Below are positions 1-64,000 of a stretch of 64,000 bases of DNA, in pieces. Within the stretch, counting starts at the first letter, position 1. Every line of letters begins with the position of its first letter. This DNA comes from an uncultured delta proteobacterium. Lineage in GTDB: Bacteria; Myxococcota_A; Polyangia; Polyangiales; B10-G4. The translations under genes and the position numbers were made by a program. Below the pieces are notes generated by a model that saw nothing but the letters and a program-made list of their open reading frames with translations, made no database searches and was not told the DNA's origin. The stretch is from the NCBI GenBank assembly GCA_963727445.1, contig CAVSGI010000006.1, forward strand, positions 730,617-794,616, written 5' to 3'.

Positions 1-1143
1 ACACTCACCGGCGCCGGTGATGAGCCGATCGACGTCGACGAGGAAGCACTCGCCGAGTTCATGCGCGAGCTCCGGAGCGTGCGCGCCACGGGCTATCAGG
101 AGGGCACACCGCCCTCGTCCCCATGGCTGATCCTCTCCTTCGTCGGCAGCGACGACGAGGTCGTCGAAGAGGTGCGCGTGGGACGTCCGAGCGCCACCGG
201 CCTGGTGGCGCAGCGCGGGGACGAGCCCGTCCTCGTGACGCTGGCGCCGGAAGCCGCCCAGGTGCTCACCATCGGAACCCTCCGCTTCCGCAGCCGCCGG
301 CTCGTCGAAGAAGACGGAGACGAGGCGACCCTGCTGGACGTCACGAAAGACGTCCGTCAAACGATGGAGCGCGACGACCTCTCGTGGCGCATGAGCGCGC
401 CCTTCGTCGCCGCCGCCGAGAGGCCGGTCGTCCGAGACGCCGTGCGCGAGGTGGCGAGCCTCGAGGCGGTGCGCTTCGTGTCGGAGAGCGCCACCGCGGC
501 GCAGGGACTCGGCCGCATCCGCGCCACCGTGCGCTTCGAGACCGGCGCTGGGGACGAGGAGCACGCCCACGAAGAGGAGGGCGGCGACGAGCCCGACCGG
601 CCCGAGCTCCGGAACGTGACCCTCGAGATCGGCGCGGATACGGACGATGGCGCCTTCGCGCGTCTCGAAGGCGACCCGGCGGTCTTCGTGGTGACCCACG
701 CGGTGGTCGATGCGCTGTCGGCCGATTTCGTCTCGCGCAGCGTCCTCGCCACCGAGCTCGATCAGATGGCTGGGATCACCATCGAGCGCGAGGGTCTGAG
801 CGCGACGCTCAGCAAGGAAGACGACGGATGGCACACCGCGGACGGGGGCATCGCCGATCGCGAGCGCACCCGGGCCCTGGCCGACGCGGTCGCCTTGTTG
901 CGGATCACGGAAGTCGCGGCCTACGGCGCGCCGCAGCCAGCCTTCGGCTTGTCCGCGCCCCGGGTGCGGGTGACCGTCCGCCGCCGCGCGTCGGCCGCGC
1001 CGCCGGAGAGCTACACGGTCGCCATCGGGGCCGAGGCGCCCGGCGAAGCCGCCCCGCGCACCTACGTCCGTCGCGAGGACCTCGCTGCCACCTTCCTCGT
1101 CCCGAGCGACCTGGTCGAGGTCTTCTCCACCTACACGCCCTGA
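1..1143 (+). CDS. DUF4340-domain protein, 5'-truncated by the window edge
   Basis: Frame 1 is open from base 1 to TGA 1141-1143. Repeated DUF4340-like segments (FGLSAPRVRVTV...VAIGAEA...TYVRRE...FLVP; LEIGADTDDGAFARLEGDPAVFVV). Confidence 0.65.
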   Translation, partial: TLTGAGDEPIDVDEEALAEFMRELRSVRATGYQEGTPPSSPWLILSFVGSDDEVVEEVRVGRPSATGLVAQRGDEPVLVTLAPEAAQVLTIGTLRFRSRRLVEEDGDEATLLDVTKDVRQTMERDDLSWRMSAPFVAAAERPVVRDAVREVASLEAVRFVSESATAAQGLGRIRATVRFETGAGDEEHAHEEEGGDEPDRPELRNVTLEIGADTDDGAFARLEGDPAVFVVTHAVVDALSADFVSRSVLATELDQMAGITIEREGLSATLSKEDDGWHTADGGIADRERTRALADAVALLRITEVAAYGAPQPAFGLSAPRVRVTVRRRASAAPPESYTVAIGAEAPGEAAPRTYVRREDLAATFLVPSDLVEVFSTYTP

Positions 1144-1149
1144 GGATCA

Positions 1150-1247
1150 GGGGACGCAAGATTGACAATTGACTTTCTCCCGGCCCCGCACGCTTCCGCC
1201 GATCCCCTTGGCGTTAGGAGAAAGTCAATTGTCAATCTTGCGTCCCC
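1150..1247. repeat. Perfect 31-bp inverted repeat with 36-bp spacer (REPIN/MITE-like element)
   Basis: GGGGACGCAAGATTGACAATTGACTTTCTCC (1150-1180) is the exact reverse complement of 1217-1247. It lies between convergent genes. Confidence 0.9.
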
Positions 1248-1797
1248 AAGCGCGCGCTGCCCACTCGGGGCTCACGTGTGCGCGGACGGCGCCGGCGGCC
1301 TTCTCCTGGGCGAAGCGAAGCGCGGCCATCATGGCACATTCGCCCGCGTCGAAGACGGCGGCCTGTGCGGCCTGAGTAGCCGCCATCGGCGCAACGGCCG
1401 GATCCTCGATCGCCGCCAGCGCCGCGAGGGCGGCCTGAGCCGCCGCCTGAACCGCAGGGTCGGGTGCCTCCGCGGAGAGCGCCTCGAGAGAGGCGCGCGC
1501 CCGGGCGACCTCGACCTCGTTTGCGCTTCCCTCGCTGAAGGCGTCGGCGACTCTCAGGGCTTCCTGCGCTCGCGTCTCGTCATCGGGGAGAAAGTCGAAG
1601 GCGGTGCGCGCCGCGGCCGCGGCCGCGCGCACCACGACCGTCGTCTCGGCGCCCAGGCGCACGGCGATGCCGAGGAGCCAATCCCCGCGCGGGCACAGAG
1701 CCCAGAGCTCAGCGACCTCCTCCGGGGCCTCGCGCGCCCAGCTCACGATGTCGTGATGCGCGCCGGCTTCTTGCAGCCAATCCGCGAACTCGCTCAG
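1225..1797 (-). CDS. Ala-rich helical protein, Imm5-like (putative immunity) family; start uncertain
   Basis: C-terminal part of ORF 1225..2100 has host-like codon usage and the pattern PDDETRAQEALRVADAFSEG...AAQAALAA. A CTG at 1797 overlaps the upstream stop (CTGA). Confidence 0.55.
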   Translation of the reverse strand: MSEFADWLQEAGAHHDIVSWAREAPEEVAELWALCPRGDWLLGIAVRLGAETTVVVRAAAAAARTAFDFLPDDETRAQEALRVADAFSEGSANEVEVARARASLEALSAEAPDPAVQAAAQAALAALAAIEDPAVAPMAATQAAQAAVFDAGECAMMAALRFAQEKAAGAVRAHVSPEWAARAWGRKIDN

Positions 1798-2429
1798 GAG
1801 TCGTCGCCCTCGGCCGCCGGCGCGGGCTCGAGCGTCTCGTGTCCGCGGTACTCGAGCAGGCCGTTGGAGATGTTGAAGCCCGTGCCGCTGATCCGCGCGA
1901 AGCGACCGCTGACTTTGACCTTGGCGCCGACGTTGAAGTCCGTCGGGATCGGAAGCATGCCCGACTCGGGATCGACCTCGAGGGGATGGCCCCGCTCCGC
2001 CGCTTCGACGGCCTCGTCGATCTGCGTCTGGTTCTCCGCGTAACCCACGACGGTCAGCCGCTTGGTCGCGTCCGACTCTTCCTGGGTGTCGGCGATCCAC
2101 ATGTGCGGGGCCGTGGCCGGCGGACAGTTCTCTTCATCCGGGCACTCCGGCGGCACGTAGACCTCGACGATGTAGCCAGTGACTTCGAGCTCGGTGTTGA
2201 TGGTGTTCGCCAACCGATGGCGCACGCCATAGACGCTGTAGCTCGAGTCGCCGTACTGCACCGGGAACGGCGGCGGCGGCAGCGTGGGCACCGCCGGCAG
2301 GTTCGGCTGAACGTCCGGGAGTCGCTCGATGGTGAGGTCCTCCGCGGGCTGCGGTCCGCAGCCGAGGGCCCACGACGACAGGCCCGAGATCAAAGACAGC
2401 GTGGTCAGCGCGCGAAGCGTGCGATTCAT
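1794..2429 (-). CDS. Hypothetical lipoprotein
   Basis: Signal peptide with lipobox ALGC, Pro-rich linker, CPDEENC Cys pair, beta-rich C-terminal domain. Confidence 0.75.
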   Translation of the reverse strand: MNRTLRALTTLSLISGLSSWALGCGPQPAEDLTIERLPDVQPNLPAVPTLPPPPFPVQYGDSSYSVYGVRHRLANTINTELEVTGYIVEVYVPPECPDEENCPPATAPHMWIADTQEESDATKRLTVVGYAENQTQIDEAVEAAERGHPLEVDPESGMLPIPTDFNVGAKVKVSGRFARISGTGFNISNGLLEYRGHETLEPAPAAEGDDS

Positions 2430-2561
2430 CGTCTAGTTCCCCGTCCTTGGCCCCGAATGGGCGCGGGTCGGACCCTAACACGGGCCGCTTTCTGAGGAGA
2501 AGTCCCAGATTCCCCCAAGAGCCGATCCGCCCGATCCGCCGCGGGAGGTCTCCGGATCGGC

Positions 2562-4955
2562 TCAATTTTCTGGGGCGGCGGCTTCACAGCGGCTCTCGTG
2601 GCGCTGGGCCTCGACGGCCGCGGCCCGAATGGCCCCCGCGGTGGTGGGGCGGGTGGCGCTCCGAATCGCCGCCTGGGCGTCCTCGCCCCCGATCTCGCCG
2701 AGGGCGCGGACCGCCAGGACCGCCGAATCCACATCGGGTGCCCAGGCGTCGGGGCGCATCCCGCGCCGCAGGACGGCGACGATGGGCTCCACCAGCTCGG
2801 GGAGACAGAGCGCGCGGGCGTACTCGAGCGCCGACTCCACCACCTCTGGCCACTCGTCCTCGTCTTCGAGGCGCGCGCGCACCTCGCTCACGGCGCCCCG
2901 GTCGCCCCCAGCGGTCAGCGCCCGCACGGCGCCCGCTCGCACCACCTGCGCCGGGTCCGTGAGCGCAGCCCTCAGGATCGGGCGCGCCTCGCGGTTGTCG
3001 GCGAGCGCTTCGGTCGCCGCGGCGCGCACCATGGGCCAAGGGTCGCGGCGCGCGAGGGTGGCGACCGCGCGCAGGGTCCCCCGCCGGCCAGCGAGGACGC
3101 GGGCGGCGGTCGCGCGAACGCGCGGGTAGGGGTCTTCGAGGGCGCGCGCGGCGGCAGCGTCGAGCGCGTCCGCGCCTCGTTCGTGAAGCGCCGCCAGCGC
3201 TTCGCCGCGGAGCATCCACTCCTCGGAATCCTCGGTGAGCGACGCGAGCCATCGATCCACCCGCGCTTCGCTCGACAGCGCCGCCGCGGCCTTGACCAGG
3301 CGGTAGCGATCTTCGAAGCGCTCGGCGCGCGGCGCAGCGGCGCTCACCAGGGCGCTCGCGAGGGGCGCGGCGCCGGGGACCGTCGAAAGGGCCAGGGCCA
3401 CCGACGCCGCTGGACCGGGCGCCGCGTGCGCGCCCCAGGTGCGGAAGCGCTCGCGCACCTCCGCATCGCCGTTGCGATAGGCGCTGCGGATGGCGCGGCG
3501 CAGGGCCGCGCGCTCCGTGCCCCCTTCGGCGTCGATGGCGCGCAGGACGGCGGGCGCCGCCTCGGCGGGCGCGAGATCGGCGAGCACCACGGCCGCGGCG
3601 TCGCCGGCATCGCTCGCCACCTGGGAGAGCTCCGCCAGCGCGGGCCGCGCCGCGTCCCCGGCCGACACCAGCGCGGCCACGGCCGCCTCGCGCACCTCGG
3701 CGTCGTCGTCGGCGGCCGCCGAGACCAGCGCCTCGAGGGCCGGCGGGTGCGCGGAGTGCGCAGCGAGGATGCGGAGCGCGCGACGGCGGCCGGTTGGGGT
3801 GAGTGTCGGCCATGCGACGAGGATCGCGTCGCGACCGACCTCGCCGGTGCGCGCGAGCAGGTCGGCTGCGCGCGCGCCGCGCGCGCCGTCGGCGACGATC
3901 TCTTCGACGAGGTGTTCGACGCCTCGTCCGAAGTCGAGGCCGGTGTAGGGGATCACGTCGGCGAGGCCGACCGCGCCCGCGGCGCCGGCGTCGTCGAGGA
4001 CGATCGAGACGCAGTGCCACTCGAGGGGCTCTTCGGGGACGATCCACAGCGGCACGCCGGCAGGCGCGTCGGCGGGCACCGTGACTTTGAAGCGTGGCCC
4101 TTCGTCCCCGACGAGCCAGAAATGAGAAGGACGCACGATGGGCGCTTGGGCGAGGACGACGGCGAACGCGTGGATGTCGCCGTCGCGACCCCGCGCCGTG
4201 GCGAACTCCCACCGGCCGGCGCCGCCGCGGCCTTCGGCCCAGTAGGTCGCGGGGTCGCCGTCGCCGAGGCCCACGGGAGGCGACAGGAGCGTGGGATCGC
4301 TGTCGCCCCCGACGGCGCTCGACGCCTGGGTGAAAGCCAGGCCGCCCAAGAGAGGCGGGCCCTCGGGACCGGGGCTCTCGGTGCTCAGCGTGACCTCGAG
4401 CTCGGGTGCCCCCTCGGGCAGACGCCGGAGCTCCACCGGCCGAAGGGCGCCGCTCGCGGGATCGACGGCGCGCGGGTCGAGGAGCGTCGACGCCTCGCCG
4501 CAGACGCGGGTGGAGTCGAGGTAGAGCCCCACCACCACGTCGGCGACGCCATCGCCCGTGCGGTCTCCGACCTCGATCGCCCCACGCCGGCGCTCGCCGA
4601 TTTCGCCGCGCGGATCGAGGCGATCGGACCAGAGCACGACGGGCGCGCCCCGCGCTTCACTGACGAGGACGGCGGCGGAGCGCTCCGCGCCCTCGACCCG
4701 AACGACGGTGACCGAACGTCCGCCCGCCAAGGTATGCGTCTGCACGTCGCTCTCGGTCGCGTTCGGCACGCTCAGCGTTTCGCTCACGCTTCGGCCGCCC
4801 GCACGTGCACGTACCTCGGTGCCTTCGTCGTCCGTGGTGATCCGAATGCTCACACGTCGGCCGCGTCCGATCCGTCCCAACGCATTCGTTGGAAGGTCTT
4901 GGGCGAAAGCGGTGTTGGGGGCGAGTGCGAGAGCGATGGCGAGCGCGAGCCGCAT
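2562..4955 (-). CDS. Secreted protein with discoidin-like segment and C-terminal HEAT repeats
   Basis: Signal peptide MRLALAIALALAPNTAFA. LGDGDPATYW motif. HEAT-like repeats (DDDAEVREAAVAAL, DPYPRVRATAARVL, DPWPMVRAAATEAL, DPAQVVRAGAVRAL). Confidence 0.75.
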   Translation of the reverse strand: MRLALAIALALAPNTAFAQDLPTNALGRIGRGRRVSIRITTDDEGTEVRARAGGRSVSETLSVPNATESDVQTHTLAGGRSVTVVRVEGAERSAAVLVSEARGAPVVLWSDRLDPRGEIGERRRGAIEVGDRTGDGVADVVVGLYLDSTRVCGEASTLLDPRAVDPASGALRPVELRRLPEGAPELEVTLSTESPGPEGPPLLGGLAFTQASSAVGGDSDPTLLSPPVGLGDGDPATYWAEGRGGAGRWEFATARGRDGDIHAFAVVLAQAPIVRPSHFWLVGDEGPRFKVTVPADAPAGVPLWIVPEEPLEWHCVSIVLDDAGAAGAVGLADVIPYTGLDFGRGVEHLVEEIVADGARGARAADLLARTGEVGRDAILVAWPTLTPTGRRRALRILAAHSAHPPALEALVSAAADDDAEVREAAVAALVSAGDAARPALAELSQVASDAGDAAAVVLADLAPAEAAPAVLRAIDAEGGTERAALRRAIRSAYRNGDAEVRERFRTWGAHAAPGPAASVALALSTVPGAAPLASALVSAAAPRAERFEDRYRLVKAAAALSSEARVDRWLASLTEDSEEWMLRGEALAALHERGADALDAAAARALEDPYPRVRATAARVLAGRRGTLRAVATLARRDPWPMVRAAATEALADNREARPILRAALTDPAQVVRAGAVRALTAGGDRGAVSEVRARLEDEDEWPEVVESALEYARALCLPELVEPIVAVLRRGMRPDAWAPDVDSAVLAVRALGEIGGEDAQAAIRSATRPTTAGAIRAAAVEAQRHESRCEAAAPEN

Positions 4956-5070
4956 GTCGGGCGACGGTATCCTCCTCCCCGGTGTGCAAAAAGCCCTCAG
5001 GGACAAACCGCGACATGGATGTCAGGGGTTGGGGCGGATTTGCACGGCCACGAGACTTCGGCTTGACCCT

Positions 5071-5086
5071 TGGCACGAATTGAGCT
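5071..5086 (+). promoter_or_regulatory. Candidate sigma54 (-24/-12) promoter
   Basis: TGGCACGAATTGAGCT has the TGGCAC -24 box and exact GG-N10-GC spacing, upstream of the sigma factor gene. Confidence 0.5.
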
Positions 5087-5657
5087 AGGCAGCGCGCCCT
5101 TCGCCACTGGCATGGCCACCTGCCTGGCGGCTCTGATAGCCACCGAGCTTTCTCACAGCCGCCGGGTGAACGGGAGGTCTTCGCCGAGAAACCGAAGGGA
5201 AGGTTGGTCGCTGCACCATCGAATGCTGGGAGCCTGGAACGCTCGTTGCTCCATCCTCGAGGCGCCTTCGCCAACCGAATCCCGGCCTCCAATCGAGGCC
5301 TGATCCAGGAGCGATTTCCACGTCATAGGCCGCGAAACGTGAGAAGTCGCTCATCGACCCAGACCGCCCCTGCAAAAGTCACCAACCAGCCCCATAGTAG
5401 GCCCCATGCAGTCCTCGAAATCCAGCCGTACCCGCGCTCCGAAGCGCAAAATCAACTCTCGCCGATCGGGGACGAAGACGAGCTCTGGGACCAAAGCTCG
5501 CGGCACGGTACGTGCTTCTAATTCACGCACTTCGGCGCGTCGCACCAGCCCCCGTGTGGGGAACGATAAAGAGCGGTCAGCCGTTGTTCCGACACCGAGC
5601 CCCAAGAGCTCGAAGAAGACGACCACGACGAAACGGACCACACGGAGGCGCGTCAGC

Positions 5658-6944
5658 ATGGCAAAGCGCGTAGCGACCGCGAAGAAGGCCGAGCCGGAAA
5701 AGGCTCAGCCCGAGGTCAAGAAGACCACGGCCGACAAGGCCAAGACCGAAAAGAAGACCACCGGCGGCGGAGGTGACTCGACCCTCTCCCGCTACTTCCG
5801 GGAGATGGCGTCTCATCGCGTCCTGACCCCTCAAGAGGAGATCGAGGCGGCCCGCGAGGTCGAGCGTTTGGAGATCGCGTACTGGGAGACTTTGCTCTCC
5901 TATCCCCCCGTCTACGAGACCATCGCCTGCATCCTCGACGTTCACGTACCGGAGGACGAGCCGATCGCCGAGCTCGCCACGCTCCGCAAGCTCGCCAAGA
6001 ACGTCAAGCGCGGCAAGCTCTCGAAGCGCTCCCAGACCAAGTGGGACAAGACCGTCGTCACGGCCTCGGAGAAGCTTCGCGCCGCGGACAGCGATCGCAT
6101 CTTCGTCCAGGAGTCCGACCGCGCCGTCCATCGCCTCGCCGGCCGTTATGCCGAAGAGCGCGACATCGTGGGCGACGAGGTGCGCGTCACCCAGGCCTTC
6201 CGCGGCTACCTCACCAAGGTCCGTCGGGCTCGCCACGCGCAGCTGGGCGCGAAGAACCGCTTCGTCGCGGCGAACCTGCGCCTCGTGGTCTCGATCGCGC
6301 GTCGCTACAATCGCGGTCGGCTTCCCCTCATCGACCTGATTCAGGAAGGCAACATCGGCCTGATGAAGGCGGTCGAGCGCTTCGATCACAACCGCGGCTA
6401 CCGCTTCAGCACCTACGCCTCGTGGTGGATCCGTCACGCGATCAGCCGCGCCCTCGCCGACAAGGGCCGCGCCGTTCGCATCCCGGTCCACATGCTCGAC
6501 ACCTACAACCGCGTCGCGCGCGCCACCCAGGCGATCGCGACCCGCACCGGCAAGCAGCCGACGCCGGAGGAGCTCGAGCAGGAGACGGGCATCGCCGCCG
6601 AGAAGCTCGAGAAGATCAAGGGCTACTGGGCCGAGACGCCGTTCTCTCTCGACCGTCCCGTCAACGACGAGGACGGCCGGAAGTTCATCGACTTCCTCGA
6701 AGAGGAGAACACCCCGAGCCCCTACGAGACGCTGGCCAACCAGCGCTGGGGTGAAGAGGTTCGCCGTCTGCTCGACACGCTCACGCCGATGGAGGCCCGC
6801 ATCCTGCGCTGGCGCTTCGGCCTCGACGACGAGGACGAGCTCACGCTCAAGGAGATCGGCGACAAGTACAACCTCTCCCGCGAGCGCATCCGTCAGCTCC
6901 AGGAGCAGGCGCTGGCGAAGATCCGGCGGCAGATCAAGGAGTGA
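5658..6944 (+). CDS. RNA polymerase sigma70 factor, RpoD/RpoS-like without region 1.1; alternative start 5406
   Basis: Region 1.2 ([19 protein letters not shown]), region 2 ([41 protein letters not shown]) and region 4.2 (TLKEIG...SRERIRQ). GGAGG lies 9 nt before ATG 5658. Confidence 0.95.
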
Positions 6945-6969
6945 GCTCTCGAGCCGCTGACGTACGAAG

Positions 6970-7005
6970 GAAGGCCGGCCCCGAGGGGTCGGCCTTCGGC
7001 GTTTT
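6970..7005 (+). terminator. Intrinsic terminator between convergent genes
   Basis: GAAGGCCGGCCCC-GA-GGGGTCGGCCTTC stem followed by GGCGTTTT. Confidence 0.7.
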
Positions 7006-7023
7006 GACTGGATCGCGAGCCGG

Positions 7024-8496
7024 TCAGCGGTACAGGTCGTCGGCGAGGGCGCGCACCAGGTCGTCGGCCATGTTTCGCGCCAGACCCTGGCGACCGCGGA
7101 TGCCGTTGGCGAGGACGCTGAAGGCGTAGACCTTGCTGGGATCGGGGCCGAGGACGAAGCCCGAAAGGGCGATCACGTCGTTGAGGGTGCCGGTCTTGGC
7201 CCGGACGATGCCCGGCACGGGCAGGTTCGTCAGGCGCCGCGACAGCGTTCCGTCGCGGCCGCCGACCGAGAGTTGGGCCAGGAACTCGGAGCGGATGTTG
7301 GGTGTTTGGTAGACGTGACTGAGGAGCGCCGTCACGTGCGAAGCCGCGATCTGATTGCCGTCGAAGAGACCCGAGCCGTTCACGATGGTGGCGCGGCCCT
7401 CGGGGACGCCGGCGTCTCGCAGCACTTCTTGCAGGACCTCGGCCCCGCGCGCCGTGGTGCCGGGACGGGCGCGCTCGGCGCCGAGAACCTTGATGACCAT
7501 CTCGGCGGTGTAGTTGTCGCTCACCTTGCCCATGGCGTGGATGACCTCGGAGAGCGGCGGCGAGGTGCGCGAGGTGATGAGCGGCGTTCCGGCGGGCGTC
7601 TCGCCGATGCGCACCCGGCCCGACGCTTCGATGCCCGCGCGCTCGAGGGCGGCCACCATGCAATGGCCAGCGTAGCTGATCGGGTTTTCGACGCGGCGCC
7701 GATAACCGACGCCGAGGATGCCAGTGGGGATGGTGCCGCTCAGCCGCAGCGTCATCTGAGGCCCGTCTCCCCGCTGGTCGGCGATGACGTTGGGGGCGCC
7801 CCCTTCGCTCGTGGTGATCTGGTTGTCGACGTCGAAGTAGCCGTCGCAACCGAGTCGCACGCGGGCCGGCGCGCCGACGCTTGCGCCGGGGATCACCCGC
7901 AGGACGTAGGAGCTTCGCTCGACCGACGCGGCGGCGATGGCGGCGCGGAAGGAGGCGACCTCGTTCGGCTGCTGCTCGAAAGCGGGGGGCAGCAGCTGAT
8001 CGTCGAAGTAGGTGCCGTCGACGATCACCGTCCCGACGCGCGTCACGCCGCGATCCTCGAGGGCCTCGGCCAGCTCCACCAGGTCGCTCATGCGGAGCGT
8101 CGGATCGCCGAAGCCGCGAAGCACCAGATCCTGCACCCGGTTTCCTTCGACGCGGCCATAGAGGCCGGTGAGCATCGTGAAGTCGGGGCCGAGCGTGAGC
8201 AGCGCTCCGGCGGCGGTCACGATCTTCATGTTCGAAGCGGGGTTGAGCGGCAGGTCCTTGTGCGAGGCGAAGACCTCTCGACCGCTCATGGCGTCGACCA
8301 CGTGGATGCCGATCCGGTCGCCGAGCCCCGCCTCGTCCACGATGCCGCGCAGGCGCGAGGGCAGGGGGGCGGTCTCCTGCGCCGCGCTCGGCGCGTAGGT
8401 GGTCGCGACCGCGGTCAGCGCGAAGGAGAGGGCGACGGCGACCGCGCTCAGGCGGCTCGGTCTCGGGCCCGTCCCAGACTCTTTTGGGGCACGCAT
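7024..8496 (-). CDS. dacB: D-alanyl-D-alanine carboxypeptidase/endopeptidase (PBP4, peptidase S13)
   Basis: PASNMK (SxxK), GFGDPTL, SDN (SxN), NGSGL and AKTGTL motifs, plus an N-terminal hydrophobic segment. Confidence 0.93.
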   Translation of the reverse strand: MRAPKESGTGPRPSRLSAVAVALSFALTAVATTYAPSAAQETAPLPSRLRGIVDEAGLGDRIGIHVVDAMSGREVFASHKDLPLNPASNMKIVTAAGALLTLGPDFTMLTGLYGRVEGNRVQDLVLRGFGDPTLRMSDLVELAEALEDRGVTRVGTVIVDGTYFDDQLLPPAFEQQPNEVASFRAAIAAASVERSSYVLRVIPGASVGAPARVRLGCDGYFDVDNQITTSEGGAPNVIADQRGDGPQMTLRLSGTIPTGILGVGYRRRVENPISYAGHCMVAALERAGIEASGRVRIGETPAGTPLITSRTSPPLSEVIHAMGKVSDNYTAEMVIKVLGAERARPGTTARGAEVLQEVLRDAGVPEGRATIVNGSGLFDGNQIAASHVTALLSHVYQTPNIRSEFLAQLSVGGRDGTLSRRLTNLPVPGIVRAKTGTLNDVIALSGFVLGPDPSKVYAFSVLANGIRGRQGLARNMADDLVRALADDLYR

Positions 8497-8529
8497 GCGG
8501 CGGAAGCTATCACGCGAGCGCCAGCGATT

Positions 8530-10047
8530 TTGTTCCTCGCCGTCGTGGCGCTCCTCGGGGCGTGCGGGGGCGAGCGGAGCGACGCCGACGAGGCGGACGT
8601 GCTCAAGGTGGTCTTGCCGCGCGACGCCGAGCAGCTCGATCCGCGTTTCGTCGGGGATCCCTACGGGCTCAAGGTCACGCGGTTGATCTTCGCCTCCCTG
8701 GTGACCATCGATCCGCGCACACTCGAGGTGGTCCCGGACCTGGCCGAGCGCGTCGAGGTGGAGAGCGATCTCCGCTACCGCGTGGAGCTCCGGCACGGTC
8801 TGCACTTCTCCGACGGCTCGACCCTCGACGCCGACGACGTGATCGCCACGTTTCGAAGCGTGGTCGATCCGGAGCTGGGCAGTCGCTACGCCAGCACCTA
8901 CCGCCGCATCGAGCGCATCGATCGCGTCGACGCGCACACCGTGGTCTTCCACCTGGACGCGCCTCACGCGACCTTCGTCACCGACCTCGAGCTGCCGGTG
9001 ATGCGCGAGGAGGACGCGCACCGTCAGGTGGGTGGGGAGGGCGTCACGCCGGTGGGCGCCGGCCCCTACATACTCGCCGACCGTCGCCCGGGGCACATCG
9101 AGCTTCGCGCCAATCCCTACTGGCACGGGGGAGAGCCGACGTTCCCACGTGTCCACATGCTCGTGGTTCGCGACGACAACACTCGCGCGCTGCGCCTGCT
9201 CGCTGGCGCCGGCGACCTGGCGGTCAACGCCATCCCGCCGCTTCTGGTGCCGCTCTTCGAAGACGATCCCCGATTCGAGATCCGCACCGCACCGGGCGTG
9301 GGCACGAGCTACGTCGGCTTCAACACCAGCGTCGCGCCCTTCGACGACGTGCGCGTCCGTCGCGCCGTCGCGCACGCGATCGATCGTGAGACGCTGGTGG
9401 AGACGAAGCTCGGCGGCCGCGCGCTCCTCGCACGCGGCTGGATCCCTCCCGGTCACTGGGCCTACGCGGAGGACGTCCCCACCTACGCATACGATCCCGA
9501 ACGCGCACGCGCGCTGCTCGACGAAGCGGGCTATCCCGATCCCGACGGGCCCGGGGGCGAGCCACGCATGCGCGTCGCTTTTCGTACCAGCTCCGACCGC
9601 TTCCGCCTGTCGGTCACGCGTGCCATCGCTGCGATGCTCCGCGAGGTGGGGATCGAAGCCGAGGTCCGGCCGAGCGAGACCGCGACCATGATCGCCGATC
9701 TGGGCCGCGGGCGCTTCCAGATGACCTTTCTTCAGGTGCCGGAGGTCTTCGAGCCGCACGTGCTGAGCTGGTTCTTCTCGTCGGAGCGCATCCCCATCCC
9801 CGGCCAGCGCGAAGGGGCGAACCGATGGCGACTCGCGAGCGATGCGCTCGACGAAGCGCTCGAGCGCGGTCGCCGCAACGCCGCGCGCGAGGTGCGCATC
9901 GAGGCCTACCACGACGCGCAGCGCATCCTCGCCACCGAGCTTCCGGTGGCGCCGCTCTGGCACGAGGACGTGGTCGCCATCGTCGGCGACAAGGCCCGCG
10001 CCTACGACGTCCCCAGGGACGGGCGCCTGGGAACGTTGGCCCGATAG
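8530..10047 (+). CDS. ABC transporter substrate-binding lipoprotein, family 5 (peptide/nickel); start uncertain
   Basis: Lipobox LGAC, LDP, VPDLAE...FSDGSTLDADDV, PVGAGPY, PFDDVRVRRAVAHAIDRE, YDPERARALLDEAG. Confidence 0.9.
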   Translation: MFLAVVALLGACGGERSDADEADVLKVVLPRDAEQLDPRFVGDPYGLKVTRLIFASLVTIDPRTLEVVPDLAERVEVESDLRYRVELRHGLHFSDGSTLDADDVIATFRSVVDPELGSRYASTYRRIERIDRVDAHTVVFHLDAPHATFVTDLELPVMREEDAHRQVGGEGVTPVGAGPYILADRRPGHIELRANPYWHGGEPTFPRVHMLVVRDDNTRALRLLAGAGDLAVNAIPPLLVPLFEDDPRFEIRTAPGVGTSYVGFNTSVAPFDDVRVRRAVAHAIDRETLVETKLGGRALLARGWIPPGHWAYAEDVPTYAYDPERARALLDEAGYPDPDGPGGEPRMRVAFRTSSDRFRLSVTRAIAAMLREVGIEAEVRPSETATMIADLGRGRFQMTFLQVPEVFEPHVLSWFFSSERIPIPGQREGANRWRLASDALDEALERGRRNAAREVRIEAYHDAQRILATELPVAPLWHEDVVAIVGDKARAYDVPRDGRLGTLAR

Positions 10048-10083
10048 CAGCGTTTTCCGGGGGTTTACGCCCGGCGAGGGGGG

Positions 10084-10112
10084 TTTACGGGAGGGGAAGC
10101 GGGCTCCATACT
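10084..10112 (+). promoter_or_regulatory. Candidate sigma70-type promoter of sodB
   Basis: TTTACG-N17-CATACT, with GGAGGAG upstream of ATG 10162. Confidence 0.5.
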
Positions 10113-10161
10113 CGGCGCCCCACTGACCCGGAGGCAGTGCCCCGGAGGAGAACCATAGGCG

Positions 10162-10737
10162 ATGGCATTCGAACTACCTGCGCTTCCCTACGAGAAGAAC
10201 GCGCTCGCGCCGCACATCTCGGCCGAGACCCTCGAGTACCACTACGGCAAGCATCACGCCGGCTACGTGAAGAAGCTCAACGCCGCGGCGGAATCCGATT
10301 CGTCGATCGCCGGCAAGAGCCTCGAGGATCTGGTCCGCACCGCTGAGGGCGGCGTCTTCAACAACGCAGCGCAGATCTGGAACCACACCCTCTACTGGAA
10401 CAGCATGAATCCGGGTGGGGGCGGTGAGCCCAGCGGCAAGATCGCCGATGCGATCAAGGCGTCCTTCGGCTCCTTCTCGGACTTCAAGGAGCAGTTCAGC
10501 AAGGCGGCGGCCGGCCACTTCGGCTCGGGCTGGGCTTTCCTCGTCAAGGACGGCGATCGCCTCGCGATCGTCGACGCCCACGACGCCGGCAACCCGCTCC
10601 GCAACGGCAAGACTCCCATCCTGACCTGCGACGTCTGGGAGCACGCCTACTACATCGACTACCGCAACGACCGGGGCAAGTACATCGAGGCCTGGTGGAA
10701 CCTGGTCAACTGGTCCCACGCCAACGAGCAGCTCTAG
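10162..10737 (+). CDS. sodB: Fe/Mn superoxide dismutase, Fe-type signature
   Basis: FELPALPY, HYGKHH, FNNAAQIWNH, FGSGW, DVWEHAYYIDY. Confidence 0.95.
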   Translation: MAFELPALPYEKNALAPHISAETLEYHYGKHHAGYVKKLNAAAESDSSIAGKSLEDLVRTAEGGVFNNAAQIWNHTLYWNSMNPGGGGEPSGKIADAIKASFGSFSDFKEQFSKAAAGHFGSGWAFLVKDGDRLAIVDAHDAGNPLRNGKTPILTCDVWEHAYYIDYRNDRGKYIEAWWNLVNWSHANEQL

Positions 10738-10751
10738 TTCGGGGCGCGGCC

Positions 10752-10791
10752 GCCGGCCGGCCCTCCGCCTCGAGACGGGAGGTCGGCCGGC
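10752..10791 (+). terminator. GC-rich stem-loop after sodB (no U tract)
   Basis: GCCGGCCG...CGGCCGGC inverted repeat with an extended imperfect stem. Confidence 0.4.
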
Positions 10792-10815
10792 CATGCATGA
10801 CCACGGGGACGTGAC

Positions 10816-12123
10816 GTGATTCTGCGGGATCCCGTCCACGGTCTGGTGTCGTTCGAGGGCGACGCCGAGCGCGTGGTGATGGCCCTCCTCTCCACCCGCG
10901 AGGTTCAGCGCCTGAGGCGGGTGCGACAGCTGGGCCTCACCTCCCTCGTGTTTCCGGGCGCGGAGCATTCCCGCTTCGCCCACGCCCTCGGCGCGGCCCA
11001 CGTGATGGTGCGCCTGCTCTCGCGCATCGCGCCGCGCGCCCGCGAGCTCCCCCCGGAGGCGCGCCTCACCGAGCGACATGCCCGGGAGGCCATCGCGGCG
11101 GCGGTGCTGCACGACCTGGGTCACGGGCCCTTTTCGCATCTCTTCGAAGAGGTGCTGCCCGACGCGCGCCATCACGAGGAATGGACGCGGGACGCGATCA
11201 GGGATCCCGGCACCGAGGTGCATCAGGCCCTCGAGGGGCTCGAGTCCGGGATGGCCGAGCGCGTCGCCGATCTCCTCGCTGGCCGCTACCAGCTCGGCTA
11301 TCTCGCGCGCGCCGTCAGCGGCGTCATCGACGTCGACCGCTGCGACTACCTGCTTCGCGACAGCCACATGACGGGCGCGCGCTACGGGCTCTACGACCTC
11401 GATTGGCTCCTCCGGGCGCTCTCCTTCGACCAGGCGCCGAGCGGTGATTGGGTGCTCGCGGTGGAGGGGCGAAAAGGGCTGCCGCCGATCGAGGGATACT
11501 TCCTCGGGCGCAACTTCATGTACCGGCAGGTCTATCATCACAAAGCGACGCGCGCGGCCGAGTGCCTGATCCGCGCCATCTTCGTCCGCGTCGCGGAGCT
11601 CATCGCCGACGGTGACGCGCCGGCCGCCGTGCCCGAGGCGCTCTCCCTCGCGGTGCGTGGCGGCGACGTCGCCCTGGGCGCCTTCCTCGAGCTGGATGAC
11701 GCGCGAATGCACACCTGCTTCGCCGAGTGGGCGCGCGCCGAAGATCCGGTGCTCGCGACGCTCTCCGACGCGGTGATGACCCGCAAGCTCCCGAAGACGG
11801 TGCCGCTGCCCCCCGGCGACGAGGCGGCGCCCGCGCGGAAGGAAGCCTTCGAGCGTGCCTCGGAGATCGCCGAAAAGCACGGCATGCGGCCAGAGCTCAC
11901 GGTCTTCGCCGACGAGACGAGCGACACGCCCTATGCGGAGCCCGACGACGACTCCCCCGGTGGGGTGTGGGTCAGCATTCGTCACGCGCCGATCCGGCGA
12001 TTGGGAGACGTCTCCTTCCTCCTCGGCAACCTCAAGAACAAGCGAATCGACCTGCCGCGTCTGGTCTTTCCCGAGACCATCCGCGAGGAGGTCATCACCG
12101 CGATCGAAGGAGTGATCGGATGA
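10816..12123 (+). CDS. HD-domain phosphohydrolase (dNTP triphosphohydrolase/SAMHD1-like family)
   Basis: RDPVHG, QRLRRVRQLG, HSRFAHALG, LHDLGHGPFSH, DVDRCDYLLRDS, MYRQVYHHK. Confidence 0.92.
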   Translation: MILRDPVHGLVSFEGDAERVVMALLSTREVQRLRRVRQLGLTSLVFPGAEHSRFAHALGAAHVMVRLLSRIAPRARELPPEARLTERHAREAIAAAVLHDLGHGPFSHLFEEVLPDARHHEEWTRDAIRDPGTEVHQALEGLESGMAERVADLLAGRYQLGYLARAVSGVIDVDRCDYLLRDSHMTGARYGLYDLDWLLRALSFDQAPSGDWVLAVEGRKGLPPIEGYFLGRNFMYRQVYHHKATRAAECLIRAIFVRVAELIADGDAPAAVPEALSLAVRGGDVALGAFLELDDARMHTCFAEWARAEDPVLATLSDAVMTRKLPKTVPLPPGDEAAPARKEAFERASEIAEKHGMRPELTVFADETSDTPYAEPDDDSPGGVWVSIRHAPIRRLGDVSFLLGNLKNKRIDLPRLVFPETIREEVITAIEGVIG

Positions 12124-13166
12124 GGAGAGCCCCAGTACTGGCTGCGTTGGCGTTGGCGACGACCTTCGCGTGGCCGACCGCATTGCACGCACAGCGGCGA
12201 CGCGCGGCCGACGCCTCTCCACCCGGCGTCGAGGTGACGCTCACCCCGGAGCCGTCGGCGGATTCTCCATTTCGCTACATCTTCACGCTCCGTCCGACCA
12301 CGTGGAACGCGGCGGAGGTCGTCGCCGACCGGCGGCTGCTGAGCTTCACGGTGCATCCGGAGGGGCAGCGGCGGCGGCGTTACACCTGCCGCCACCCCGA
12401 CGCGCCACGCCGCGCGCCCGAAGGCAGGATCGTCACCCTCGGTCGGGCAGCCGAGGAGACCGAGCATCGTGAGTGGATCGATCTGCGGATGTACTGCTGG
12501 GGCAGGGCGCTGCGGGCGCTCGAGTCCGGCGCGCGCGTCGAGGTGAGCTACGGCTTTCGACGCCGGGGTCGCGGGCGCTGGGTGGCGCGCGAAGCGGCCG
12601 CGGATCCGCGCTCCGCCGTGCGACAGCTACAGGCCGCGGACCTCATGTTCACGCCGGTACAGCAGGCGAGCGAAGAGTCGGGCGAAGAGTCGGGCGAGGA
12701 GCCCGTCATTCGCGTGAGCATGGCTCCCTCCGACGTGCGGAGCGGCGCAGGGCTCGTCTTCCACCCGCGCATCCGGGCGACACGGCCGGTTCAGGTCTAC
12801 GTTCGCGACGACCTCTTCCGCTATCACATCAAAGGCCCCCTGGGCGAGACCGAGTGCGCCATGCACCGGACCCCCATCGCGCCGGTCCTCGACTTCTATC
12901 GCCGACTGGGTGGCCGGCGTTCGGCCACCGGCGCTCTGGCCATCAGCCTCGCTTGCCGTGACGATTTTCAAGTCGCCGGCATCTACGAGGTCACCCCCAT
13001 CGTCGATCTCGTCTATGACGCCGACCGGTGGGAGATCGACGACGTGGTCACGGGCACCTTCGAAGGCGATCCGGTTGTCGTGCGCGTGCGCAGAGGCGAT
13101 CGCGGCTACGTGTTGCAGGTGCCCGGCACCACCCTCGAGGCCGAGGACTCGGGAGGCGACACGTGA
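12120..13166 (+). CDS. Hypothetical secreted protein
   Basis: ATGA overlap with the HD gene. Signal peptide MRRAPVLAALALATTFAWPTALHA. Two Cys-containing beta-rich halves. Confidence 0.7.
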   Translation: MRRAPVLAALALATTFAWPTALHAQRRRAADASPPGVEVTLTPEPSADSPFRYIFTLRPTTWNAAEVVADRRLLSFTVHPEGQRRRRYTCRHPDAPRRAPEGRIVTLGRAAEETEHREWIDLRMYCWGRALRALESGARVEVSYGFRRRGRGRWVAREAAADPRSAVRQLQAADLMFTPVQQASEESGEESGEEPVIRVSMAPSDVRSGAGLVFHPRIRATRPVQVYVRDDLFRYHIKGPLGETECAMHRTPIAPVLDFYRRLGGRRSATGALAISLACRDDFQVAGIYEVTPIVDLVYDADRWEIDDVVTGTFEGDPVVVRVRRGDRGYVLQVPGTTLEAEDSGGDT

Positions 13167-13381
13167 GCGATCGAACGGCGCGGATCGTCGCGGTGGTCGG
13201 GCTCGGCGTGGCGCTGGTCTCCCTCACCATTTCGGGGTGGACCGCGATGATGGTTTCCCGCCAGGAAGACACCCTCCGCGAGCTGGGCGAGTCCATGCAG
13301 GAACGGCTGATGCCAGGGGGCGGTGACGCGCTCGACCTGCCGATGCACGCGCCTCCTCCCGCCCTGGAAACAGAGCCGTGA
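13163..13381 (+). CDS. Small single-pass membrane protein
   Basis: GTGA overlap and GGGAGG RBS. Hydrophobic IVAVVGLGVALVSLTISGW segment. Confidence 0.65.
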   Translation: MSDRTARIVAVVGLGVALVSLTISGWTAMMVSRQEDTLRELGESMQERLMPGGGDALDLPMHAPPPALETEP

Positions 13382-13437
13382 AGGAACAGGAGTTGAAAGG
13401 ATCGTTCCGCGGGTAATACTCCGTCCGAAAGCTTCCG

Positions 13438-14795
13438 ATGCCGAAGATCCTAGTCGTCGACGATCAGCGCAACATGCGCACGACGCTCGCCATGATGCTT
13501 CGTGGTGCGGGCTACGAAGTCGCGCGAGGCCGAGGATGGCGACAGCGCCATCGACAAGGTGACCGGCGATGCCTACGACCTGGTGCTCACCGATCTGAAG
13601 ATGGGCGGTCGGGACGGCATGGACGTGCTGCGTCACACGCGGAGAACGCGCCCCTCGACCGAGGTCATGGTCATGACCGCCTACGGCACCATCGAGAGCG
13701 CGGTCGAGGCGATGCGCATGGGCGCCTACGACTACATCCAGAAGCCCTTCACCGAGGAAGAGCTGCTGGTGAAGGTGCACAAGGCGCTGGAGCACCGGCA
13801 GATGGCGGGGGAGCTGTCGGCGCTCACCGCCGAGTTCCGCGAGCGCTATCGCTTCGAGAACATCATCGGACGCTCGGCTGCGATCAACGACGTCCTGGAT
13901 CGCATCCGTCCGCATCGCGCCCACGGACGCCACGGTGCTCATCACCGGTGAGAGCGGCACCGGTAAGGAGTTGGTCGCCAAGGCGATTCACGCCAACTCG
14001 CGCCGTTCGGAACGGCCTTTCGTGAGCGTGAACTGTGCAGCCATCAGCGAAACGCTCCTCGAGAGCGAGCTCTTCGGGCACGTCCGGGGCGCGTTCACCG
14101 GCGCGGTGTCGTCCCGTAAGGGCCTCTTCGAGGAGGCGAACGGCGGGACCTTCTTCTTCGACGAGATCGCGGAGACACCCCCGTCGTTTCAGGCGAAGCT
14201 CCTGCGCGCGATCCAGGAGGGCGAGATCCGGCGGCTGGGCGACAACAAGTCCGTTCACGTCGAAGTGCGGATGATCGCCGCCACCAACCAGGACCTGAAG
14301 ATCGCGATTCAGGAGAAGCGCTTCCGCGAGGACCTCTTCTATCGTCTCAACGTCGCGCGCTTCGTCCTGCCGCCCCTGCGCGAGCGCCGCGAGGACATCG
14401 GTGTGCTCGTCGACTTCTTCCTCGAGAAGTACGGCCGCAAGATGCGCCGGCGCGCCAAGCTCGGCGAGGGCGTCCTCGACTTCCTGCGCAACTACGACTA
14501 CCCGGGCAACATCCGCGAGCTCGAGAACCTGATCGAGCAGGGCGTCGCCCTCGCCGAGGACGGCATCATCCGCCGCGACGACATCATCACACCGGAGATG
14601 GACCAAGGCGGCCCCCGAGAGAGCAACGGCGGCCAGCGCCAGCTCCAGGACGTGGTGGACGAGGCCGAGCGCGCCCACATCGAGGCCACCCTGAGAGAGG
14701 TCGACGGCAACAAGGAACGCGCCGCCGAGGTCCTCGGCCTCAGCTCCACCACGCTCTGGCGCAAGATGAAGCGCCTGAACGTGGTGTGGCCCTAG
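13438..14795 (+). CDS. Sigma54-dependent response regulator (NtrC family), frameshifted near 13525 and 13910
   Basis: Receiver ([21 protein letters not shown]), AAA+ ([19 protein letters not shown]) and Fis HTH are spread over three frames. Confidence 0.92.
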
Positions 14796-14814
14796 CGACG
14801 CCGAAGGCGTCGCT
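14794..14814 (+). terminator. Short perfect hairpin at the end of the regulator gene
   Basis: AGCGACGCC-GAA-GGCGTCGCT. Confidence 0.4.
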
Positions 14815-14959
14815 GACGTAGAAGCGGGACTGCTTGGAGCCGGAGCGGCGCCGTCGGCCGTATGGAAGTCCCCTCACCGAAACCAAGCCTTGCTTCGCGC
14901 GTCTCGTTCCGTCCCCCAAAAACTCGCCCCCTTTCACCCCATCGCCCATCCTGTACGTG

Positions 14960-15838
14960 ATGGCTGAACGTCTTCGTCTCGGGGACATGCTCCTCAAGGC
15001 CAAGCTCATCGACGACTCTCAGTTGGCCGAGGCGCTCGAGAGTCAGAAGGAGTCAGGGCGTCGTCTGGGCGAAGAGCTCGTCGCCCTCGGCTTCTTGAAC
15101 GAGCTTCAGGTGACCCAGAATCCTGGGCAATCAGCTCTCGGTGCCCTGGGTGGACCTGAGGCACGTGGAGTTCTCGCGCGAGCTCCTCGGCCTGGTGCCG
15201 AAAGAGCTCGCCCACAGCCACTGCTTGATCCCCATCTACGTCCGGCAGGTGCGCGGCGGAGGGGACTCGCTCTTCGTCGCGATGGACGACCCGACGAACG
15301 AGCAGCTCCTGGAAGAGATCGCGGAGCTGGCCGGCTTGCCGGTCAAGGCGATGGTCGCGCCGCCCACCGACATCCGTGACGCGATCGGCGTCTATTACTT
15401 CGGCACCAGCCCCTCCACCGCCGTCGAGACGATGCCCGAGGAGTATCCGAGCGAGCCTGCCCCGAGCTCCGACGACGCCGAAGCGACCAACGAGGAGAGC
15501 ACCGACGACGCCGAGGTGCCCGAAGCGAAGGAGCCCGAGTCGGGCGGTGGCCCGCGCCTGGTCACCCTCACGATGCTCGACGGAACGCAGAATCCGCCTT
15601 CCGGCGAAGAAGCGCGAGGACGACGAACACGAACAAGCGCTGACCGCCGCCGACTTCGTGAACGCGCTCCTCGCCAAGGCCGATGGCGTCGACGTCTCGG
15701 GGATCCTGCCGGACGAGAGCTGGGAGACGTTCGATCGCCACCATCCTCTCGCTGCTCCTCAAGAAGCACCTGATCGCGGACTGGGAGTTCGTCGACGAGC
15801 TCGCGCGACAGCGCGCGAAGCGAGCCAAGGCCGACTGA
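14960..15838 (+). CDS. Stand-alone MshEN (GspE/PilB N-terminal) domain protein, frameshifted
   Basis: RLGDMLLKAKLIDDSQLAEALESQ..RRLGEELVALGF, then LFVAMDDP. No ATPase domain. Frame changes near 15120, 15590 and 15730. Confidence 0.8.
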
Positions 15839-15853
15839 GAGTCGCCGCCGTGC

Positions 15854-16096
15854 TCAGCGCGCGGCGTCTTCCGCCCGCGCGCGCGCTTCCTTTTCGGCCT
15901 GCTCCTCGATCTCTTGCGCGATGCGCTCCGAGGCGCGCACGGCGTCGTCGCCGAGCTCCTCGGCTTCGGGGGTGGCCGCGATCCGGGAGACGTGCTCGGC
16001 GAGGGTCCGCTCGCCCAGAGGGACGAAGAACGCCAGGTAGGCGAAGACCGCCAGCACGATCAGCGAAACGCAGCCGCTCGCAGCTTTCCGGATCAT
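15854..16096 (-). CDS. Small membrane protein
   Basis: N-terminal transmembrane helix, FFVPLGERTLAEH motif, charged helical tail. Confidence 0.7.
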   Translation of the reverse strand: MIRKAASGCVSLIVLAVFAYLAFFVPLGERTLAEHVSRIAATPEAEELGDDAVRASERIAQEIEEQAEKEARARAEDAAR

Positions 16097-16188
16097 GGAC
16101 GAAACCTACATCGCGCCATCGAAGCGGCGAAGTTTCTGTGTGGGCGCGAGCCTTGAACGCGGCGCTTTAGCGACGCTTCAGCGACGCT

Positions 16189-17025
16189 TCAGCTCCGCTT
16201 GAGCAGCTTCTCGAGAGGACCGGGCAGCCAGCTGGTGCTCTTCAGCTCGTAGCCACAGAGGGGCAGGGCGCGGCTCAGGGCGTCGTTGAAGGTCGGCTCG
16301 AGCGTCAGGACGTCCAGGTCCACCCGCGCCTCGCGGGCCGCGTCGAGCCAGCCGTGCGGGGCGCCCGCGAAGATGCAGGTCGCGCCGAGCATCCGCGCCG
16401 CGCCGTGGGCGCCGAAGACCTCGGCCGCCCGCTCCTCGTTCGGACCCTCGAGCCGGCTGATGTCCACGATCGCCGCGGCCGCGTCCACCTTGAGCATCTT
16501 GCGCCCCAGCCTTTCGACGATCTCCGACAGGACCTCCGCGTCCTGCTCTCCCGAGAGCACGAGCGCCAGGCATCGCGGAACGACCCGGATGATGGCGGCG
16601 TTGTCCACGGTGGCCGCGGCCTGGGCCTCCTGGAGCGCCTCCTCGCGCGCCGCCACGTAGCCCTCGAAGCACATCGCGGTCAGCGGCCGCACCAGGTCTC
16701 GTGGGACCGCCCGCCCGCTCTCTTCGAGCGCGTGAACGATGGCCGGGACCAGGTGGATGGCGGCCGTGGGCGTGGCGCCCAGGGCCCCGGCCCTCCGGCC
16801 CAGGAGGGTCACCATGGCGAGGCCCTCGTGGTGCTCGAGGCGGCTCAGATCCCCTTCGGCGTTCTGATCCAGGGCAAAGGCCAGGGCGTCGATGGCGGGG
16901 CTGGCTTCGAGCGCGAGCTCGTCGGAAAGCGCCCAATCCTCGCCAAAGGGACACCCCTCGAGATAGGCGACGCGGAAGGCTCGGCTGAGCGCATCCACGT
17001 CCAGGCTTCGGGCGTCTTCCCCCAC
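16189..17025 (-). CDS. RsbR-like protein with divergent C-terminal STAS domain
   Basis: LVLSGEQD...AIVDISRL...[13 protein letters not shown] resembles the RsbR STAS pattern. GTG start inferred. Confidence 0.65.
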
Positions 17026-17088
17026 GGGAAGAAGCCTAGTCGACGCTGGGTTTTTGTCGAAGTGAACGAGCTCGGTTACACCCGTCGG

Positions 17089-18249
17089 GTGACCATCGTC
17101 GTCCAGAAGTATGGTGGCAGCTCGGTAGCCGACGTCACCAAGATCGGCCGGGTCGCCGACGCGGTGGTGGCGACCCGACGGGCGGGTCACGACGTGGTCG
17201 TGGTCGTCTCCGCCATGGGCAAGACCACCGACCAACTCCTCGCGCTCGCCAAGGAGGTGGACGAGACCCCTCCGCGCCGTGAGCTCGACATGCTCCTCAC
17301 CACCGGCGAGCGCGTGTCGATGGCGCTGCTCTCGATGGCGATTCAAAAACGGGGCGAGGCGGCCATCTCCTTCACGGGATCGCAGAGCGGCATCATCACC
17401 AACGATCGTCACTTCGATGCGCGGATCATCGAAGTCCGGCCACATCGCGTCGAGGACGAGCTCGCGCGCGGCAAGATCGTCATCATCGCCGGCTATCAGG
17501 GGATGAGCTACAAGCGGGAGATCACCACCCTGGGGCGCGGCGGCAGCGACACCACCGCGCTGGCGATGGCGGCGGCCCTCGGCGCCGAGCGCGCGGAGAT
17601 CTACAGCGACGTCGACGGCGTGTACTCGGCGGACCCACGCGTGGTCCCCGACGCCGCACATCTGCCCGAGCTCGGCTACGACCAGATGCAGGCGATGAGT
17701 GACGCCGGCGCCAAGGTGCTGCACGCGGGCGCGGTGGAATTCGCGCGCAAGGCGGGGATCACCATTCACGCGCGCGCGAGCTTTTCGCCGGGGCGCGAGA
17801 CGCGGGTCGCGGCCGACGACGATCCCGCAGCGCGGGCGGTCGTCGGGCTCAAGGGGATCGAGCGGGTGTGGGTGCAGGGCGCCTCCACAGACATCGCTGG
17901 CGCGCTGCGGGTCGCACGCGCCAGAGGGGCCTTCGTGCGCGAGTCGAGCGTGGACGAGCACGGGGGCTGTTTCGACGTGGTGGTGGCGCATTCGCCCGAG
18001 TGGCAGGCGGCGCGCGAGGATCTGAAGAGCACGGGCGCCGGCGTTTCCTTCGAGTCCGGGTGTGGGCTGGTCACGGTCGTGGGCAGCGCCGCGGAAGTGA
18101 TCGACGACGCCCTCGGAGCGTTGAGCCGCGCCGCGATAACCCCCAGGCGATGGCTCGGTCGAGGCATCACGACCGCGTTCTGGGTCGCTGACGACGAGGT
18201 GGACGAGGCGGTGCGCGCGCTCCACGGAGCCCTGGTCGAAGCAGACTGA
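17089..18249 (+). CDS. lysC: Aspartate kinase
   Basis: [49 protein letters not shown]. Confidence 0.93.
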
Positions 18250-18263
18250 TCTCGCCTCCGGCC

Positions 18264-18292
18264 TCGACCCGCGGGCGAGGTGCGGCTATAGC
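18264..18292 (+). promoter_or_regulatory. Candidate promoter for a leaderless transcript
   Basis: TCGACC-N17-TATAGC, 8 nt before ATG 18301, with no Shine-Dalgarno. Confidence 0.4.
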
Positions 18293-18300
18293 GGTGACCC

Positions 18301-19683
18301 ATGGCCGCGACGGTTCTGGTCGTCGACGACGAAAAGAACATCCGCCGCACTCTGCGGATGGTGCTCGAGGGGGAGGGCTTCGACGTCCTCGAGGCCGAGA
18401 GCGCCGAGGACGGCCTGTCGCTCCTCGACGACGAGGAGGTGGACCTGTTGATCCTCGACGTGCGCTTGCCGGGTATCAGCGGCATCGAGGCGCTCGGACG
18501 CATCCGACAGAAGAAGAACACGGAGCAGCTGCCGGTGCTGATGGTGAGCGGCCATGCCTCGGTCGCCGAGGCGGTTCAGGCGGTGCAGGGCGGCGCGACC
18601 GACTTCTTCGAAAAGCCCCTCGACCGCGATCGCGTGGTCGTGAGCGTGAAGAACGCCCTCCGGGCATCGCAGCTCGAACGCGAGGTCGAGCGGCTGCGTG
18701 CCGACAGCGCGCAGCGCTACGAGATGATCGGCGACAGCCCCGTCATGCAGAAGCTCTACTCCGAGCTCGAGAAGGTCGCGCCGACGAAAGGGCGCGTCCT
18801 GATCACCGGTGAGAGCGGCACGGGCAAAGAGCTCATCGCGCGAGCGATCCACAACCTCAGCCCGCGCAAGTTGGCGCCCTTCATCAAGGTCAACTGTGCG
18901 GCCATCCCCGCGGAGCTCATCGAGAGCGAGCTCTTCGGTTACGAACGCGGCGCATTCACCGGTGCTCAAGGGCGCAAGAAGGGCATGTTCGAGCTGGCGG
19001 ACCAGGGCACGCTCTTCCTCGACGAGATCGGCGACATGAGCCTGAGCGCGCAGGCCAAGGTGCTGCGCGCGCTGCAGAGCGGAGAGATCAGCCGGGTCGG
19101 CGGTGAGCGCGCGGTGGCGGTCGACGTGCGCGTTCTCGCTGCGACCAACAAGGATCTCGAAGCGGACGTGGCCGAGGGCCGCTTTCGCGAGGACCTCTAC
19201 TTCCGTCTCAACGTGGTGCCGATCCGAAGCCCGGCGCTTCGCGAGCGGAAGGTCGACGTGCCGCTCCTCGCCGCCGCGTTCCTCGCCGAGTTCTGCAGCG
19301 ACAACGGCTTCACCGAAAAGCCCATCGACGAAGACGTCCTCGAGGCGCTCACGCATCGGAGCTGGCCCGGCAACGTGCGCGAGCTTCGCAACGTGGTCGA
19401 GCGCATGGCCATCCTGAGCGGGGACCGGATCACGATGAGCGATCTGCCGGAGGCCGGACGCCTGGGCGCCGCCTCCGTCGACCTGCCGACGCTCGAAGGC
19501 GACGACGGCGGACGGCCGACGCTGCGCGAGTATCGCGAGCGCGCCGAGAAGCACTACATCCTGACGACCCTCGAAGAGTGCGGCTGGAACATCTCGAAGG
19601 CGGCGGGCGAGCTCGGCGTCGAGCGCACCAACCTGCACAAGAAGATGCGCAGCTACGGGATCAATCGGCGCGACCATCAGTAG
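18301..19683 (+). CDS. Sigma54-dependent response regulator (NtrC/NtrX-like)
   Basis: Receiver, [30 protein letters not shown] and C-terminal HTH. Intact ORF. Confidence 0.95.
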   Translation: MAATVLVVDDEKNIRRTLRMVLEGEGFDVLEAESAEDGLSLLDDEEVDLLILDVRLPGISGIEALGRIRQKKNTEQLPVLMVSGHASVAEAVQAVQGGATDFFEKPLDRDRVVVSVKNALRASQLEREVERLRADSAQRYEMIGDSPVMQKLYSELEKVAPTKGRVLITGESGTGKELIARAIHNLSPRKLAPFIKVNCAAIPAELIESELFGYERGAFTGAQGRKKGMFELADQGTLFLDEIGDMSLSAQAKVLRALQSGEISRVGGERAVAVDVRVLAATNKDLEADVAEGRFREDLYFRLNVVPIRSPALRERKVDVPLLAAAFLAEFCSDNGFTEKPIDEDVLEALTHRSWPGNVRELRNVVERMAILSGDRITMSDLPEAGRLGAASVDLPTLEGDDGGRPTLREYRERAEKHYILTTLEECGWNISKAAGELGVERTNLHKKMRSYGINRRDHQ

Positions 19684-19729
19684 GCGCGGCGGGGGACGGA
19701 GCGAGATGGGCGAGTTTTGTTGTTTTGGT

Positions 19730-19918
19730 GAGGGGACTTTCCGTCCCCTCCACGCTCCCCTCGGGGACGGCGTCCCCGCGGCCGACCGACAGATGCGCGA
19801 GGAGCGGGGCGGCGATACCGCCGCCCCGGGTAGAGCTGTGTGTGAAGTCGGCCTCCCCTGCACGGCGCCCGAGGCGCCGGGTCGCGGCCTTCGGCCGGCG
19901 ACGGGTGGGCGCGGAGGC
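19730..19918. repeat. Intergenic cluster of five or more stem-loops
   Basis: Hairpins at 19730-19750, 19762-19778, 19805-19828, 19863-19879 and 19881-19902. Outer GCCTCC/GGAGGC pair at 19851-19856/19913-19918. Confidence 0.7.
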
Positions 19919-19937
19919 ATGGAGGAAGGTTTTTCTT

Positions 19938-21338
19938 TCAGTAAGCGGCTTCGGCGGCGGCTTCGTCCGCCTCCATGCTGTCCATGCGGCGGGCGGCGCG
20001 CTCCATCTGATCGATGTGGAGCAGCTCGCGGCGAGCCTCGCTCGCCACCGAGGAATGCCGCTGTGCCTGTTCGAGCGTCGCGCGTGCGTCTGAGAGACGG
20101 CCGAGCTGACGGTAGCAGTCGGCGAGCTCGAGCATCGCGCGGGGCGTGCCGCTGTACTGCGGGAAGCGGGACATGAGCGAGCGATACTGCGGCGCGGCGA
20201 GGCGGCAGTTGTTCGCGCGCTGATAGCTGCGGGCCAGATGATGGAGCGCGCTCGGCACCAGGGCCTGCTGGCCGTCGGGGTTGCGCGTGACCCGACTGAA
20301 GTCTTCGGCGGCGCCGTAGTAGTTGCCACGCTGGAAGCGCTGCATCCCGCGCGCGTAGGCTTCGCGCGCATTCGCGGGAGGCTGCTCGGCGACGCCTTCG
20401 GTGGCGGTGGTCGTCGCCGGGGCCTGTGCTTCCTGCTCGCGCTCCGCGTTCGGCGCGGGCGCCGGCATCGGCGCCGCTTGCCGAGGCGCGGCCAGTCGCT
20501 GCTGCGCCACCGCACCGCCCGAACCCGACGCGGTCGAGCTGCTCGTCGTGCGACCGCTGCCGACGCTCCCCGCCTGCGCGAGGCTGGACAGTGAGTCGAG
20601 CTGGTGACCGCGCTCGGCCCCAGCGGGTGCGTTCGCTTCCTCCGCGAGGCGACCATCCACCACGGCGCCGAAGCCCGCCGACTCGCCGTCACCGTCGAGC
20701 GCCACCTGGTCGCCCTGGGTCGCCAGGTCCTCGGCGGGGATCGGCGCCGCGCTCGCAGGCCGATCCACCTGTCGCGCCAGCGTCCCGTCCACCTGCGCCT
20801 CCTCGCGATTGCGGATCCGCCCCGTGTGCTCGTCGAGATCGAGCGCGAGCGGCTCGGCGGGCGAGAGCGTGGCGGAGGGGCCGACCTCGCCCTCGGTATC
20901 CGGGGTCATCACCGTGCTCCCGGTGGCTTCCGGACCGTGCTGACGGTTCGGGAAGTACCAGAGCCCGATGCTCACCACGAGCATCATGATCGTCGCCATC
21001 GCGACCTGGGGGCCCATCGCGAAGCTGCCGGCCCAGCGCAGGAAGCGAGCCCAGAGCCCCTCCTCGTCCTCGACAGCCCGGCTCTCGATCTCCTCCGCAG
21101 GCGCCGCGGCCCCGACCTTGGCCCGGGCGGCCTCCATGATCGCCGCCGTCACGGCGGTGGGCGCCTCGAGCAGGGGCAGCTCGGCGCTCAGGCGCTGCGC
21201 CATGTCGAGCTTCTCGAAGGAAGCGCGGCATTCGTCGCACCCGTCCACGTGGGCCCGAAGGGCCTTCGCGTCCTCTGCCTCGACCTCTTCGTAGAGAAGG
21301 TCGAGGAGGTGCTCCTGGCATGTGTCGCAGCTCATCAT
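19938..21338 (-). CDS. Transmembrane zinc-binding anti-sigma factor with C-terminal TPR domain
   Basis: HVDGCDEC (HxxxCxxC), transmembrane helix VAMATIMMLVVSIGLWYF, low-complexity linker, TPR helices. Directly downstream of the ECF sigma gene. Confidence 0.85.
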   Translation of the reverse strand: MMSCDTCQEHLLDLLYEEVEAEDAKALRAHVDGCDECRASFEKLDMAQRLSAELPLLEAPTAVTAAIMEAARAKVGAAAPAEEIESRAVEDEEGLWARFLRWAGSFAMGPQVAMATIMMLVVSIGLWYFPNRQHGPEATGSTVMTPDTEGEVGPSATLSPAEPLALDLDEHTGRIRNREEAQVDGTLARQVDRPASAAPIPAEDLATQGDQVALDGDGESAGFGAVVDGRLAEEANAPAGAERGHQLDSLSSLAQAGSVGSGRTTSSSTASGSGGAVAQQRLAAPRQAAPMPAPAPNAEREQEAQAPATTTATEGVAEQPPANAREAYARGMQRFQRGNYYGAAEDFSRVTRNPDGQQALVPSALHHLARSYQRANNCRLAAPQYRSLMSRFPQYSGTPRAMLELADCYRQLGRLSDARATLEQAQRHSSVASEARRELLHIDQMERAARRMDSMEADEAAAEAAY

Positions 21339-21342
21339 GGGA

Positions 21343-21975
21343 TCACGTCAGATTTCGAGCATAGTCCTCGTACTCAGCCAGCGCTTCCTGAAGCCGCTCG
21401 AGGGCATAGCGCATCCGGCTTTTCACCGTGTTTTCGGGGACGCCCACGATGGCGGCGATCTCCTTGAAGGGGAGCCCTTGAAGCTGGCGCATGAGGAAGA
21501 CCTCCCGCTGTTCGTCGGGGAGGGATTCCACCGCTTCGGCCACCTTCTCGGTCACCCGCCCGGCGATGGCCTCCCGGTCCGCGCCTCGCTCCCGGCCCGC
21601 CGTGCGGTCGAGGAGGGATGGGCCCTCGTCGCCGCTCTGGCTGCTCCGCATGGGCGCATCGAGGGACTTGTGGCGGCGGAAGGACATCTTTCTGCTGTGG
21701 TCGATGCAGAGGTTCCGAGCGATGGTGTACAGCCATGTTGAAAACTTGGATTGGCCTTTGAAGTCCTTGGACCGTTGCACGACCCGGAGGAAAACCTCCT
21801 GGAGGAGCTCCTGCGCATGGTCTTTGTGCCTCACGGAGCGGAAGATGAAGTTGTAGATGGGACGCTGGTAGCGCGCGACTAGAACCTCGAATGCTTCCGC
21901 GTCTCCTTCGTTGAATCGGTCGAGTAACTCCGCGTCCGACGCCGCCTGACGGCCTGTGTCCGGGTCCGGACTCAA
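21343..21975 (-). CDS. ECF RNA polymerase sigma factor
   Basis: AQELLQEVFLRV, FSTWLYTIARNLCID, LPDEQREVF, EIAAIVGVPENTVKSRMRYA. GGAGG precedes the TTG start. Confidence 0.95.
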   Translation of the reverse strand: MSPDPDTGRQAASDAELLDRFNEGDAEAFEVLVARYQRPIYNFIFRSVRHKDHAQELLQEVFLRVVQRSKDFKGQSKFSTWLYTIARNLCIDHSRKMSFRRHKSLDAPMRSSQSGDEGPSLLDRTAGRERGADREAIAGRVTEKVAEAVESLPDEQREVFLMRQLQGLPFKEIAAIVGVPENTVKSRMRYALERLQEALAEYEDYARNLT

Positions 21976-22000
21976 AGGCGACCTCCGCCCATGTCGACCG

Positions 22001-22026
22001 AACCCTCTGCTCCGAAGAGACGTTCC
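22001..22026 (-). promoter_or_regulatory. Candidate ECF autoregulatory promoter
   Basis: Minus-strand GGAAC-N18-GTT just upstream of the ECF RBS. Confidence 0.35.
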
Positions 22027-22230
22027 AGCCTCAGCGAGGATTTACGGCGGGTGTGCGGAGGGTACGAAGCCCTCGCCGGAGGCGCGACCGGGGTCATGAG
22101 CGGGTCGCATCATACCCCCCGAGCTCGGCCTTTCGAGAGTTCCTTACCCACCTCTCTGTCGCGCTCTGTCAATCGGCGATTTCGACGCAATCCCGTTTGG
22201 ATGGAACGTGTCCCGCACCTTCGTCCTGCG

Positions 22231-22259
22231 TTGACCCTCTCAGGGCCCCTTGCTATAAG
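22231..22259 (+). promoter_or_regulatory. Candidate sigma70 promoter of the Glt-like operon
   Basis: TTGACC-N17-TATAAG with TGn extension, about 55 nt before ATG 22314. Confidence 0.55.
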
Positions 22260-22313
22260 CCGGCAAAGGCAGATCCGGAGGGCAAGGGCCCTTCAACACC
22301 GTCGAGAGAGGGG

Positions 22314-23139
22314 ATGAGCATGCGCACGTCGATTGCGCTGTCGTTGGCCGTGGTGATGAGCTTCACCGCGGCGTCGGCGCTTGCACAGACCGGTGACGAA
22401 GACACCGGCACCACAGACGCGACCGAAGGCGCGAGCGACGGAACCGCGGAAGGTGACGGTGGCGACGGTGGAGACGAAGCCACCGCCGACACCGCGGACA
22501 CCGTCCCCGCAGAAGAGGAAGGAAGCAGCCCCGCCGCCGAGACCTCGGCCGCCCCGGATGACAGCGAGATGGACGCCGGCACCTACGCGGTGCGGCTCCG
22601 CGACCTCGAGCAGCGCATCAACGAGCTGAAGGAGCAGATCTTCCGCTCCAAGGCGCGCCTGTCGCTCCTGGCGGAGACGGTGCTTGCAGGGCGTCGTGGC
22701 CGGCGCGCAGGCGATCATCGTCTCACGAGAACCGCATGTCGAGCTCCTACCGGCTCGTGAAGGCCGTGTACGCGCTCGACGGCGCGCCGATCTTCAACAA
22801 GCGCCGACGAGGAGGGCTAGCCTCGGCGAGCGCGGAGCAGTTCGACATCTACAACGGCAGCATCGTTCCCGGCGAGCACACCCTCACCGTCAACCTCGAG
22901 TACCGGGGCCACGGCTACGGCATATTCTAGCTACCTCAAGGGTTATCGCTTCAAAGTGCGTTCGAACTATTCGTTCTCCGCGCCCGAGGGTACGCGCGGT
23001 CACCATTCGTGTGGTGGGTTACGAAAAGGGCGGGCCCACGGCGCCGCTCGAGGAGCGCCCGGCGATCCGCTACGTCGAACGCGTCGGCGACCGCGGCAGC
23101 CGCCCCTCTGCTTCAGACGAGGGTGACGGGGAAGAATGA
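22314..23139 (+). CDS. Secreted protein with acidic linker, coiled coil and beta-sandwich; frameshifted
   Basis: Signal peptide ending ASALA, then RLRDLEQRINELKEQIFRSKARLSLL. Continues in other frames (MSSSYRLVKAVYALDG...GEHTLTVNLEYRGHGYGIFSYLKGY). Confidence 0.75.
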
Positions 23140-25550
23140 CGCGTAGGTGGCCAATTGGGGGCCCGGCGCCCTCTGGCCGCCTGGCCCTGGCGCTGGCGGA
23201 GCGCGGCTTCGGCCCTGCTTCTGCTCTGTGTCGGGTCGCCGGCGTCGGCGCAGGATCTCGCGTCGGTGGGGCGGGAGATCACGGACATCCACGCCAACGC
23301 GCAGCGCATCGCCAGCGAGCGCATCGAGCGCAACCAGACGCGCTTGCGCAGCCCCACCTACGTCGAGGAGCGCCTCACCGACGGCGAGCTCTTCTACCGG
23401 CTGCAGGACTACGTCCGCGCCAGCATCATCTTCACCGACATCGTCGAGAACTACCCGACGCACCGCGCCTATCCCGATGCGCTCTTCCTCCTCGCCGACT
23501 CGCTCTTCCGCGCGGGCGATTACCTCGGCGCGCGCACGCCGCTTCCGCGAGCTGATCCTCGAGCACGCGGGCGAGGCCGCGTTCCGGCCCTACGCTCAGC
23601 GCGCCCTCGGCCGACTGATCGAGATCGCGATCGACACGCGCGACTTCGACGGCGTCGAGGACTACTTCGCGGCGCTGAGCCGCTTGCCGCCGAGCGAGAT
23701 CGAGGCGGCCACCGCCTACTTCCGCGCGAAGTATCTCTACAACCGCGCGGTGCCCGACCGAGGACGTCCTGCGCGAGCGTCAGCGACGACGAGCCCGCCC
23801 CGCAGATCGATCAGGCCGTGCTCGACCAGGCGCGCGTCGGCCTTCGAGGCGCGTCGCCGAGGGCAGCCCCTACTATCCGCAGGCGCGCTACTTCATCGGC
23901 GTCATCTACACCCTCCGCGGGCAGTACCCGCAGGCGATCGAAGCCTTCCGCCGGGTGCTGCGCGTCCCGCGCCACCACGCAGGAGCAGCGCCAGGTCATC
24001 GAGCTGACGCAGCTCGCCCTCGGGCGCCTCTACTACGAGACCGATCAGATCGATCAGGCGATCGAGGCCTACCAGGCGGTGCCGCGCACCAGCCCCGAAC
24101 TTCGACGTGGCGCTCTACGAGATCGCATGGGTGTACATCCGCATGGGCGACTCGACCCGCGCCGAGCGCGCCCTCGAGGTGCTCACCATCGCCGCAGCCC
24201 GACAGCCGCTTCATTCCCGACGGCAACGATGCTGCGCGGCAACCTGCTCCTGCGCAACGGTCGCTTCGACGACGCCGAGCAGGTCTTCCGCCAGGTGCGC
24301 AACCAGTTCGGGCCCGTGCGACGCGAGCTCGAAGAGATGGTCGCCGAGCACGACGACCCCCGCGACGTACTTCCACGCGCTCGTGCGCGACAACATGGAG
24401 AGCTTCAACGCCAACGAGTTCCTGCCGCCGCTGGCGCGCCGTTGGGCGAGCCTCGAGGGCGACATGGACCGGGCACTCGGCGTGCTCAGCGATCTCGCCC
24501 AGGCGCGGCAGCTGGTCGACGAGACCTCGGACCTCGTGCTCCGCCTCAACGCCGCCATCAACGCGCCGAACGCGGTCAACATCTTCGCCGACCTGCGACG
24601 CCATCGGGAGACCACGGTCGGCCTGCGCAACCGCTTGGCGCGGGCGCGCCGAGATCTGATCGCCATCGAAGGCGACTCGGTGGGCGACAGCGGCGAGCTC
24701 GGCTCGATCCGCAGCCAGCGCCGTCGCATCGAGCGGATGCTCGGCGGGATGCCGACGGAAGAGGACGACTTCCAGATCCGGAACGATCGAGCTCCTCGGC
24801 CGCTACCGCGCGCTGTCGCGCGAGCTCAAGAACCTCCAGGTCGAGCTGATGGGCATCGAGGCGCGCATCGTCGCGACCGACCGCTTCCTCGACGACACCG
24901 CGGAGCAGCAGTCCGACCCCAGCCAGGCCGACGCGGTACGCAGCGAGCTCGAGACCCATCGCGAGGCGGTGACGGGCTACCGGGAGCAGATCCACCAGCT
25001 CGAGCGGCTGATCGAGATCGGCCCGCATTCAGGTGGGCGTGGGCGACTCCCGCTACCAGCGCGATGACCGGCTTCGCGCCGAGTACACCCAGCTGGTGGA
25101 GCAGGAGCGCTCGATGCTCGGGGGCCGCGGCTCGAGCGCCCGCGAGATCGACACCCTCTTCGGCCGGATCGCCGAGATCGAGGGGATCCTCGACCGCCAC
25201 GACGCGCTGATCGACCAGGTGGTGGAAGAAAGAACCGCCGATATGCGTCGGGTGATCGAGTGAGGAAAGCGACAACCTCACATCGCTACCGTGAGCAGCT
25301 CGCGTCCCTTCAGCTCGAAGCCGAAGAGGTCGTGGGCGGCGTGACCTACACGAACTTCGACCAGGTGCGGCACCGCTTCTACGACCTGGTGCTGCGCGCG
25401 GACGTGGGCCGTATCGACGTGGCCTGGGCGCGGCGCGAGGAGCACCGCATGCGCGTCGACATGCTCACGCGCGAGCGCTCCCAACAGCTACAGGCCCTCG
25501 ACGACGAGTTCCGAGAGATCATGGACCTGTCCAACGGACGCCACCGGTGA
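23136..25550 (+). CDS. GltC-like periplasmic TPR protein, multiply frameshifted
   Basis: Signal peptide ending PASA. TPR segments DALFLLADSLF and LTQLALGRLYYE...AIEAYQAVPRTSP...ALYEIAWVY. Coiled-coil C-terminus. Confidence 0.7.
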
Positions 25551-25556
25551 CGCGCA

Positions 25557-28500
25557 ATGAGAGCCCTGGCCGTCGATCCTCGCCCTCTTGTCTGGGCGGG
25601 CCCGTCGCACTCGCGCAGCCGCCGCAAGAAGGGCAGCCAGAAGAGGGGCAGCCGCAAGAAGGGCAGCCTCAACAAGGCACCGTTCAGCAGGGCACCACGC
25701 AACAGGGCACCGCCCAGCAGGGCACCGCGCAGCAGGGCACCGTCCAGCAGGGCACCCAGGCCACGCCCTGGGCCGGCACGGCGGCCACGCCCCCGCCTCC
25801 CGCCTTCCTCGACACCACGGATCACCGCATCGAGGACACCCGGCCGCCGCCGACTCCCGAGCAAGTTGCGGCACTTCGGGAGATGAGGCAGAGGTCGAGC
25901 GCTTTGCGACGATTGGCTCGTCCTATCGAGACACGGTGCTCTCCATCGTTCGACGGGAGTATCTGCGCCAGCGCCGCGCGCGCAATCAGGGCTACGCGCG
26001 GCAGATCCGCGAAGAGGAGCGGCTGCAGAACGAGGCGCGCGAGCGCGCCATCCGCCTCTTCGAGCGCTTCATCCGGCGCTACCCGGACGACCCCACCTAC
26101 ACGCCCGACGCGATGTTCCGGCTGGGCGAGCTCTACTTCGAGCGCAGCGCCATCGAGTTCCAGACCGCCTACGAGGATGCGCAGGCGGCGCGGGACCGCG
26201 GTGAGACGCCTCCCGAGGGCGGAGACACCCCCGACTTCACGCCCACCATCGAGCTCTACCGCGCCTGGTCAGCAGCTTCCCGGACTACCGGCGGATCGAC
26301 GGCGTCTACTACCTCATCGGCTACTGCCTCAACGAGATGGGCAGCGTCGACGAGGCGCGCGTCGCCTGGCTGAACCTGGTCTGCGCCAACAAGTACACCT
26401 ACGACCCGACCCAATACGCCGAGGAGCAGCTGGAGCAGGCCGAGCAGGAAGCGACCGAGGGCGAGGAGGGCGAGGAAGAGGAGGAATCCCCGGCGCTCAC
26501 CCTCGACGGTCCGACGACGCCCGAGGAGCCCGCGGGTCCCTACGTCGACCCTTACGACGGCTGCCAGCCCGTGCAGCCCGACGCCGCGTTCATCAGCGAG
26601 ACCTGGTTCCGCATCGGCGAGTACCACTTCGACTCGACTACGGCAGCCGCACTCGCTCGAATGTGCGATCAGCGCCTACGACAAGGTCCTCGCCGACCCC
26701 GAGGACCGCAACTACAACCTCGCGCTCTACAAGGTGGCCTGGGCGTACTACCGCGCGAGCCGTTACCCCGAGGCCATCGAGCACTTCTCGCAGCTCGTGC
26801 AGTGGTCCGACGACGAGCAGCGCCGCACGGGCCGGGCGGGCTCGGAGCTGCGTCCGGAGGCGATCCAGTACCTGGGCATCTCCTTCGCGTACGACGACTG
26901 GAACGAGAACCAGATCCCCGATACCGACGAGGGGGAGCCCTCCGGCATCCAGCGCGTCCAGGACCCGACGCTCCTGCCGCAGGATCGCGACTGGACCGCC
27001 GAGGTCTACTTCGAGCTCGGCAACGTGTACTTCGAGGAGGACAAGTACCCCGACGCGATCGCCGTCTGGAAGCTCGCGCTCGAACGCTGGCCGAACCACC
27101 CGCGGCGCCCCGGAGATCACGCAACATGATCGCCCGCGCCTACACGCGGAACCAGGAGATGGAAGAGGCCATCACCTACCGGGCCGCCCTCGGCGACTTC
27201 GGTCCCAGCGCCTGCCGCGACGATCCCGACTGCTGGTGGAACCAGAACGTGGACCACCCCTCGGAGCAGCGCAACGCCGAGCAGCTCGCGGAGAACGCGC
27301 TCATCAACACGGCGGTGCACTACCACCAGGAAGCGCAGCGGCTCAGGCGCCAGTGCGTCGAGCAGCAGGCCCCCGAGCTCTGCCAGCAGTCGAGCACCGC
27401 ATACCAGCTCGCGGCGCGCGCCTATCGCCGCTACCTCGACCAGCTACCCGAACAGCCCCCAGGCTTACGAGCTCCAGCTACAACCTCGCCGACGCGCTCT
27501 ACTGGTCGGAGGACTACGAGGAGGCGGCCAGCGAGTATGCGCGCGGTCCGCGACTCGAACCTCGACGACACGCACCTGTCCGAGTCGGCGCGCCGCGTGG
27601 TGGAGTCGCTCAAGCGCCTGCGTCGACGCCGCCAGCGAGAGCGCGGCAGATCTCACATCCGCGACCGAGCCGCCCGAGGCCCAGGGCGACGCCGCCCGCG
27701 CGTCATGCCGGTGGCCATGCCCGAGCTCCTGTCAGCGCATCGCGCAGGCCCGCGAGGTCTACCTGGCGCGCGTCGCCCGAGCGCAGGACAGCGAGAACGT
27801 CCGCGCGGCCTACGACTACAACAACGCGCTGCTCCTCTACTATGTACGGCTACTGGCCGCAGGCGCGGGAGCGCTTCGAGCGCATCTACGACGAGCGCTG
27901 CAACGGCCCCGACGCCGACGAGACCGGCCAGCGTCGCGTGGCTGAGCCTGCGCAACATGGCGGTGCAGCTCCAGCAGGACGAGGAGGTCGAGCGCCTCGC
28001 GCCGCGACGTGCCAGCGAGCGCCAGTGCACCTTCACGCCGGACGGTCGAGCGCGGCAGCGCGAGTCGACTGCTCGCGACAGGAGGAGAACGCGGAGCACC
28101 CGCGCTGCCGCGCCATGGGCGACCTACCAACGCCTGCGCTACCAGCGCGCGCTCGACATCTTCCGGCAGGCCGAGGCGGCGTCGGGCGACGAGCAGCGCC
28201 AGCTCTACGAGCAGGCGGCGACCATGCTGGTGCAACGCGGTCAACGACGAGCCGAACCACCCGCAGGCGCCGCTGCGCGCTCGAGAGGCGGCGACTCGCG
28301 CTCGAGCGGACCAGCCGCTTCGAGTCGGCCGGCCGCCTCTACCAGCGCATCATCGACGAGGTCGGCCCGCAGACCAGCGACGACGCCGGAGCGCCAGAAG
28401 CGAGCTCGACGGCATCCTCGCCAACGCGTACTTCCGCCTCGCGTACAACGCGAACCGCTTCTTCGACTACGAGCGCGCGGTCGAGAACTACCGGCACATC

Positions 28501-29587
28501 GCCGACTCGCCCCGCTTCGCGCGTTCGACCGAGCAGGACATCGTCGAGAAGCGCGACGGACGCGCTGATCAACGCCGCGCAGCATCCTCGAGTACCAGCA
28601 GCGACTACCGGCGCGCGGCGGAGTACTACGCGCGCGCCGCGGAGACGCCTGACCGACCCGGCGAGGCGAAGCGGAACGCCCGCTACCGCGTCGCCGAGAT
28701 GGCGTTCAAGCAGCGCAACTGGAGCGGGGCCATCCGCGAGATGCGCGACTTCATCAACCGCTACGAGCGACGACCCGGCGGCGGGCGAGCTCGTGGTGCA
28801 GGCCTACTGGCGCATCGCCCAGGCGACGCGAGAACAGCCGCGGGCGCGGCTACGACGAGCGCCCTGCAGGACGTGGTCGACGCGTTCAGCCGCACGGCCA
28901 GGAGCCCGGCTCGCATGGCCGCCGAGTACGCGGCGCACGCGAAGTTCATCCTGGTCGGACGGCGCCATCGCCGACTTCGAGGACTTCGCCATCCGGCCGG
29001 GGCACCGCCGCGACGATGCAGGCCTACGTCAACACCTCAAACAGCAGATCGAGGAGGGCGCGCGCCGGGCGCAGGGCATCAAGGACGGCTACGAGCCGGT
29101 GCTCGGCCTACCGCCGCCCGACCTGGACCATCGCCGCCTTCATGCGGCAGGGCCGCGCCTACGAGATCCTCGCGCGCGCCGTCCTGAACACGCCGTTCAT
29201 CATGCCGACCGACCTCGCGCGCCAGATGCGCCGCCTGGCGCCGGACGCCCGGGACGACATCCGTCTCGAGATCGAAGGCACGGTGCAGCAGGTGCTCGAC
29301 GAGCAGGTGCGTCCCATCGAGTGCTTCGCGGTCGTGCGCTACGCGCTCGCGGCGCGTGCGGCGCGGCGCCGGCAACATCGACAACGAGTACACCCAGCTA
29401 GGCGATCGACCGGCTCCAGGCCTACGGCGACGAGCGCATCGCGGAGTGCATCGCCGAGGCGCAGCGAAACGACCCGAGCTTCCAGGCGTACAGCAATGGT
29501 GAGTTCGCCCGCGCCCCGCGCGGCCGTAACCTGGACATGGACGCCGACACCTCGCCGCCGTCGCTCTCCAGCCCCCAGAGCCGCTAA
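25557..29587 (+). CDS. GltD/AgmU-like large TPR protein, multiply frameshifted
   Basis: About 4 kb of TPR segments across frames (TPDAMFRLGELYFE, YYLIGYCLNEMG, WFRIGEYHFD, ALYKVAWAYYR, EVYFELGNVYFE). Ends at TAA 29585-29587, overlapping the next ATG. Confidence 0.7.
25622..25756 (+). repeat. Nine 15-bp tandem units encoding PQEGQ/xQQGT pentapeptides
   Basis: CCGCAAGAAGGGCAG-type units grade into nnnCAGCAGGGCACC units. Confidence 0.85.
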
Positions 29588-31161
29588 TGCCAATGCCGCC
29601 CAGTCACACCATCCGCCGGCTTTCCTCCTCAGCCCCTCCCTGCGACGCACCTTCAGTGCGCCTCAGTCGGGGCTTGCGGGGGCGCTCGGCGGCTGGCGCA
29701 ACTGGACGGCATTGGAGCCAGACGCTCTTTCTGCTCCTCGCGCTGTCCGTACTGCCCATCGGCTGCAAGGCCTGCGAAGACGAGGAAGACGGGACGACCG
29801 CCGAGGGCGGCTCCTCCACTTCGGGTGGAGAGAGCACCGGCGGCGGGCTCGAGGCTCCGGACGGCAGCCAGGGTCCCGGCGACGAGGGCTGGGACGGTGA
29901 CGAGGGTGGCGGCGCTGGCGGCGACACCGCTAGCGGCGGGACTCAGAACGGCACCCAGGGCGGCGGCGACGACGCCAGCAGCGCTGGCGGCGAAAGCCCC
30001 TGGGGCTCGCCGGTCACCGAGCAGGGTCGCCCTCTGCCTCCCCGCCGGCCGATGAACAGCGGCGCGCGCAACGCCTATGCCCAGGGGGTCTCCGCGGCAC
30101 AGAGCGGCAACGACGCCGCCGCGGTCCGGGCTTTCGAGCAGGCGCTCTCCGCGGACGGCAACGCCTACAAGGCAGCCTACAACCTCGGGGTGATGGCGGA
30201 CCGCGCCGGCAACGAGCGCCAGGCCCTCGACTACTACCGGCGCGCCCTGCGCATCCTGCCCGACTACGAGCGCGCGGCGCAGGGCATCGTCACCATCCAC
30301 ATCCGCAACAACAACGTCCCCGAGGCGCTCGCTTTCATCGAGCCTCTCGCGCGACAGTGGGTGCGGAACCTCTACCTTCAGGCCCTCTACGCCGAGGTGC
30401 TCGTTCACGCGAATCGCCCGGACGATGCGCTGACCGCGGCCCGCGGCGCGCTTCGGCGCGACGAGCGCTTCGTGCCGGCGATGGTCGCCATCGTCAAAGC
30501 GAGCCTCAAGCAGAACCGCACCGAGCTCGCCGAGGCGATCATCGCGCAGGCGCTCGAGGTCGACGACGACAACGCAGAGCTCCACTACCTCAAGGGCCGG
30601 ATGCTCCTCGAGGAAGAGGGGCGTCAGCGTGATGCGCTGAACGAGCTGAGGCGGGCGGTCACGCTTCGACCCGACTTCGCCGAGGCGCGGATGGCGCTGG
30701 GCATTCAGCTCATGAACGGCGCGAACTACACCGAGGCGCTGCAGCAGTTCCAGGCGGCCGCGGCTCTCGCGCCGACCCTCGTCGCCGTCCACCTCAACCT
30801 GGGCGACGCCTATCGGGCGAACAAGAACTGGCAGCAGGCGAAGGCGAGCTTCGACCGCGCCCTGTCGATGCAGTCGAATCTGCCCGAAGCGCACTTCGAC
30901 CTCGCGCTGATGTACATGAGCGCCGGTGAGGATTTCCCGGGACAGAGCAACCTCGAGTCGCTCCAGAAGGCGGTCGAGGAGTTCAACACGTACCGGAGCA
31001 TGATGGGCCCGAGGCTGCCACGCGACGATCCGTCCGAGGCCTACCTCGAGGACCTGAATCGACAGGTGGAGCGTGAGCAGCGGCGCATCGAGCGCGAAGC
31101 TGCGCGCGCACAGCGCGATGCCGCGCGTACGGGCGCCGAGGGCGGCGACGGAGGTCAGTGA
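29587..31161 (+). CDS. GltE/AglT-like TPR lipoprotein; true start may be slightly downstream
   Basis: Hydrophobic LFLLLALSVLPIGC, Gly/Asp/Glu linker, many TPRs (AAYNLGVM, VHLNLGDAYR, EAHFDLALMY). Position between the GltD-like and GltF-like genes. Confidence 0.8.
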   Translation: MPMPPSHTIRRLSSSAPPCDAPSVRLSRGLRGRSAAGATGRHWSQTLFLLLALSVLPIGCKACEDEEDGTTAEGGSSTSGGESTGGGLEAPDGSQGPGDEGWDGDEGGGAGGDTASGGTQNGTQGGGDDASSAGGESPWGSPVTEQGRPLPPRRPMNSGARNAYAQGVSAAQSGNDAAAVRAFEQALSADGNAYKAAYNLGVMADRAGNERQALDYYRRALRILPDYERAAQGIVTIHIRNNNVPEALAFIEPLARQWVRNLYLQALYAEVLVHANRPDDALTAARGALRRDERFVPAMVAIVKASLKQNRTELAEAIIAQALEVDDDNAELHYLKGRMLLEEEGRQRDALNELRRAVTLRPDFAEARMALGIQLMNGANYTEALQQFQAAAALAPTLVAVHLNLGDAYRANKNWQQAKASFDRALSMQSNLPEAHFDLALMYMSAGEDFPGQSNLESLQKAVEEFNTYRSMMGPRLPRDDPSEAYLEDLNRQVEREQRRIEREAARAQRDAARTGAEGGDGGQ

Positions 31162-31412
31162 TGCGAAGTTTCTTCACGATGGTTCTTGTCGCGGTGGGGC
31201 TCTGCCTCGGCGCCAGCTCTGTTGCCTCGGCCGAAGCGCCGGCCGCGCCCCGGCACATCACCGAGCTGCCGATGACGGTGATCCACGGCGACCTCCAGCG
31301 ACCGATGGCCAGCTACATCCTCACCCGCAGCGGCGACCGCTACGAGGTGCGCGAGCTTCGGACGAGCTTCGTGCGCGAGATCGTGCGAAGCGTCCAGCGG
31401 GAGGAGCTGTGA
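31161..31412 (+). CDS. GltF/CglF-like small secreted protein (copy 1)
   Basis: Signal peptide, VIHGDLQRP...LRTSFVREIVRSV, resembling the GltF IEGxxxKP...F...SV pattern. Confidence 0.75.
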   Translation: MRSFFTMVLVAVGLCLGASSVASAEAPAAPRHITELPMTVIHGDLQRPMASYILTRSGDRYEVRELRTSFVREIVRSVQREEL

Positions 31413-31663
31413 TGAAGACGCGCTTCGTCGGGGCGGTGCTTCTCTTCGCTCTCCTCCTCGGTGCGATCTCGATCGCGAGCGCGCAGCAGAACCAGCGGCG
31501 CCCCCGGGTGATCCAGCTCGACGAGATCCGCATCGAGGGCCGCGTGCAGAAGCCCAACGCCTTCTACATCCTCAACCGCTCGAATCTCGGCTACGAGGTC
31601 ATGGACCTTCGCACCAGCTTCGTGCGTGAGGTGATTCGGTCGGTCCAGCACGACCCCTTCTGA
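31412..31663 (+). CDS. GltF/CglF-like small secreted protein (copy 2)
   Basis: TGATG overlap, signal peptide, LDEIRIEGRVQKP...LRTSFVREVIRSV. Clear paralog of copy 1. Confidence 0.78.
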   Translation: MKTRFVGAVLLFALLLGAISIASAQQNQRRPRVIQLDEIRIEGRVQKPNAFYILNRSNLGYEVMDLRTSFVREVIRSVQHDPF

Positions 31664-31834
31664 TGTGATGGCGCCCAGGCACGCCACTCGGCGGCTTACC
31701 TCCTCGGCGCCTCCCTGCGAAATACCTCCGGTATTCCTCGGTCGGCGCCTGTCAGTGGGGGGCTGCTCGCCCCCCTCGAGCCCCCTCGGGGGGCGCTCGC
31801 CGACTGACGTACCTGAACGCCATCACCCGAAACG

Positions 31835-32422
31835 GTGATTCAGCCGATTCACATACTGCAGTTGCTGCTCGCCGTGGCCGCGATCGGGGTGGTGGCGGAG
31901 CGGTGCCGGGCGCTCCTCTTTCGGGCGCCGGTGGACACGAAGCCCTTCCTGAAGGCGATCGACCGTGCCGTGGAAGACGGGGACGTCGACGACGCGCGGG
32001 CGCTGGCGAAGGCCGGGGCGCCGGCCTGGGTTCCGGAGGTGGTGAGCCTCTGCCTGGCAGGGGAGGGCATGGAGGCCCTCGAGCGGGCGAGCGACCTCCG
32101 ATACGAGGCGACCAAGCGGCTCTATGCGCTGCGGGTCTTCGCGAGCCTGGGCACGGCCCTCGGCTTCTTGGGAGCCCTGGTGGAGCTCATCTGGCTAATG
32201 TCGGGGGATCACGGGCTCTTGGCGCTCCAAGCTGGGCTGGTCGAGAGGATCGCGATGGAGCGGGCGATCCTGGCGATGGCGATCGGGGTGGCCATCAGCG
32301 TCTTTTCCCTGGTCTCGCTGTCGATTCTGAAGAAGGCAGCCATGGGGCTCGTTCGGGACGTCAGCCGAGCCCTCGATCTCCTGGAAAGACACGGTTTTGC
32401 TTCTTCCGAGATTCCCGCGTGA
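31835..32422 (+). CDS. Degenerate MotA/TolQ/ExbB (AglR-like) membrane protein
   Basis: TM1 ending VAER, cytoplasmic helices, TM2 ASLGTALGFLGAL, TM3 AILAMAIGVAISVF. Confidence 0.7.
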   Translation: MIQPIHILQLLLAVAAIGVVAERCRALLFRAPVDTKPFLKAIDRAVEDGDVDDARALAKAGAPAWVPEVVSLCLAGEGMEALERASDLRYEATKRLYALRVFASLGTALGFLGALVELIWLMSGDHGLLALQAGLVERIAMERAILAMAIGVAISVFSLVSLSILKKAAMGLVRDVSRALDLLERHGFASSEIPA

Positions 32423-32514
32423 TCGGGCTTCATGATAGGGTTCGGGAACTTTCGGGCGGGCCCGCTGTCTGAACCCCTCGGAGGACCGGGCTGACCTTGG
32501 AGATCACAGGATAG

Positions 32515-33957
32515 ATGGCGAATCCTCCCCAACAACAGCAGCGAGCCGGAGGCGGCAAACCCGGCGCGATGACCATGGCCATGCGGGCGGTCCAGGTGGC
32601 CCCCACCGGCCCGAAGGTCCTGCGGATCGGCCTGATTCAGAGCGGCAAGATCGTCGAAGAGCGCATCATTCGTAAGCGCGAGACGGTCTCCGTCGGCCCC
32701 TCCGAGAAGAACCACTTCATCGTCCAGGCGACCAGCCTGCCGTCGCGCTTCGAGCTCTTTCAGCTCGTCGGCAACGACTACATCCTGAACTTCACCGCCG
32801 ACATGAAGGGGCGCGTCGCGCTCCCCGGCGGCGTGCAGGATCTCGACACCCTCCGCAGCAGCGGCGGCGCGCGCAACGCGGGCACGCACTTCCAGGTCAA
32901 GCTCAACGACAACTCGCGTGGCAAGGTCACGATCGGCAACACGACGCTGCTCTTCCAGTTCGTCGTGCCGCCGCCGGTGCAGCCGCGACCGCAGCTTCCC
33001 GCCGCGGCGCGAGGTGGCTTCGTCAAGGGGATCGACTGGATGTTCACGGCCTTCGTCGTGTTCAGCTACATGATCTTCTTCGGCTTCATCGTCTATCTGG
33101 AGAGCGCCGACTGGCCCATCCAACAGGGGATCTCGGCGATCCCGGACGAGTTCTCGAACCTGATCCTCGACGAGCCCGAGCCGCCGCCCGAAGAGACGAA
33201 CGCCGAGGTGACCGAGGAAGAGGTGACCGAAGAGGAAGCCGAAGAGGTCGCCGAGACCAACACCACGCCGACGAACAACCAGCAGGAATCGAACAACAAC
33301 GCCCAGGCGCAGGCCGAGGCCCAGGCGCGCATCAGTCAGGAGGCGCGGGCGCAGGCCGAGGCGCTCCTGCTCGGCGCGCTGGGTGAGGGTGGGGCGCTCA
33401 CCGACGTCCTCGCTGGCGGCCAGGTCACCACCAACGCCGCCGACGTCCTCGCGCAGGCCGAAGGTGTGGGCGTCGCCACGACCCAGGGCGGCCAGCTCCG
33501 CACCCGCAGCGGCGGTGGCGGCTCTGGCGAGGGGGGCGGCCTCGGTCAGCTCGCCGCGTCCCGGGGCGGCAACATGGCTCAGTCGGAGGGCACGCAGATC
33601 GTCGAGCGGCGCATCCGCGGCAACGTCAATTTCGGCTCCGGTGACGAGATCGGCGGCTGCGGCGTCTTCGACCAGGCCCAGGTCGTCCGGATGATCCGCA
33701 GCCGTCAAAGCGCATTCCGCCGCTGCTACGAAAACGCCCTCAGGAACAACCCGACCCTCAACGGCCGCGTCTCCGTCCAGTTCACCATCCAGGAGCGAGG
33801 CAACGTCAGCGGCGCCCGCGCCACGGAAAACACCACTGGAGACGCGGGCTTGGCCAGCTGCGTCGTCGGCGTCATCAACCGCCTCAGGTGGCGAGAGGGC
33901 CCCGAGGGCGGCAGCGTGCAGTTCAGCTACCCGTTCATCTTCGCGCCGCAGAACTAG
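32515..33957 (+). CDS. GltG/PglI-like protein (FHA-like N-terminus, transmembrane helix, AgmX/PglI TonB-like C-terminal domain)
   Basis: VLRIGLIQSGKIVEERII...RGKVTIGNTTLLFQFV, a transmembrane helix, and C-terminal FRRCYENALRNNPTLNGRVSVQFTI...CVVGVI...FSYPFIF. Confidence 0.88.
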   Translation: MANPPQQQQRAGGGKPGAMTMAMRAVQVAPTGPKVLRIGLIQSGKIVEERIIRKRETVSVGPSEKNHFIVQATSLPSRFELFQLVGNDYILNFTADMKGRVALPGGVQDLDTLRSSGGARNAGTHFQVKLNDNSRGKVTIGNTTLLFQFVVPPPVQPRPQLPAAARGGFVKGIDWMFTAFVVFSYMIFFGFIVYLESADWPIQQGISAIPDEFSNLILDEPEPPPEETNAEVTEEEVTEEEAEEVAETNTTPTNNQQESNNNAQAQAEAQARISQEARAQAEALLLGALGEGGALTDVLAGGQVTTNAADVLAQAEGVGVATTQGGQLRTRSGGGGSGEGGGLGQLAASRGGNMAQSEGTQIVERRIRGNVNFGSGDEIGGCGVFDQAQVVRMIRSRQSAFRRCYENALRNNPTLNGRVSVQFTIQERGNVSGARATENTTGDAGLASCVVGVINRLRWREGPEGGSVQFSYPFIFAPQN

Positions 33958-34108
33958 CTACAGTCGGGCCGCTCCTGAACCACGGCGCACCTCTGGGCAA
34001 CCACTGGGGCTGATGCGCACGCGTCATCGGGTTGATTCTCAAGTCGACCCCTTGTCAGAGTGCCCGTCCCCTCATCGATAAGGTCATGATTTCCCGAGGA
34101 ATCCCGTG

Positions 34109-34897
34109 ATGGATCCAGCGCGTACCAAGGTCGTCATCCTAGCCGGAGGGCTTGGCACTCGGCTCGCCGAAGAGACCGACATCCGCCCGAAACCGATGGT
34201 CGAGATCGGTGGGCGCCCAATCCTCTGGCACATCATGAAGGCCTTCAGCCACTTCGGCTTCAAGGACTTCTACATCGCCCTCGGCTACAAGGGTGACTAC
34301 ATCAAGCGCTACTTCGTCGACTACACGAATCTCCAGGGCTCGATGACCGTGGACCTGGGGAGTGGGGAGGTCGTTCGCCGGCATGCGCCGGACGAAGATT
34401 GGCAGGTGCACCTCATCGAGACAGGGTACGCGACTAACACTGGTGGCCGGGTCAGGCGTCTCGAACCGTACTTGAAGGAAGGTCCGTTCATCGTCACCTA
34501 CGGTGACGGGGTTGCTGATATCGACGTCAAGGCGCTCACCGAATTTCACGAGAGAACCAATACCATCGCGACGGTGAGCGCTGTGCGCCCTCCGGCGCGG
34601 TTCGGAGGGATTCTCTTCGACGGCGACCTCGTGAGGAACTTCACCGAGAAGCCACAGGTCGGCGAAGGATGGATCAACGGTGGGTTCATGGTGCTCGAGC
34701 CGGCCGTCTTCGATTACTTGGATGGTGACGACACGAGCCTCGAAGCGCATGCACTCGAGCGGCTGGCGGGCGAACGGCAGCTGTCTGCTTACCGGCACGA
34801 GGGCTTCTGGCAGTGCATGGACACTCTCCGGGACAAGCAGTTGTTGGAACGCTACTGGGCCAACAATGACGCGCCATGGCAGTTTTGGGTCCGATGA
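34109..34897 (+). CDS. rfbF: Glucose-1-phosphate cytidylyltransferase
   Basis: [57 protein letters not shown]. Confidence 0.95.
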
Positions 34898-35871
34898 CCA
34901 CTGCATTTTGGCTGGACAGACCGGTCCTCGTCACTGGAGCGACCGGACTCGTCGGCAATTGGCTCACTGCCGCTTTGGTGGAAGCTGGGGCGGACGTGAC
35001 GGCGCTCGTCCGAGACTGGGTTCCCAAGAGCGAGCTGGTGCGCTCTGGAATGATCGAGCGGGTCAACGTCGTTCGGGGCGACGTGCGAGACCAGGCCCTT
35101 CTCGAGCGCGTGCTCGGGGAGAACGAGATCAGCGTCGTCATCCACCTCGCAGCGCAGACGATAGTCGGAATCGCAAACCGCAACCCGGTCTCGACTTTCG
35201 AAACCAACATCGCGGGAACGTGGTCTCTCCTCGAGGCGTGTCGACGGAGCCCGAAAGTGAGCCAGATCGTCGTCGCTTCGTCGGACAAGGCCTATGGGGA
35301 TCAGGAAAAGCTGCCCTATGACGAGTCCTGCCCTCTGCAGGGCCGCCACCCATACGATGTCAGCAAGAGCTGCGCAGATCTAATTTCCCTGAGCTACGCG
35401 CACACGTACGAGTTGCCGGTTTGCATTACCCGCTGCGGCAACTTTTACGGCGGTGGGGACCTGAACTGGAACCGCATCATTCCGGGAACAATCCGTTCGA
35501 TCATCCGGGGAGAGCGCCCGATCATCCGGTCCGACGGAAAGTTCGTGCGCGACTACTTCTACGTCGAGGACGGCGCACACGCGTACATGTGGCTCGCCGA
35601 GAAGATGTCCCAGGATCCTTCACTGCATGGCGAAGCGTTCAACTTCTCCAACGAGATTCGCGTCGACGTACTCGAGATCGTTGGACGCATTCGAGAGGTG
35701 ATGGGATCGGAGCTAGAGCCTGAGATCCTCAACGAGGCATCGAACGAGATCCGTGTCCAGTATCTCGACTCCGGTAAGGCGCGAAAGCTGCTGGGCTGGT
35801 CCCCACGCTTCGACTTGGACAAAGGCCTCCAGCGGACCGTGTCCTGGTACCGCAACGTCCTGGGTGCGTAA
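34894..35871 (+). CDS. rfbG: CDP-glucose 4,6-dehydratase-like SDR
   Basis: FW...[42 protein letters not shown]-coupled to rfbF. Confidence 0.8.
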
Positions 35872-37115
35872 TGGGCACTTGGTCGAATCGAGAAGACCAT
35901 TGTCGCATCTGTGAGGGAAGCGACCTCGTGCCGCTGCTCTCTTTGGGTGAGACTCCCCTCGCGAACCGCCTCTTGACGCCCGAAACGCTGGAGGAGCCGG
36001 AGCCCACCTTCCCGCTGGAACTGGTCTTCTGTCCTCAGTGCTCGCTCGTACAGATCACCGAGACCGTCGACCCAGAACTGCTCTTTGGGCACTATCTCTA
36101 CTTGTCGTCCTTCTCGGACACCATGGTTCGACACGCCGAAGAGCTGGTCGACCGATTGGTGCGCGAGCGGCGACTCGGGCCGTCGTCGCTTGCTGCGGAA
36201 GTCGCAAGTAACGATGGGTATCTCCTACAGCACTACGTTAACCGCGGGGTTCAGGTGCTCGGCATCGAGCCCGCCAGGAATATCGCCGCGGTGGCGGAAG
36301 AGAAGGGGATCCGCACTCGATCAATATTCTTCGGAAAGGACGCGGCGTTGGATTTGGTGGCCGAAGGGTTTGCCCCCGACGTAATCCACGCCAATAACGT
36401 CCTCGCACACGTCGCGGACCTTCGCGGAGTCGCTGCGGGTTTCAAGATCCTTCTCGCTGATGGTGGTGTGGTCATCATCGAAGCTCCATACGTGAAGCCG
36501 ATGCTCGACCATTGCGAATTCGACACCATCTACCACGAGCATCTCTGCTACTTCTCACTGCGGGCGGTCGAGACGCTCTTCGCCCAACAAGATATGGTGG
36601 TCACGCACGTGGAGCGCTTGGCGATTCATGGTGGGTCGATTCGCTACTACGTGGCCCACGAGACGGCTGAGACTGTACCTTCCGAGGCGCTGGAGGCGCT
36701 TCGCGCCGAGGAGGAGTCGTGGGGCGTGGACAGCGTTGACGCATATCTGGACTTCGCCAAGAAGGTGGAGACGCTCAGGAGGGAACTGTCTGCACTCCTT
36801 CTCCGACTCAGGAACCAGGGGAAGCGCATTGCGGCCTACGGAGCGGCGGCGAAGGGCAGCACCCTGCTCAACTACTGTCGGCTTCCGGCCGGGACGCTGA
36901 CGTTCGTTGCGGATCGCTCCACGGTGAAGCAAGGACACTTTATGCCCGGCGTGAGGCTCCCAATCCGATCGCCGGACGCGTTGCTCCAGGAGCGTCCAGA
37001 CTATGTGCTCCTGCTGGTGTGGAACTTCGCTGAAGAGGTCATGAAGCAGCAAGCCGAGTACCGCGCAGGTGGAGGACGATTCATCATTCCGGTGCCGTCG
37101 CCCCGAGTGGTGTGA
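35871..37115 (+). CDS. NDP-hexose C-methyltransferase (Zn-binding N-terminus, SAM domain)
   Basis: CRIC...CPQCSLVQ, EVASNDGYLL, ANNVLAHV, FDTIYHEH, YGAAAKGSTLLNY, WNF. Confidence 0.9.
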   Translation: MGTWSNREDHCRICEGSDLVPLLSLGETPLANRLLTPETLEEPEPTFPLELVFCPQCSLVQITETVDPELLFGHYLYLSSFSDTMVRHAEELVDRLVRERRLGPSSLAAEVASNDGYLLQHYVNRGVQVLGIEPARNIAAVAEEKGIRTRSIFFGKDAALDLVAEGFAPDVIHANNVLAHVADLRGVAAGFKILLADGGVVIIEAPYVKPMLDHCEFDTIYHEHLCYFSLRAVETLFAQQDMVVTHVERLAIHGGSIRYYVAHETAETVPSEALEALRAEEESWGVDSVDAYLDFAKKVETLRRELSALLLRLRNQGKRIAAYGAAAKGSTLLNYCRLPAGTLTFVADRSTVKQGHFMPGVRLPIRSPDALLQERPDYVLLLVWNFAEEVMKQQAEYRAGGGRFIIPVPSPRVV

Positions 37116-37117
37116 CC

Positions 37118-37657
37118 ATGCGGTTCGTCGAAACGACTCTCGCTGGGGCCTACGTGGTGGAGGTCGAGCCCCAAGAAGATGAACGGGGACTCTTTGCGCG
37201 CACCTTCTGTGCGAATGAGATGCGCTCCGCCGGGCTCGACCCGCGTTGTGTGCAATGCAACGTCTCCTTCAACGCGCGTGGCGGCACCCTTCGCGGCATG
37301 CACTGGCAGGCCGCTCCTCATGGCGAGATCAAGTTGGTGCGCTGCACGTCAGGGCGGATATTCGACGTTATCGTCGATATTCGCCGGAGCTCCGACTCCT
37401 TCTTGCAGTGGTTCGGGGTCGAACTCAGTGCCGACAAGAGAAACGCTCTCTACGTCCCACGAGGCTTTGCTCACGGATTTCAGACCCTGGTTGATGCGAG
37501 CGAGGTCTTTTATCAAATGTCGGAGTACTACCAACCAGGGTTGTCACGTGGAGCGCGCTACGACGATCCCGAAATCGGAATCGAGTGGCCGGCTGACGTG
37601 AGTGTCATCTCCGAACGTGATGCGGCGCATTCCGGTTTTCGCGAGGCTATCGACTGA
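37118..37657 (+). CDS. rfbC: NDP-4-keto-6-deoxyhexose 3,5-epimerase (RmlC family)
   Basis: DERGLFAR, GTLRGMHWQ, KLVRC, LYVPRGFAHGFQTL, DDPEIGIEWP. Confidence 0.92.
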   Translation: MRFVETTLAGAYVVEVEPQEDERGLFARTFCANEMRSAGLDPRCVQCNVSFNARGGTLRGMHWQAAPHGEIKLVRCTSGRIFDVIVDIRRSSDSFLQWFGVELSADKRNALYVPRGFAHGFQTLVDASEVFYQMSEYYQPGLSRGARYDDPEIGIEWPADVSVISERDAAHSGFREAID

Positions 37658-37668
37658 GTGCGAGATCG

Positions 37669-38904
37669 ATGGTGACCTCAACCAAATCCGAAGACTGTCC
37701 CCTGCTTTCGCTCGTTGTGCCCACGCGCAATCGCGCGGAAGCAGCCGTGTCCGCCGTTCGGTCCGCTTTGCGGATGGACGAAGAGCGCCTGGAGATCGTG
37801 GTTCAGGACGCGAGCGACGTCGATGTCGTCGGGCAGCACTTGTCGGGAGTCGAGGATGTCCGAGTCCGCTACTTCTTCGATGGCCCCAGCGACGGGATGA
37901 CTCATAACTGGAATCGAGCCGTTCCTCGGTTGCGCGGCAAGTACGTAACCTTCATCGGCGATGACGATGGGGTCGATCTGGCCTTTATGGATCTCGTTCG
38001 CTGGCTCGATCGACACGAGTTGCCAGCGGCCGCGTTTCACTTCTCAAAGTACTTTTGGCCCAACGTTCCCAGTGCAACTCACCAGGGGCGTGTCTGGATC
38101 CAGCAGGGCCACACGGCGGAGTTGACCTTCAGGGACTCGCGAACGGACACCTTGCACGCTATGCGCGGCGGTGACCTCTCCTCACGTTACTATCGCTTGC
38201 TGCCGAGGGTTTACCACGGCGTGGTTCGTCGAGACGTCTTCATGGAGATAGGTCGACGCAACGGAACCTGCTTCGCCAGCGCGAACCCCGATTGGTTCGT
38301 CGCCTGGTCACTATCCCCAAAGATCCGGCGCCTCGCGTTCTTCGATTATCCATTCACCATCGACGGCAAGTGCGCCCAGTCGAACAGCGGGCGAAATATG
38401 ACTCGCGAGTCCAAAGAAGCGCTTCTCGAGGAGTTTTCCTCACATTCTTTTGTCGAGCAGGTTCCGCGAACTCCGATTACGAGCCCACTGCAACATAAGC
38501 TGGACTCGGTTGCGCGGGCGTTGCTCGCCGCCGGGGAGGAACGACTTCTCGAGGAATTTTCGTACCCGAAGTGGTTTGCCGCGACCTGCGCGGAGCGGCC
38601 CGACTACGCGCTCCAGATGCTACGTTTGTTCGCGGACTCCCTTCAAGGCTTGGATCAGAACGAGCGGGCCGGCCGGCTGCGCGAGTTTGGTCAGGGAGCC
38701 CGGATCTTTTGGGCCGACCGTGTGAGCGGCGCCCTGAACGGATACGTCCGCAGTCGGGGATCCGTCAATCCTTTGGGTGGGCGGCGTTTCGACCCGCACC
38801 GCGCTCTCGACATCGAAGCTGCCGTCGCCGTGCAGAATCGACGACTGGAAGAAGAGGGTGTATTGGATCGGCTCGCAGCCACGCTCGAGACCGCGCCGGT
38901 TTAG
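37669..38904 (+). CDS. Glycosyltransferase family 2
   Basis: LSLVVPTRNR, EIVVQDAS, NWN, GKYVTFIGDDD. Confidence 0.85.
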   Translation: MVTSTKSEDCPLLSLVVPTRNRAEAAVSAVRSALRMDEERLEIVVQDASDVDVVGQHLSGVEDVRVRYFFDGPSDGMTHNWNRAVPRLRGKYVTFIGDDDGVDLAFMDLVRWLDRHELPAAAFHFSKYFWPNVPSATHQGRVWIQQGHTAELTFRDSRTDTLHAMRGGDLSSRYYRLLPRVYHGVVRRDVFMEIGRRNGTCFASANPDWFVAWSLSPKIRRLAFFDYPFTIDGKCAQSNSGRNMTRESKEALLEEFSSHSFVEQVPRTPITSPLQHKLDSVARALLAAGEERLLEEFSYPKWFAATCAERPDYALQMLRLFADSLQGLDQNERAGRLREFGQGARIFWADRVSGALNGYVRSRGSVNPLGGRRFDPHRALDIEAAVAVQNRRLEEEGVLDRLAATLETAPV

Positions 38905-38912
38905 GAGAGTCG

Positions 38913-39818
38913 GTGCGCTTACTGGTCACGGGAGGAACGGGGTTCATCGGATCCAACGTAGTACGACGTGCACTCGCGCGAGGCGATCGAGTTGCGGTCT
39001 TGTGTCGTTCGGATGAAGGACGGGTGCCTGCGGGGGCGGAGGTGTTCTCAGGCAGCATGGAGGCGCCTCCTTGGCGCATTATTCGCGACTTCCGGCCGGA
39101 CGCGATCGTCCACGCGGCGTGGATCGCGACTCCCGGCGTCTACATGACGTCACCCATGAACCGGAAGCATCTGGAGTGGAGTGAGACTTTCCTGACCGAA
39201 TTGCTGGCCCTCGCGCCTTCGACGGTGACCGTGCTGAGCACCTGTGCCGAGTACCAATGGGGGCCGAAGCCTCTCCGAGAAGACTCGCCCTTGTTGCCCG
39301 ATAGTCCGTACGCCGAGGCGAAGATCGAGCTCCACCGGCGGGTCGTGCCGCGGTATCTGGAGATGGGGATCCCTCTTTCGTGGGCACGCGTTTTCTATCC
39401 GTACGGTGTCGGCGAGCCCCCGAGCAAACTCAGTTCTGCGATGGCGTCTCGACTGCTCGCAGGCGAGACGGTCGCCATCAGGACTCCAAGCGCGCGCAAA
39501 GACTTCATCCAGGTCGACGATCTCGCGCGCGCAATCCTGTGTGTCGTCGACAGCGCAGCGCGAGGGCCAATCAACCTCGGCACGGGTGTCGGCGTGTCCA
39601 TCCTCGATTTCGTACGCACCATCGCAGCGGTTGCCGGGATCGAAGCCGAACGCGTGGAAATTGCGCCGGACGCAGTCGACGCACCGGACACGGTGGCCGA
39701 TGTGTCCAGATTGTCGAAGTTGAGCTTCGAGCATCGTGTTGGACTGGAATCAGGTCTTGCCGAGCTTGTCGCCGCACTGCGCTCGCACACGGGTCTCAAT
39801 GACCTTCTGCAAGGATAG
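38913..39818 (+). CDS. NAD-dependent epimerase/reductase (extended SDR)
   Basis: AGGAG RBS, LLVTGGTGFIG, HAAW, TCAEY, YAEAK (YxxxK). Confidence 0.88.
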   Translation: MRLLVTGGTGFIGSNVVRRALARGDRVAVLCRSDEGRVPAGAEVFSGSMEAPPWRIIRDFRPDAIVHAAWIATPGVYMTSPMNRKHLEWSETFLTELLALAPSTVTVLSTCAEYQWGPKPLREDSPLLPDSPYAEAKIELHRRVVPRYLEMGIPLSWARVFYPYGVGEPPSKLSSAMASRLLAGETVAIRTPSARKDFIQVDDLARAILCVVDSAARGPINLGTGVGVSILDFVRTIAAVAGIEAERVEIAPDAVDAPDTVADVSRLSKLSFEHRVGLESGLAELVAALRSHTGLNDLLQG

Positions 39819-39826
39819 ATAGAGAA

Positions 39827-40600
39827 ATGAAACTCACCATCGACACCGAACAGAACCGGCTTGCGGTCGCCGAAAAGGCTGGTGAACGCGAGCTTCCCCT
39901 TTACTCCAAGGAAGCATTCGAGCTCCTTTCGCGCCTTTGGGTGAAGGTAGGATGGAATGAGAAGTACCCTTACACCTTCAGTTGGCTGGGCCGGCCGATC
40001 ATCCAACTTCCTGAAGACATGATTCGTTTGCAGGAGGTGATCTATCGCACCAAGCCGACAGTGATCGTCGAGACCGGGATCGCTCACGGCGGGTCCCTCG
40101 TCTATAGCGCATCGTTGCTCAACGCGATGGGTGTGGCGAACGGGCGTGTCATCGGGATCGATATCGAGATCCGCCCCCACAATCGCGCGGCGATCGAGGC
40201 GCATGAGCTCTTCGACGCCATTACGCTCATCGAAGGGGACTCGGTCGCGCCGGAGAACGTCGACAAGGTTCGCGAACGGGTGAACGAAGATGACCGGGTG
40301 CTTGTGGTCCTAGACTCCAACCACACCCTCGAGCACGTGGCGGCAGAGCTTGAGGCGTACCACTCACTGGTGACGGTCGGATCGTACATCGTCGCGACCG
40401 ACGGTGTCATGCAAGACGTTTTCGACGTTCCACGAGGGAAACCGGAGTGGAAGGACAATCATCCGAGCGCCGCGGCAATACAGTTCGCCGCAGCGCATCC
40501 CGAATTCGAGATTGAGCAGCCCGCGTGGCCCTTCAACGAGAGCGAGCTGTCACAGAACGTGACCCATTGGCCGAGCGCGTGGCTCCGCCGTGTCCGCTGA
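39827..40600 (+). CDS. CmcI-family protein (cephalosporin hydroxylase / sugar O-methyltransferase)
   Basis: YTFSWLGRPIIQLPED, IVETGIAHGGSL, VVLDSNHT..HV.AELEAY. Confidence 0.9.
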   Translation: MKLTIDTEQNRLAVAEKAGERELPLYSKEAFELLSRLWVKVGWNEKYPYTFSWLGRPIIQLPEDMIRLQEVIYRTKPTVIVETGIAHGGSLVYSASLLNAMGVANGRVIGIDIEIRPHNRAAIEAHELFDAITLIEGDSVAPENVDKVRERVNEDDRVLVVLDSNHTLEHVAAELEAYHSLVTVGSYIVATDGVMQDVFDVPRGKPEWKDNHPSAAAIQFAAAHPEFEIEQPAWPFNESELSQNVTHWPSAWLRRVR

Positions 40601-42146
40601 GCTCACGAAGGCGGAGCGGCGGCGGCATCACTGGCTTGCCCCCCCGCTTCCCAAAGCGACCGCGAAACTTCTTGGTGAGGAGCCTGCGCCCTTCGGGTGC
40701 AGCGAAGCCCGTCGCCCCGAGGGCCGCCAGTCCGACGGTCCCGATTGCGAACGCCTGAGATAGCCACGAACCCTGTGCGGGAATGACGAGCCAGCCGATC
40801 GTGACGACCACCGCCGAAGCCGCGGCTGGGCCGGCAGTGTCGTGTAGGTACCAGTGCCACCGCTCCCCCGGGCAGAGCCGGTTGAACATGAACTGCAGTG
40901 TGACCAGTACGTGCATCGCATTCACGCCCGCCCAAACCGCGGCCGCCCCGGGTGCGCCGAAGATGCTCACGGCGAGCGGTGCCGCAGGGAGCGCGACGAG
41001 CAGACCGATGAATGTGCTCACCTGACCGAGGGCGGTCCAACCGTGCGCGAGTTGCAGCGTGTAGGGAACGCCTTGCAGGCATTGCAGAGCCGCCGCGGCG
41101 GCGAGGAAGCGCAAGATAGGGGCCGACGATTGCACGGCGTCCGCGTCGCCGGTCCAGAGCCAGAGAACCTGTGGCGCGAAAGCGATGAGGGTGAGAGCCG
41201 GAGGCAGGACCAGGAGACTCACCAACTGCGAGCTACGGTGGAAGAGTCGGTGGGCGTTGTCGAAATCCTTCGCTGCAACAGCAGCAGCGAGTCGCGGGAA
41301 CACCGCCTGCGACACCGGAGTACGAACGCGGTAGAGGATGGCTGCACCAGCCACGGCCAGTGTGTAGAAGCCGAACTCCCGCAGCGGAACAAACTTACTG
41401 ACGACGACCTTGTCCAGTTGCGAAAGCAATGTGGCGAGGACGCTGGTGAGACTGACGCCTGCGGCGAAGCGCCAGACGCGCTTGAGCGCTGGTCGTGAGA
41501 ACGAAGGGCGTCGGGATGCTGGAGGCATGGCCCGACTCAATGCGCGGGCAATGAGATACGTGTTGAGCGCCGACGAGAAGGCTTGCCAGAGGAAGAACGC
41601 CTCGATGGTGGGGGAGACGAACGCGAGAATCGCCACTGACCCCCCGGCCCGAATCGTGGCGCAGGCAATGTTGATGGTCGCCGATTGGTCGTGGCGCTGA
41701 AGGCCGAACAGACCACCGTTGTAGAGTCTCCGAGGCCACTGAAGAGTGACGATGGCCCCGACCAGCATCACGGCGTGAGTGATCGTGGAGTCCGAGAGCT
41801 CCTCGGCCTCTACCCAGTAGCGTCCCCAAGGCGCGGCGACCACCAATGCGATTCCGAGGGCAATCCCCACGGCCCAGAAAACCGTACCGAGACTCCGAAC
41901 GAGGTCTCGCATCTTCTGGCCCGGATCCTCGGTCGTCGAGAGTACCGACAGCTCTCGGTTGAGAGTGGTCGACATGCCGAAGTCCAGGAACCTCAACATT
42001 CCCTGAACAATCGAGTACAGGCCCACCAACCCATACGCTTCGAACCCGAGGTAGTGGATGTAGAGAGGGACCGCCACTACGGAGACGACAGAGCCCCAAA
42101 TGTTGCTCGCGAATCCCGCGGATATGTTGCGGACTATTCGGCTCAT
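40533..42146 (-). CDS. wzx: Wzx-type polysaccharide flippase
   Basis: About 12 hydrophobic segments. PLYIHYLGFEAYGLVG, LDFG, QLDKVVVSK...FGFYTLA, FPRL. Confidence 0.9.
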   Translation of the reverse strand: MSRIVRNISAGFASNIWGSVVSVVAVPLYIHYLGFEAYGLVGLYSIVQGMLRFLDFGMSTTLNRELSVLSTTEDPGQKMRDLVRSLGTVFWAVGIALGIALVVAAPWGRYWVEAEELSDSTITHAVMLVGAIVTLQWPRRLYNGGLFGLQRHDQSATINIACATIRAGGSVAILAFVSPTIEAFFLWQAFSSALNTYLIARALSRAMPPASRRPSFSRPALKRVWRFAAGVSLTSVLATLLSQLDKVVVSKFVPLREFGFYTLAVAGAAILYRVRTPVSQAVFPRLAAAVAAKDFDNAHRLFHRSSQLVSLLVLPPALTLIAFAPQVLWLWTGDADAVQSSAPILRFLAAAAALQCLQGVPYTLQLAHGWTALGQVSTFIGLLVALPAAPLAVSIFGAPGAAAVWAGVNAMHVLVTLQFMFNRLCPGERWHWYLHDTAGPAAASAVVVTIGWLVIPAQGSWLSQAFAIGTVGLAALGATGFAAPEGRRLLTKKFRGRFGKRGGKPVMPPPLRLRELSGHGGATRSANGSRSVTARSR

Positions 42147-42234
42147 CGGCGTCGAACGGTCAGATTGACCCCGTACCGGACGGACTCTAGTTTGGGCCCG
42201 ATGCCGGTGCACGCGGGAAGGGAAGAGAAGAACC

Positions 42235-43145
42235 GTGAAGCGTAACTGGGAGAAGATTCGGGGAAGGTTCGAGCACCAAGTCGTGCACGCCATGAAGCGG
42301 AGCTGGCGGCCGGCGTCGACGGTGTGGTGGCGCAGCCTCTATTTTCACCACATCGGGAAAACGGCTGGGACGAGCTACACTCAGTTTTTCGACTCCCACG
42401 TGCCGGTCGCGCAGCGATGCCCGTTTCAAGGCCCGCACGAGAAGCTCCTGAACAGATCCCTCACGTCGTACACGCTTTTTCGGGGACACTTCCCGTTCGC
42501 TTTCTCAACGCTCCTGCCACAGCCCTGCGCCATCGTCACGACGCTCCGGGAGCCGCGGGGACACCTGATGTCCATCTTCAACCATTTGATGCGGACCGAC
42601 GGCCGGCACATTCATCTGGCCCACCGAAATCGGAGGCCACTTCAGGACTTCGATGACTTCCTTGGAGATTCGACCCTCCGCGCTCGCATGACGAACGTCC
42701 AGACGGTCTCCATGGGCTGGGATCTGGGATAGGGGATTTGGTCGCCGAGATGAGGCGGGTGAAGTCGGGCAACTGGAGAGACACTGAAGCCCCCGGTGTC
42801 GAGGCAGCTCAGTATCTGCTCTACGGCCCCGTTGATCTCGACCGACGATCCAATGCGCTGCTAATGCGGGCCAAGGATCGGCTCGCCAACGAATGCGCAT
42901 GTTTTGGCCTGGTCGAACAACCAGAGCGCTCGATTGACTACGTCGCGAGCTGTCTGGGGCTGCCAAGAGCAACTCCGCTAGCGCACAAGAACCGTGCCAG
43001 CGATAGGAGAGCAGGTGCCCCCCTGTGCTTCGACGACCTCACGCCTGGACAGCAGGAAGAGGTTGACGGTTTGACGCACCTGGACATGGAGCTGTACCAC
43101 CACGCCAAGCGGCTCTTCGAAGTCCGAATTCGACCTGCAAGGTGA
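42235..43145 (+). CDS. PAPS-dependent sulfotransferase, one frameshift near 42727
   Basis: 5'-PSB loop FHHIGKTAGTS, GHF, 3'-PB TLREP...S. C-terminal FGLVE...LDMELY..AK..F in the next frame. Confidence 0.8.
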
Positions 43146-43227
43146 ATATCGGAGTCGGGGTCGGCAACGGACGTATGGGCAGGAAAGTATCCTATAAATT
43201 CTCAAGAGTTGAGCGGCCACTGCAGCA

Positions 43228-43255
43228 TTGACAGGGCAATGCTCAAAGCTATACT
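43228..43255 (+). promoter_or_regulatory. Near-consensus sigma70 promoter
   Basis: TTGACA-N16-TATACT followed by a GGGAGGG RBS. Confidence 0.7.
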
Positions 43256-43285
43256 CGCGGTCTCGGTAGGGAGGGACGTTTGTCG

Positions 43286-43870
43286 ATGAGTGTGAAACGT
43301 CTGCTTATAGGCCTCGTGGGCTGTGCGGCACTTTTGACCGGTGGGCTCGCGCTCGCTCAGGAGGGCATGTCGTCGTCGTCCAGCGACGAGGGTGAGGTAG
43401 ATGTGCGGCAGCGCGCAAACCTGACCGGACCCGAGCAGCTTGCTGAGGCGGAGGCGACCCAGCAGCGGGGAACGCAGATTAGTCGTCGCATTCAGACGAT
43501 GCTGGACGAGGCGAGGCGAGAGCGAGACATCATCCGAGTCACGTGCCTGAACGACAAGCTCACCCAGACCAATGCGAATCTACGAACCTTGAATGACCGT
43601 GTGGAGAACCTACAAGAGGCCGTTCAAGGGGAAGATACGAGTCGCCGAAATCACGAGTACACGGTGGTGACGGTCCTTGCTCAGAAGTTCAATACCTTGG
43701 AGCAGGAAGCGAACCAGTGTATCGGCCAGGATCTCTATGAAACAGGCGCAACTCGTGTCGTGACTACCGTTGATCCTGGGACTCCCGACGAAGATCCCAC
43801 CCGCGTCACAGAAGTTGGTGAGGAGATCACGGTTCCTTTCATCCCCCCGCCGGCTAGTCCCTCTATTTGA
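43286..43870 (+). CDS. Secreted helical protein with two Cys and a Pro-rich tail
   Basis: Signal peptide ending LALA, ARRERDIIRVTCLNDKL...EANQCIG. First gene of the export unit. Confidence 0.8.
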   Translation: MSVKRLLIGLVGCAALLTGGLALAQEGMSSSSSDEGEVDVRQRANLTGPEQLAEAEATQQRGTQISRRIQTMLDEARRERDIIRVTCLNDKLTQTNANLRTLNDRVENLQEAVQGEDTSRRNHEYTVVTVLAQKFNTLEQEANQCIGQDLYETGATRVVTTVDPGTPDEDPTRVTEVGEEITVPFIPPPASPSI

Positions 43871-43935
43871 GCCAAGAAGAGCTGTTGCGCCTTGGGGGTG
43901 GCAGTCCCGGCCCCCGTTGAACCACCCGGGAAAGA

Positions 43936-45249
43936 ATGTTCTTGTCCAATAAATTCGCTTGGCTCAGCTGCGCCGCGGTGTTGGTTGCGCTCCTACTGCC
44001 GAGCCGCGCTGATGCGCAAGGCTGGCTCGAAGACAGATCTCGTGCCGAAGGCCCGGGATTTCGCGTCGGCAACCTCGAGCTCCATCCAGGTGTGGGAGCC
44101 GAGATCGGCTACGACAACAACGTCTTCTATTCAGAAAACCCCGTAGGAAGCGCGCTTCTACGCGTCACCCCACACCTTTATCTTTCCACGCTCGGAGAGC
44201 AGCGCACCGAGGACTCGGACGAGGAGCCGGAGCCGCCCACCGTGAAGTTCCAGATGGGCCTGCATGGGTCGCTCTATCATTACTTTGCAACGTCTGCGCG
44301 GACAGACGTCGGGATCGCGGGAGACGTCAGACTGGACATTCTCCCCGAGCGTCCATTCTCCATCAGCGTGTTCGATACCCTGGCGCGCAACGTGCGCCCA
44401 TTTACCGAGTCTGGCGCGGCAAACAACAATTACGCTCGCATTCGGAATGATGCTGGGATCGAGCTGGGTTTCCAGTCGAGGGGCGGTGTCCTGAGCGGTC
44501 ACGTTGGCTACACCTTCGGTCTCGACTATTTTGAGGGTGCCACTTTTCAGTACGCGAACGCATTCACGCACAACATCAATGCTGGTGCAGCCTGGAAGTT
44601 CTTGCCGCAGACGGCGCTTCTCTACGACTCCAGAACGGAAATCACAAACTATACGAGCACAGCGGCCGCTCCCGTGCTTCGTTCCGATCAGGTGCGCCTG
44701 CGAAACCGCATCGGGGTGAACGGAGCGCTGACGAACAACATTTCGGCGTTGGTGATGATTGGTCACGCAGCAGGCTTCTACCAACTCGGCGATGACTACG
44801 ACGACCTGGTCGCACAAGCTGAGTTGCGATTCACACCTTCTGAAACCCTCAAGTTGGCCATTGGGTACGACCGTGATGTCCAGCGTTCGACGATTGGCAA
44901 TTTCTTCCGCCGGGATCGCGGATACGTCAGCTTTCAGGCACTCATCTCGGGCATGATCCTCGTCGGCATCGAAGGTGGTGTTGGCTACTATGACTTCGGG
45001 GCGGCACTCGACGCCGCAGGCAACCCGCTTGGAGCAGGCATGGTTTCTTCTCGATCCGACATTCGAGTCGACGCCAGCCTGTATGCCGAGTGGCGACTCC
45101 AGGACTGGCTGGCTATCACCGGGCAGCTTGGATACCTCGGAGATTTTACCGATTTCCAGTTCAACAGGACCGTCATGGGCTCGACCGTCATCGACCCCGC
45201 AGGGTTCAACAAGTTTCAAGCGTGGGCGGGCGTTCGCGCGTTCTATTAG
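43936..45249 (+). CDS. Outer-membrane beta-barrel polysaccharide porin (Wzp/EpsX-like)
   Basis: Signal peptide, LHPGVGAEIGYDNNVF, alternating beta-strands, C-terminal VRAFY. Adjacent to the OPX gene. Confidence 0.82.
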   Translation: MFLSNKFAWLSCAAVLVALLLPSRADAQGWLEDRSRAEGPGFRVGNLELHPGVGAEIGYDNNVFYSENPVGSALLRVTPHLYLSTLGEQRTEDSDEEPEPPTVKFQMGLHGSLYHYFATSARTDVGIAGDVRLDILPERPFSISVFDTLARNVRPFTESGAANNNYARIRNDAGIELGFQSRGGVLSGHVGYTFGLDYFEGATFQYANAFTHNINAGAAWKFLPQTALLYDSRTEITNYTSTAAAPVLRSDQVRLRNRIGVNGALTNNISALVMIGHAAGFYQLGDDYDDLVAQAELRFTPSETLKLAIGYDRDVQRSTIGNFFRRDRGYVSFQALISGMILVGIEGGVGYYDFGAALDAAGNPLGAGMVSSRSDIRVDASLYAEWRLQDWLAITGQLGYLGDFTDFQFNRTVMGSTVIDPAGFNKFQAWAGVRAFY

Positions 45250-45815
45250 GGCTCTTTGCGACCTCGCTGGTCTGGGGATGCGGTGGCAACGCCCCGCGCA
45301 CCTCGGTGCCCGCGCCGATCGCCGACACGACCCTGGGAAACGGTGACGTCTTCGACGTCAGCGTTTACGACGAAGAGGAGCTCTCCGGGAGCTATCGAGT
45401 CGATGACAACGGTTCGATAGACTTTCCCCTCATCGGTCGTGTGCAGGTCGACGGGCTCGAGCCCTCCGATGTCGCGAGCCTTCTCGCACAGCTGCTCCGT
45501 GATGGGGAGTTCTTGCGGGATCCACATGTTTCCGTGTTCGTGCAGGAGTACAACTCCAAGCGTGTCGCGGTTCTCGGCGCCGTTCAGCGCCCAGGAAACC
45601 TTTCCTTTGCCCCAGGCATGACTGTCGTTCAGGCGATCAGTCAGGCAGGTGGTTTTACTCCCCTGGCAAGCAAGAACAAGGTGACTCTGAGCCGTCGGGT
45701 GGAGGGCACGCTTCGGCGTTTCGAGGTGCGCGCCGATGACGTCACCCGCGGCGAGTCGGAGGACCCTCGCGTCCAGCCCGGAGACATCATCTTCGTTCCC
45801 GAACGGGTCTTCTGA
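45222..45815 (+). CDS. wza: Short OPX polysaccharide export lipoprotein (Poly_export + one SLBB, no C-terminal helix)
   Basis: Lipobox VWGC, LGNGDVFDVSVY...GSIDFPLIG, AISQAGGF, ends PGDIIFVPERVF. Confidence 0.9.
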   Translation: MGGRSRVLLGLFATSLVWGCGGNAPRTSVPAPIADTTLGNGDVFDVSVYDEEELSGSYRVDDNGSIDFPLIGRVQVDGLEPSDVASLLAQLLRDGEFLRDPHVSVFVQEYNSKRVAVLGAVQRPGNLSFAPGMTVVQAISQAGGFTPLASKNKVTLSRRVEGTLRRFEVRADDVTRGESEDPRVQPGDIIFVPERVF

Positions 45816-46537
45816 TGCCTCCCAGGGGCCGTAGGGTAATCGCAATCGTGCCGGCCCGTGGGGGCTCGAAGGGCGTTCCCCGTAAGAACATTCGTCCGCT
45901 TGCGGGACGTCCCCTGCTCGCCTACTCGGTGGATGCAGCACGAGGAGCAGAGTCGGTAGATGTATTGGTGGTATCGACCGAGGATGCGGAAATTGCGTCC
46001 GTCGCGAAGGAGCTCGGGGTGGAGACCATCACACGGCCGCCCGACCTGGCAGGGGATGACACGCCGACCCTTCCCGTCGTCCAGCACGTCCTCGACGTCG
46101 TCGAGGCCCGCGAGGGGCGCTTCGACTACGTGTTGGTCCTGCAGCCGACCAGCCCCCTGCGAACAGCGGCCGACATCGATCACGCGGTTCAGCTTCTCGA
46201 CGAGTCGGGAGCCGAGTCGGTGATCAGCATCGTCCGGATTCAAGACGCTCATCCGGCTCGCGTGAAGAAGATCGTCAATGGGCGACTGGAAGCGTTCTGC
46301 ATTCCCGAGGAGGAGACGTCTCGCCGACAGGACTTGGAGCCGGCGTATCTCCGAAACGGCGCCATCTACCTCTGCCGACGATCGGTCGTCGAAGCGGGTT
46401 CCCTTCGTGGCATGGACCAATGTCCGTACGAGATGCCCGCCGAGCGATCGGTGAACATCGACGAACCGATTGACTTCGTCCTCTGCGAGGCCCTGATGCG
46501 TCAACACGGTGGCCAAACGGGTCCCGGACTTGAGTAG
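45815..46537 (+). CDS. neuA: Acylneuraminate (nonulosonate) cytidylyltransferase
   Basis: PARGGSKGVPRKNIR, VSTED, LQPTSPLR, NGAIY, SVNID. Confidence 0.93.
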   Translation: MPPRGRRVIAIVPARGGSKGVPRKNIRPLAGRPLLAYSVDAARGAESVDVLVVSTEDAEIASVAKELGVETITRPPDLAGDDTPTLPVVQHVLDVVEAREGRFDYVLVLQPTSPLRTAADIDHAVQLLDESGAESVISIVRIQDAHPARVKKIVNGRLEAFCIPEEETSRRQDLEPAYLRNGAIYLCRRSVVEAGSLRGMDQCPYEMPAERSVNIDEPIDFVLCEALMRQHGGQTGPGLE

Positions 46538-47949
46538 AGTCGCCTGCTACCTGATTCCCCACGGCTTCTCGGCGCGGATGGTCCTCCACTCGCAGCTCGT
46601 GCCCGAGATGCGGAATCGGGGTATCCGTGTCGTGGTAGTCAGTCCCGATGCAAACGAACCCTCGATGGAAGAGGAGTGCGCGAGGCTCGGAGTCAAAGCC
46701 GTCGCTCCGCCGATTCGGGCGGGACGGATTGAGAACGTCGTCTTTCAAAGGCTGCAGCGATACCTCTTCGAGGACGTCGCCGGTAATCCCGCGCTTCGCG
46801 CCAAGTACCTTCGAGAGATCCACGGCGAGTCGAGCACTATGGCGTGGATGGCGCGAGGGCTGTACTGGCCCAATCGAGTGGCGCTCCGATGGCCAGGGTT
46901 GGGACGCGCGGCGGATCGCGCTCTAACACAGCCTCCTGAGCCGAACAGCCATCGCGGAGACGCTGGGCGCCATCGGCCCCGATCCTGGTGATCGCGACAT
47001 ATCCCGTTGCTTTCATCGAGGCCGCGTTTCTCGGGGTTGCCCGCGAGATGGGGCTCTCGACGGCAATCCACCTGCTCAGTTGGGACAACATCACATGCAA
47101 GGGACGGTTTCCTTCCCTGGCCGACGACTACATCGCTTGGGGCCCGGTGATGTGTTCCGAGCTCGAAGAGTACTACGGCGTCCAGCCGGACCACGTCCAC
47201 GAGTGCGGCGTGCCACATTTCGACCTCCATGCGCGGCCGCTCGACAGGGTGGCGCTCGGCGCGGCACTCGAGGCTCTGACCCTCGACCCGGAGCTCCCCT
47301 ACTTGTTCTTCGGTATGAGCTCGCCCGTGTTCGCTCCGAACGAAATTGACATCGTGGAATGGCTCGCGGACGCGGTGTGCGAAGGACGCTTCGGGGCCGA
47401 CATGCAGCTGCTGGTCGTCCGCACCCTCAAAACGTGCAGGGAGGCATGGCCGACGCGTCATGGTTGCCACGCATCGACGCTCTTGCGAAACGACCCAGAG
47501 TCGGTGTCGACTACCCAGCCGTCAGGCCGAGCCAACTCGCGTGGAACATGGCGCGGGACGATGTTTCCCATCTCAGCACGCTGTTGCGAGGCTGTGCCGT
47601 CTCGTTGAACTCGGGCTCGACGCTCTCCATCGATGCGCTTCGATGCGGTCGCCCCGTCATCCTCACTCCTTTTGACGCTGCCGCGCGGCATCCGTGGTGG
47701 ATGTCGGCACAACGGTTGCCGGAGTATATTCATCTGTCGAAGCTAATCGACGGAGGTGGCGTGCGAGTGGCTGGCAGCTTTGGCGCACTCGAGTCTGCGA
47801 TCTCAGCCTATCTCGCAAACCCCGATCTCGACTTCGAAGCCAGGCAGCGAACAGCGGTCGAGTTCTGCGGTCCCATGGACGGCCTGGCTTCTTCCAGAGT
47901 CGCGGACGCCGTGGAGCATCTCCTGGGCGGTCACTCCTCCATGGAGTAG
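46530..47949 (+). CDS. GT-B protein related to CDP-glycerol glycerophosphotransferase/capsule proteins, frameshifted
   Basis: Three overlapping ORF pieces: SWDNITCKG, G.PHFD, RPHP, STLSIDA, DG.ASSRVA. Confidence 0.65.
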
Positions 47950-50076
47950 AAAGCCACCCCTTCTCGAATGCTGCGGGCGGCCATCAAGGAAGCCCACGTC
48001 ACTGAGTGGATGTGTTTCCAGGGGATTGGCGGGGCGCCGTCGCGTCGCACCGCTCGAATGAACCGCTCGGTCTCCGTCGCGTGGCCCTTGTCCTTCTTGC
48101 CGCGGAGCTTCCGGTGGCCGCTCGCGTCCCAGACCTCGACGTCTCCGAAGTCGTCGCAGATGCCGGTTTTCCCGTCCCCGAACACCTCAATCCGCTCCTT
48201 GGGGCCGGACCGGGCCCCTCCAGCCTGGTAGGCGACTGAGGACACCGAGCCGTTGGCGTGCCTCATCGTGATGAACACGCGATCGGCTGTGGGTGAGTTC
48301 GGAGAAGAGGCGTCCAGCGACTCTGCATAGACCTTCACCGCAGGGCTGTCGGCAATCGCGGTGCACACGTCGATCGCGTGACAAGCTTCTCCTACCAAGC
48401 GTCCACCGCCGACCTCCTCATCGTGTACCCAGGAGTTAGATGGGAGCTCCGAAGTCAGCATTCGCATCTGGATGGCCAACGGACGAATTCCACGAAACTC
48501 CTCGTAGAGGGCCTGCGTTGCGCGGGCAAATCGCCGATTGAATCCCACCATGACGATGGGGGCTTCCGAGCCGAGCGCACTCACTCGTCGATCGATTCTT
48601 GCGAGCTCCTCTTCGGTGATGGCCAGCGGCTTCTCGACGAAAACATGCTTTCCGAGGTCGAGCGCTCTCTCTACCGTTTGAGCGTGGAGATTGTGGCGAG
48701 TGAGTACGAAGACGGCATCCGTGTCTTCGTCTTCGAGCACTTCTTCAGCGTCGGTGCAAGCGTAAGCAAACCCCGACGCACCCCCGGTGACAGCAGCCGA
48801 CAGGCCGCGTGCGGAACAGATGCCTCGTAGCTCCACTTCGGGGAGTGAGCGCACGCCAGGAAGCATCACCAGTCGCGCGAAGTTTCCAACGCCGATGACG
48901 CCGACTCCGACCTTGCCTCGGGGCTTCCGGCGATTGTGAAGCTCGGTTCGGCGTTGTTCAGCGGCGTCGGTGCCTTCGGCGTAGGACAGAAGCACACCGC
49001 AGAGCTCCTCGTGGCCTTCCATGATCAGGTCATAGGCCCGCTCGGCGGACTCGATCGGGAATGTATGCGTCGTGAGCTCTTCGACAGGCAGCTTTCCTCC
49101 GGCCATCAGCTCGAGGACTGCGGACATGTTGCGCTGAGCAGTCCATCGCGCGTGGCCAATCGGATAGTCCACGCCGCGCTCGGCGTACACCGGGTCGCAT
49201 GACCAGGGCCCAGAGAGGACGAGATGGTGAACTCGAGCTCCTTTGCGTAAAAGGGAGGCCGCGGGATGTTCAGCCCGGCAACTCCGACGAGGACGATGCG
49301 CCCTTTCGGCCGGCAGACGTCGGCGGCGAGCTCGATGGGGCCGTTGTCGTCGGTGGCGGCGGCGATGAGTACGGCATCCACTCCGTGGTCCCCTGCGAAC
49401 CGTCGCACCGCGGCGGGATTGGAGGCGAGGCCCACTTCGTCGGCTCCCATCCTCTGGGCGCGGTCCAAAGCCGCAGGGTTCACGTCGGTGCCCATCACTT
49501 TGCAGCCGTTGGCTCTTGCGAGCGCCACTGCAATCTGGCCGACGAGCCCGAGGCCGATGACCAGAACACGGCTCCCCAGTGTCAACTTCGCCTGGCGGAC
49601 ACCCTGCATGGCGATTGCGCCAAGCGGACGTGTAGGCGGCGTGCTCGAAGGGTACCGAATCGGGGACGGTAGCGCAGAGACGCTGTCCCGTAGAGGTGAC
49701 GGCGGCGTGAGGGCCGGCGACGGCTACACAATCGCCGGGCTTGAAGGCGTCCACTCCGCGACCCACGGCGACGACGACGCCGGATGACGAGTATCCGAGG
49801 GGCATGGGCTCGCCGAGCTTGGCCCGCACTTGCGTGAGAGTGGGGAGAATCCCTTCTTGGCGGAACTTCTGCAGTACACGCTGCACGTGGTCCGGCCGCG
49901 CCTTCGCCTTTCCCAGAAGGCTCTTGCGCGCCAGGTCCACGACGTAGCGCTCAGTGCCAGCGGAAATCGGAGACGAGACCGTGGCAACGATGACGGAGTG
50001 AGGTGTCGCCACGGGAGCGGGCACCTCGACAACTTCGGTGCGTCCATGCCGGGGTCTCTTGCACGACCTGCTTCAT
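47931..50076 (-). CDS. Bi-domain oxidoreductase (MDR + Gfo/Idh/MocA), frameshifted
   Basis: MKQVVQ start after AAAGGA, ISAGTE, PLGYSSSG, VIGLGLVGQ, GVIGVGNFA, HVFVEKPLA, MVGFNRRF. Confidence 0.88.
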
Positions 50077-50088
50077 CGTCATCCTTTC

Positions 50089-52001
50089 TCAGAGGGAAAC
50101 ACGAAACGTGCGCCCCCAAGCAGCGAGCATCACCAGCGCCCACAGCTGGTGAGTCGCTTTGTACACGCTCACGTCGCCCCAATCTTCTTTTGCGGCGAGC
50201 CCGAGACTCAGAATCTGCTTCGTGGCTTCTAGGTCGAGAAGCCCCTCGACGCGGCGTTCGGTCAGCAGCAGCTCCCTCGCGACCGCTTCGTACTCTTCGT
50301 TCTGATATCGATGTAGCGGGATACTGAACCCACTCTTGGGCGTGGACAGGACTTCTTGGGGAACGAGTCGCTTCGCGATGCGGCGAAGTACGCTCTTCCC
50401 AGATTTCCCCGAAGAAGCTGCGAGTCGGGAAGCCGCGCCGCCACTTCAGCGACGGCGCGGTCGAGCATCGGGGCACGAACCTCCAGGGAAGCCGCCATAC
50501 TCGTCGCGATCGACCTTGATGAGCATGTCACACGGCAGATTGTGCGCTTGCCGGTAGTACATGAGGCGTCGAAGCGGCGACCAACGGTGTGCCCGTTCTG
50601 GTAGGCAGGTGACGGCATCCAAGCGGCCGAGCGCGGTGCAGCGCACTTGTTCATCCGAGATTAGTCGCTCGACCATGGGCGGTTCGAAGAGGGAATGTAC
50701 AGCCGCGGGCATCATGTCTTCGCTCTCGACCGCGGCGTCCAACGCACGCCTCACCTGCCCGCACCTTGCCGACGCGACGGAACGCCTCCGTGCCGCCGAG
50801 CCAGCGCGTCGCACGGCGACCCGCTTCGAGCGCGGGCAAGGGAAATTACCAGGAGGCCAAATGACCGCCCCACCGAAAGAACGGATATCCCGCAAAGAGC
50901 TCATCCCCCCCGTCTCCGGACAGGGCGACGGTGACGTGCTCTCTCACTCGCTTGCTCAACTCGAACGTGGGAATTGCGGAAGAGTCACTGAACGGTATGC
51001 CCGCGTGTTCCACGATGCGCTCCAGCTGTCCTGCGCTGAACGAGGTATTCGGGACCTTGATCTCGACGTGGTTGGTTCCCAGGAGCGTCGCGGTCTTTTT
51101 TGCGATCGGCGCTTCGTCATAGCTGGCGTCCTCGAAGCTGACTGTGAACGTACGGATCGGGTCTGACAGCTCTCGTTGGAGAAGAGCCACCACCGTGCTC
51201 GAATCGATGCCCCCCGCTGAGGAATGCACCGAGGGGCACATCACTGACTGCTTGACGCCGCACCGCTGTCGTCAGGGCAGCTTCGACCGCTTCCTCAGCG
51301 GCTCGATCGTCTTCGAGGGCGGGGTCGGGGCGGTAGTCGACCGTGTGGTAGTGGGTCACTCGCGTCGAGCCGCGATGCCAACGCAGATTGGCACCGGGCG
51401 GTAGGCTGCTGACACCTCGAAAGGGGGTCATCGGCTCCGGAATGAGCCCGAGTCGTAGGTAGTACGCCAGTGCCTCTCGATCGGCTTCTCGGGGGATGCC
51501 GGGGTGCTCCAGCAAGCTCTTCAACTCGGAGCTGAACGCCAGCCAACCCGTCCCCTCGAAGAAGAAGAGGGGTTTCTCTCCGAAGGGATCTCTCGCCAGC
51601 GTGAGTGATTCCTCTCTCTTGTCGTAGACCGCGAGTGCAAACATGCCCGCCAGTTCGGTGAGGAGACCTTCGCCCCACTCGGCGAAGCCGTGGCAAATCA
51701 CTTCCGAGTCCGCGCGCGTGCGAAACACGTGTCCGGCGGTCTCGAGGCGGCTCCGAAGCTCGCGGAAGTTGTATATCTCCCCGTTCACGACGGCCGAGAA
51801 CCGCCCGTCGTTGCTCGTCATGGGTTGCTGTCCATTGTCCACGTCGATGATCGCCAAACGAGACATCGCGATCTCAGCGTGGTCGAAATGTCCGACGCCT
51901 TGACCGTCCGGGCCTCGATGGGACAGGGCCGCGTTCATTCGCATCACATCCCGAGCGCGCGTCTCGGGCGAGCCGCCGACTACGCCGCAGATGCCGCACA
52001 T
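50089..52001 (-). CDS. asnB: Asparagine-synthase-family glutamine amidotransferase, frameshifted
   Basis: MCGICG, HRGPD, RLAIID, NGEIYN, FLSGG.DS, ALSGDGGDELFAGY, KVDR..MA.SLEVR.P, KSGFSIP. Confidence 0.9.
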
Positions 52002-52047
52002 GCGCGCGCTCCCGCTTGATGGAACCGCCCCGCGAGCCTTCGGGATG

Positions 52048-53157
52048 TCATCGGTCGCCCCACTCGGCGATCAGAATATCCGCGATCCGTTCGCCGGCGT
52101 GACCGTCCCAGCCTGGGATCGCTGCGGGCACCCGAGCCCGAGGCTGGGCAATGACCGGAAGCATCAGTTCTCGTCCAAGGTCGTCACGATTGCCGACTAT
52201 CTGATTCGTCCCATGCGTCACGGTGGCTGGACGCTCAGTGCCTGGCCGAATCGTGAAGCAAGGGACCCCCATGAAGGAGGTCTCTTCTTGAATGCCACCC
52301 GAGTCGGTGATCACGGCGCGCGAATCACTCATCAGGCTGAGAAGCTCGCGATAGGTGCACGGAGGATGAACGCCGATCTTCGGATTCGCTTCGAGGCGTT
52401 CGAGCAGGCCGGCTGCTTCGAGGGCCCGGCGCGTTCGCGGATGACATGGAAAGAACACAACGACTCGCTCGGCGACCCACTCCAAGAGCTCGACAATCTC
52501 GTTCAGGCGTGTTGGAACATCCACATTCGACGGGCGATGGGCCGTGACGACCACGAAGTCGTTCGGGTTGACGCCCATCTTCGTGACGGGATACTGGGAT
52601 CTCGCCGTTGCCAACTCTGCAACGAGACTGTCAATCATCACGTTGCCGACGTATCGAATGCTCGCCGGGTCTGAGCCCTCGCGTTCGAGGTTCTTTTCTC
52701 CACTCGGCTCGCTGACGAGCAAGAGGTCGCTGATTACGTCCGTCTGGAGTCGATTGAGCTCCTCAGGCATCCGGCGGTCGAAAAATCTCAAGCCCGCTTC
52801 GACGTGCGCAACCGGTACATGAAGCTTCGCCGCTGCGGTCGCGGCGGCAACAGTGGAGTTGACGTCGCCGACCACCACGATCCCCGCCGGAGTCTCGGCG
52901 GCCTCGAGAAGGTAGCGTTCCATGGCCACCATGACTGCGGCTGTCTGCTCTGCGTGGGTACCCGAGCCGACGCCGAAATGGGCGTCTGGCTGGCGCAGGC
53001 CCAACTCCTCGAAGAATACATCGGACATGCTCGCGTCGTAGTGCTGCCCGGTGTGAATCAGGAGTGAAGAATGCCTCCGCGCTCGTATGGCGCGGATGAT
53101 CGGCGCAACCTTCATGAAGTTGGGGCGCGCCCCCGCGACGAAGACGAACGGCCTCAC
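52048..53157 (-). CDS. wecB: UDP-N-acetylglucosamine 2-epimerase, non-hydrolysing
   Basis: GARPNFMK, HTGQHYD, GDVNST, HVEAGLR, MPEELNR, TDSGGIQEE, TERP. Confidence 0.93.
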   Translation of the reverse strand: MRPFVFVAGARPNFMKVAPIIRAIRARRHSSLLIHTGQHYDASMSDVFFEELGLRQPDAHFGVGSGTHAEQTAAVMVAMERYLLEAAETPAGIVVVGDVNSTVAAATAAAKLHVPVAHVEAGLRFFDRRMPEELNRLQTDVISDLLLVSEPSGEKNLEREGSDPASIRYVGNVMIDSLVAELATARSQYPVTKMGVNPNDFVVVTAHRPSNVDVPTRLNEIVELLEWVAERVVVFFPCHPRTRRALEAAGLLERLEANPKIGVHPPCTYRELLSLMSDSRAVITDSGGIQEETSFMGVPCFTIRPGTERPATVTHGTNQIVGNRDDLGRELMLPVIAQPRARVPAAIPGWDGHAGERIADILIAEWGDR

Positions 53158-54515
53158 GATGCAAGACTCCCGGTAGCACGCGATGGGCGAAGGTGGCCGG
53201 CCCCCGACGCTGACCCAGCCGAGGGGGCTCGGGCAGCTCGTAGTCGTGCCACCGAAGAGATGACGCCGAGGAAAAGGAAGTAGTGAGGACTCTTGAAGAG
53301 CGTGCCGCCGACTCCAGCGACCATGAAGAGCACCATTATTGGAATCGCCGCCGCCATGACGGGTGATACGAAAGGCTCAAGCGCCAAGCGTTTTCGGACT
53401 CGAGAGAAGAGCTTGAGGAAGAGCCATAGGTACACGGCGAGTCCAAGCAGGCCCGTCGAGACCAGCATGCTGAGGTACTCATTGTGCGCACCAACGTCGT
53501 GATCCTTCATTCTCGGGTCGTCCAAGTGCCCGAGGCGCCGAATGTATGTGCGGTGATAGTAACGGTACTGGGCAGTGCCTACGCCGAGTAGGTAGTGATC
53601 CACGGCGACGTTCCAGACCGCTCTCCAGATGTCCGATCGACCGGAACCCGTCGTAACGGAGCCGCTGCGTTCGTACCGCTTCAACACCCCGGCACTATCC
53701 TCCACCCCCTGCGTGGTCATGACCAACGCGGAAGCGGCGATCATCAGGGCTCCGACGGTCAGTGTGACGCGCTTCCTCATCTGGGATGTGCCGAGACGTC
53801 GGCCTGCGATTGTCGGCATCATCAAGAGGATGAATGTGCCGAGTGTGAGCGCTAGCGCGCCACTTCGCGATCCCGTCAAGACCACGACCACTAGGAGCAA
53901 CAACATCGTGGCGGCCCGGCGAATCTGGACGATTGACCGTCGTTTCTTGCCGAACAGTACCGCTGCGAGAAGCAAGAGGAAGCTCGCGCCTGCTGCTGCC
54001 GAAAGTGAATTGGGGTTCTTGAAGAAGGCGGATAGCCGCGTCGCTTCGCCCGCTCCAGGGGCGAAGGGGTGGAGGAGCACGCCGCATACGATGCCAGCGA
54101 TGTAGGCTGTCAGCACAGGTTGAGTAGTTCTGCGTGGATCGAACGTGCTCTTGAATGCCAGGTAGACGAAGAACGAAAAGAGCGTGAGCAGCACGTCATT
54201 GAACGCCCACGAGAGGTAGCCCGCGTCGTCAACGACCTTCCAGAACGCGGCCATGGCCAGGCCGAGGCCAACGAGGAAGAGGATGCCCTTGTCGAAGAAG
54301 TCCAGGCGCGTGCGACGCCGAGGCATCAGGAACGGCCAGGCGACGATGATAACCAACCCCACGAGACGGTAGGGCTTGAACACGGTTCTGTTCTCGAAAT
54401 AGCGAACCAGGATGTGTTCGAACGGAAGCAGGAAGAAGTAGACCATCAGGAGCCACTGGATGATGGTGGCTCCGCCAGCCTTGCTTCTTCGCCTCGGCCG
54501 AACGACGGCGCTCAT
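53154..54515 (-). CDS. O-antigen ligase/Wzy-family polymerase
   Basis: Multi-pass membrane protein with NPN, LTGSRSG, GR..IW, LLGVG and AHNEYL motifs. Confidence 0.85.
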   Translation of the reverse strand: MSAVVRPRRRSKAGGATIIQWLLMVYFFLLPFEHILVRYFENRTVFKPYRLVGLVIIVAWPFLMPRRRTRLDFFDKGILFLVGLGLAMAAFWKVVDDAGYLSWAFNDVLLTLFSFFVYLAFKSTFDPRRTTQPVLTAYIAGIVCGVLLHPFAPGAGEATRLSAFFKNPNSLSAAAGASFLLLLAAVLFGKKRRSIVQIRRAATMLLLLVVVVLTGSRSGALALTLGTFILLMMPTIAGRRLGTSQMRKRVTLTVGALMIAASALVMTTQGVEDSAGVLKRYERSGSVTTGSGRSDIWRAVWNVAVDHYLLGVGTAQYRYYHRTYIRRLGHLDDPRMKDHDVGAHNEYLSMLVSTGLLGLAVYLWLFLKLFSRVRKRLALEPFVSPVMAAAIPIMVLFMVAGVGGTLFKSPHYFLFLGVISSVARLRAARAPSAGSASGAGHLRPSRATGSLAS

Positions 54516-55459
54516 GGCCAGACCTCCCGCAGCACTTCGGCAAGCTTCTCGGCGAGGAAGAGCTCGGTCTTCTGGAAGGACTCCTCCGTGTTGCCGCCTA
54601 TGTGCGGGACGATGATGAGATTTCCACCGGCACGGGCAAGTTGGATCAGAGGTCGGTCGGCGGTTACTCGATCTTCGCCTTCGAGAACGTCGAGCGCCGC
54701 ACCCGCCAGCGCGTTGGCTCTAAGTGCTTCGTTCAACGCAGTTTCGTCGATGACCCCGCCGCGGGATGTGTTGACCAGGACGGCATTGGGTCGCATTGCG
54801 GAGAGAAGCTCACTCCCGATCAAGTGGTGTGTCGAGTCGTCGTAGCGGACGTGCAGAGTGACCAGGTCGGAACGGGAGAAGAGCTCTTCGAGCGAGCGAA
54901 CTCTTTCGACGTGAGCTGGCGTTTCGCCACTCGGGTCGTATCCGAGCACATTCATCCCGAGCGTGTGGAGATACTCCGAGACGATCGTTCCGAGTCGCCC
55001 CAGGCCTACTACACCAGCCGTCTTCTCGTAGAGCTCTCGCCCCCGAAAGGCGTCTCGGTTCCACTCTCCCCGTTTCACCGATGCGGCCGCATCCGGAATG
55101 TTCCTGAGGAGAGCGAGCGCGAGTCCAATGGTGAGCTCGGCTGTCGCGCGCACCCGCTTGAGAAACTCCCGCTCGCCACGAAGGCTCACGATGCGTACAC
55201 CCGCTCGCGCGCAGGCCGACTCGTCGATGTGGTCGAGGCCCGTGACGGGACACGCGATGATACGGCAGCGACAACCCTCCAGCTCTGCAGCCCCGATCCG
55301 ATGACCCAGGCGAAACCAAAACACATCACACTCTCGGAGGGCCGAGGCGAGCTCGTCGGAAGGGCACGTGCTCGACACGACGTCACCCAACTCTCGCAGG
55401 CGCGACAACGCGGCGGCGCTGAAGTCGTCCGGTTCAGCTAGCCGAATCAGCGGACGCAT
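54512..55459 (-). CDS. D-isomer-specific 2-hydroxyacid dehydrogenase (SerA-like)
   Basis: TGLDHID, ATAELT, GVVGLGRLG, LVNTSRG, AALDV, PHIGG. Confidence 0.9.
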   Translation of the reverse strand: MRPLIRLAEPDDFSAAALSRLRELGDVVSSTCPSDELASALRECDVFWFRLGHRIGAAELEGCRCRIIACPVTGLDHIDESACARAGVRIVSLRGEREFLKRVRATAELTIGLALALLRNIPDAAASVKRGEWNRDAFRGRELYEKTAGVVGLGRLGTIVSEYLHTLGMNVLGYDPSGETPAHVERVRSLEELFSRSDLVTLHVRYDDSTHHLIGSELLSAMRPNAVLVNTSRGGVIDETALNEALRANALAGAALDVLEGEDRVTADRPLIQLARAGGNLIIVPHIGGNTEESFQKTELFLAEKLAEVLREVWP

Positions 55460-56624
55460 CGGGGCGCTCGGACAGGAAGGAAAGCGTCTTCTGAATGTAG
55501 GGGTCGATGTGTGTGAGTTTCTCCGCGAGATCGTTCGAGACATTGCCGTGCCCATAAAGGGTGCTCGGCTCGTAGCGGCCGTGGGCCAGCTGGCGTTCGA
55601 TGGCCGACGCGATGTCCTTCTGCCGAGGCGCTACTTGCGTGACGTGCACGTCGCGCTCTCTTCCGTTCTGCCTGTCCCCGACCAGGACGACGGGAGTGCC
55701 GAAGAAGCCGGCGTCGCGAACGAAGCTACTCGAGTTGCCCACCGCCACAGCCGCCGTGCCGAGCACGCGCAGGTACTGCTCGGGGACCAGGTTGGTGATC
55801 GCGCGGAGCCAGCCAGCGTCGACCTTGTCGCGAAAGACACGTATCGCTTTGCTAATGTGGTCTGAGCCGGCGTCGATGTTGGGCCAGAGGAGGACGGTCT
55901 GGGTGCCGGCGTTCGCGAGGGCAGCCAGCAACTCGGTCATTTGCTCGCCCTCTGCCCCGTAGGTCGTCGTCGTGGGGTGAAAGACGACGAGGAGGAAGGG
56001 CTTGTCGACGTCGATGACCGCACCCGACCCTCTTCCGTTGATCACCGAAGGATCGAGTGAGAGGTCGAGGCCGAGAGCGATGTCGCTGGAGGGACAGCCG
56101 ATACCCAGCACCGTCTCTTCGTGTTCCCCCATGCGAAGGATGAAGTCTGCCGCGCGACGAGTCGCGGGGTAATGGTACTGAGAGAACTTGGTGATGGCGT
56201 GGCGAGTGCTTTCGTCGATCGAGCCACTGACCTCGCCTCCCTGCATGTGGACGACAGGGATGTTCATGAATGCCGCAGCGACAGAAGCGGCGAGCGCTTC
56301 GTATCGGTCGCCGATGAGAAGGACGAAGTGCGGAGCGAGGCGCTTCAGCTCGCCGGCGAATTCGACGACTCCGAACCCCACGGACTTCGCCATCGTCGAA
56401 GGCGTCGACCCTTCGAGCTCCATGAAGATCTCGCTGTCGATGCGAAAACCGTCGCGTCGGACCACTTCTACCGGTTGGCCGAAGCGCTCGAGGACCATGG
56501 TTCCAGCTGCGATGACTTGGAGCTCGAGCTCCGGTTTGTCCTCAATCGCCTGCATGACGGGCTTGAGACGCCCGTAGTTTGCGCGATCCACGAGGACGAC
56601 ACACACGCGTCGAGGTTCAGACAA
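55434..56624 (-). CDS. neuC: NDP-GlcNAc-type 2-epimerase, hydrolysing (NeuC family)
   Basis: RANYG, GDRYE, HMQGGEVSGSIDE..RHAITK, FHP.T, PNIDAG, GNSSS, GDRQ.GRE. Confidence 0.9.
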   Translation of the reverse strand: MSEPRRVCVVLVDRANYGRLKPVMQAIEDKPELELQVIAAGTMVLERFGQPVEVVRRDGFRIDSEIFMELEGSTPSTMAKSVGFGVVEFAGELKRLAPHFVLLIGDRYEALAASVAAAFMNIPVVHMQGGEVSGSIDESTRHAITKFSQYHYPATRRAADFILRMGEHEETVLGIGCPSSDIALGLDLSLDPSVINGRGSGAVIDVDKPFLLVVFHPTTTTYGAEGEQMTELLAALANAGTQTVLLWPNIDAGSDHISKAIRVFRDKVDAGWLRAITNLVPEQYLRVLGTAAVAVGNSSSFVRDAGFFGTPVVLVGDRQNGRERDVHVTQVAPRQKDIASAIERQLAHGRYEPSTLYGHGNVSNDLAEKLTHIDPYIQKTLSFLSERPDASADSAS

Positions 56625-57671
56625 GATGCTCCTCCATCAGGAGTGTGTCGACGTCGACGTCCACTCGGAGCTTTCTTCCGAGGACCTCGCTCACTCGACT
56701 GGCGTTGATACCGGTGCCGGGCTTCTTGAACGCTACGTCCTCCGACGTGAGAACGGACCCCGCAGGCAGGTTCCGAGCTGCCACCACCGACTTCGAAAAG
56801 AGCTGTCGCAGGTCCGCCGTTTCGTCCGCGGCTCGAATCCTTGTTCACCGGGTGTTGGATGATGCGTTCGACATGGCGCACTCCGTCAACCAACGTTCGG
56901 AGTTGGTTCGGCGTGAGAGAGGACGAGGTGTCAGGGCCGAAGCAGAGCTCGGAGAAGACGATGTGAACCTCGAGCATATTGGCTTCGAGAGCTGCTGCCG
57001 CAATGCCGGTGGCCGAAACGGCCGAATGGTCCGACAAGCCGACGGGGCAACCGTATCGCGACCGGAGCTCGCTCATGACGTTGAGCCCGACTCGTTCTGG
57101 GGGGCACGGATAGGACGTGGTCGTCTGGAAAATCCCCAGCCCACCACCGCCTGTTCGGACGAAGATTGACAGCAGCATCCAATTCGGCCCAGGACGACAT
57201 CCCACTCGAGAGCAGAATCGGCTTTTTCGTGGAGACCATCTGAGCGAGAAGGGCGTGATTGGAAACCTCTCCGGAGGCGATCTTCCAAGCGGGCATTCCG
57301 AGCCGAGTCAGCAAATCCACGGCCTTGGCGGAGAAGGCCGAAGAGAGAAAAACAATCCCCGCTTCTGCGGCATGCTCCGCGAGGCCGGTCCACTGCGCCT
57401 CATCGAACTCCATCCTCCGCCAGTATTCGTAGCGTGTTCCATCCTGGCGGCTGAACTGGATGCGCCAGGGCTCGGCCGGCGTTGATTCTTCCGCCGCAAA
57501 ATGCGTCTGGAACTTCACGGCATCCGCGCCGCACTGAGCTGCCATGTCGATGTAGGCGTGAGCGGCTCCGAGCGAACCGTCGTGCGCTTGAGCCACCTCG
57601 GCGATGATGAAGCAGGGCTCACCAGGTCCGACTCGTCGATCGCCAATGCGGAAATGCGCAGACTTTTCCAT
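56617..57671 (-). CDS. neuB: N-acetylneuraminate/nonulosonate synthase, frameshifted
   Basis: FIIAEVAQAHDG, ADAVKFQT, KIASGE, LSSGM, GLSDHS, C-terminal SAF domain (KKPGTGI). Confidence 0.9.
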
Positions 57672-57837
57672 CCGTCCCTTTGGCGAAGCCTCGGCTTCAC
57701 TAGTTGCGAACGACGCCTCATCCCTTCAGAGGCACGTCAGTCGAGGTTGAAATCGTTGAAGTTTCCCGCAGTGGCCAGCGGAAGCGGTGTTCAAGCATGC
57801 TTGGAGGGCCAGGGCAACCTCTCGACCCGACCCAACG

Positions 57838-59052
57838 TCAGCTTCGGTCTAGCAAGCGCTGGAGATCATTGCTGAAAATCTGCCGAGCGTAGTGGCTTTC
57901 GACGTAATCATGTCCCGACTTCCCCATTTTCGTGGCGTCCGCGTGGGCCACTGCGGCACCGAGGGCTTCGGCGAGGGCTTCGGCGCTTCCGGGTCGAACC
58001 ACCCAGCCGCATCCCGCAGCCCGAACCACATCTCCACACTCGCCCTCGACGTTGGTGAGGACGGGAAGCGATGCCGCCATGTAGTCGAAGAGCTTGTTGG
58101 GGCTCACCCCGCTTCGAAAGAGGGGAGTGTCCTTGAGCGTGAGCACGCCAACGTCGCATCGGGAGAACAGACGAGGGATCTCACTTTTCGGCACGGGATC
58201 CATGAAAGTGATGTTGCGTAGGCCCCTGACGCGCGCGCGCTCGCGGAGCCCTGCCTTCTCCACGCCATCACCGACGAGTAGGACGTGTACTCGGGTCTCG
58301 CCTCGGCGCTGGAGGATGTCGGCAGCATCGACGAGAGCCGAGAGATCATTCGCCGGCCCATGAGCACCCGCATAGATCGCGACTAGCTGCGCCTCGGGAA
58401 AGCCGGGCGGCGGAGGACCATGCTCCGGAGAGCTGAAGCTCGAAAGTTCGACGCCGTTTGGAATGTAATGAATCCGGTTGCGGTCGACGCCACACTCCAC
58501 GATCGCATCAGCGTTCTTCTGAGCAAGCACGATGATTTGATCTGCTCGGTGGTACAGATGATCGGCCAGAACCCGAAGGGCGCGCGTCGTCGTGCTCGAC
58601 CGACCGGTGACCGCCACCATGCTCTCGGGCCAAAGATCACGCACCTCGAGGATGAACTTCACCCTGCGGATCGCTGCAGCCTTCTGCGTGGCGGCCGCGG
58701 CAAAGAGCGTCGGGGAGGAGCCGATGAAGGTCGTGCGCGAGGAGATGGGTACATGGAGCAGGTGATGAAAGGTGGCCTGCGCGAAACGGAGCATTCCTGC
58801 GGCTCGTCTCCAGTCGTTGCTCTCGTACGTCAGGGTGTGCAGCCAGTGAAAGGCACGCCCGCGATTCGCTCACGAATGACGCGGAGATCGCGGGGCCGCG
58901 ACGGCGCTCGTATTGCCTCGTGCCGAGATTGATGTCGGAGGCGACGATCGTGACCTCCGTGCCCGCGTCGTTGAGCAACTTGGCGAAGTCGAAGTGCCGG
59001 GTGCCGCCGGGAAGATCGGGGGTACCGCGAACTGGTTGACCCAGTAATGCAT
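57838..59052 (-). CDS. Glycosyltransferase family 4 (WbuB-like), frameshifted near the 5' end
   Basis: SSPTLF, EVRDLWPE, IPNGV, YAG.HG.AN.L, SPNKLFDYMAA.LPV. Confidence 0.88.
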
Positions 59053-61071
59053 CACTGCTCCTCCATCAGGAGCGCCACTGCTCGGTCAGTCTGACCGGAC
59101 CCATAGGCCTCGAGAGCCCGATGCGGGATGGATGGCTTCGATCCGTCAGCGTGGAGTGCGAAGGCGAAGACCGAAGCGGGCCGAAGCGAGGAAAGCTCGG
59201 ATGGATGTGCACGGGATCCTCTTTCCGTATGTGGGCGAATACCATCCCAGAGTGTCGTCTCGTGACCCCGTCCGACACTCAATCCGCACATCGGGGTCGC
59301 CTTCGACGCGAATGGCGACTCCTTCCCGCGTCCATTGATCGGCGTCTCGTTCCCAGTCGTCCCCGAGCAAGTTCCAGTGAGCTCGCATCGTCAGCTTTCT
59401 CTGTGCAACGAGTCTGTCGAAGACGATAATGCTCCGCTCACGATGCAGCACGAGGCGTTTGTGTAACACATGCTTCCGATCGTCTGCGTGAGTGTGGGCG
59501 ATGATGAGATGGGCGCGTTCGGTGCGCTCGAGTCTGGTAATGCGGGCGTCATTCCAACGAGACCACATAAAGCGCCCAACGCGCCGCATTTGGTCTCGAT
59601 CTTCGACACTGCAGGTATTGTGAACTCTCGTTGACGCGAGCCCGTTGTCCCAGGGCGGGCTAGCGGTGTATGCGAATGTGCCGGGGTCCAAGAGGATGTT
59701 CTCCCCATCTACGAACAGGTCGATGTGCAGACTGTCCGCGTGCGCTGGTCGATGTGTCCGCTTGCCAGCCGGCATGAAGATGGACGAGCTTGGGAACCGG
59801 GAGTCGACGTACCCGGAGCCGGTAGCAGCCAGTGCTCGACTCTCCCGTCCACGCGTCTCCTGAGTGTCGGAGTCGATTCCAAACCACGACACTTCCTCGT
59901 CGTAGGGCCCTGACACGAAAGCTCTCCGATTCCTGGTCATCAGCGAGATGTGCTGGAGGAGGGGGCGCATGTCCGGAACTCGCAGGTGCTCAGCGGAATG
60001 ATCAGCGCCCCGTCGTTGGACCCGTAGTTGGGAAGACGGCCGGTCTCCAAATCGATGAATCGGTGCATGAAGTCGAAGGTGCGCTCGAGCGCGGACATCA
60101 CCCCCGGAGGGCAGGGGACTCGGTAGTGGCGGCTCACCCACGCGACGAAGAGCAGCGAATGTGCGAAGAGCCGCTGGTAGTTGAACGAGTCCTGAATGTA
60201 TGCCCCGTCCGCTGCGAGTTGGTCGGCGAGAACCTTCTCGAGCAGACGCTCCGCGCGTCGACGGTTCTGTGCTGCCCTAGGCCAGCTCGGCGCGATCACC
60301 GAGCACGTCCAGAGACCGATCAACTCGCTGGTGGTGTGGTTGTTCCGGAATCGATAGCGCGTGGCCGAGTGTCTGGGCGACCCGACGGTACGAGTCGAAG
60401 AGAAGTTGATCCACTTTGCGCTCGACGCTCTCGATCGGTGGCTTCGTGTCTTTCCAAGAGCGCTCGAGCAAAGGTCAACGCCATCACCCGGAGAGAGGTT
60501 TCCTGCCCGCAGTACCAGTTGGGTCCGAGGAAGGGAGGGTTCGCCTCCATCCAGGCTTCGACGGCGGACCAGAGCGCGTGGATGAACCGGTCTTCGCCGG
60601 TGGCCGCCCAGGCGCGACAGAGGTGCCACACGAAGCCGAAACGACTCGGCTCCCAGATGGTACTTGATGTCACCCGCCATGAGGTCGGAGGTCGAAATGT
60701 GGCTCCAGTGCTTCTTCTTCCACTGGACTCCGGTCAGAGGGTGAACGAGAGAGGTGGGAGGCCATCCGGATGGGTGCCATGTTGCAGAGAAGTAGGGGTA
60801 CTCCCCGCCGAGCATGCGCTCGGCATCAGTGCGTATCTTCTCGCGCGTATCCGGATGGCGATCGTAGAGGTCGATCACCGCGTCGGGCAGATCGAACGCG
60901 GGAAACTCGGCGGGCGACGGAGCTGGCCGGCTGTTGAGCCGCTGGTACGCGCCGCTCCGAAGCCGCAACTCGTGCAGCGTTGGCCATGCGACGCCGCTGA
61001 CTCCGTAGGTTCTCACGACGTCCCGGGGTCGCAGCTCCCCGAGCCGACGAGTCTGGGCGAAGTCGAGGCAT
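59052..61071 (-). CDS. Heparinase II/III-family protein, frameshifted
   Basis: DIKY.WEPSRF, NPP..GPNW..GQE...R, NNH..SE, PNYGSNDG, HADSLH, DPGT.AY, HNT. Confidence 0.8.
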
Positions 61072-61073
61072 GG

Positions 61074-61691
61074 CTATCGAACGACGCGCGCAGGAACTCC
61101 GACTGCCGTGACGTGGGCGGGGAGGGTGCCGACGACGGTGGCCCCGGCGCCCACCCTCGTCCACTCCCCCACGGATGCCTGTGGGATGCTGCTCGAGCCC
61201 GAGCCCAGGAGGACGCCTTCACCGATCCTCGTGCCCCCAGAACAGGGCGGCGCCCGGCCCGACGTGGGCAAAGTCGCCGATCTCCGGAGTCGTGGTCGAC
61301 TGAGGCGCGCGTGTTGATGATGACGTGGGGACCCGACGGCGGTCCGCGGCTGAAGGACCGCTCCCGCGAAAACGACCGTTCCTGGTCCGAGTGAGACAGT
61401 CGGATGAACGTAGGCGGTCGGATGGACGATGGTCGCGGGTGTTGCTTCGAGGCGTCGAGCGACCTGCATCCTCAGCGTGTTGTCACCGATGGCGACCACC
61501 CAACTCCCGTCTGCGATGTCGGCCCTCTCGATGGGGCCCAGCACCGGAACACCCAACACACGCGTGCCCTCCAGGGAGGCGTCGTCGTCGAAGGCCCCCG
61601 CGACCTCGAAGCCAGCGTCCTGGCACGTGGCGATCACCACGGCGGCATGCCCGCCAGCTCCAATCACGTAGACACGATGCACCGGCGCCAT
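61074..61691 (-). CDS. NeuD/PglD-family sugar acetyltransferase (internal compensating frameshifts)
   Basis: IGAGGHA, VAIGDN..R, IVHPTA, hexapeptide repeats, VGVPAR. Confidence 0.88.
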   Translation of the reverse strand: MAPVHRVYVIGAGGHAAVVIATCQDAGFEVAGAFDDDASLEGTRVLGVPVLGPIERADIADGSWVVAIGDNTLRMQVARRLEATPATIVHPTAYVHPTVSLGPGTVVFAGAVLQPRTAVGSPRHHQHARLSRPRLRRSATLPTSGRAPPCSGGTRIGEGVLLGSGSSSIPQASVGEWTRVGAGATVVGTLPAHVTAVGVPARVVR

Positions 61692-61892
61692 TGTGCCACC
61701 AGCTCGGTTCCCAGCAATTGCCCAGAATCAGCGTTTGGCGCCCCATTGCGCGTGCGTTGTCTCACGAGCGAGCGGCGATGAACGCGTCGGCGCCCATTAG
61801 CAACGAACCGCCGTGAGCTTATCGTTTTGCGCAGCCTCTCCTCATGACCTACCGTCCTCGCCGCAAAGGCGAGAAAAGCGTCGAGGATTTCG

Positions 61893-62929
61893 GTGAAACG
61901 CGCATTGATCACGGGGATTACGGGACAGGACGGGTCGTATTTGGCCGAGCTTCTGCTCTCGAAGGGATACGAAGTTCATGGCGTGATCCGCCGTGCGTCG
62001 ACCTTCAACACCGACCGCATCGATCACCTCTATCAGGATCCGCACGAAAGCGGCGCTCATCTGTACCTCCACCACGGCGACATGACGGATGTACCGGGCT
62101 GAGGCGCATCATCGAGGAGGTGGAGCCGGTCGAGGTCTACAATCTCGCGGCGCAGAGCCACGTTCGCGTCTCCTTCGACCAGCCCGAATACACGGCCGAC
62201 GTCGACGCGATGGGAGCGCTCCGATTGCTGGAGGCCGTTCGAGACGCCGCGGGAGGCGGGGTCCGAATCTATCAGGCGAGCACATCGGAGATGTTCGGCG
62301 CTTCACCACCGCCGCAAAACGAAGAGACGCCCTTCTACCCGCGTAGCCCATACGCCGTCAGCAAGGTTGCCGCGTATTGGTATGGGGTGAACTACCGCGA
62401 AGCCTACGACCTCTTCGTCGTCAATGGGATCCTCTTCAATCATGAGTCGCCGCGCCGCGGCGAGACTTTCGTCACTCGGAAGATTACGCGCGCGGTGGGG
62501 CGCATCAAACACGGGCTACAGGAGAAGCTATACCTGGGTAACCTGGATGCGCGACGCGACTGGGGATTTGCGGGGGACTACGTCGAGGCCATGTGGCTCT
62601 CCCTGCAGGCCGAGGAGCCCGACGACTACGTGGTGGCGACCGGCGAGTCGCATAGCGTCGCAGAGTTCGTGGAGCGGGCGTTCGCGCGAGCAGACCTCGA
62701 CTACCGACAGTACATCGAAACGGATCCGCGCTACTTCCGTCCAACCGAAGTGGACCACCTCGAGGGTGATGCGACCAAGGCCAGGACGAATCTGGGGTGG
62801 AAGCCGACGGTGGACCTGACCCAGTTGGTGGGCATGATGGTGGACGCGGATCTCCAACTCGCCGACCGAGAGCGCATCCTGCGAGACGCCGGCCACACAG
62901 GCGCCCTCCCGCGCGGTCGCGCGATGTGA
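61893..62929 (+). CDS. gmd: GDP-mannose 4,6-dehydratase, one frameshift near 62090
   Basis: [52 protein letters not shown]. Confidence 0.95.
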
Positions 62930-62932
62930 TTC

Positions 62933-63865
62933 ATGGAAGCCGTAGACAAGATCTTCGTCGCAGGACATCGCGGGCTGGTCGGAAGCGCCCTCGTTCGGGC
63001 TCTCAAAGCCGACGGGTTCGACAATCTAGTGGTGAGGAGCCGCGAGGAGCTGAACCTCTGTGACCGGGCGCAGGTCGACGAGTTCTTCGCAGAGGAGCGC
63101 CCCGCATACGTTTTCCTAGCGGCAGCCAAGGTCGGGGGGATCGCTGCCAACGACACGTATCCCGCCGACTTCATCCGGGACAACCTCCAGATCGAGGTCA
63201 ACGTCATCGATGCAGCATATCGAGCCGGGGTCACCAAGCTCGCGTTTCTGGGTTCGTCCTGCATCTATCCGCGACAGTGCCCTCAGCCGATCAAGGAGGA
63301 GTACCTCCTCACGGGCAGCCTCGAACCAACCAACGAGTGGTACGCCGTAGCCAAGATCGCGGGCATCAAGCTCTGCCAGGCGTATCGTCGCCAGTACGGC
63401 TTCCGAGCGATATCCGTGATGCCGACCAACCTCTACGGCCCCGGGGACAACTTCAATCTCGAGAGCTCACACGTGCTTCCCGCCCTCCTTCGTAAGTTCC
63501 ACGAGGCGCGTGTAGCTGAAGCGACGTCGGTCGAAATCTGGGGGACGGGTACCCCGCGGCGCGAGTTTTTGCACGTGGACGACCTCGCACGCGCCACCAT
63601 CTTTCTGATGCAGACGTACGACGAGCCCGGCATCATCAACGTGGGTAGCGGCGAAGAAGTGTCCATCCGAGAACTGGCTGAGCTCGTCCGCGAAACCGTG
63701 GGATTCCGTGGAGAGCTCGCCTTCGACACGAGTCGTCCCGATGGGACTCCTCGAAAGTTGCTCGACGTCTCGAGGCTTGTAGCGCTGGGCTGGAAACCCG
63801 CGATCCCGCTCGCGGCCGGGCTCCGCAGCACCTACGACTGGTACCTCAGCCAAGCGAAGGATTGA
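62933..63865 (+). CDS. fcl: GDP-L-fucose synthase
   Basis: [57 protein letters not shown]. Confidence 0.95.
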
Positions 63866-64000
63866 CCGCTCGCTCGGACCCTCGGAACACGGGCATGGTC
63901 GCGGCGCCCTCTGCCGTGATCCCGTCTCGCTTCAGCACTTGCTGCACGGTCCGAAGGAGGATTGAGCAATACGTAACTCTGGTCGAGCAAGTCAACATAG

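Follow-up and report, generated by a model that had tools for sequence, protein, structure and literature searches.

The G4 cluster of M. xanthus (MXAN_1919-1924) has its orthologue in the Glt-like gene cassette at 22314-33957, and the beta-barrel and OPX lipoprotein encoded downstream of it are orthologues of WzpB and WzaB. Across the phylum, G4 adjoins this export pore and is kept or lost with it, so it may help to open, position or clear the pore. This reading, in which the G4-type core is a proton-motor-coupled accessory of the WzpB/WzaB pore on which export does not strictly depend, is favoured tentatively, with a confidence just short of even. The coupling of G4 to a BPS-type translocon is deduced from gene content and neighbourhood. 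G4 and the orphan M2 motor have had no assigned function since 2011, and the opening of Class-3 OPX/barrel pores is unsettled. The conserved pairing links this question to G4 and M2.

Gene content of the window

The window, i.e. the whole stretch of 64,000 nucleotides that was analysed, ends with the last base of contig C6, and the glycan locus may therefore run on beyond it. An overlap search for a join between C6 and C16 found none. The annotated features are listed in Table 1.

Table 1. Features of the cassette, the export module and the surrounding glycan genes. MXAN numbers were assigned by gene count along a Myxococcus locus from wzaB (1915) to mglA (1925), which makes the D gene 1922.
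Feature	Position	Strand	Remarks
G4-specific secreted protein (g1), MXAN_1924-like	22314..23139	+	signal peptide, coiled coil, beta-sandwich; frameshifted here
GltC-like TPR/coiled-coil protein, MXAN_1923-like	23136..25550	+	~8 frameshifted pieces
GltD-like TPR protein, MXAN_1922-like	25557..29587	+	~8 frameshifted pieces
GltE-like TPR protein, lipobox-like Cys	29587..31161	+	intact
GltF-like small secreted protein, copy 1	31161..31412	+	
GltF-like small secreted protein, copy 2	31412..31663	+	better conserved of the pair
Degenerate TolQ/ExbB-like membrane protein	31835..32422	+	no Pfam match; close relative matches PF01618 weakly
GltG-like protein, G4 type	32515..33957	+	without N-terminal FHA
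Inserted low-GC glycan block	34106..43145	mixed	absent from this site in most relatives
Nucleotidyltransferase, dehydratase, C-methyltransferase, epimerases, GT2, CmcI	within 34106..43145	+	
Wzx flippase	40533-42146	-	
Sigma-70-like promoter match, 11/12	43228..43255	+	upstream of small gene, barrel and OPX; consensus match only
Secreted three-helix protein, MXAN_1917-like	43286..43870	+	two conserved Cys, Pro-rich tail; travels with barrel
WzpB-type outer-membrane beta-barrel, MXAN_1916 orthologue	43936-45249	+	PF10082
Class-3 (two-domain) OPX lipoprotein, WzaB orthologue	45204-45815	+	C-terminus ERVF vs ESFF
CMP-sugar synthetase (NeuA-like), frameshifted glycosyltransferase-like gene	45815..47949	+	
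Convergent glycan block: acetyltransferase, heparinase II/III-like, GT4, NeuB, NeuC-like	47931..61727	-	
Convergent glycan block, continued: 2-hydroxyacid dehydrogenase, UDP-GlcNAc 2-epimerase, AsnB, oxidoreductase	47931..61727	-	
Wzy/O-antigen-ligase-like gene	53154-54515	-	within block 47931..61727
gmd (frameshifted) and fcl, GDP-fucose synthesis	61844..63865	+	

The original prediction of a co-oriented Glt-like operon holds for the run of C-, D-, E-, two F-, TolQ- and G-like genes on the plus strand. The first gene, at 22314, does not encode GltC, however, and is a separate gene specific to G4. A profile of its product, g1, had no match in Glt, Nfs, G5 or FHA-GltG clusters. Its structure model shows the coiled coil and the beta-sandwich, with weak fold matches of transthyretin-like or fimbrial type. 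The frameshifts in the g1, C-like and D-like genes are most likely assembly errors. A reading of the C- and D-like genes as pseudogenes was dropped because rpoC of the same assembly is equally broken, into five pieces. The GltE-like gene probably starts about 40 codons inside the annotated ORF.

The first sugar gene lies 149 bp past the gltG-like stop, in agreement with the predicted distance of about 150 bp, and the predicted pair of a beta-barrel and a short OPX is present. Three other details of the predicted architecture did not hold. Instead of being directly joined to the cassette, barrel and OPX lie 10 kb from gltG, beyond the inserted 9 kb block, which has a GC content of 61 % compared to 69 % in the cassette. 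The glycan genes are not a single co-oriented run, as wzx and the convergent block are on the minus strand. Nor is the polysaccharide locus complete, since neither a Wzc nor an initiating sugar-phosphate transferase was found in the window. The full Wzx/Wzy set (PHPT, Wzx, Wzy, PCP, OPX) is thus not in one locus: Wzx, a Wzy-like protein and OPX are encoded in the window, and contig C16 carries the only Wzc-type match of the genome, one of its three initiating transferases and a colinear second copy of the convergent block. Nonulosonate, fucose and methylated sugars are predicted from the window genes. Because these sugar genes differ, the polymer of this organism is probably not the BPS of M. 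xanthus.

Orthology with G4 and WzpB/WzaB

The GltG-like protein has one cytoplasmic domain, a TM helix and a TonB-like C-terminal domain. Cassette proteins matched the NCBIfam models gliding_GltG (3.8e-48), GltE (9e-30), CglF (weakly) and GltC (1e-5 for a fragment; an intact relative gave 8e-32), but none of these matches reached its equivalog cut-off. For GltG, the score against NF033760 was 164 bits at a cut-off of 650, covering only profile positions 185-647. In quick trees, the window G and E proteins fell into a clade of barrel-linked sequences that includes Myxococcus G4 (SH-aLRT 99) and excludes Glt, Nfs and G5. A GltD profile derived from barrel-linked Polyangiales copies scored 528-542 for G4 and 34-194 for Glt, Nfs and G5.

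The cassette could alternatively be the gliding Glt (or Nfs) machine of this organism with the glycan locus as a chance neighbour, as its homology to GltC/D/E/F/G would allow. This is highly improbable, since the scores are far below the gliding equivalog cut-offs and the trees exclude it. Furthermore, a second cluster on contig C27, with an FHA-bearing GltG, a GltI-like TPR gene and the only NfsB-like match of the genome, takes the Glt/Nfs side of the tree. In line with the original prediction, the window proteins stay outside the canonical Glt group, and a search of the window with queries of NfsA/B/H-like and GltI-like type found no GltA/B/H-like genes. The uncharacterised Glt paralogue that the original prediction placed beside the BPS genes of M. 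xanthus could be identified as G4 by gene count and from PMC3169522. The prediction of a third kind of Glt core linked to its own glycan pathway stands insofar as the core is distinct from Glt and Nfs; the cluster had, however, already been described, and its conserved partner is the barrel module only.

The window and M. xanthus G4 share the order g1-C-D-E-F-G-small-barrel-OPX, and the GltG proteins, which fall into one tree clade, are 32 % identical over 454 AA. Unlike M. xanthus, the window carries GltF in duplicate and a TolQ-like gene that is degenerate; it has an ECF sigma pair upstream in place of mglAB, lacks a cNMP-binding gene, and shows the glycan insertion ahead of the small gene. 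The Agl-Nfs spore-coat machine resembles this arrangement in having a Glt-type core beside a Wzx/Wzy polymer and a motor encoded elsewhere, but Nfs comes with A/B/H barrels of its own and with an NfsG that bears an FHA domain (PMC3858216); G4 has neither, and additionally encodes g1 and the small protein. The cassette is not an nfsA-H operon with its own barrels and does not group with NfsG/NfsE. With the Agl-Glt gliding machine (PMC3169522, PMC11761067) it shares homologues of C, D, E, F and G, but it lacks GltA/B/H/K/I/J and CglB as far as the above queries cover them, and its GltG aligns well in the C-terminal domain only.

The best PDB match of the OPX is 9N9A, which is WzaB (E 7e-39), and it is 40 % identical to the Myxococcus WzaB gene product. 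With its two domains, its lipoprotein nature, its aromatic end motif and its position beside a Wzp barrel, it fits a Class-3 OPX/Wzp translocon of the BPS type. When run on Myxococcaceae, a barrel profile built without them picked out a single gene in each genome, which occupied the wzpB position in all three placeable cases. The profile had no convincing match among PDB sequences, and an 18-stranded fold of the barrel is suggested by orthology with WzpB. The small protein encoded at 43286 is confidently predicted as a three-helix bundle; a fold search gave no PDB match at E<=0.001, and its Atlas neighbours are unnamed Myxococcota clusters. This MXAN_1917-like protein is an unstudied candidate subunit. 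Compared to the BPS translocon WzaB/WzpB/WzcB, the Wzc of this genome is on another contig and the sugar genes are unlike; a translocon adjoining synthesis genes has been published for Sandaracinus amylolyticus (PMC7310880, PMC9603273, PMC12819527).

Linkage of G4 and the barrel across the phylum

In a phylum sample of 151 genomes, which are related and therefore not independent samples, the G4 marker and the barrel were both present in 115, both absent in 33 and found alone in three. A Wzc-type match (E<=1e-50) occurred in 113 of the 115. The barrel was co-oriented, downstream and less than 25 kb away in 83 of 89 same-contig cases; in the other 26 of the 115 the two are on different contigs, where linkage is not judgeable. 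Among relatives with a barrel match, it lay 0.8-3.7 kb downstream of gltG and co-oriented in 29 of 34. The linkage to the barrel proposed in the original prediction is thus conserved across the Myxococcota sample. Exceptions are six genomes of one family (f35), in which G4 and the barrel are rearranged relative to each other, and G005, with at least 6.6 kb of genes without a barrel match after gltG. Since none of the 151 genomes passed the gliding GltG cut-off, Myxococcaceae genomes were reached via a wzaB motif scan. Of 30 loci examined, half (15) had synthesis or Wzc genes after OPX/barrel. Literature searches found no printed account of the pairing. No G4-like neighbour is known for the EPS and spore-coat barrels, which counts against the accessory role. 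The window itself is modest news, being one more G4-barrel copy with a swapped glycan cassette.

The linkage could also reflect co-regulation or old synteny, with G4 performing a separate envelope job (other cargo, contact, adhesion) and not acting on the pore. The small-barrel-OPX trio has a GC3 of 0.64-0.71 compared to 0.90 for gltG, while the difference between barrel and G in relatives is +0.005 (SD 0.057, n=34). This suggests that the trio was swapped in here, which counts against tight co-adaptation with G4. The promoter-like site, by consensus match only, would give the trio its own transcription; a terminator scan returned 13 sites compared to 11.9 expected. In two fragmented drafts (G089, G118), the G4 marker is present although neither barrel nor Wzc matches were found, and the MXAN_1922 mutant had no appreciable motility phenotype (PMC3169522). 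Nevertheless, we consider old synteny unlikely, as the G4-small-barrel order is constant in about 30 families, although the flanks (ECF sigma here, mglAB in Myxococcus, downstream genes) change freely. G4 and barrel are also jointly missing in four genomes of two otherwise positive families (G017 and G103 in f17, G078 and G097 in f42). In addition, the small gene and the barrel remain with G4 where the OPX adjoins Wzc elsewhere (G008, G028, G038) or is on another contig (G020, G016).

Possible role at the pore and source of drive

For the favoured accessory role, an AglRQS-type motor, whose genes are in the cluster in many distant lineages, would drive the GltG-like protein. On the pattern of the modelled Glt complex, G would wrap D and F would bridge G to C, and C, g1 or the 43286 protein would touch the barrel from its periplasmic side. 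The barrel would take the place of GltA/B/H in the gliding machine. Force on the barrel could help a BPS-type polymer to be released or to spread; the Wzx/Wzy/Wzc genes that make this polymer vary in content and location. The surface loops of Wzp barrels were closed at rest in simulations (10.1101/2023.12.21.572922), and both Glt and Nfs act on sugar polymers (PMC3858216). If this role is true, a tie to secreted sugar polymers would be common to all three Glt-type machines that have been studied.

The energising role originally considered for the core is less well supported by published mutants. A polar MXAN_1922 mutant and an MXAN_3004 deletion were normal on hard and soft agar, with no appreciable defect in motility reported (PMC3169522), whereas wzpB deletion causes a severe swarm-spreading defect and wzaB mutants are motility-defective, too (PMC12819527). 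These results lean against G4 and its motor being an essential energiser that pulls polymer through the barrel in the way TonB powers import. We regard this as rather improbable, although G4 co-occurs almost perfectly with barrel and Wzc and although operons of distant lineages contain complete TolQ-TolR-TolR-GltG sets. The mutant results also count against the accessory role, as do the direct binding of WzaB to WzpB and WzcB and a published secretion model that needs no motor (PMC12819527).

G4 might instead be a motor-driven device for barrel assembly or maintenance (folding, insertion, turnover, outer-membrane tethering) and not a polymer handler. The barrel is its most persistent neighbour, above OPX or Wzc, TPR scaffolds and a TonB-like domain suit envelope biogenesis, and GltC of the gliding machine needs GltA/B for stability (PMC11761067). 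However, no G4 was needed for WzpB to refold in vitro and bind WzaB (PMC12819527), and failed WzpB assembly should make the MXAN_1922 mutant look BPS-minus, which renders this explanation improbable. A further reading, less likely than not, is that G4, the M2 motor, the 43286 protein and WzpB form a proton-driven, TonB-like and motor-gated polysaccharide exporter with the porin replacing GltA/B/H, possibly the ancestral Agl-Glt job. If so, gliding and spore-coat wrapping may have derived from this phylum-wide ancestral role.

The in-cluster TolQ-like gene has both conserved Thr positions replaced and no TolR-like neighbour, and it therefore differs from an AglRQS-type motor, which combines a TolQ carrying the conserved threonines with two TolR-like proteins. 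For this reason, power likely comes from elsewhere in the genome, where M1- and M2-like motor sets are found on contig C9 and the M2-like motor would serve the accessory role. In two-hybrid assays, MXAN_3003 (M2) bound neither GltG nor NfsG (PMC3858216), so M2 is without a known partner. The TolQ tree, which did not resolve in-cluster motors with M2, counts against the accessory role. In favour of it, F and G are separated by a TolQ gene in 12 of 17 distant loci, and in all four of these that were read, two TolR-like genes come next. Ten out of ten such in-cluster TolQs scored higher against Myxococcus M2 than M1.

Affiliation and state of the Glt-like cassette

The cassette encoded upstream of the glycan genes (see table) is related to the gliding machinery, yet none of its proteins reaches the cut-off of the NCBIfam gliding models. 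Quick maximum-likelihood trees were built from 55 GltG and 32 GltE rows; in them, the window proteins group with those of Myxococcus and Corallococcus G4, the M. xanthus Glt-paralogue cluster MXAN_1919-1924 (support 99), separately from Glt and Nfs and, for GltG, from the further paralogue cluster G5. The tree labels Glt, Nfs, G5, M1 and M2 (the last two being AglRQS-type motor sets) do not come from locus tags; they rest on profile scores, gene content and position on the chromosome. The phylogeny therefore agrees with the original prediction of a core other than canonical gliding Glt. Contig C27 of the same genome carries another cluster, whose GltG has an FHA domain and which includes a GltI-like gene and an NfsB-like match; it falls on the Glt/Nfs side of the trees.

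A wzaB motif scan of genome contigs returned 94 stretches, many in named Myxococcaceae, with the gene order OPX-barrel-small gene-(cNMP gene)-G-F-E-D-C. In one complete Myxococcus genome, the run extends onward to g1, the MXAN_1924-like gene, and then mglA/mglB. Since wzaB and wzpB are MXAN_1915 and MXAN_1916 (PMC9603273) and mglA/B are MXAN_1925/1926 (10.64898/2026.08.28.747804), the D-like gene is counted to MXAN_1922, the gltD homologue of G4 (PMC3169522). By gene order and count, G4 is thus the uncharacterised paralogue that had been named as a neighbour of the OPX and porin genes for BPS, the M. xanthus polysaccharide exported via WzaB/WzpB/WzcB.

Features of the window and Glt-like genes elsewhere in the same genome
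Feature	Location	Strand	Remark
ECF sigma factor and zinc-finger/TPR anti-sigma gene	19938-21975	minus	divergent from cassette
Eight consecutive genes: g1 (secreted), C-, D- and E-like TPR, two GltF-like, TolQ-like, GltG-like	22314-33957	+	
Sugar-nucleotide block	34106-43145	+	Wzx on minus
Small gene, barrel, OPX, neuA	between 43145 and 47931	+	
Convergent block with Wzy/ligase-like gene	47931-61727	minus	
gmd-fcl	after the 47931-61727 block		
Third C-D-E-G cluster	C9:572048-580284		
Stand-alone GltG-like gene	C5:109857-111398		
Stand-alone GltG-like gene	C8:161772-163158		groups with G4-type GltG

The assembly comprises 9.5 Mb at 86% completeness, and the window is the final 64 kb of contig C6. 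The g1, C and D genes consist of many frameshifted pieces that together tile intact homologues; because rpoC is likewise split into 5 pieces, these breaks are read as assembly errors. An intergenic, REP-like repeat of ~85 bp (31667-31752) gives 36 BLAST matches across the genome, including one close to where the D-like gene ends. Upstream of G4, Myxococcus carries mglAB, whereas the window carries the ECF sigma pair, a candidate regulator of G4; about 10 of the 20 Polyangiales regions have a similar gene upstream of the cassette.

Conservation of the linkage to the barrel

The WzpB-type barrel is found in 34 of 40 relatives from the order. In 29 of these it is co-oriented with gltG and 0.8-3.7 kb downstream of it; in the remaining 5 it is on a separate contig from gltG. 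G is followed by the barrel in 19/20 fetched Polyangiales regions and in 17/20 further, mostly distant regions picked by barrel match. Among 151 phylum genomes, 115 have both g1 and barrel, 33 neither, 2 only g1 and 1 only the barrel; these counts include related genomes, which are not independent, so their statistical weight is overstated. As the original prediction anticipated, linkage is kept across Myxococcota: 83 of the 115 pairs are co-oriented within 25 kb, 6 are rearranged (a single family) and 26 lie on different contigs. A Wzc-type protein accompanies 113 of these 115 genomes versus 6 of the 33 with neither gene. Four genomes (G017, G103, G078, G097) are without g1, barrel and Wzc, although their families have all three, and two (G089, G118) retain g1 without a barrel or Wzc match.

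The place where the run is interrupted differs: in M. xanthus Wzc is separated from the OPX gene (PMC7310880), in 5 checked genomes the OPX is detached from the barrel, and in the window, G005 and G014 the small gene is parted from G. Glycan or Wzc genes lie downstream in 15/30 loci (67/95 candidate ORFs scanned). Given these varying break points and neighbours, G4, the small gene and the barrel form the stable unit; what varies are the synthesis genes. The strongly reduced G123 (1.8 Mb, one contig; locus L059), with no gliding-GltG match at E<=1e-40, retains G4, barrel, OPX, Wzc and two AglR-like genes.

The glycan region and its GC break

Immediately past gltG, GC falls from 69% to about 61%. 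The predicted 30 kb Wzx/Wzy run does contain Wzx, a Wzy-like gene, barrel and OPX, but as a patchwork on both strands, and it is not the complete locus that had been proposed: Wzc and the initiating transferase are missing from the window and present on contig C16. That contig (5182-20099) also carries a colinear second copy of 47945-61685 (14 kb; about 70% nucleotide identity over 1 kb aligned). This copy could stem from an ancient duplication or from two captures, or reflect a mixed bin; a C6-C16 join is unproven. Two stretches of the assembly, C8:1-37000 and C25:1-14000, have 42-44% GC in a 69% GC genome and may be foreign islands or binning contamination.

GC3 of the small gene, barrel and OPX (43286-45815) is 0.69, against 0.90 for gltG, while in relatives the two differ by 0.005 +/- 0.057 (n=34). 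The low value resembles the glycan block, unlike the corresponding genes of relatives, and therefore suggests that the three genes were replaced laterally along with the glycan cassette, possibly in a capsule-switch-like exchange with its junction just past gltG.

The pairing is real and conserved. Its parts are already known ones, a G4 orthologue and a translocon of the BPS type, and the glycan cassette beside them is a swapped one. The function of G4 is described as unknown (PMC3169522). Published work has wzaB contiguous with synthesis genes in Sandaracinus (PMC7484181, PMC7310880) and states that MXAN_1915 does not belong to a polysaccharide cluster (PMC7484181); in the passages covered of PMC9601211, Glt figures only as a control strain. 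The main text of neither Wzp paper (PMC9603273, PMC12819527) contains 'Glt', and a search by locus tag and topic, covering few subscription journals and no supplements, returned no paper linking G4 to the BPS pore. The pairing is a good testable lead.

Motor, exporter and proposed role

The gliding complex has been modelled with GltG wrapped around GltD, GltF as a bridge from GltG to GltC, and GltC docked onto the GltA/B/H barrels (PMC11761067). Barrels of this kind are missing from G4; the gene that stays beside it most persistently encodes WzpB, a protein whose surface loops remain closed at rest in simulation (10.1101/2023.12.21.572922). By analogy, we infer that G4 may be a motor-coupled accessory that would open, position or clear the WzpB pore. 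An essential role is argued against by a polar mutant of MXAN_1922 and a mutant of MXAN_3004 (a gene of M2), which show no appreciable change in motility (PMC3169522), whereas loss of wzpB causes a severe spreading defect (PMC12819527). The direct binding of WzaB to WzpB and WzcB (PMC12819527) speaks against it as well.

Neither of the two conserved Thr positions is retained in the TolQ-like protein of the window, nor in most aligned Polyangiales copies, and no TolR adjoins the window copy. TolQ lies between F and G in 12/17 distant loci; the Thr residues are kept in 9/9 aligned copies from such loci, and two TolR-like genes follow in 4/4 loci read. Of the in-cluster TolQs, 10/10 compared score higher against M2 than M1, while the TolQ tree leaves their placement unresolved. 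As the M2 AglR homologue, moreover, does not bind GltG or NfsG (PMC3858216), M2 would be the natural power source for G4. The same genome has M1-like and M2-like TolQ-TolR-TolR sets back to back (C9:715129-719110), as do G008, G009, G028 and G123; its TolQs at C9:717292 and C9:716316 join M2 (94) and M1 (91), respectively. G017 and G103, without G4, barrel and Wzc, have a single AglR-like gene instead of a pair; in G142 and G161, G4 is present, yet this gene is also single.

The best solved relative of the window OPX is M. xanthus WzaB (9N9A). A barrel profile built without Myxococcaceae matched one gene per genome in 4/4 Myxococcaceae; in the 3 whose locus could be placed, this gene occupies the position of wzpB. 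The 43286 protein, whose gene is single-copy in Myxococcus and directly ahead of wzpB, is predicted to be a three-helix bundle with two conserved Cys; a fold search with this model gave no match. After the helices, at about residues 150-162, follows a conserved ET-x-V-x-T-x-V-D stretch, which we take to resemble a TonB box and which may supply a strand to the C-terminal domain of GltG. The gene for a paralogue of this protein lies at C15:262185-262646.
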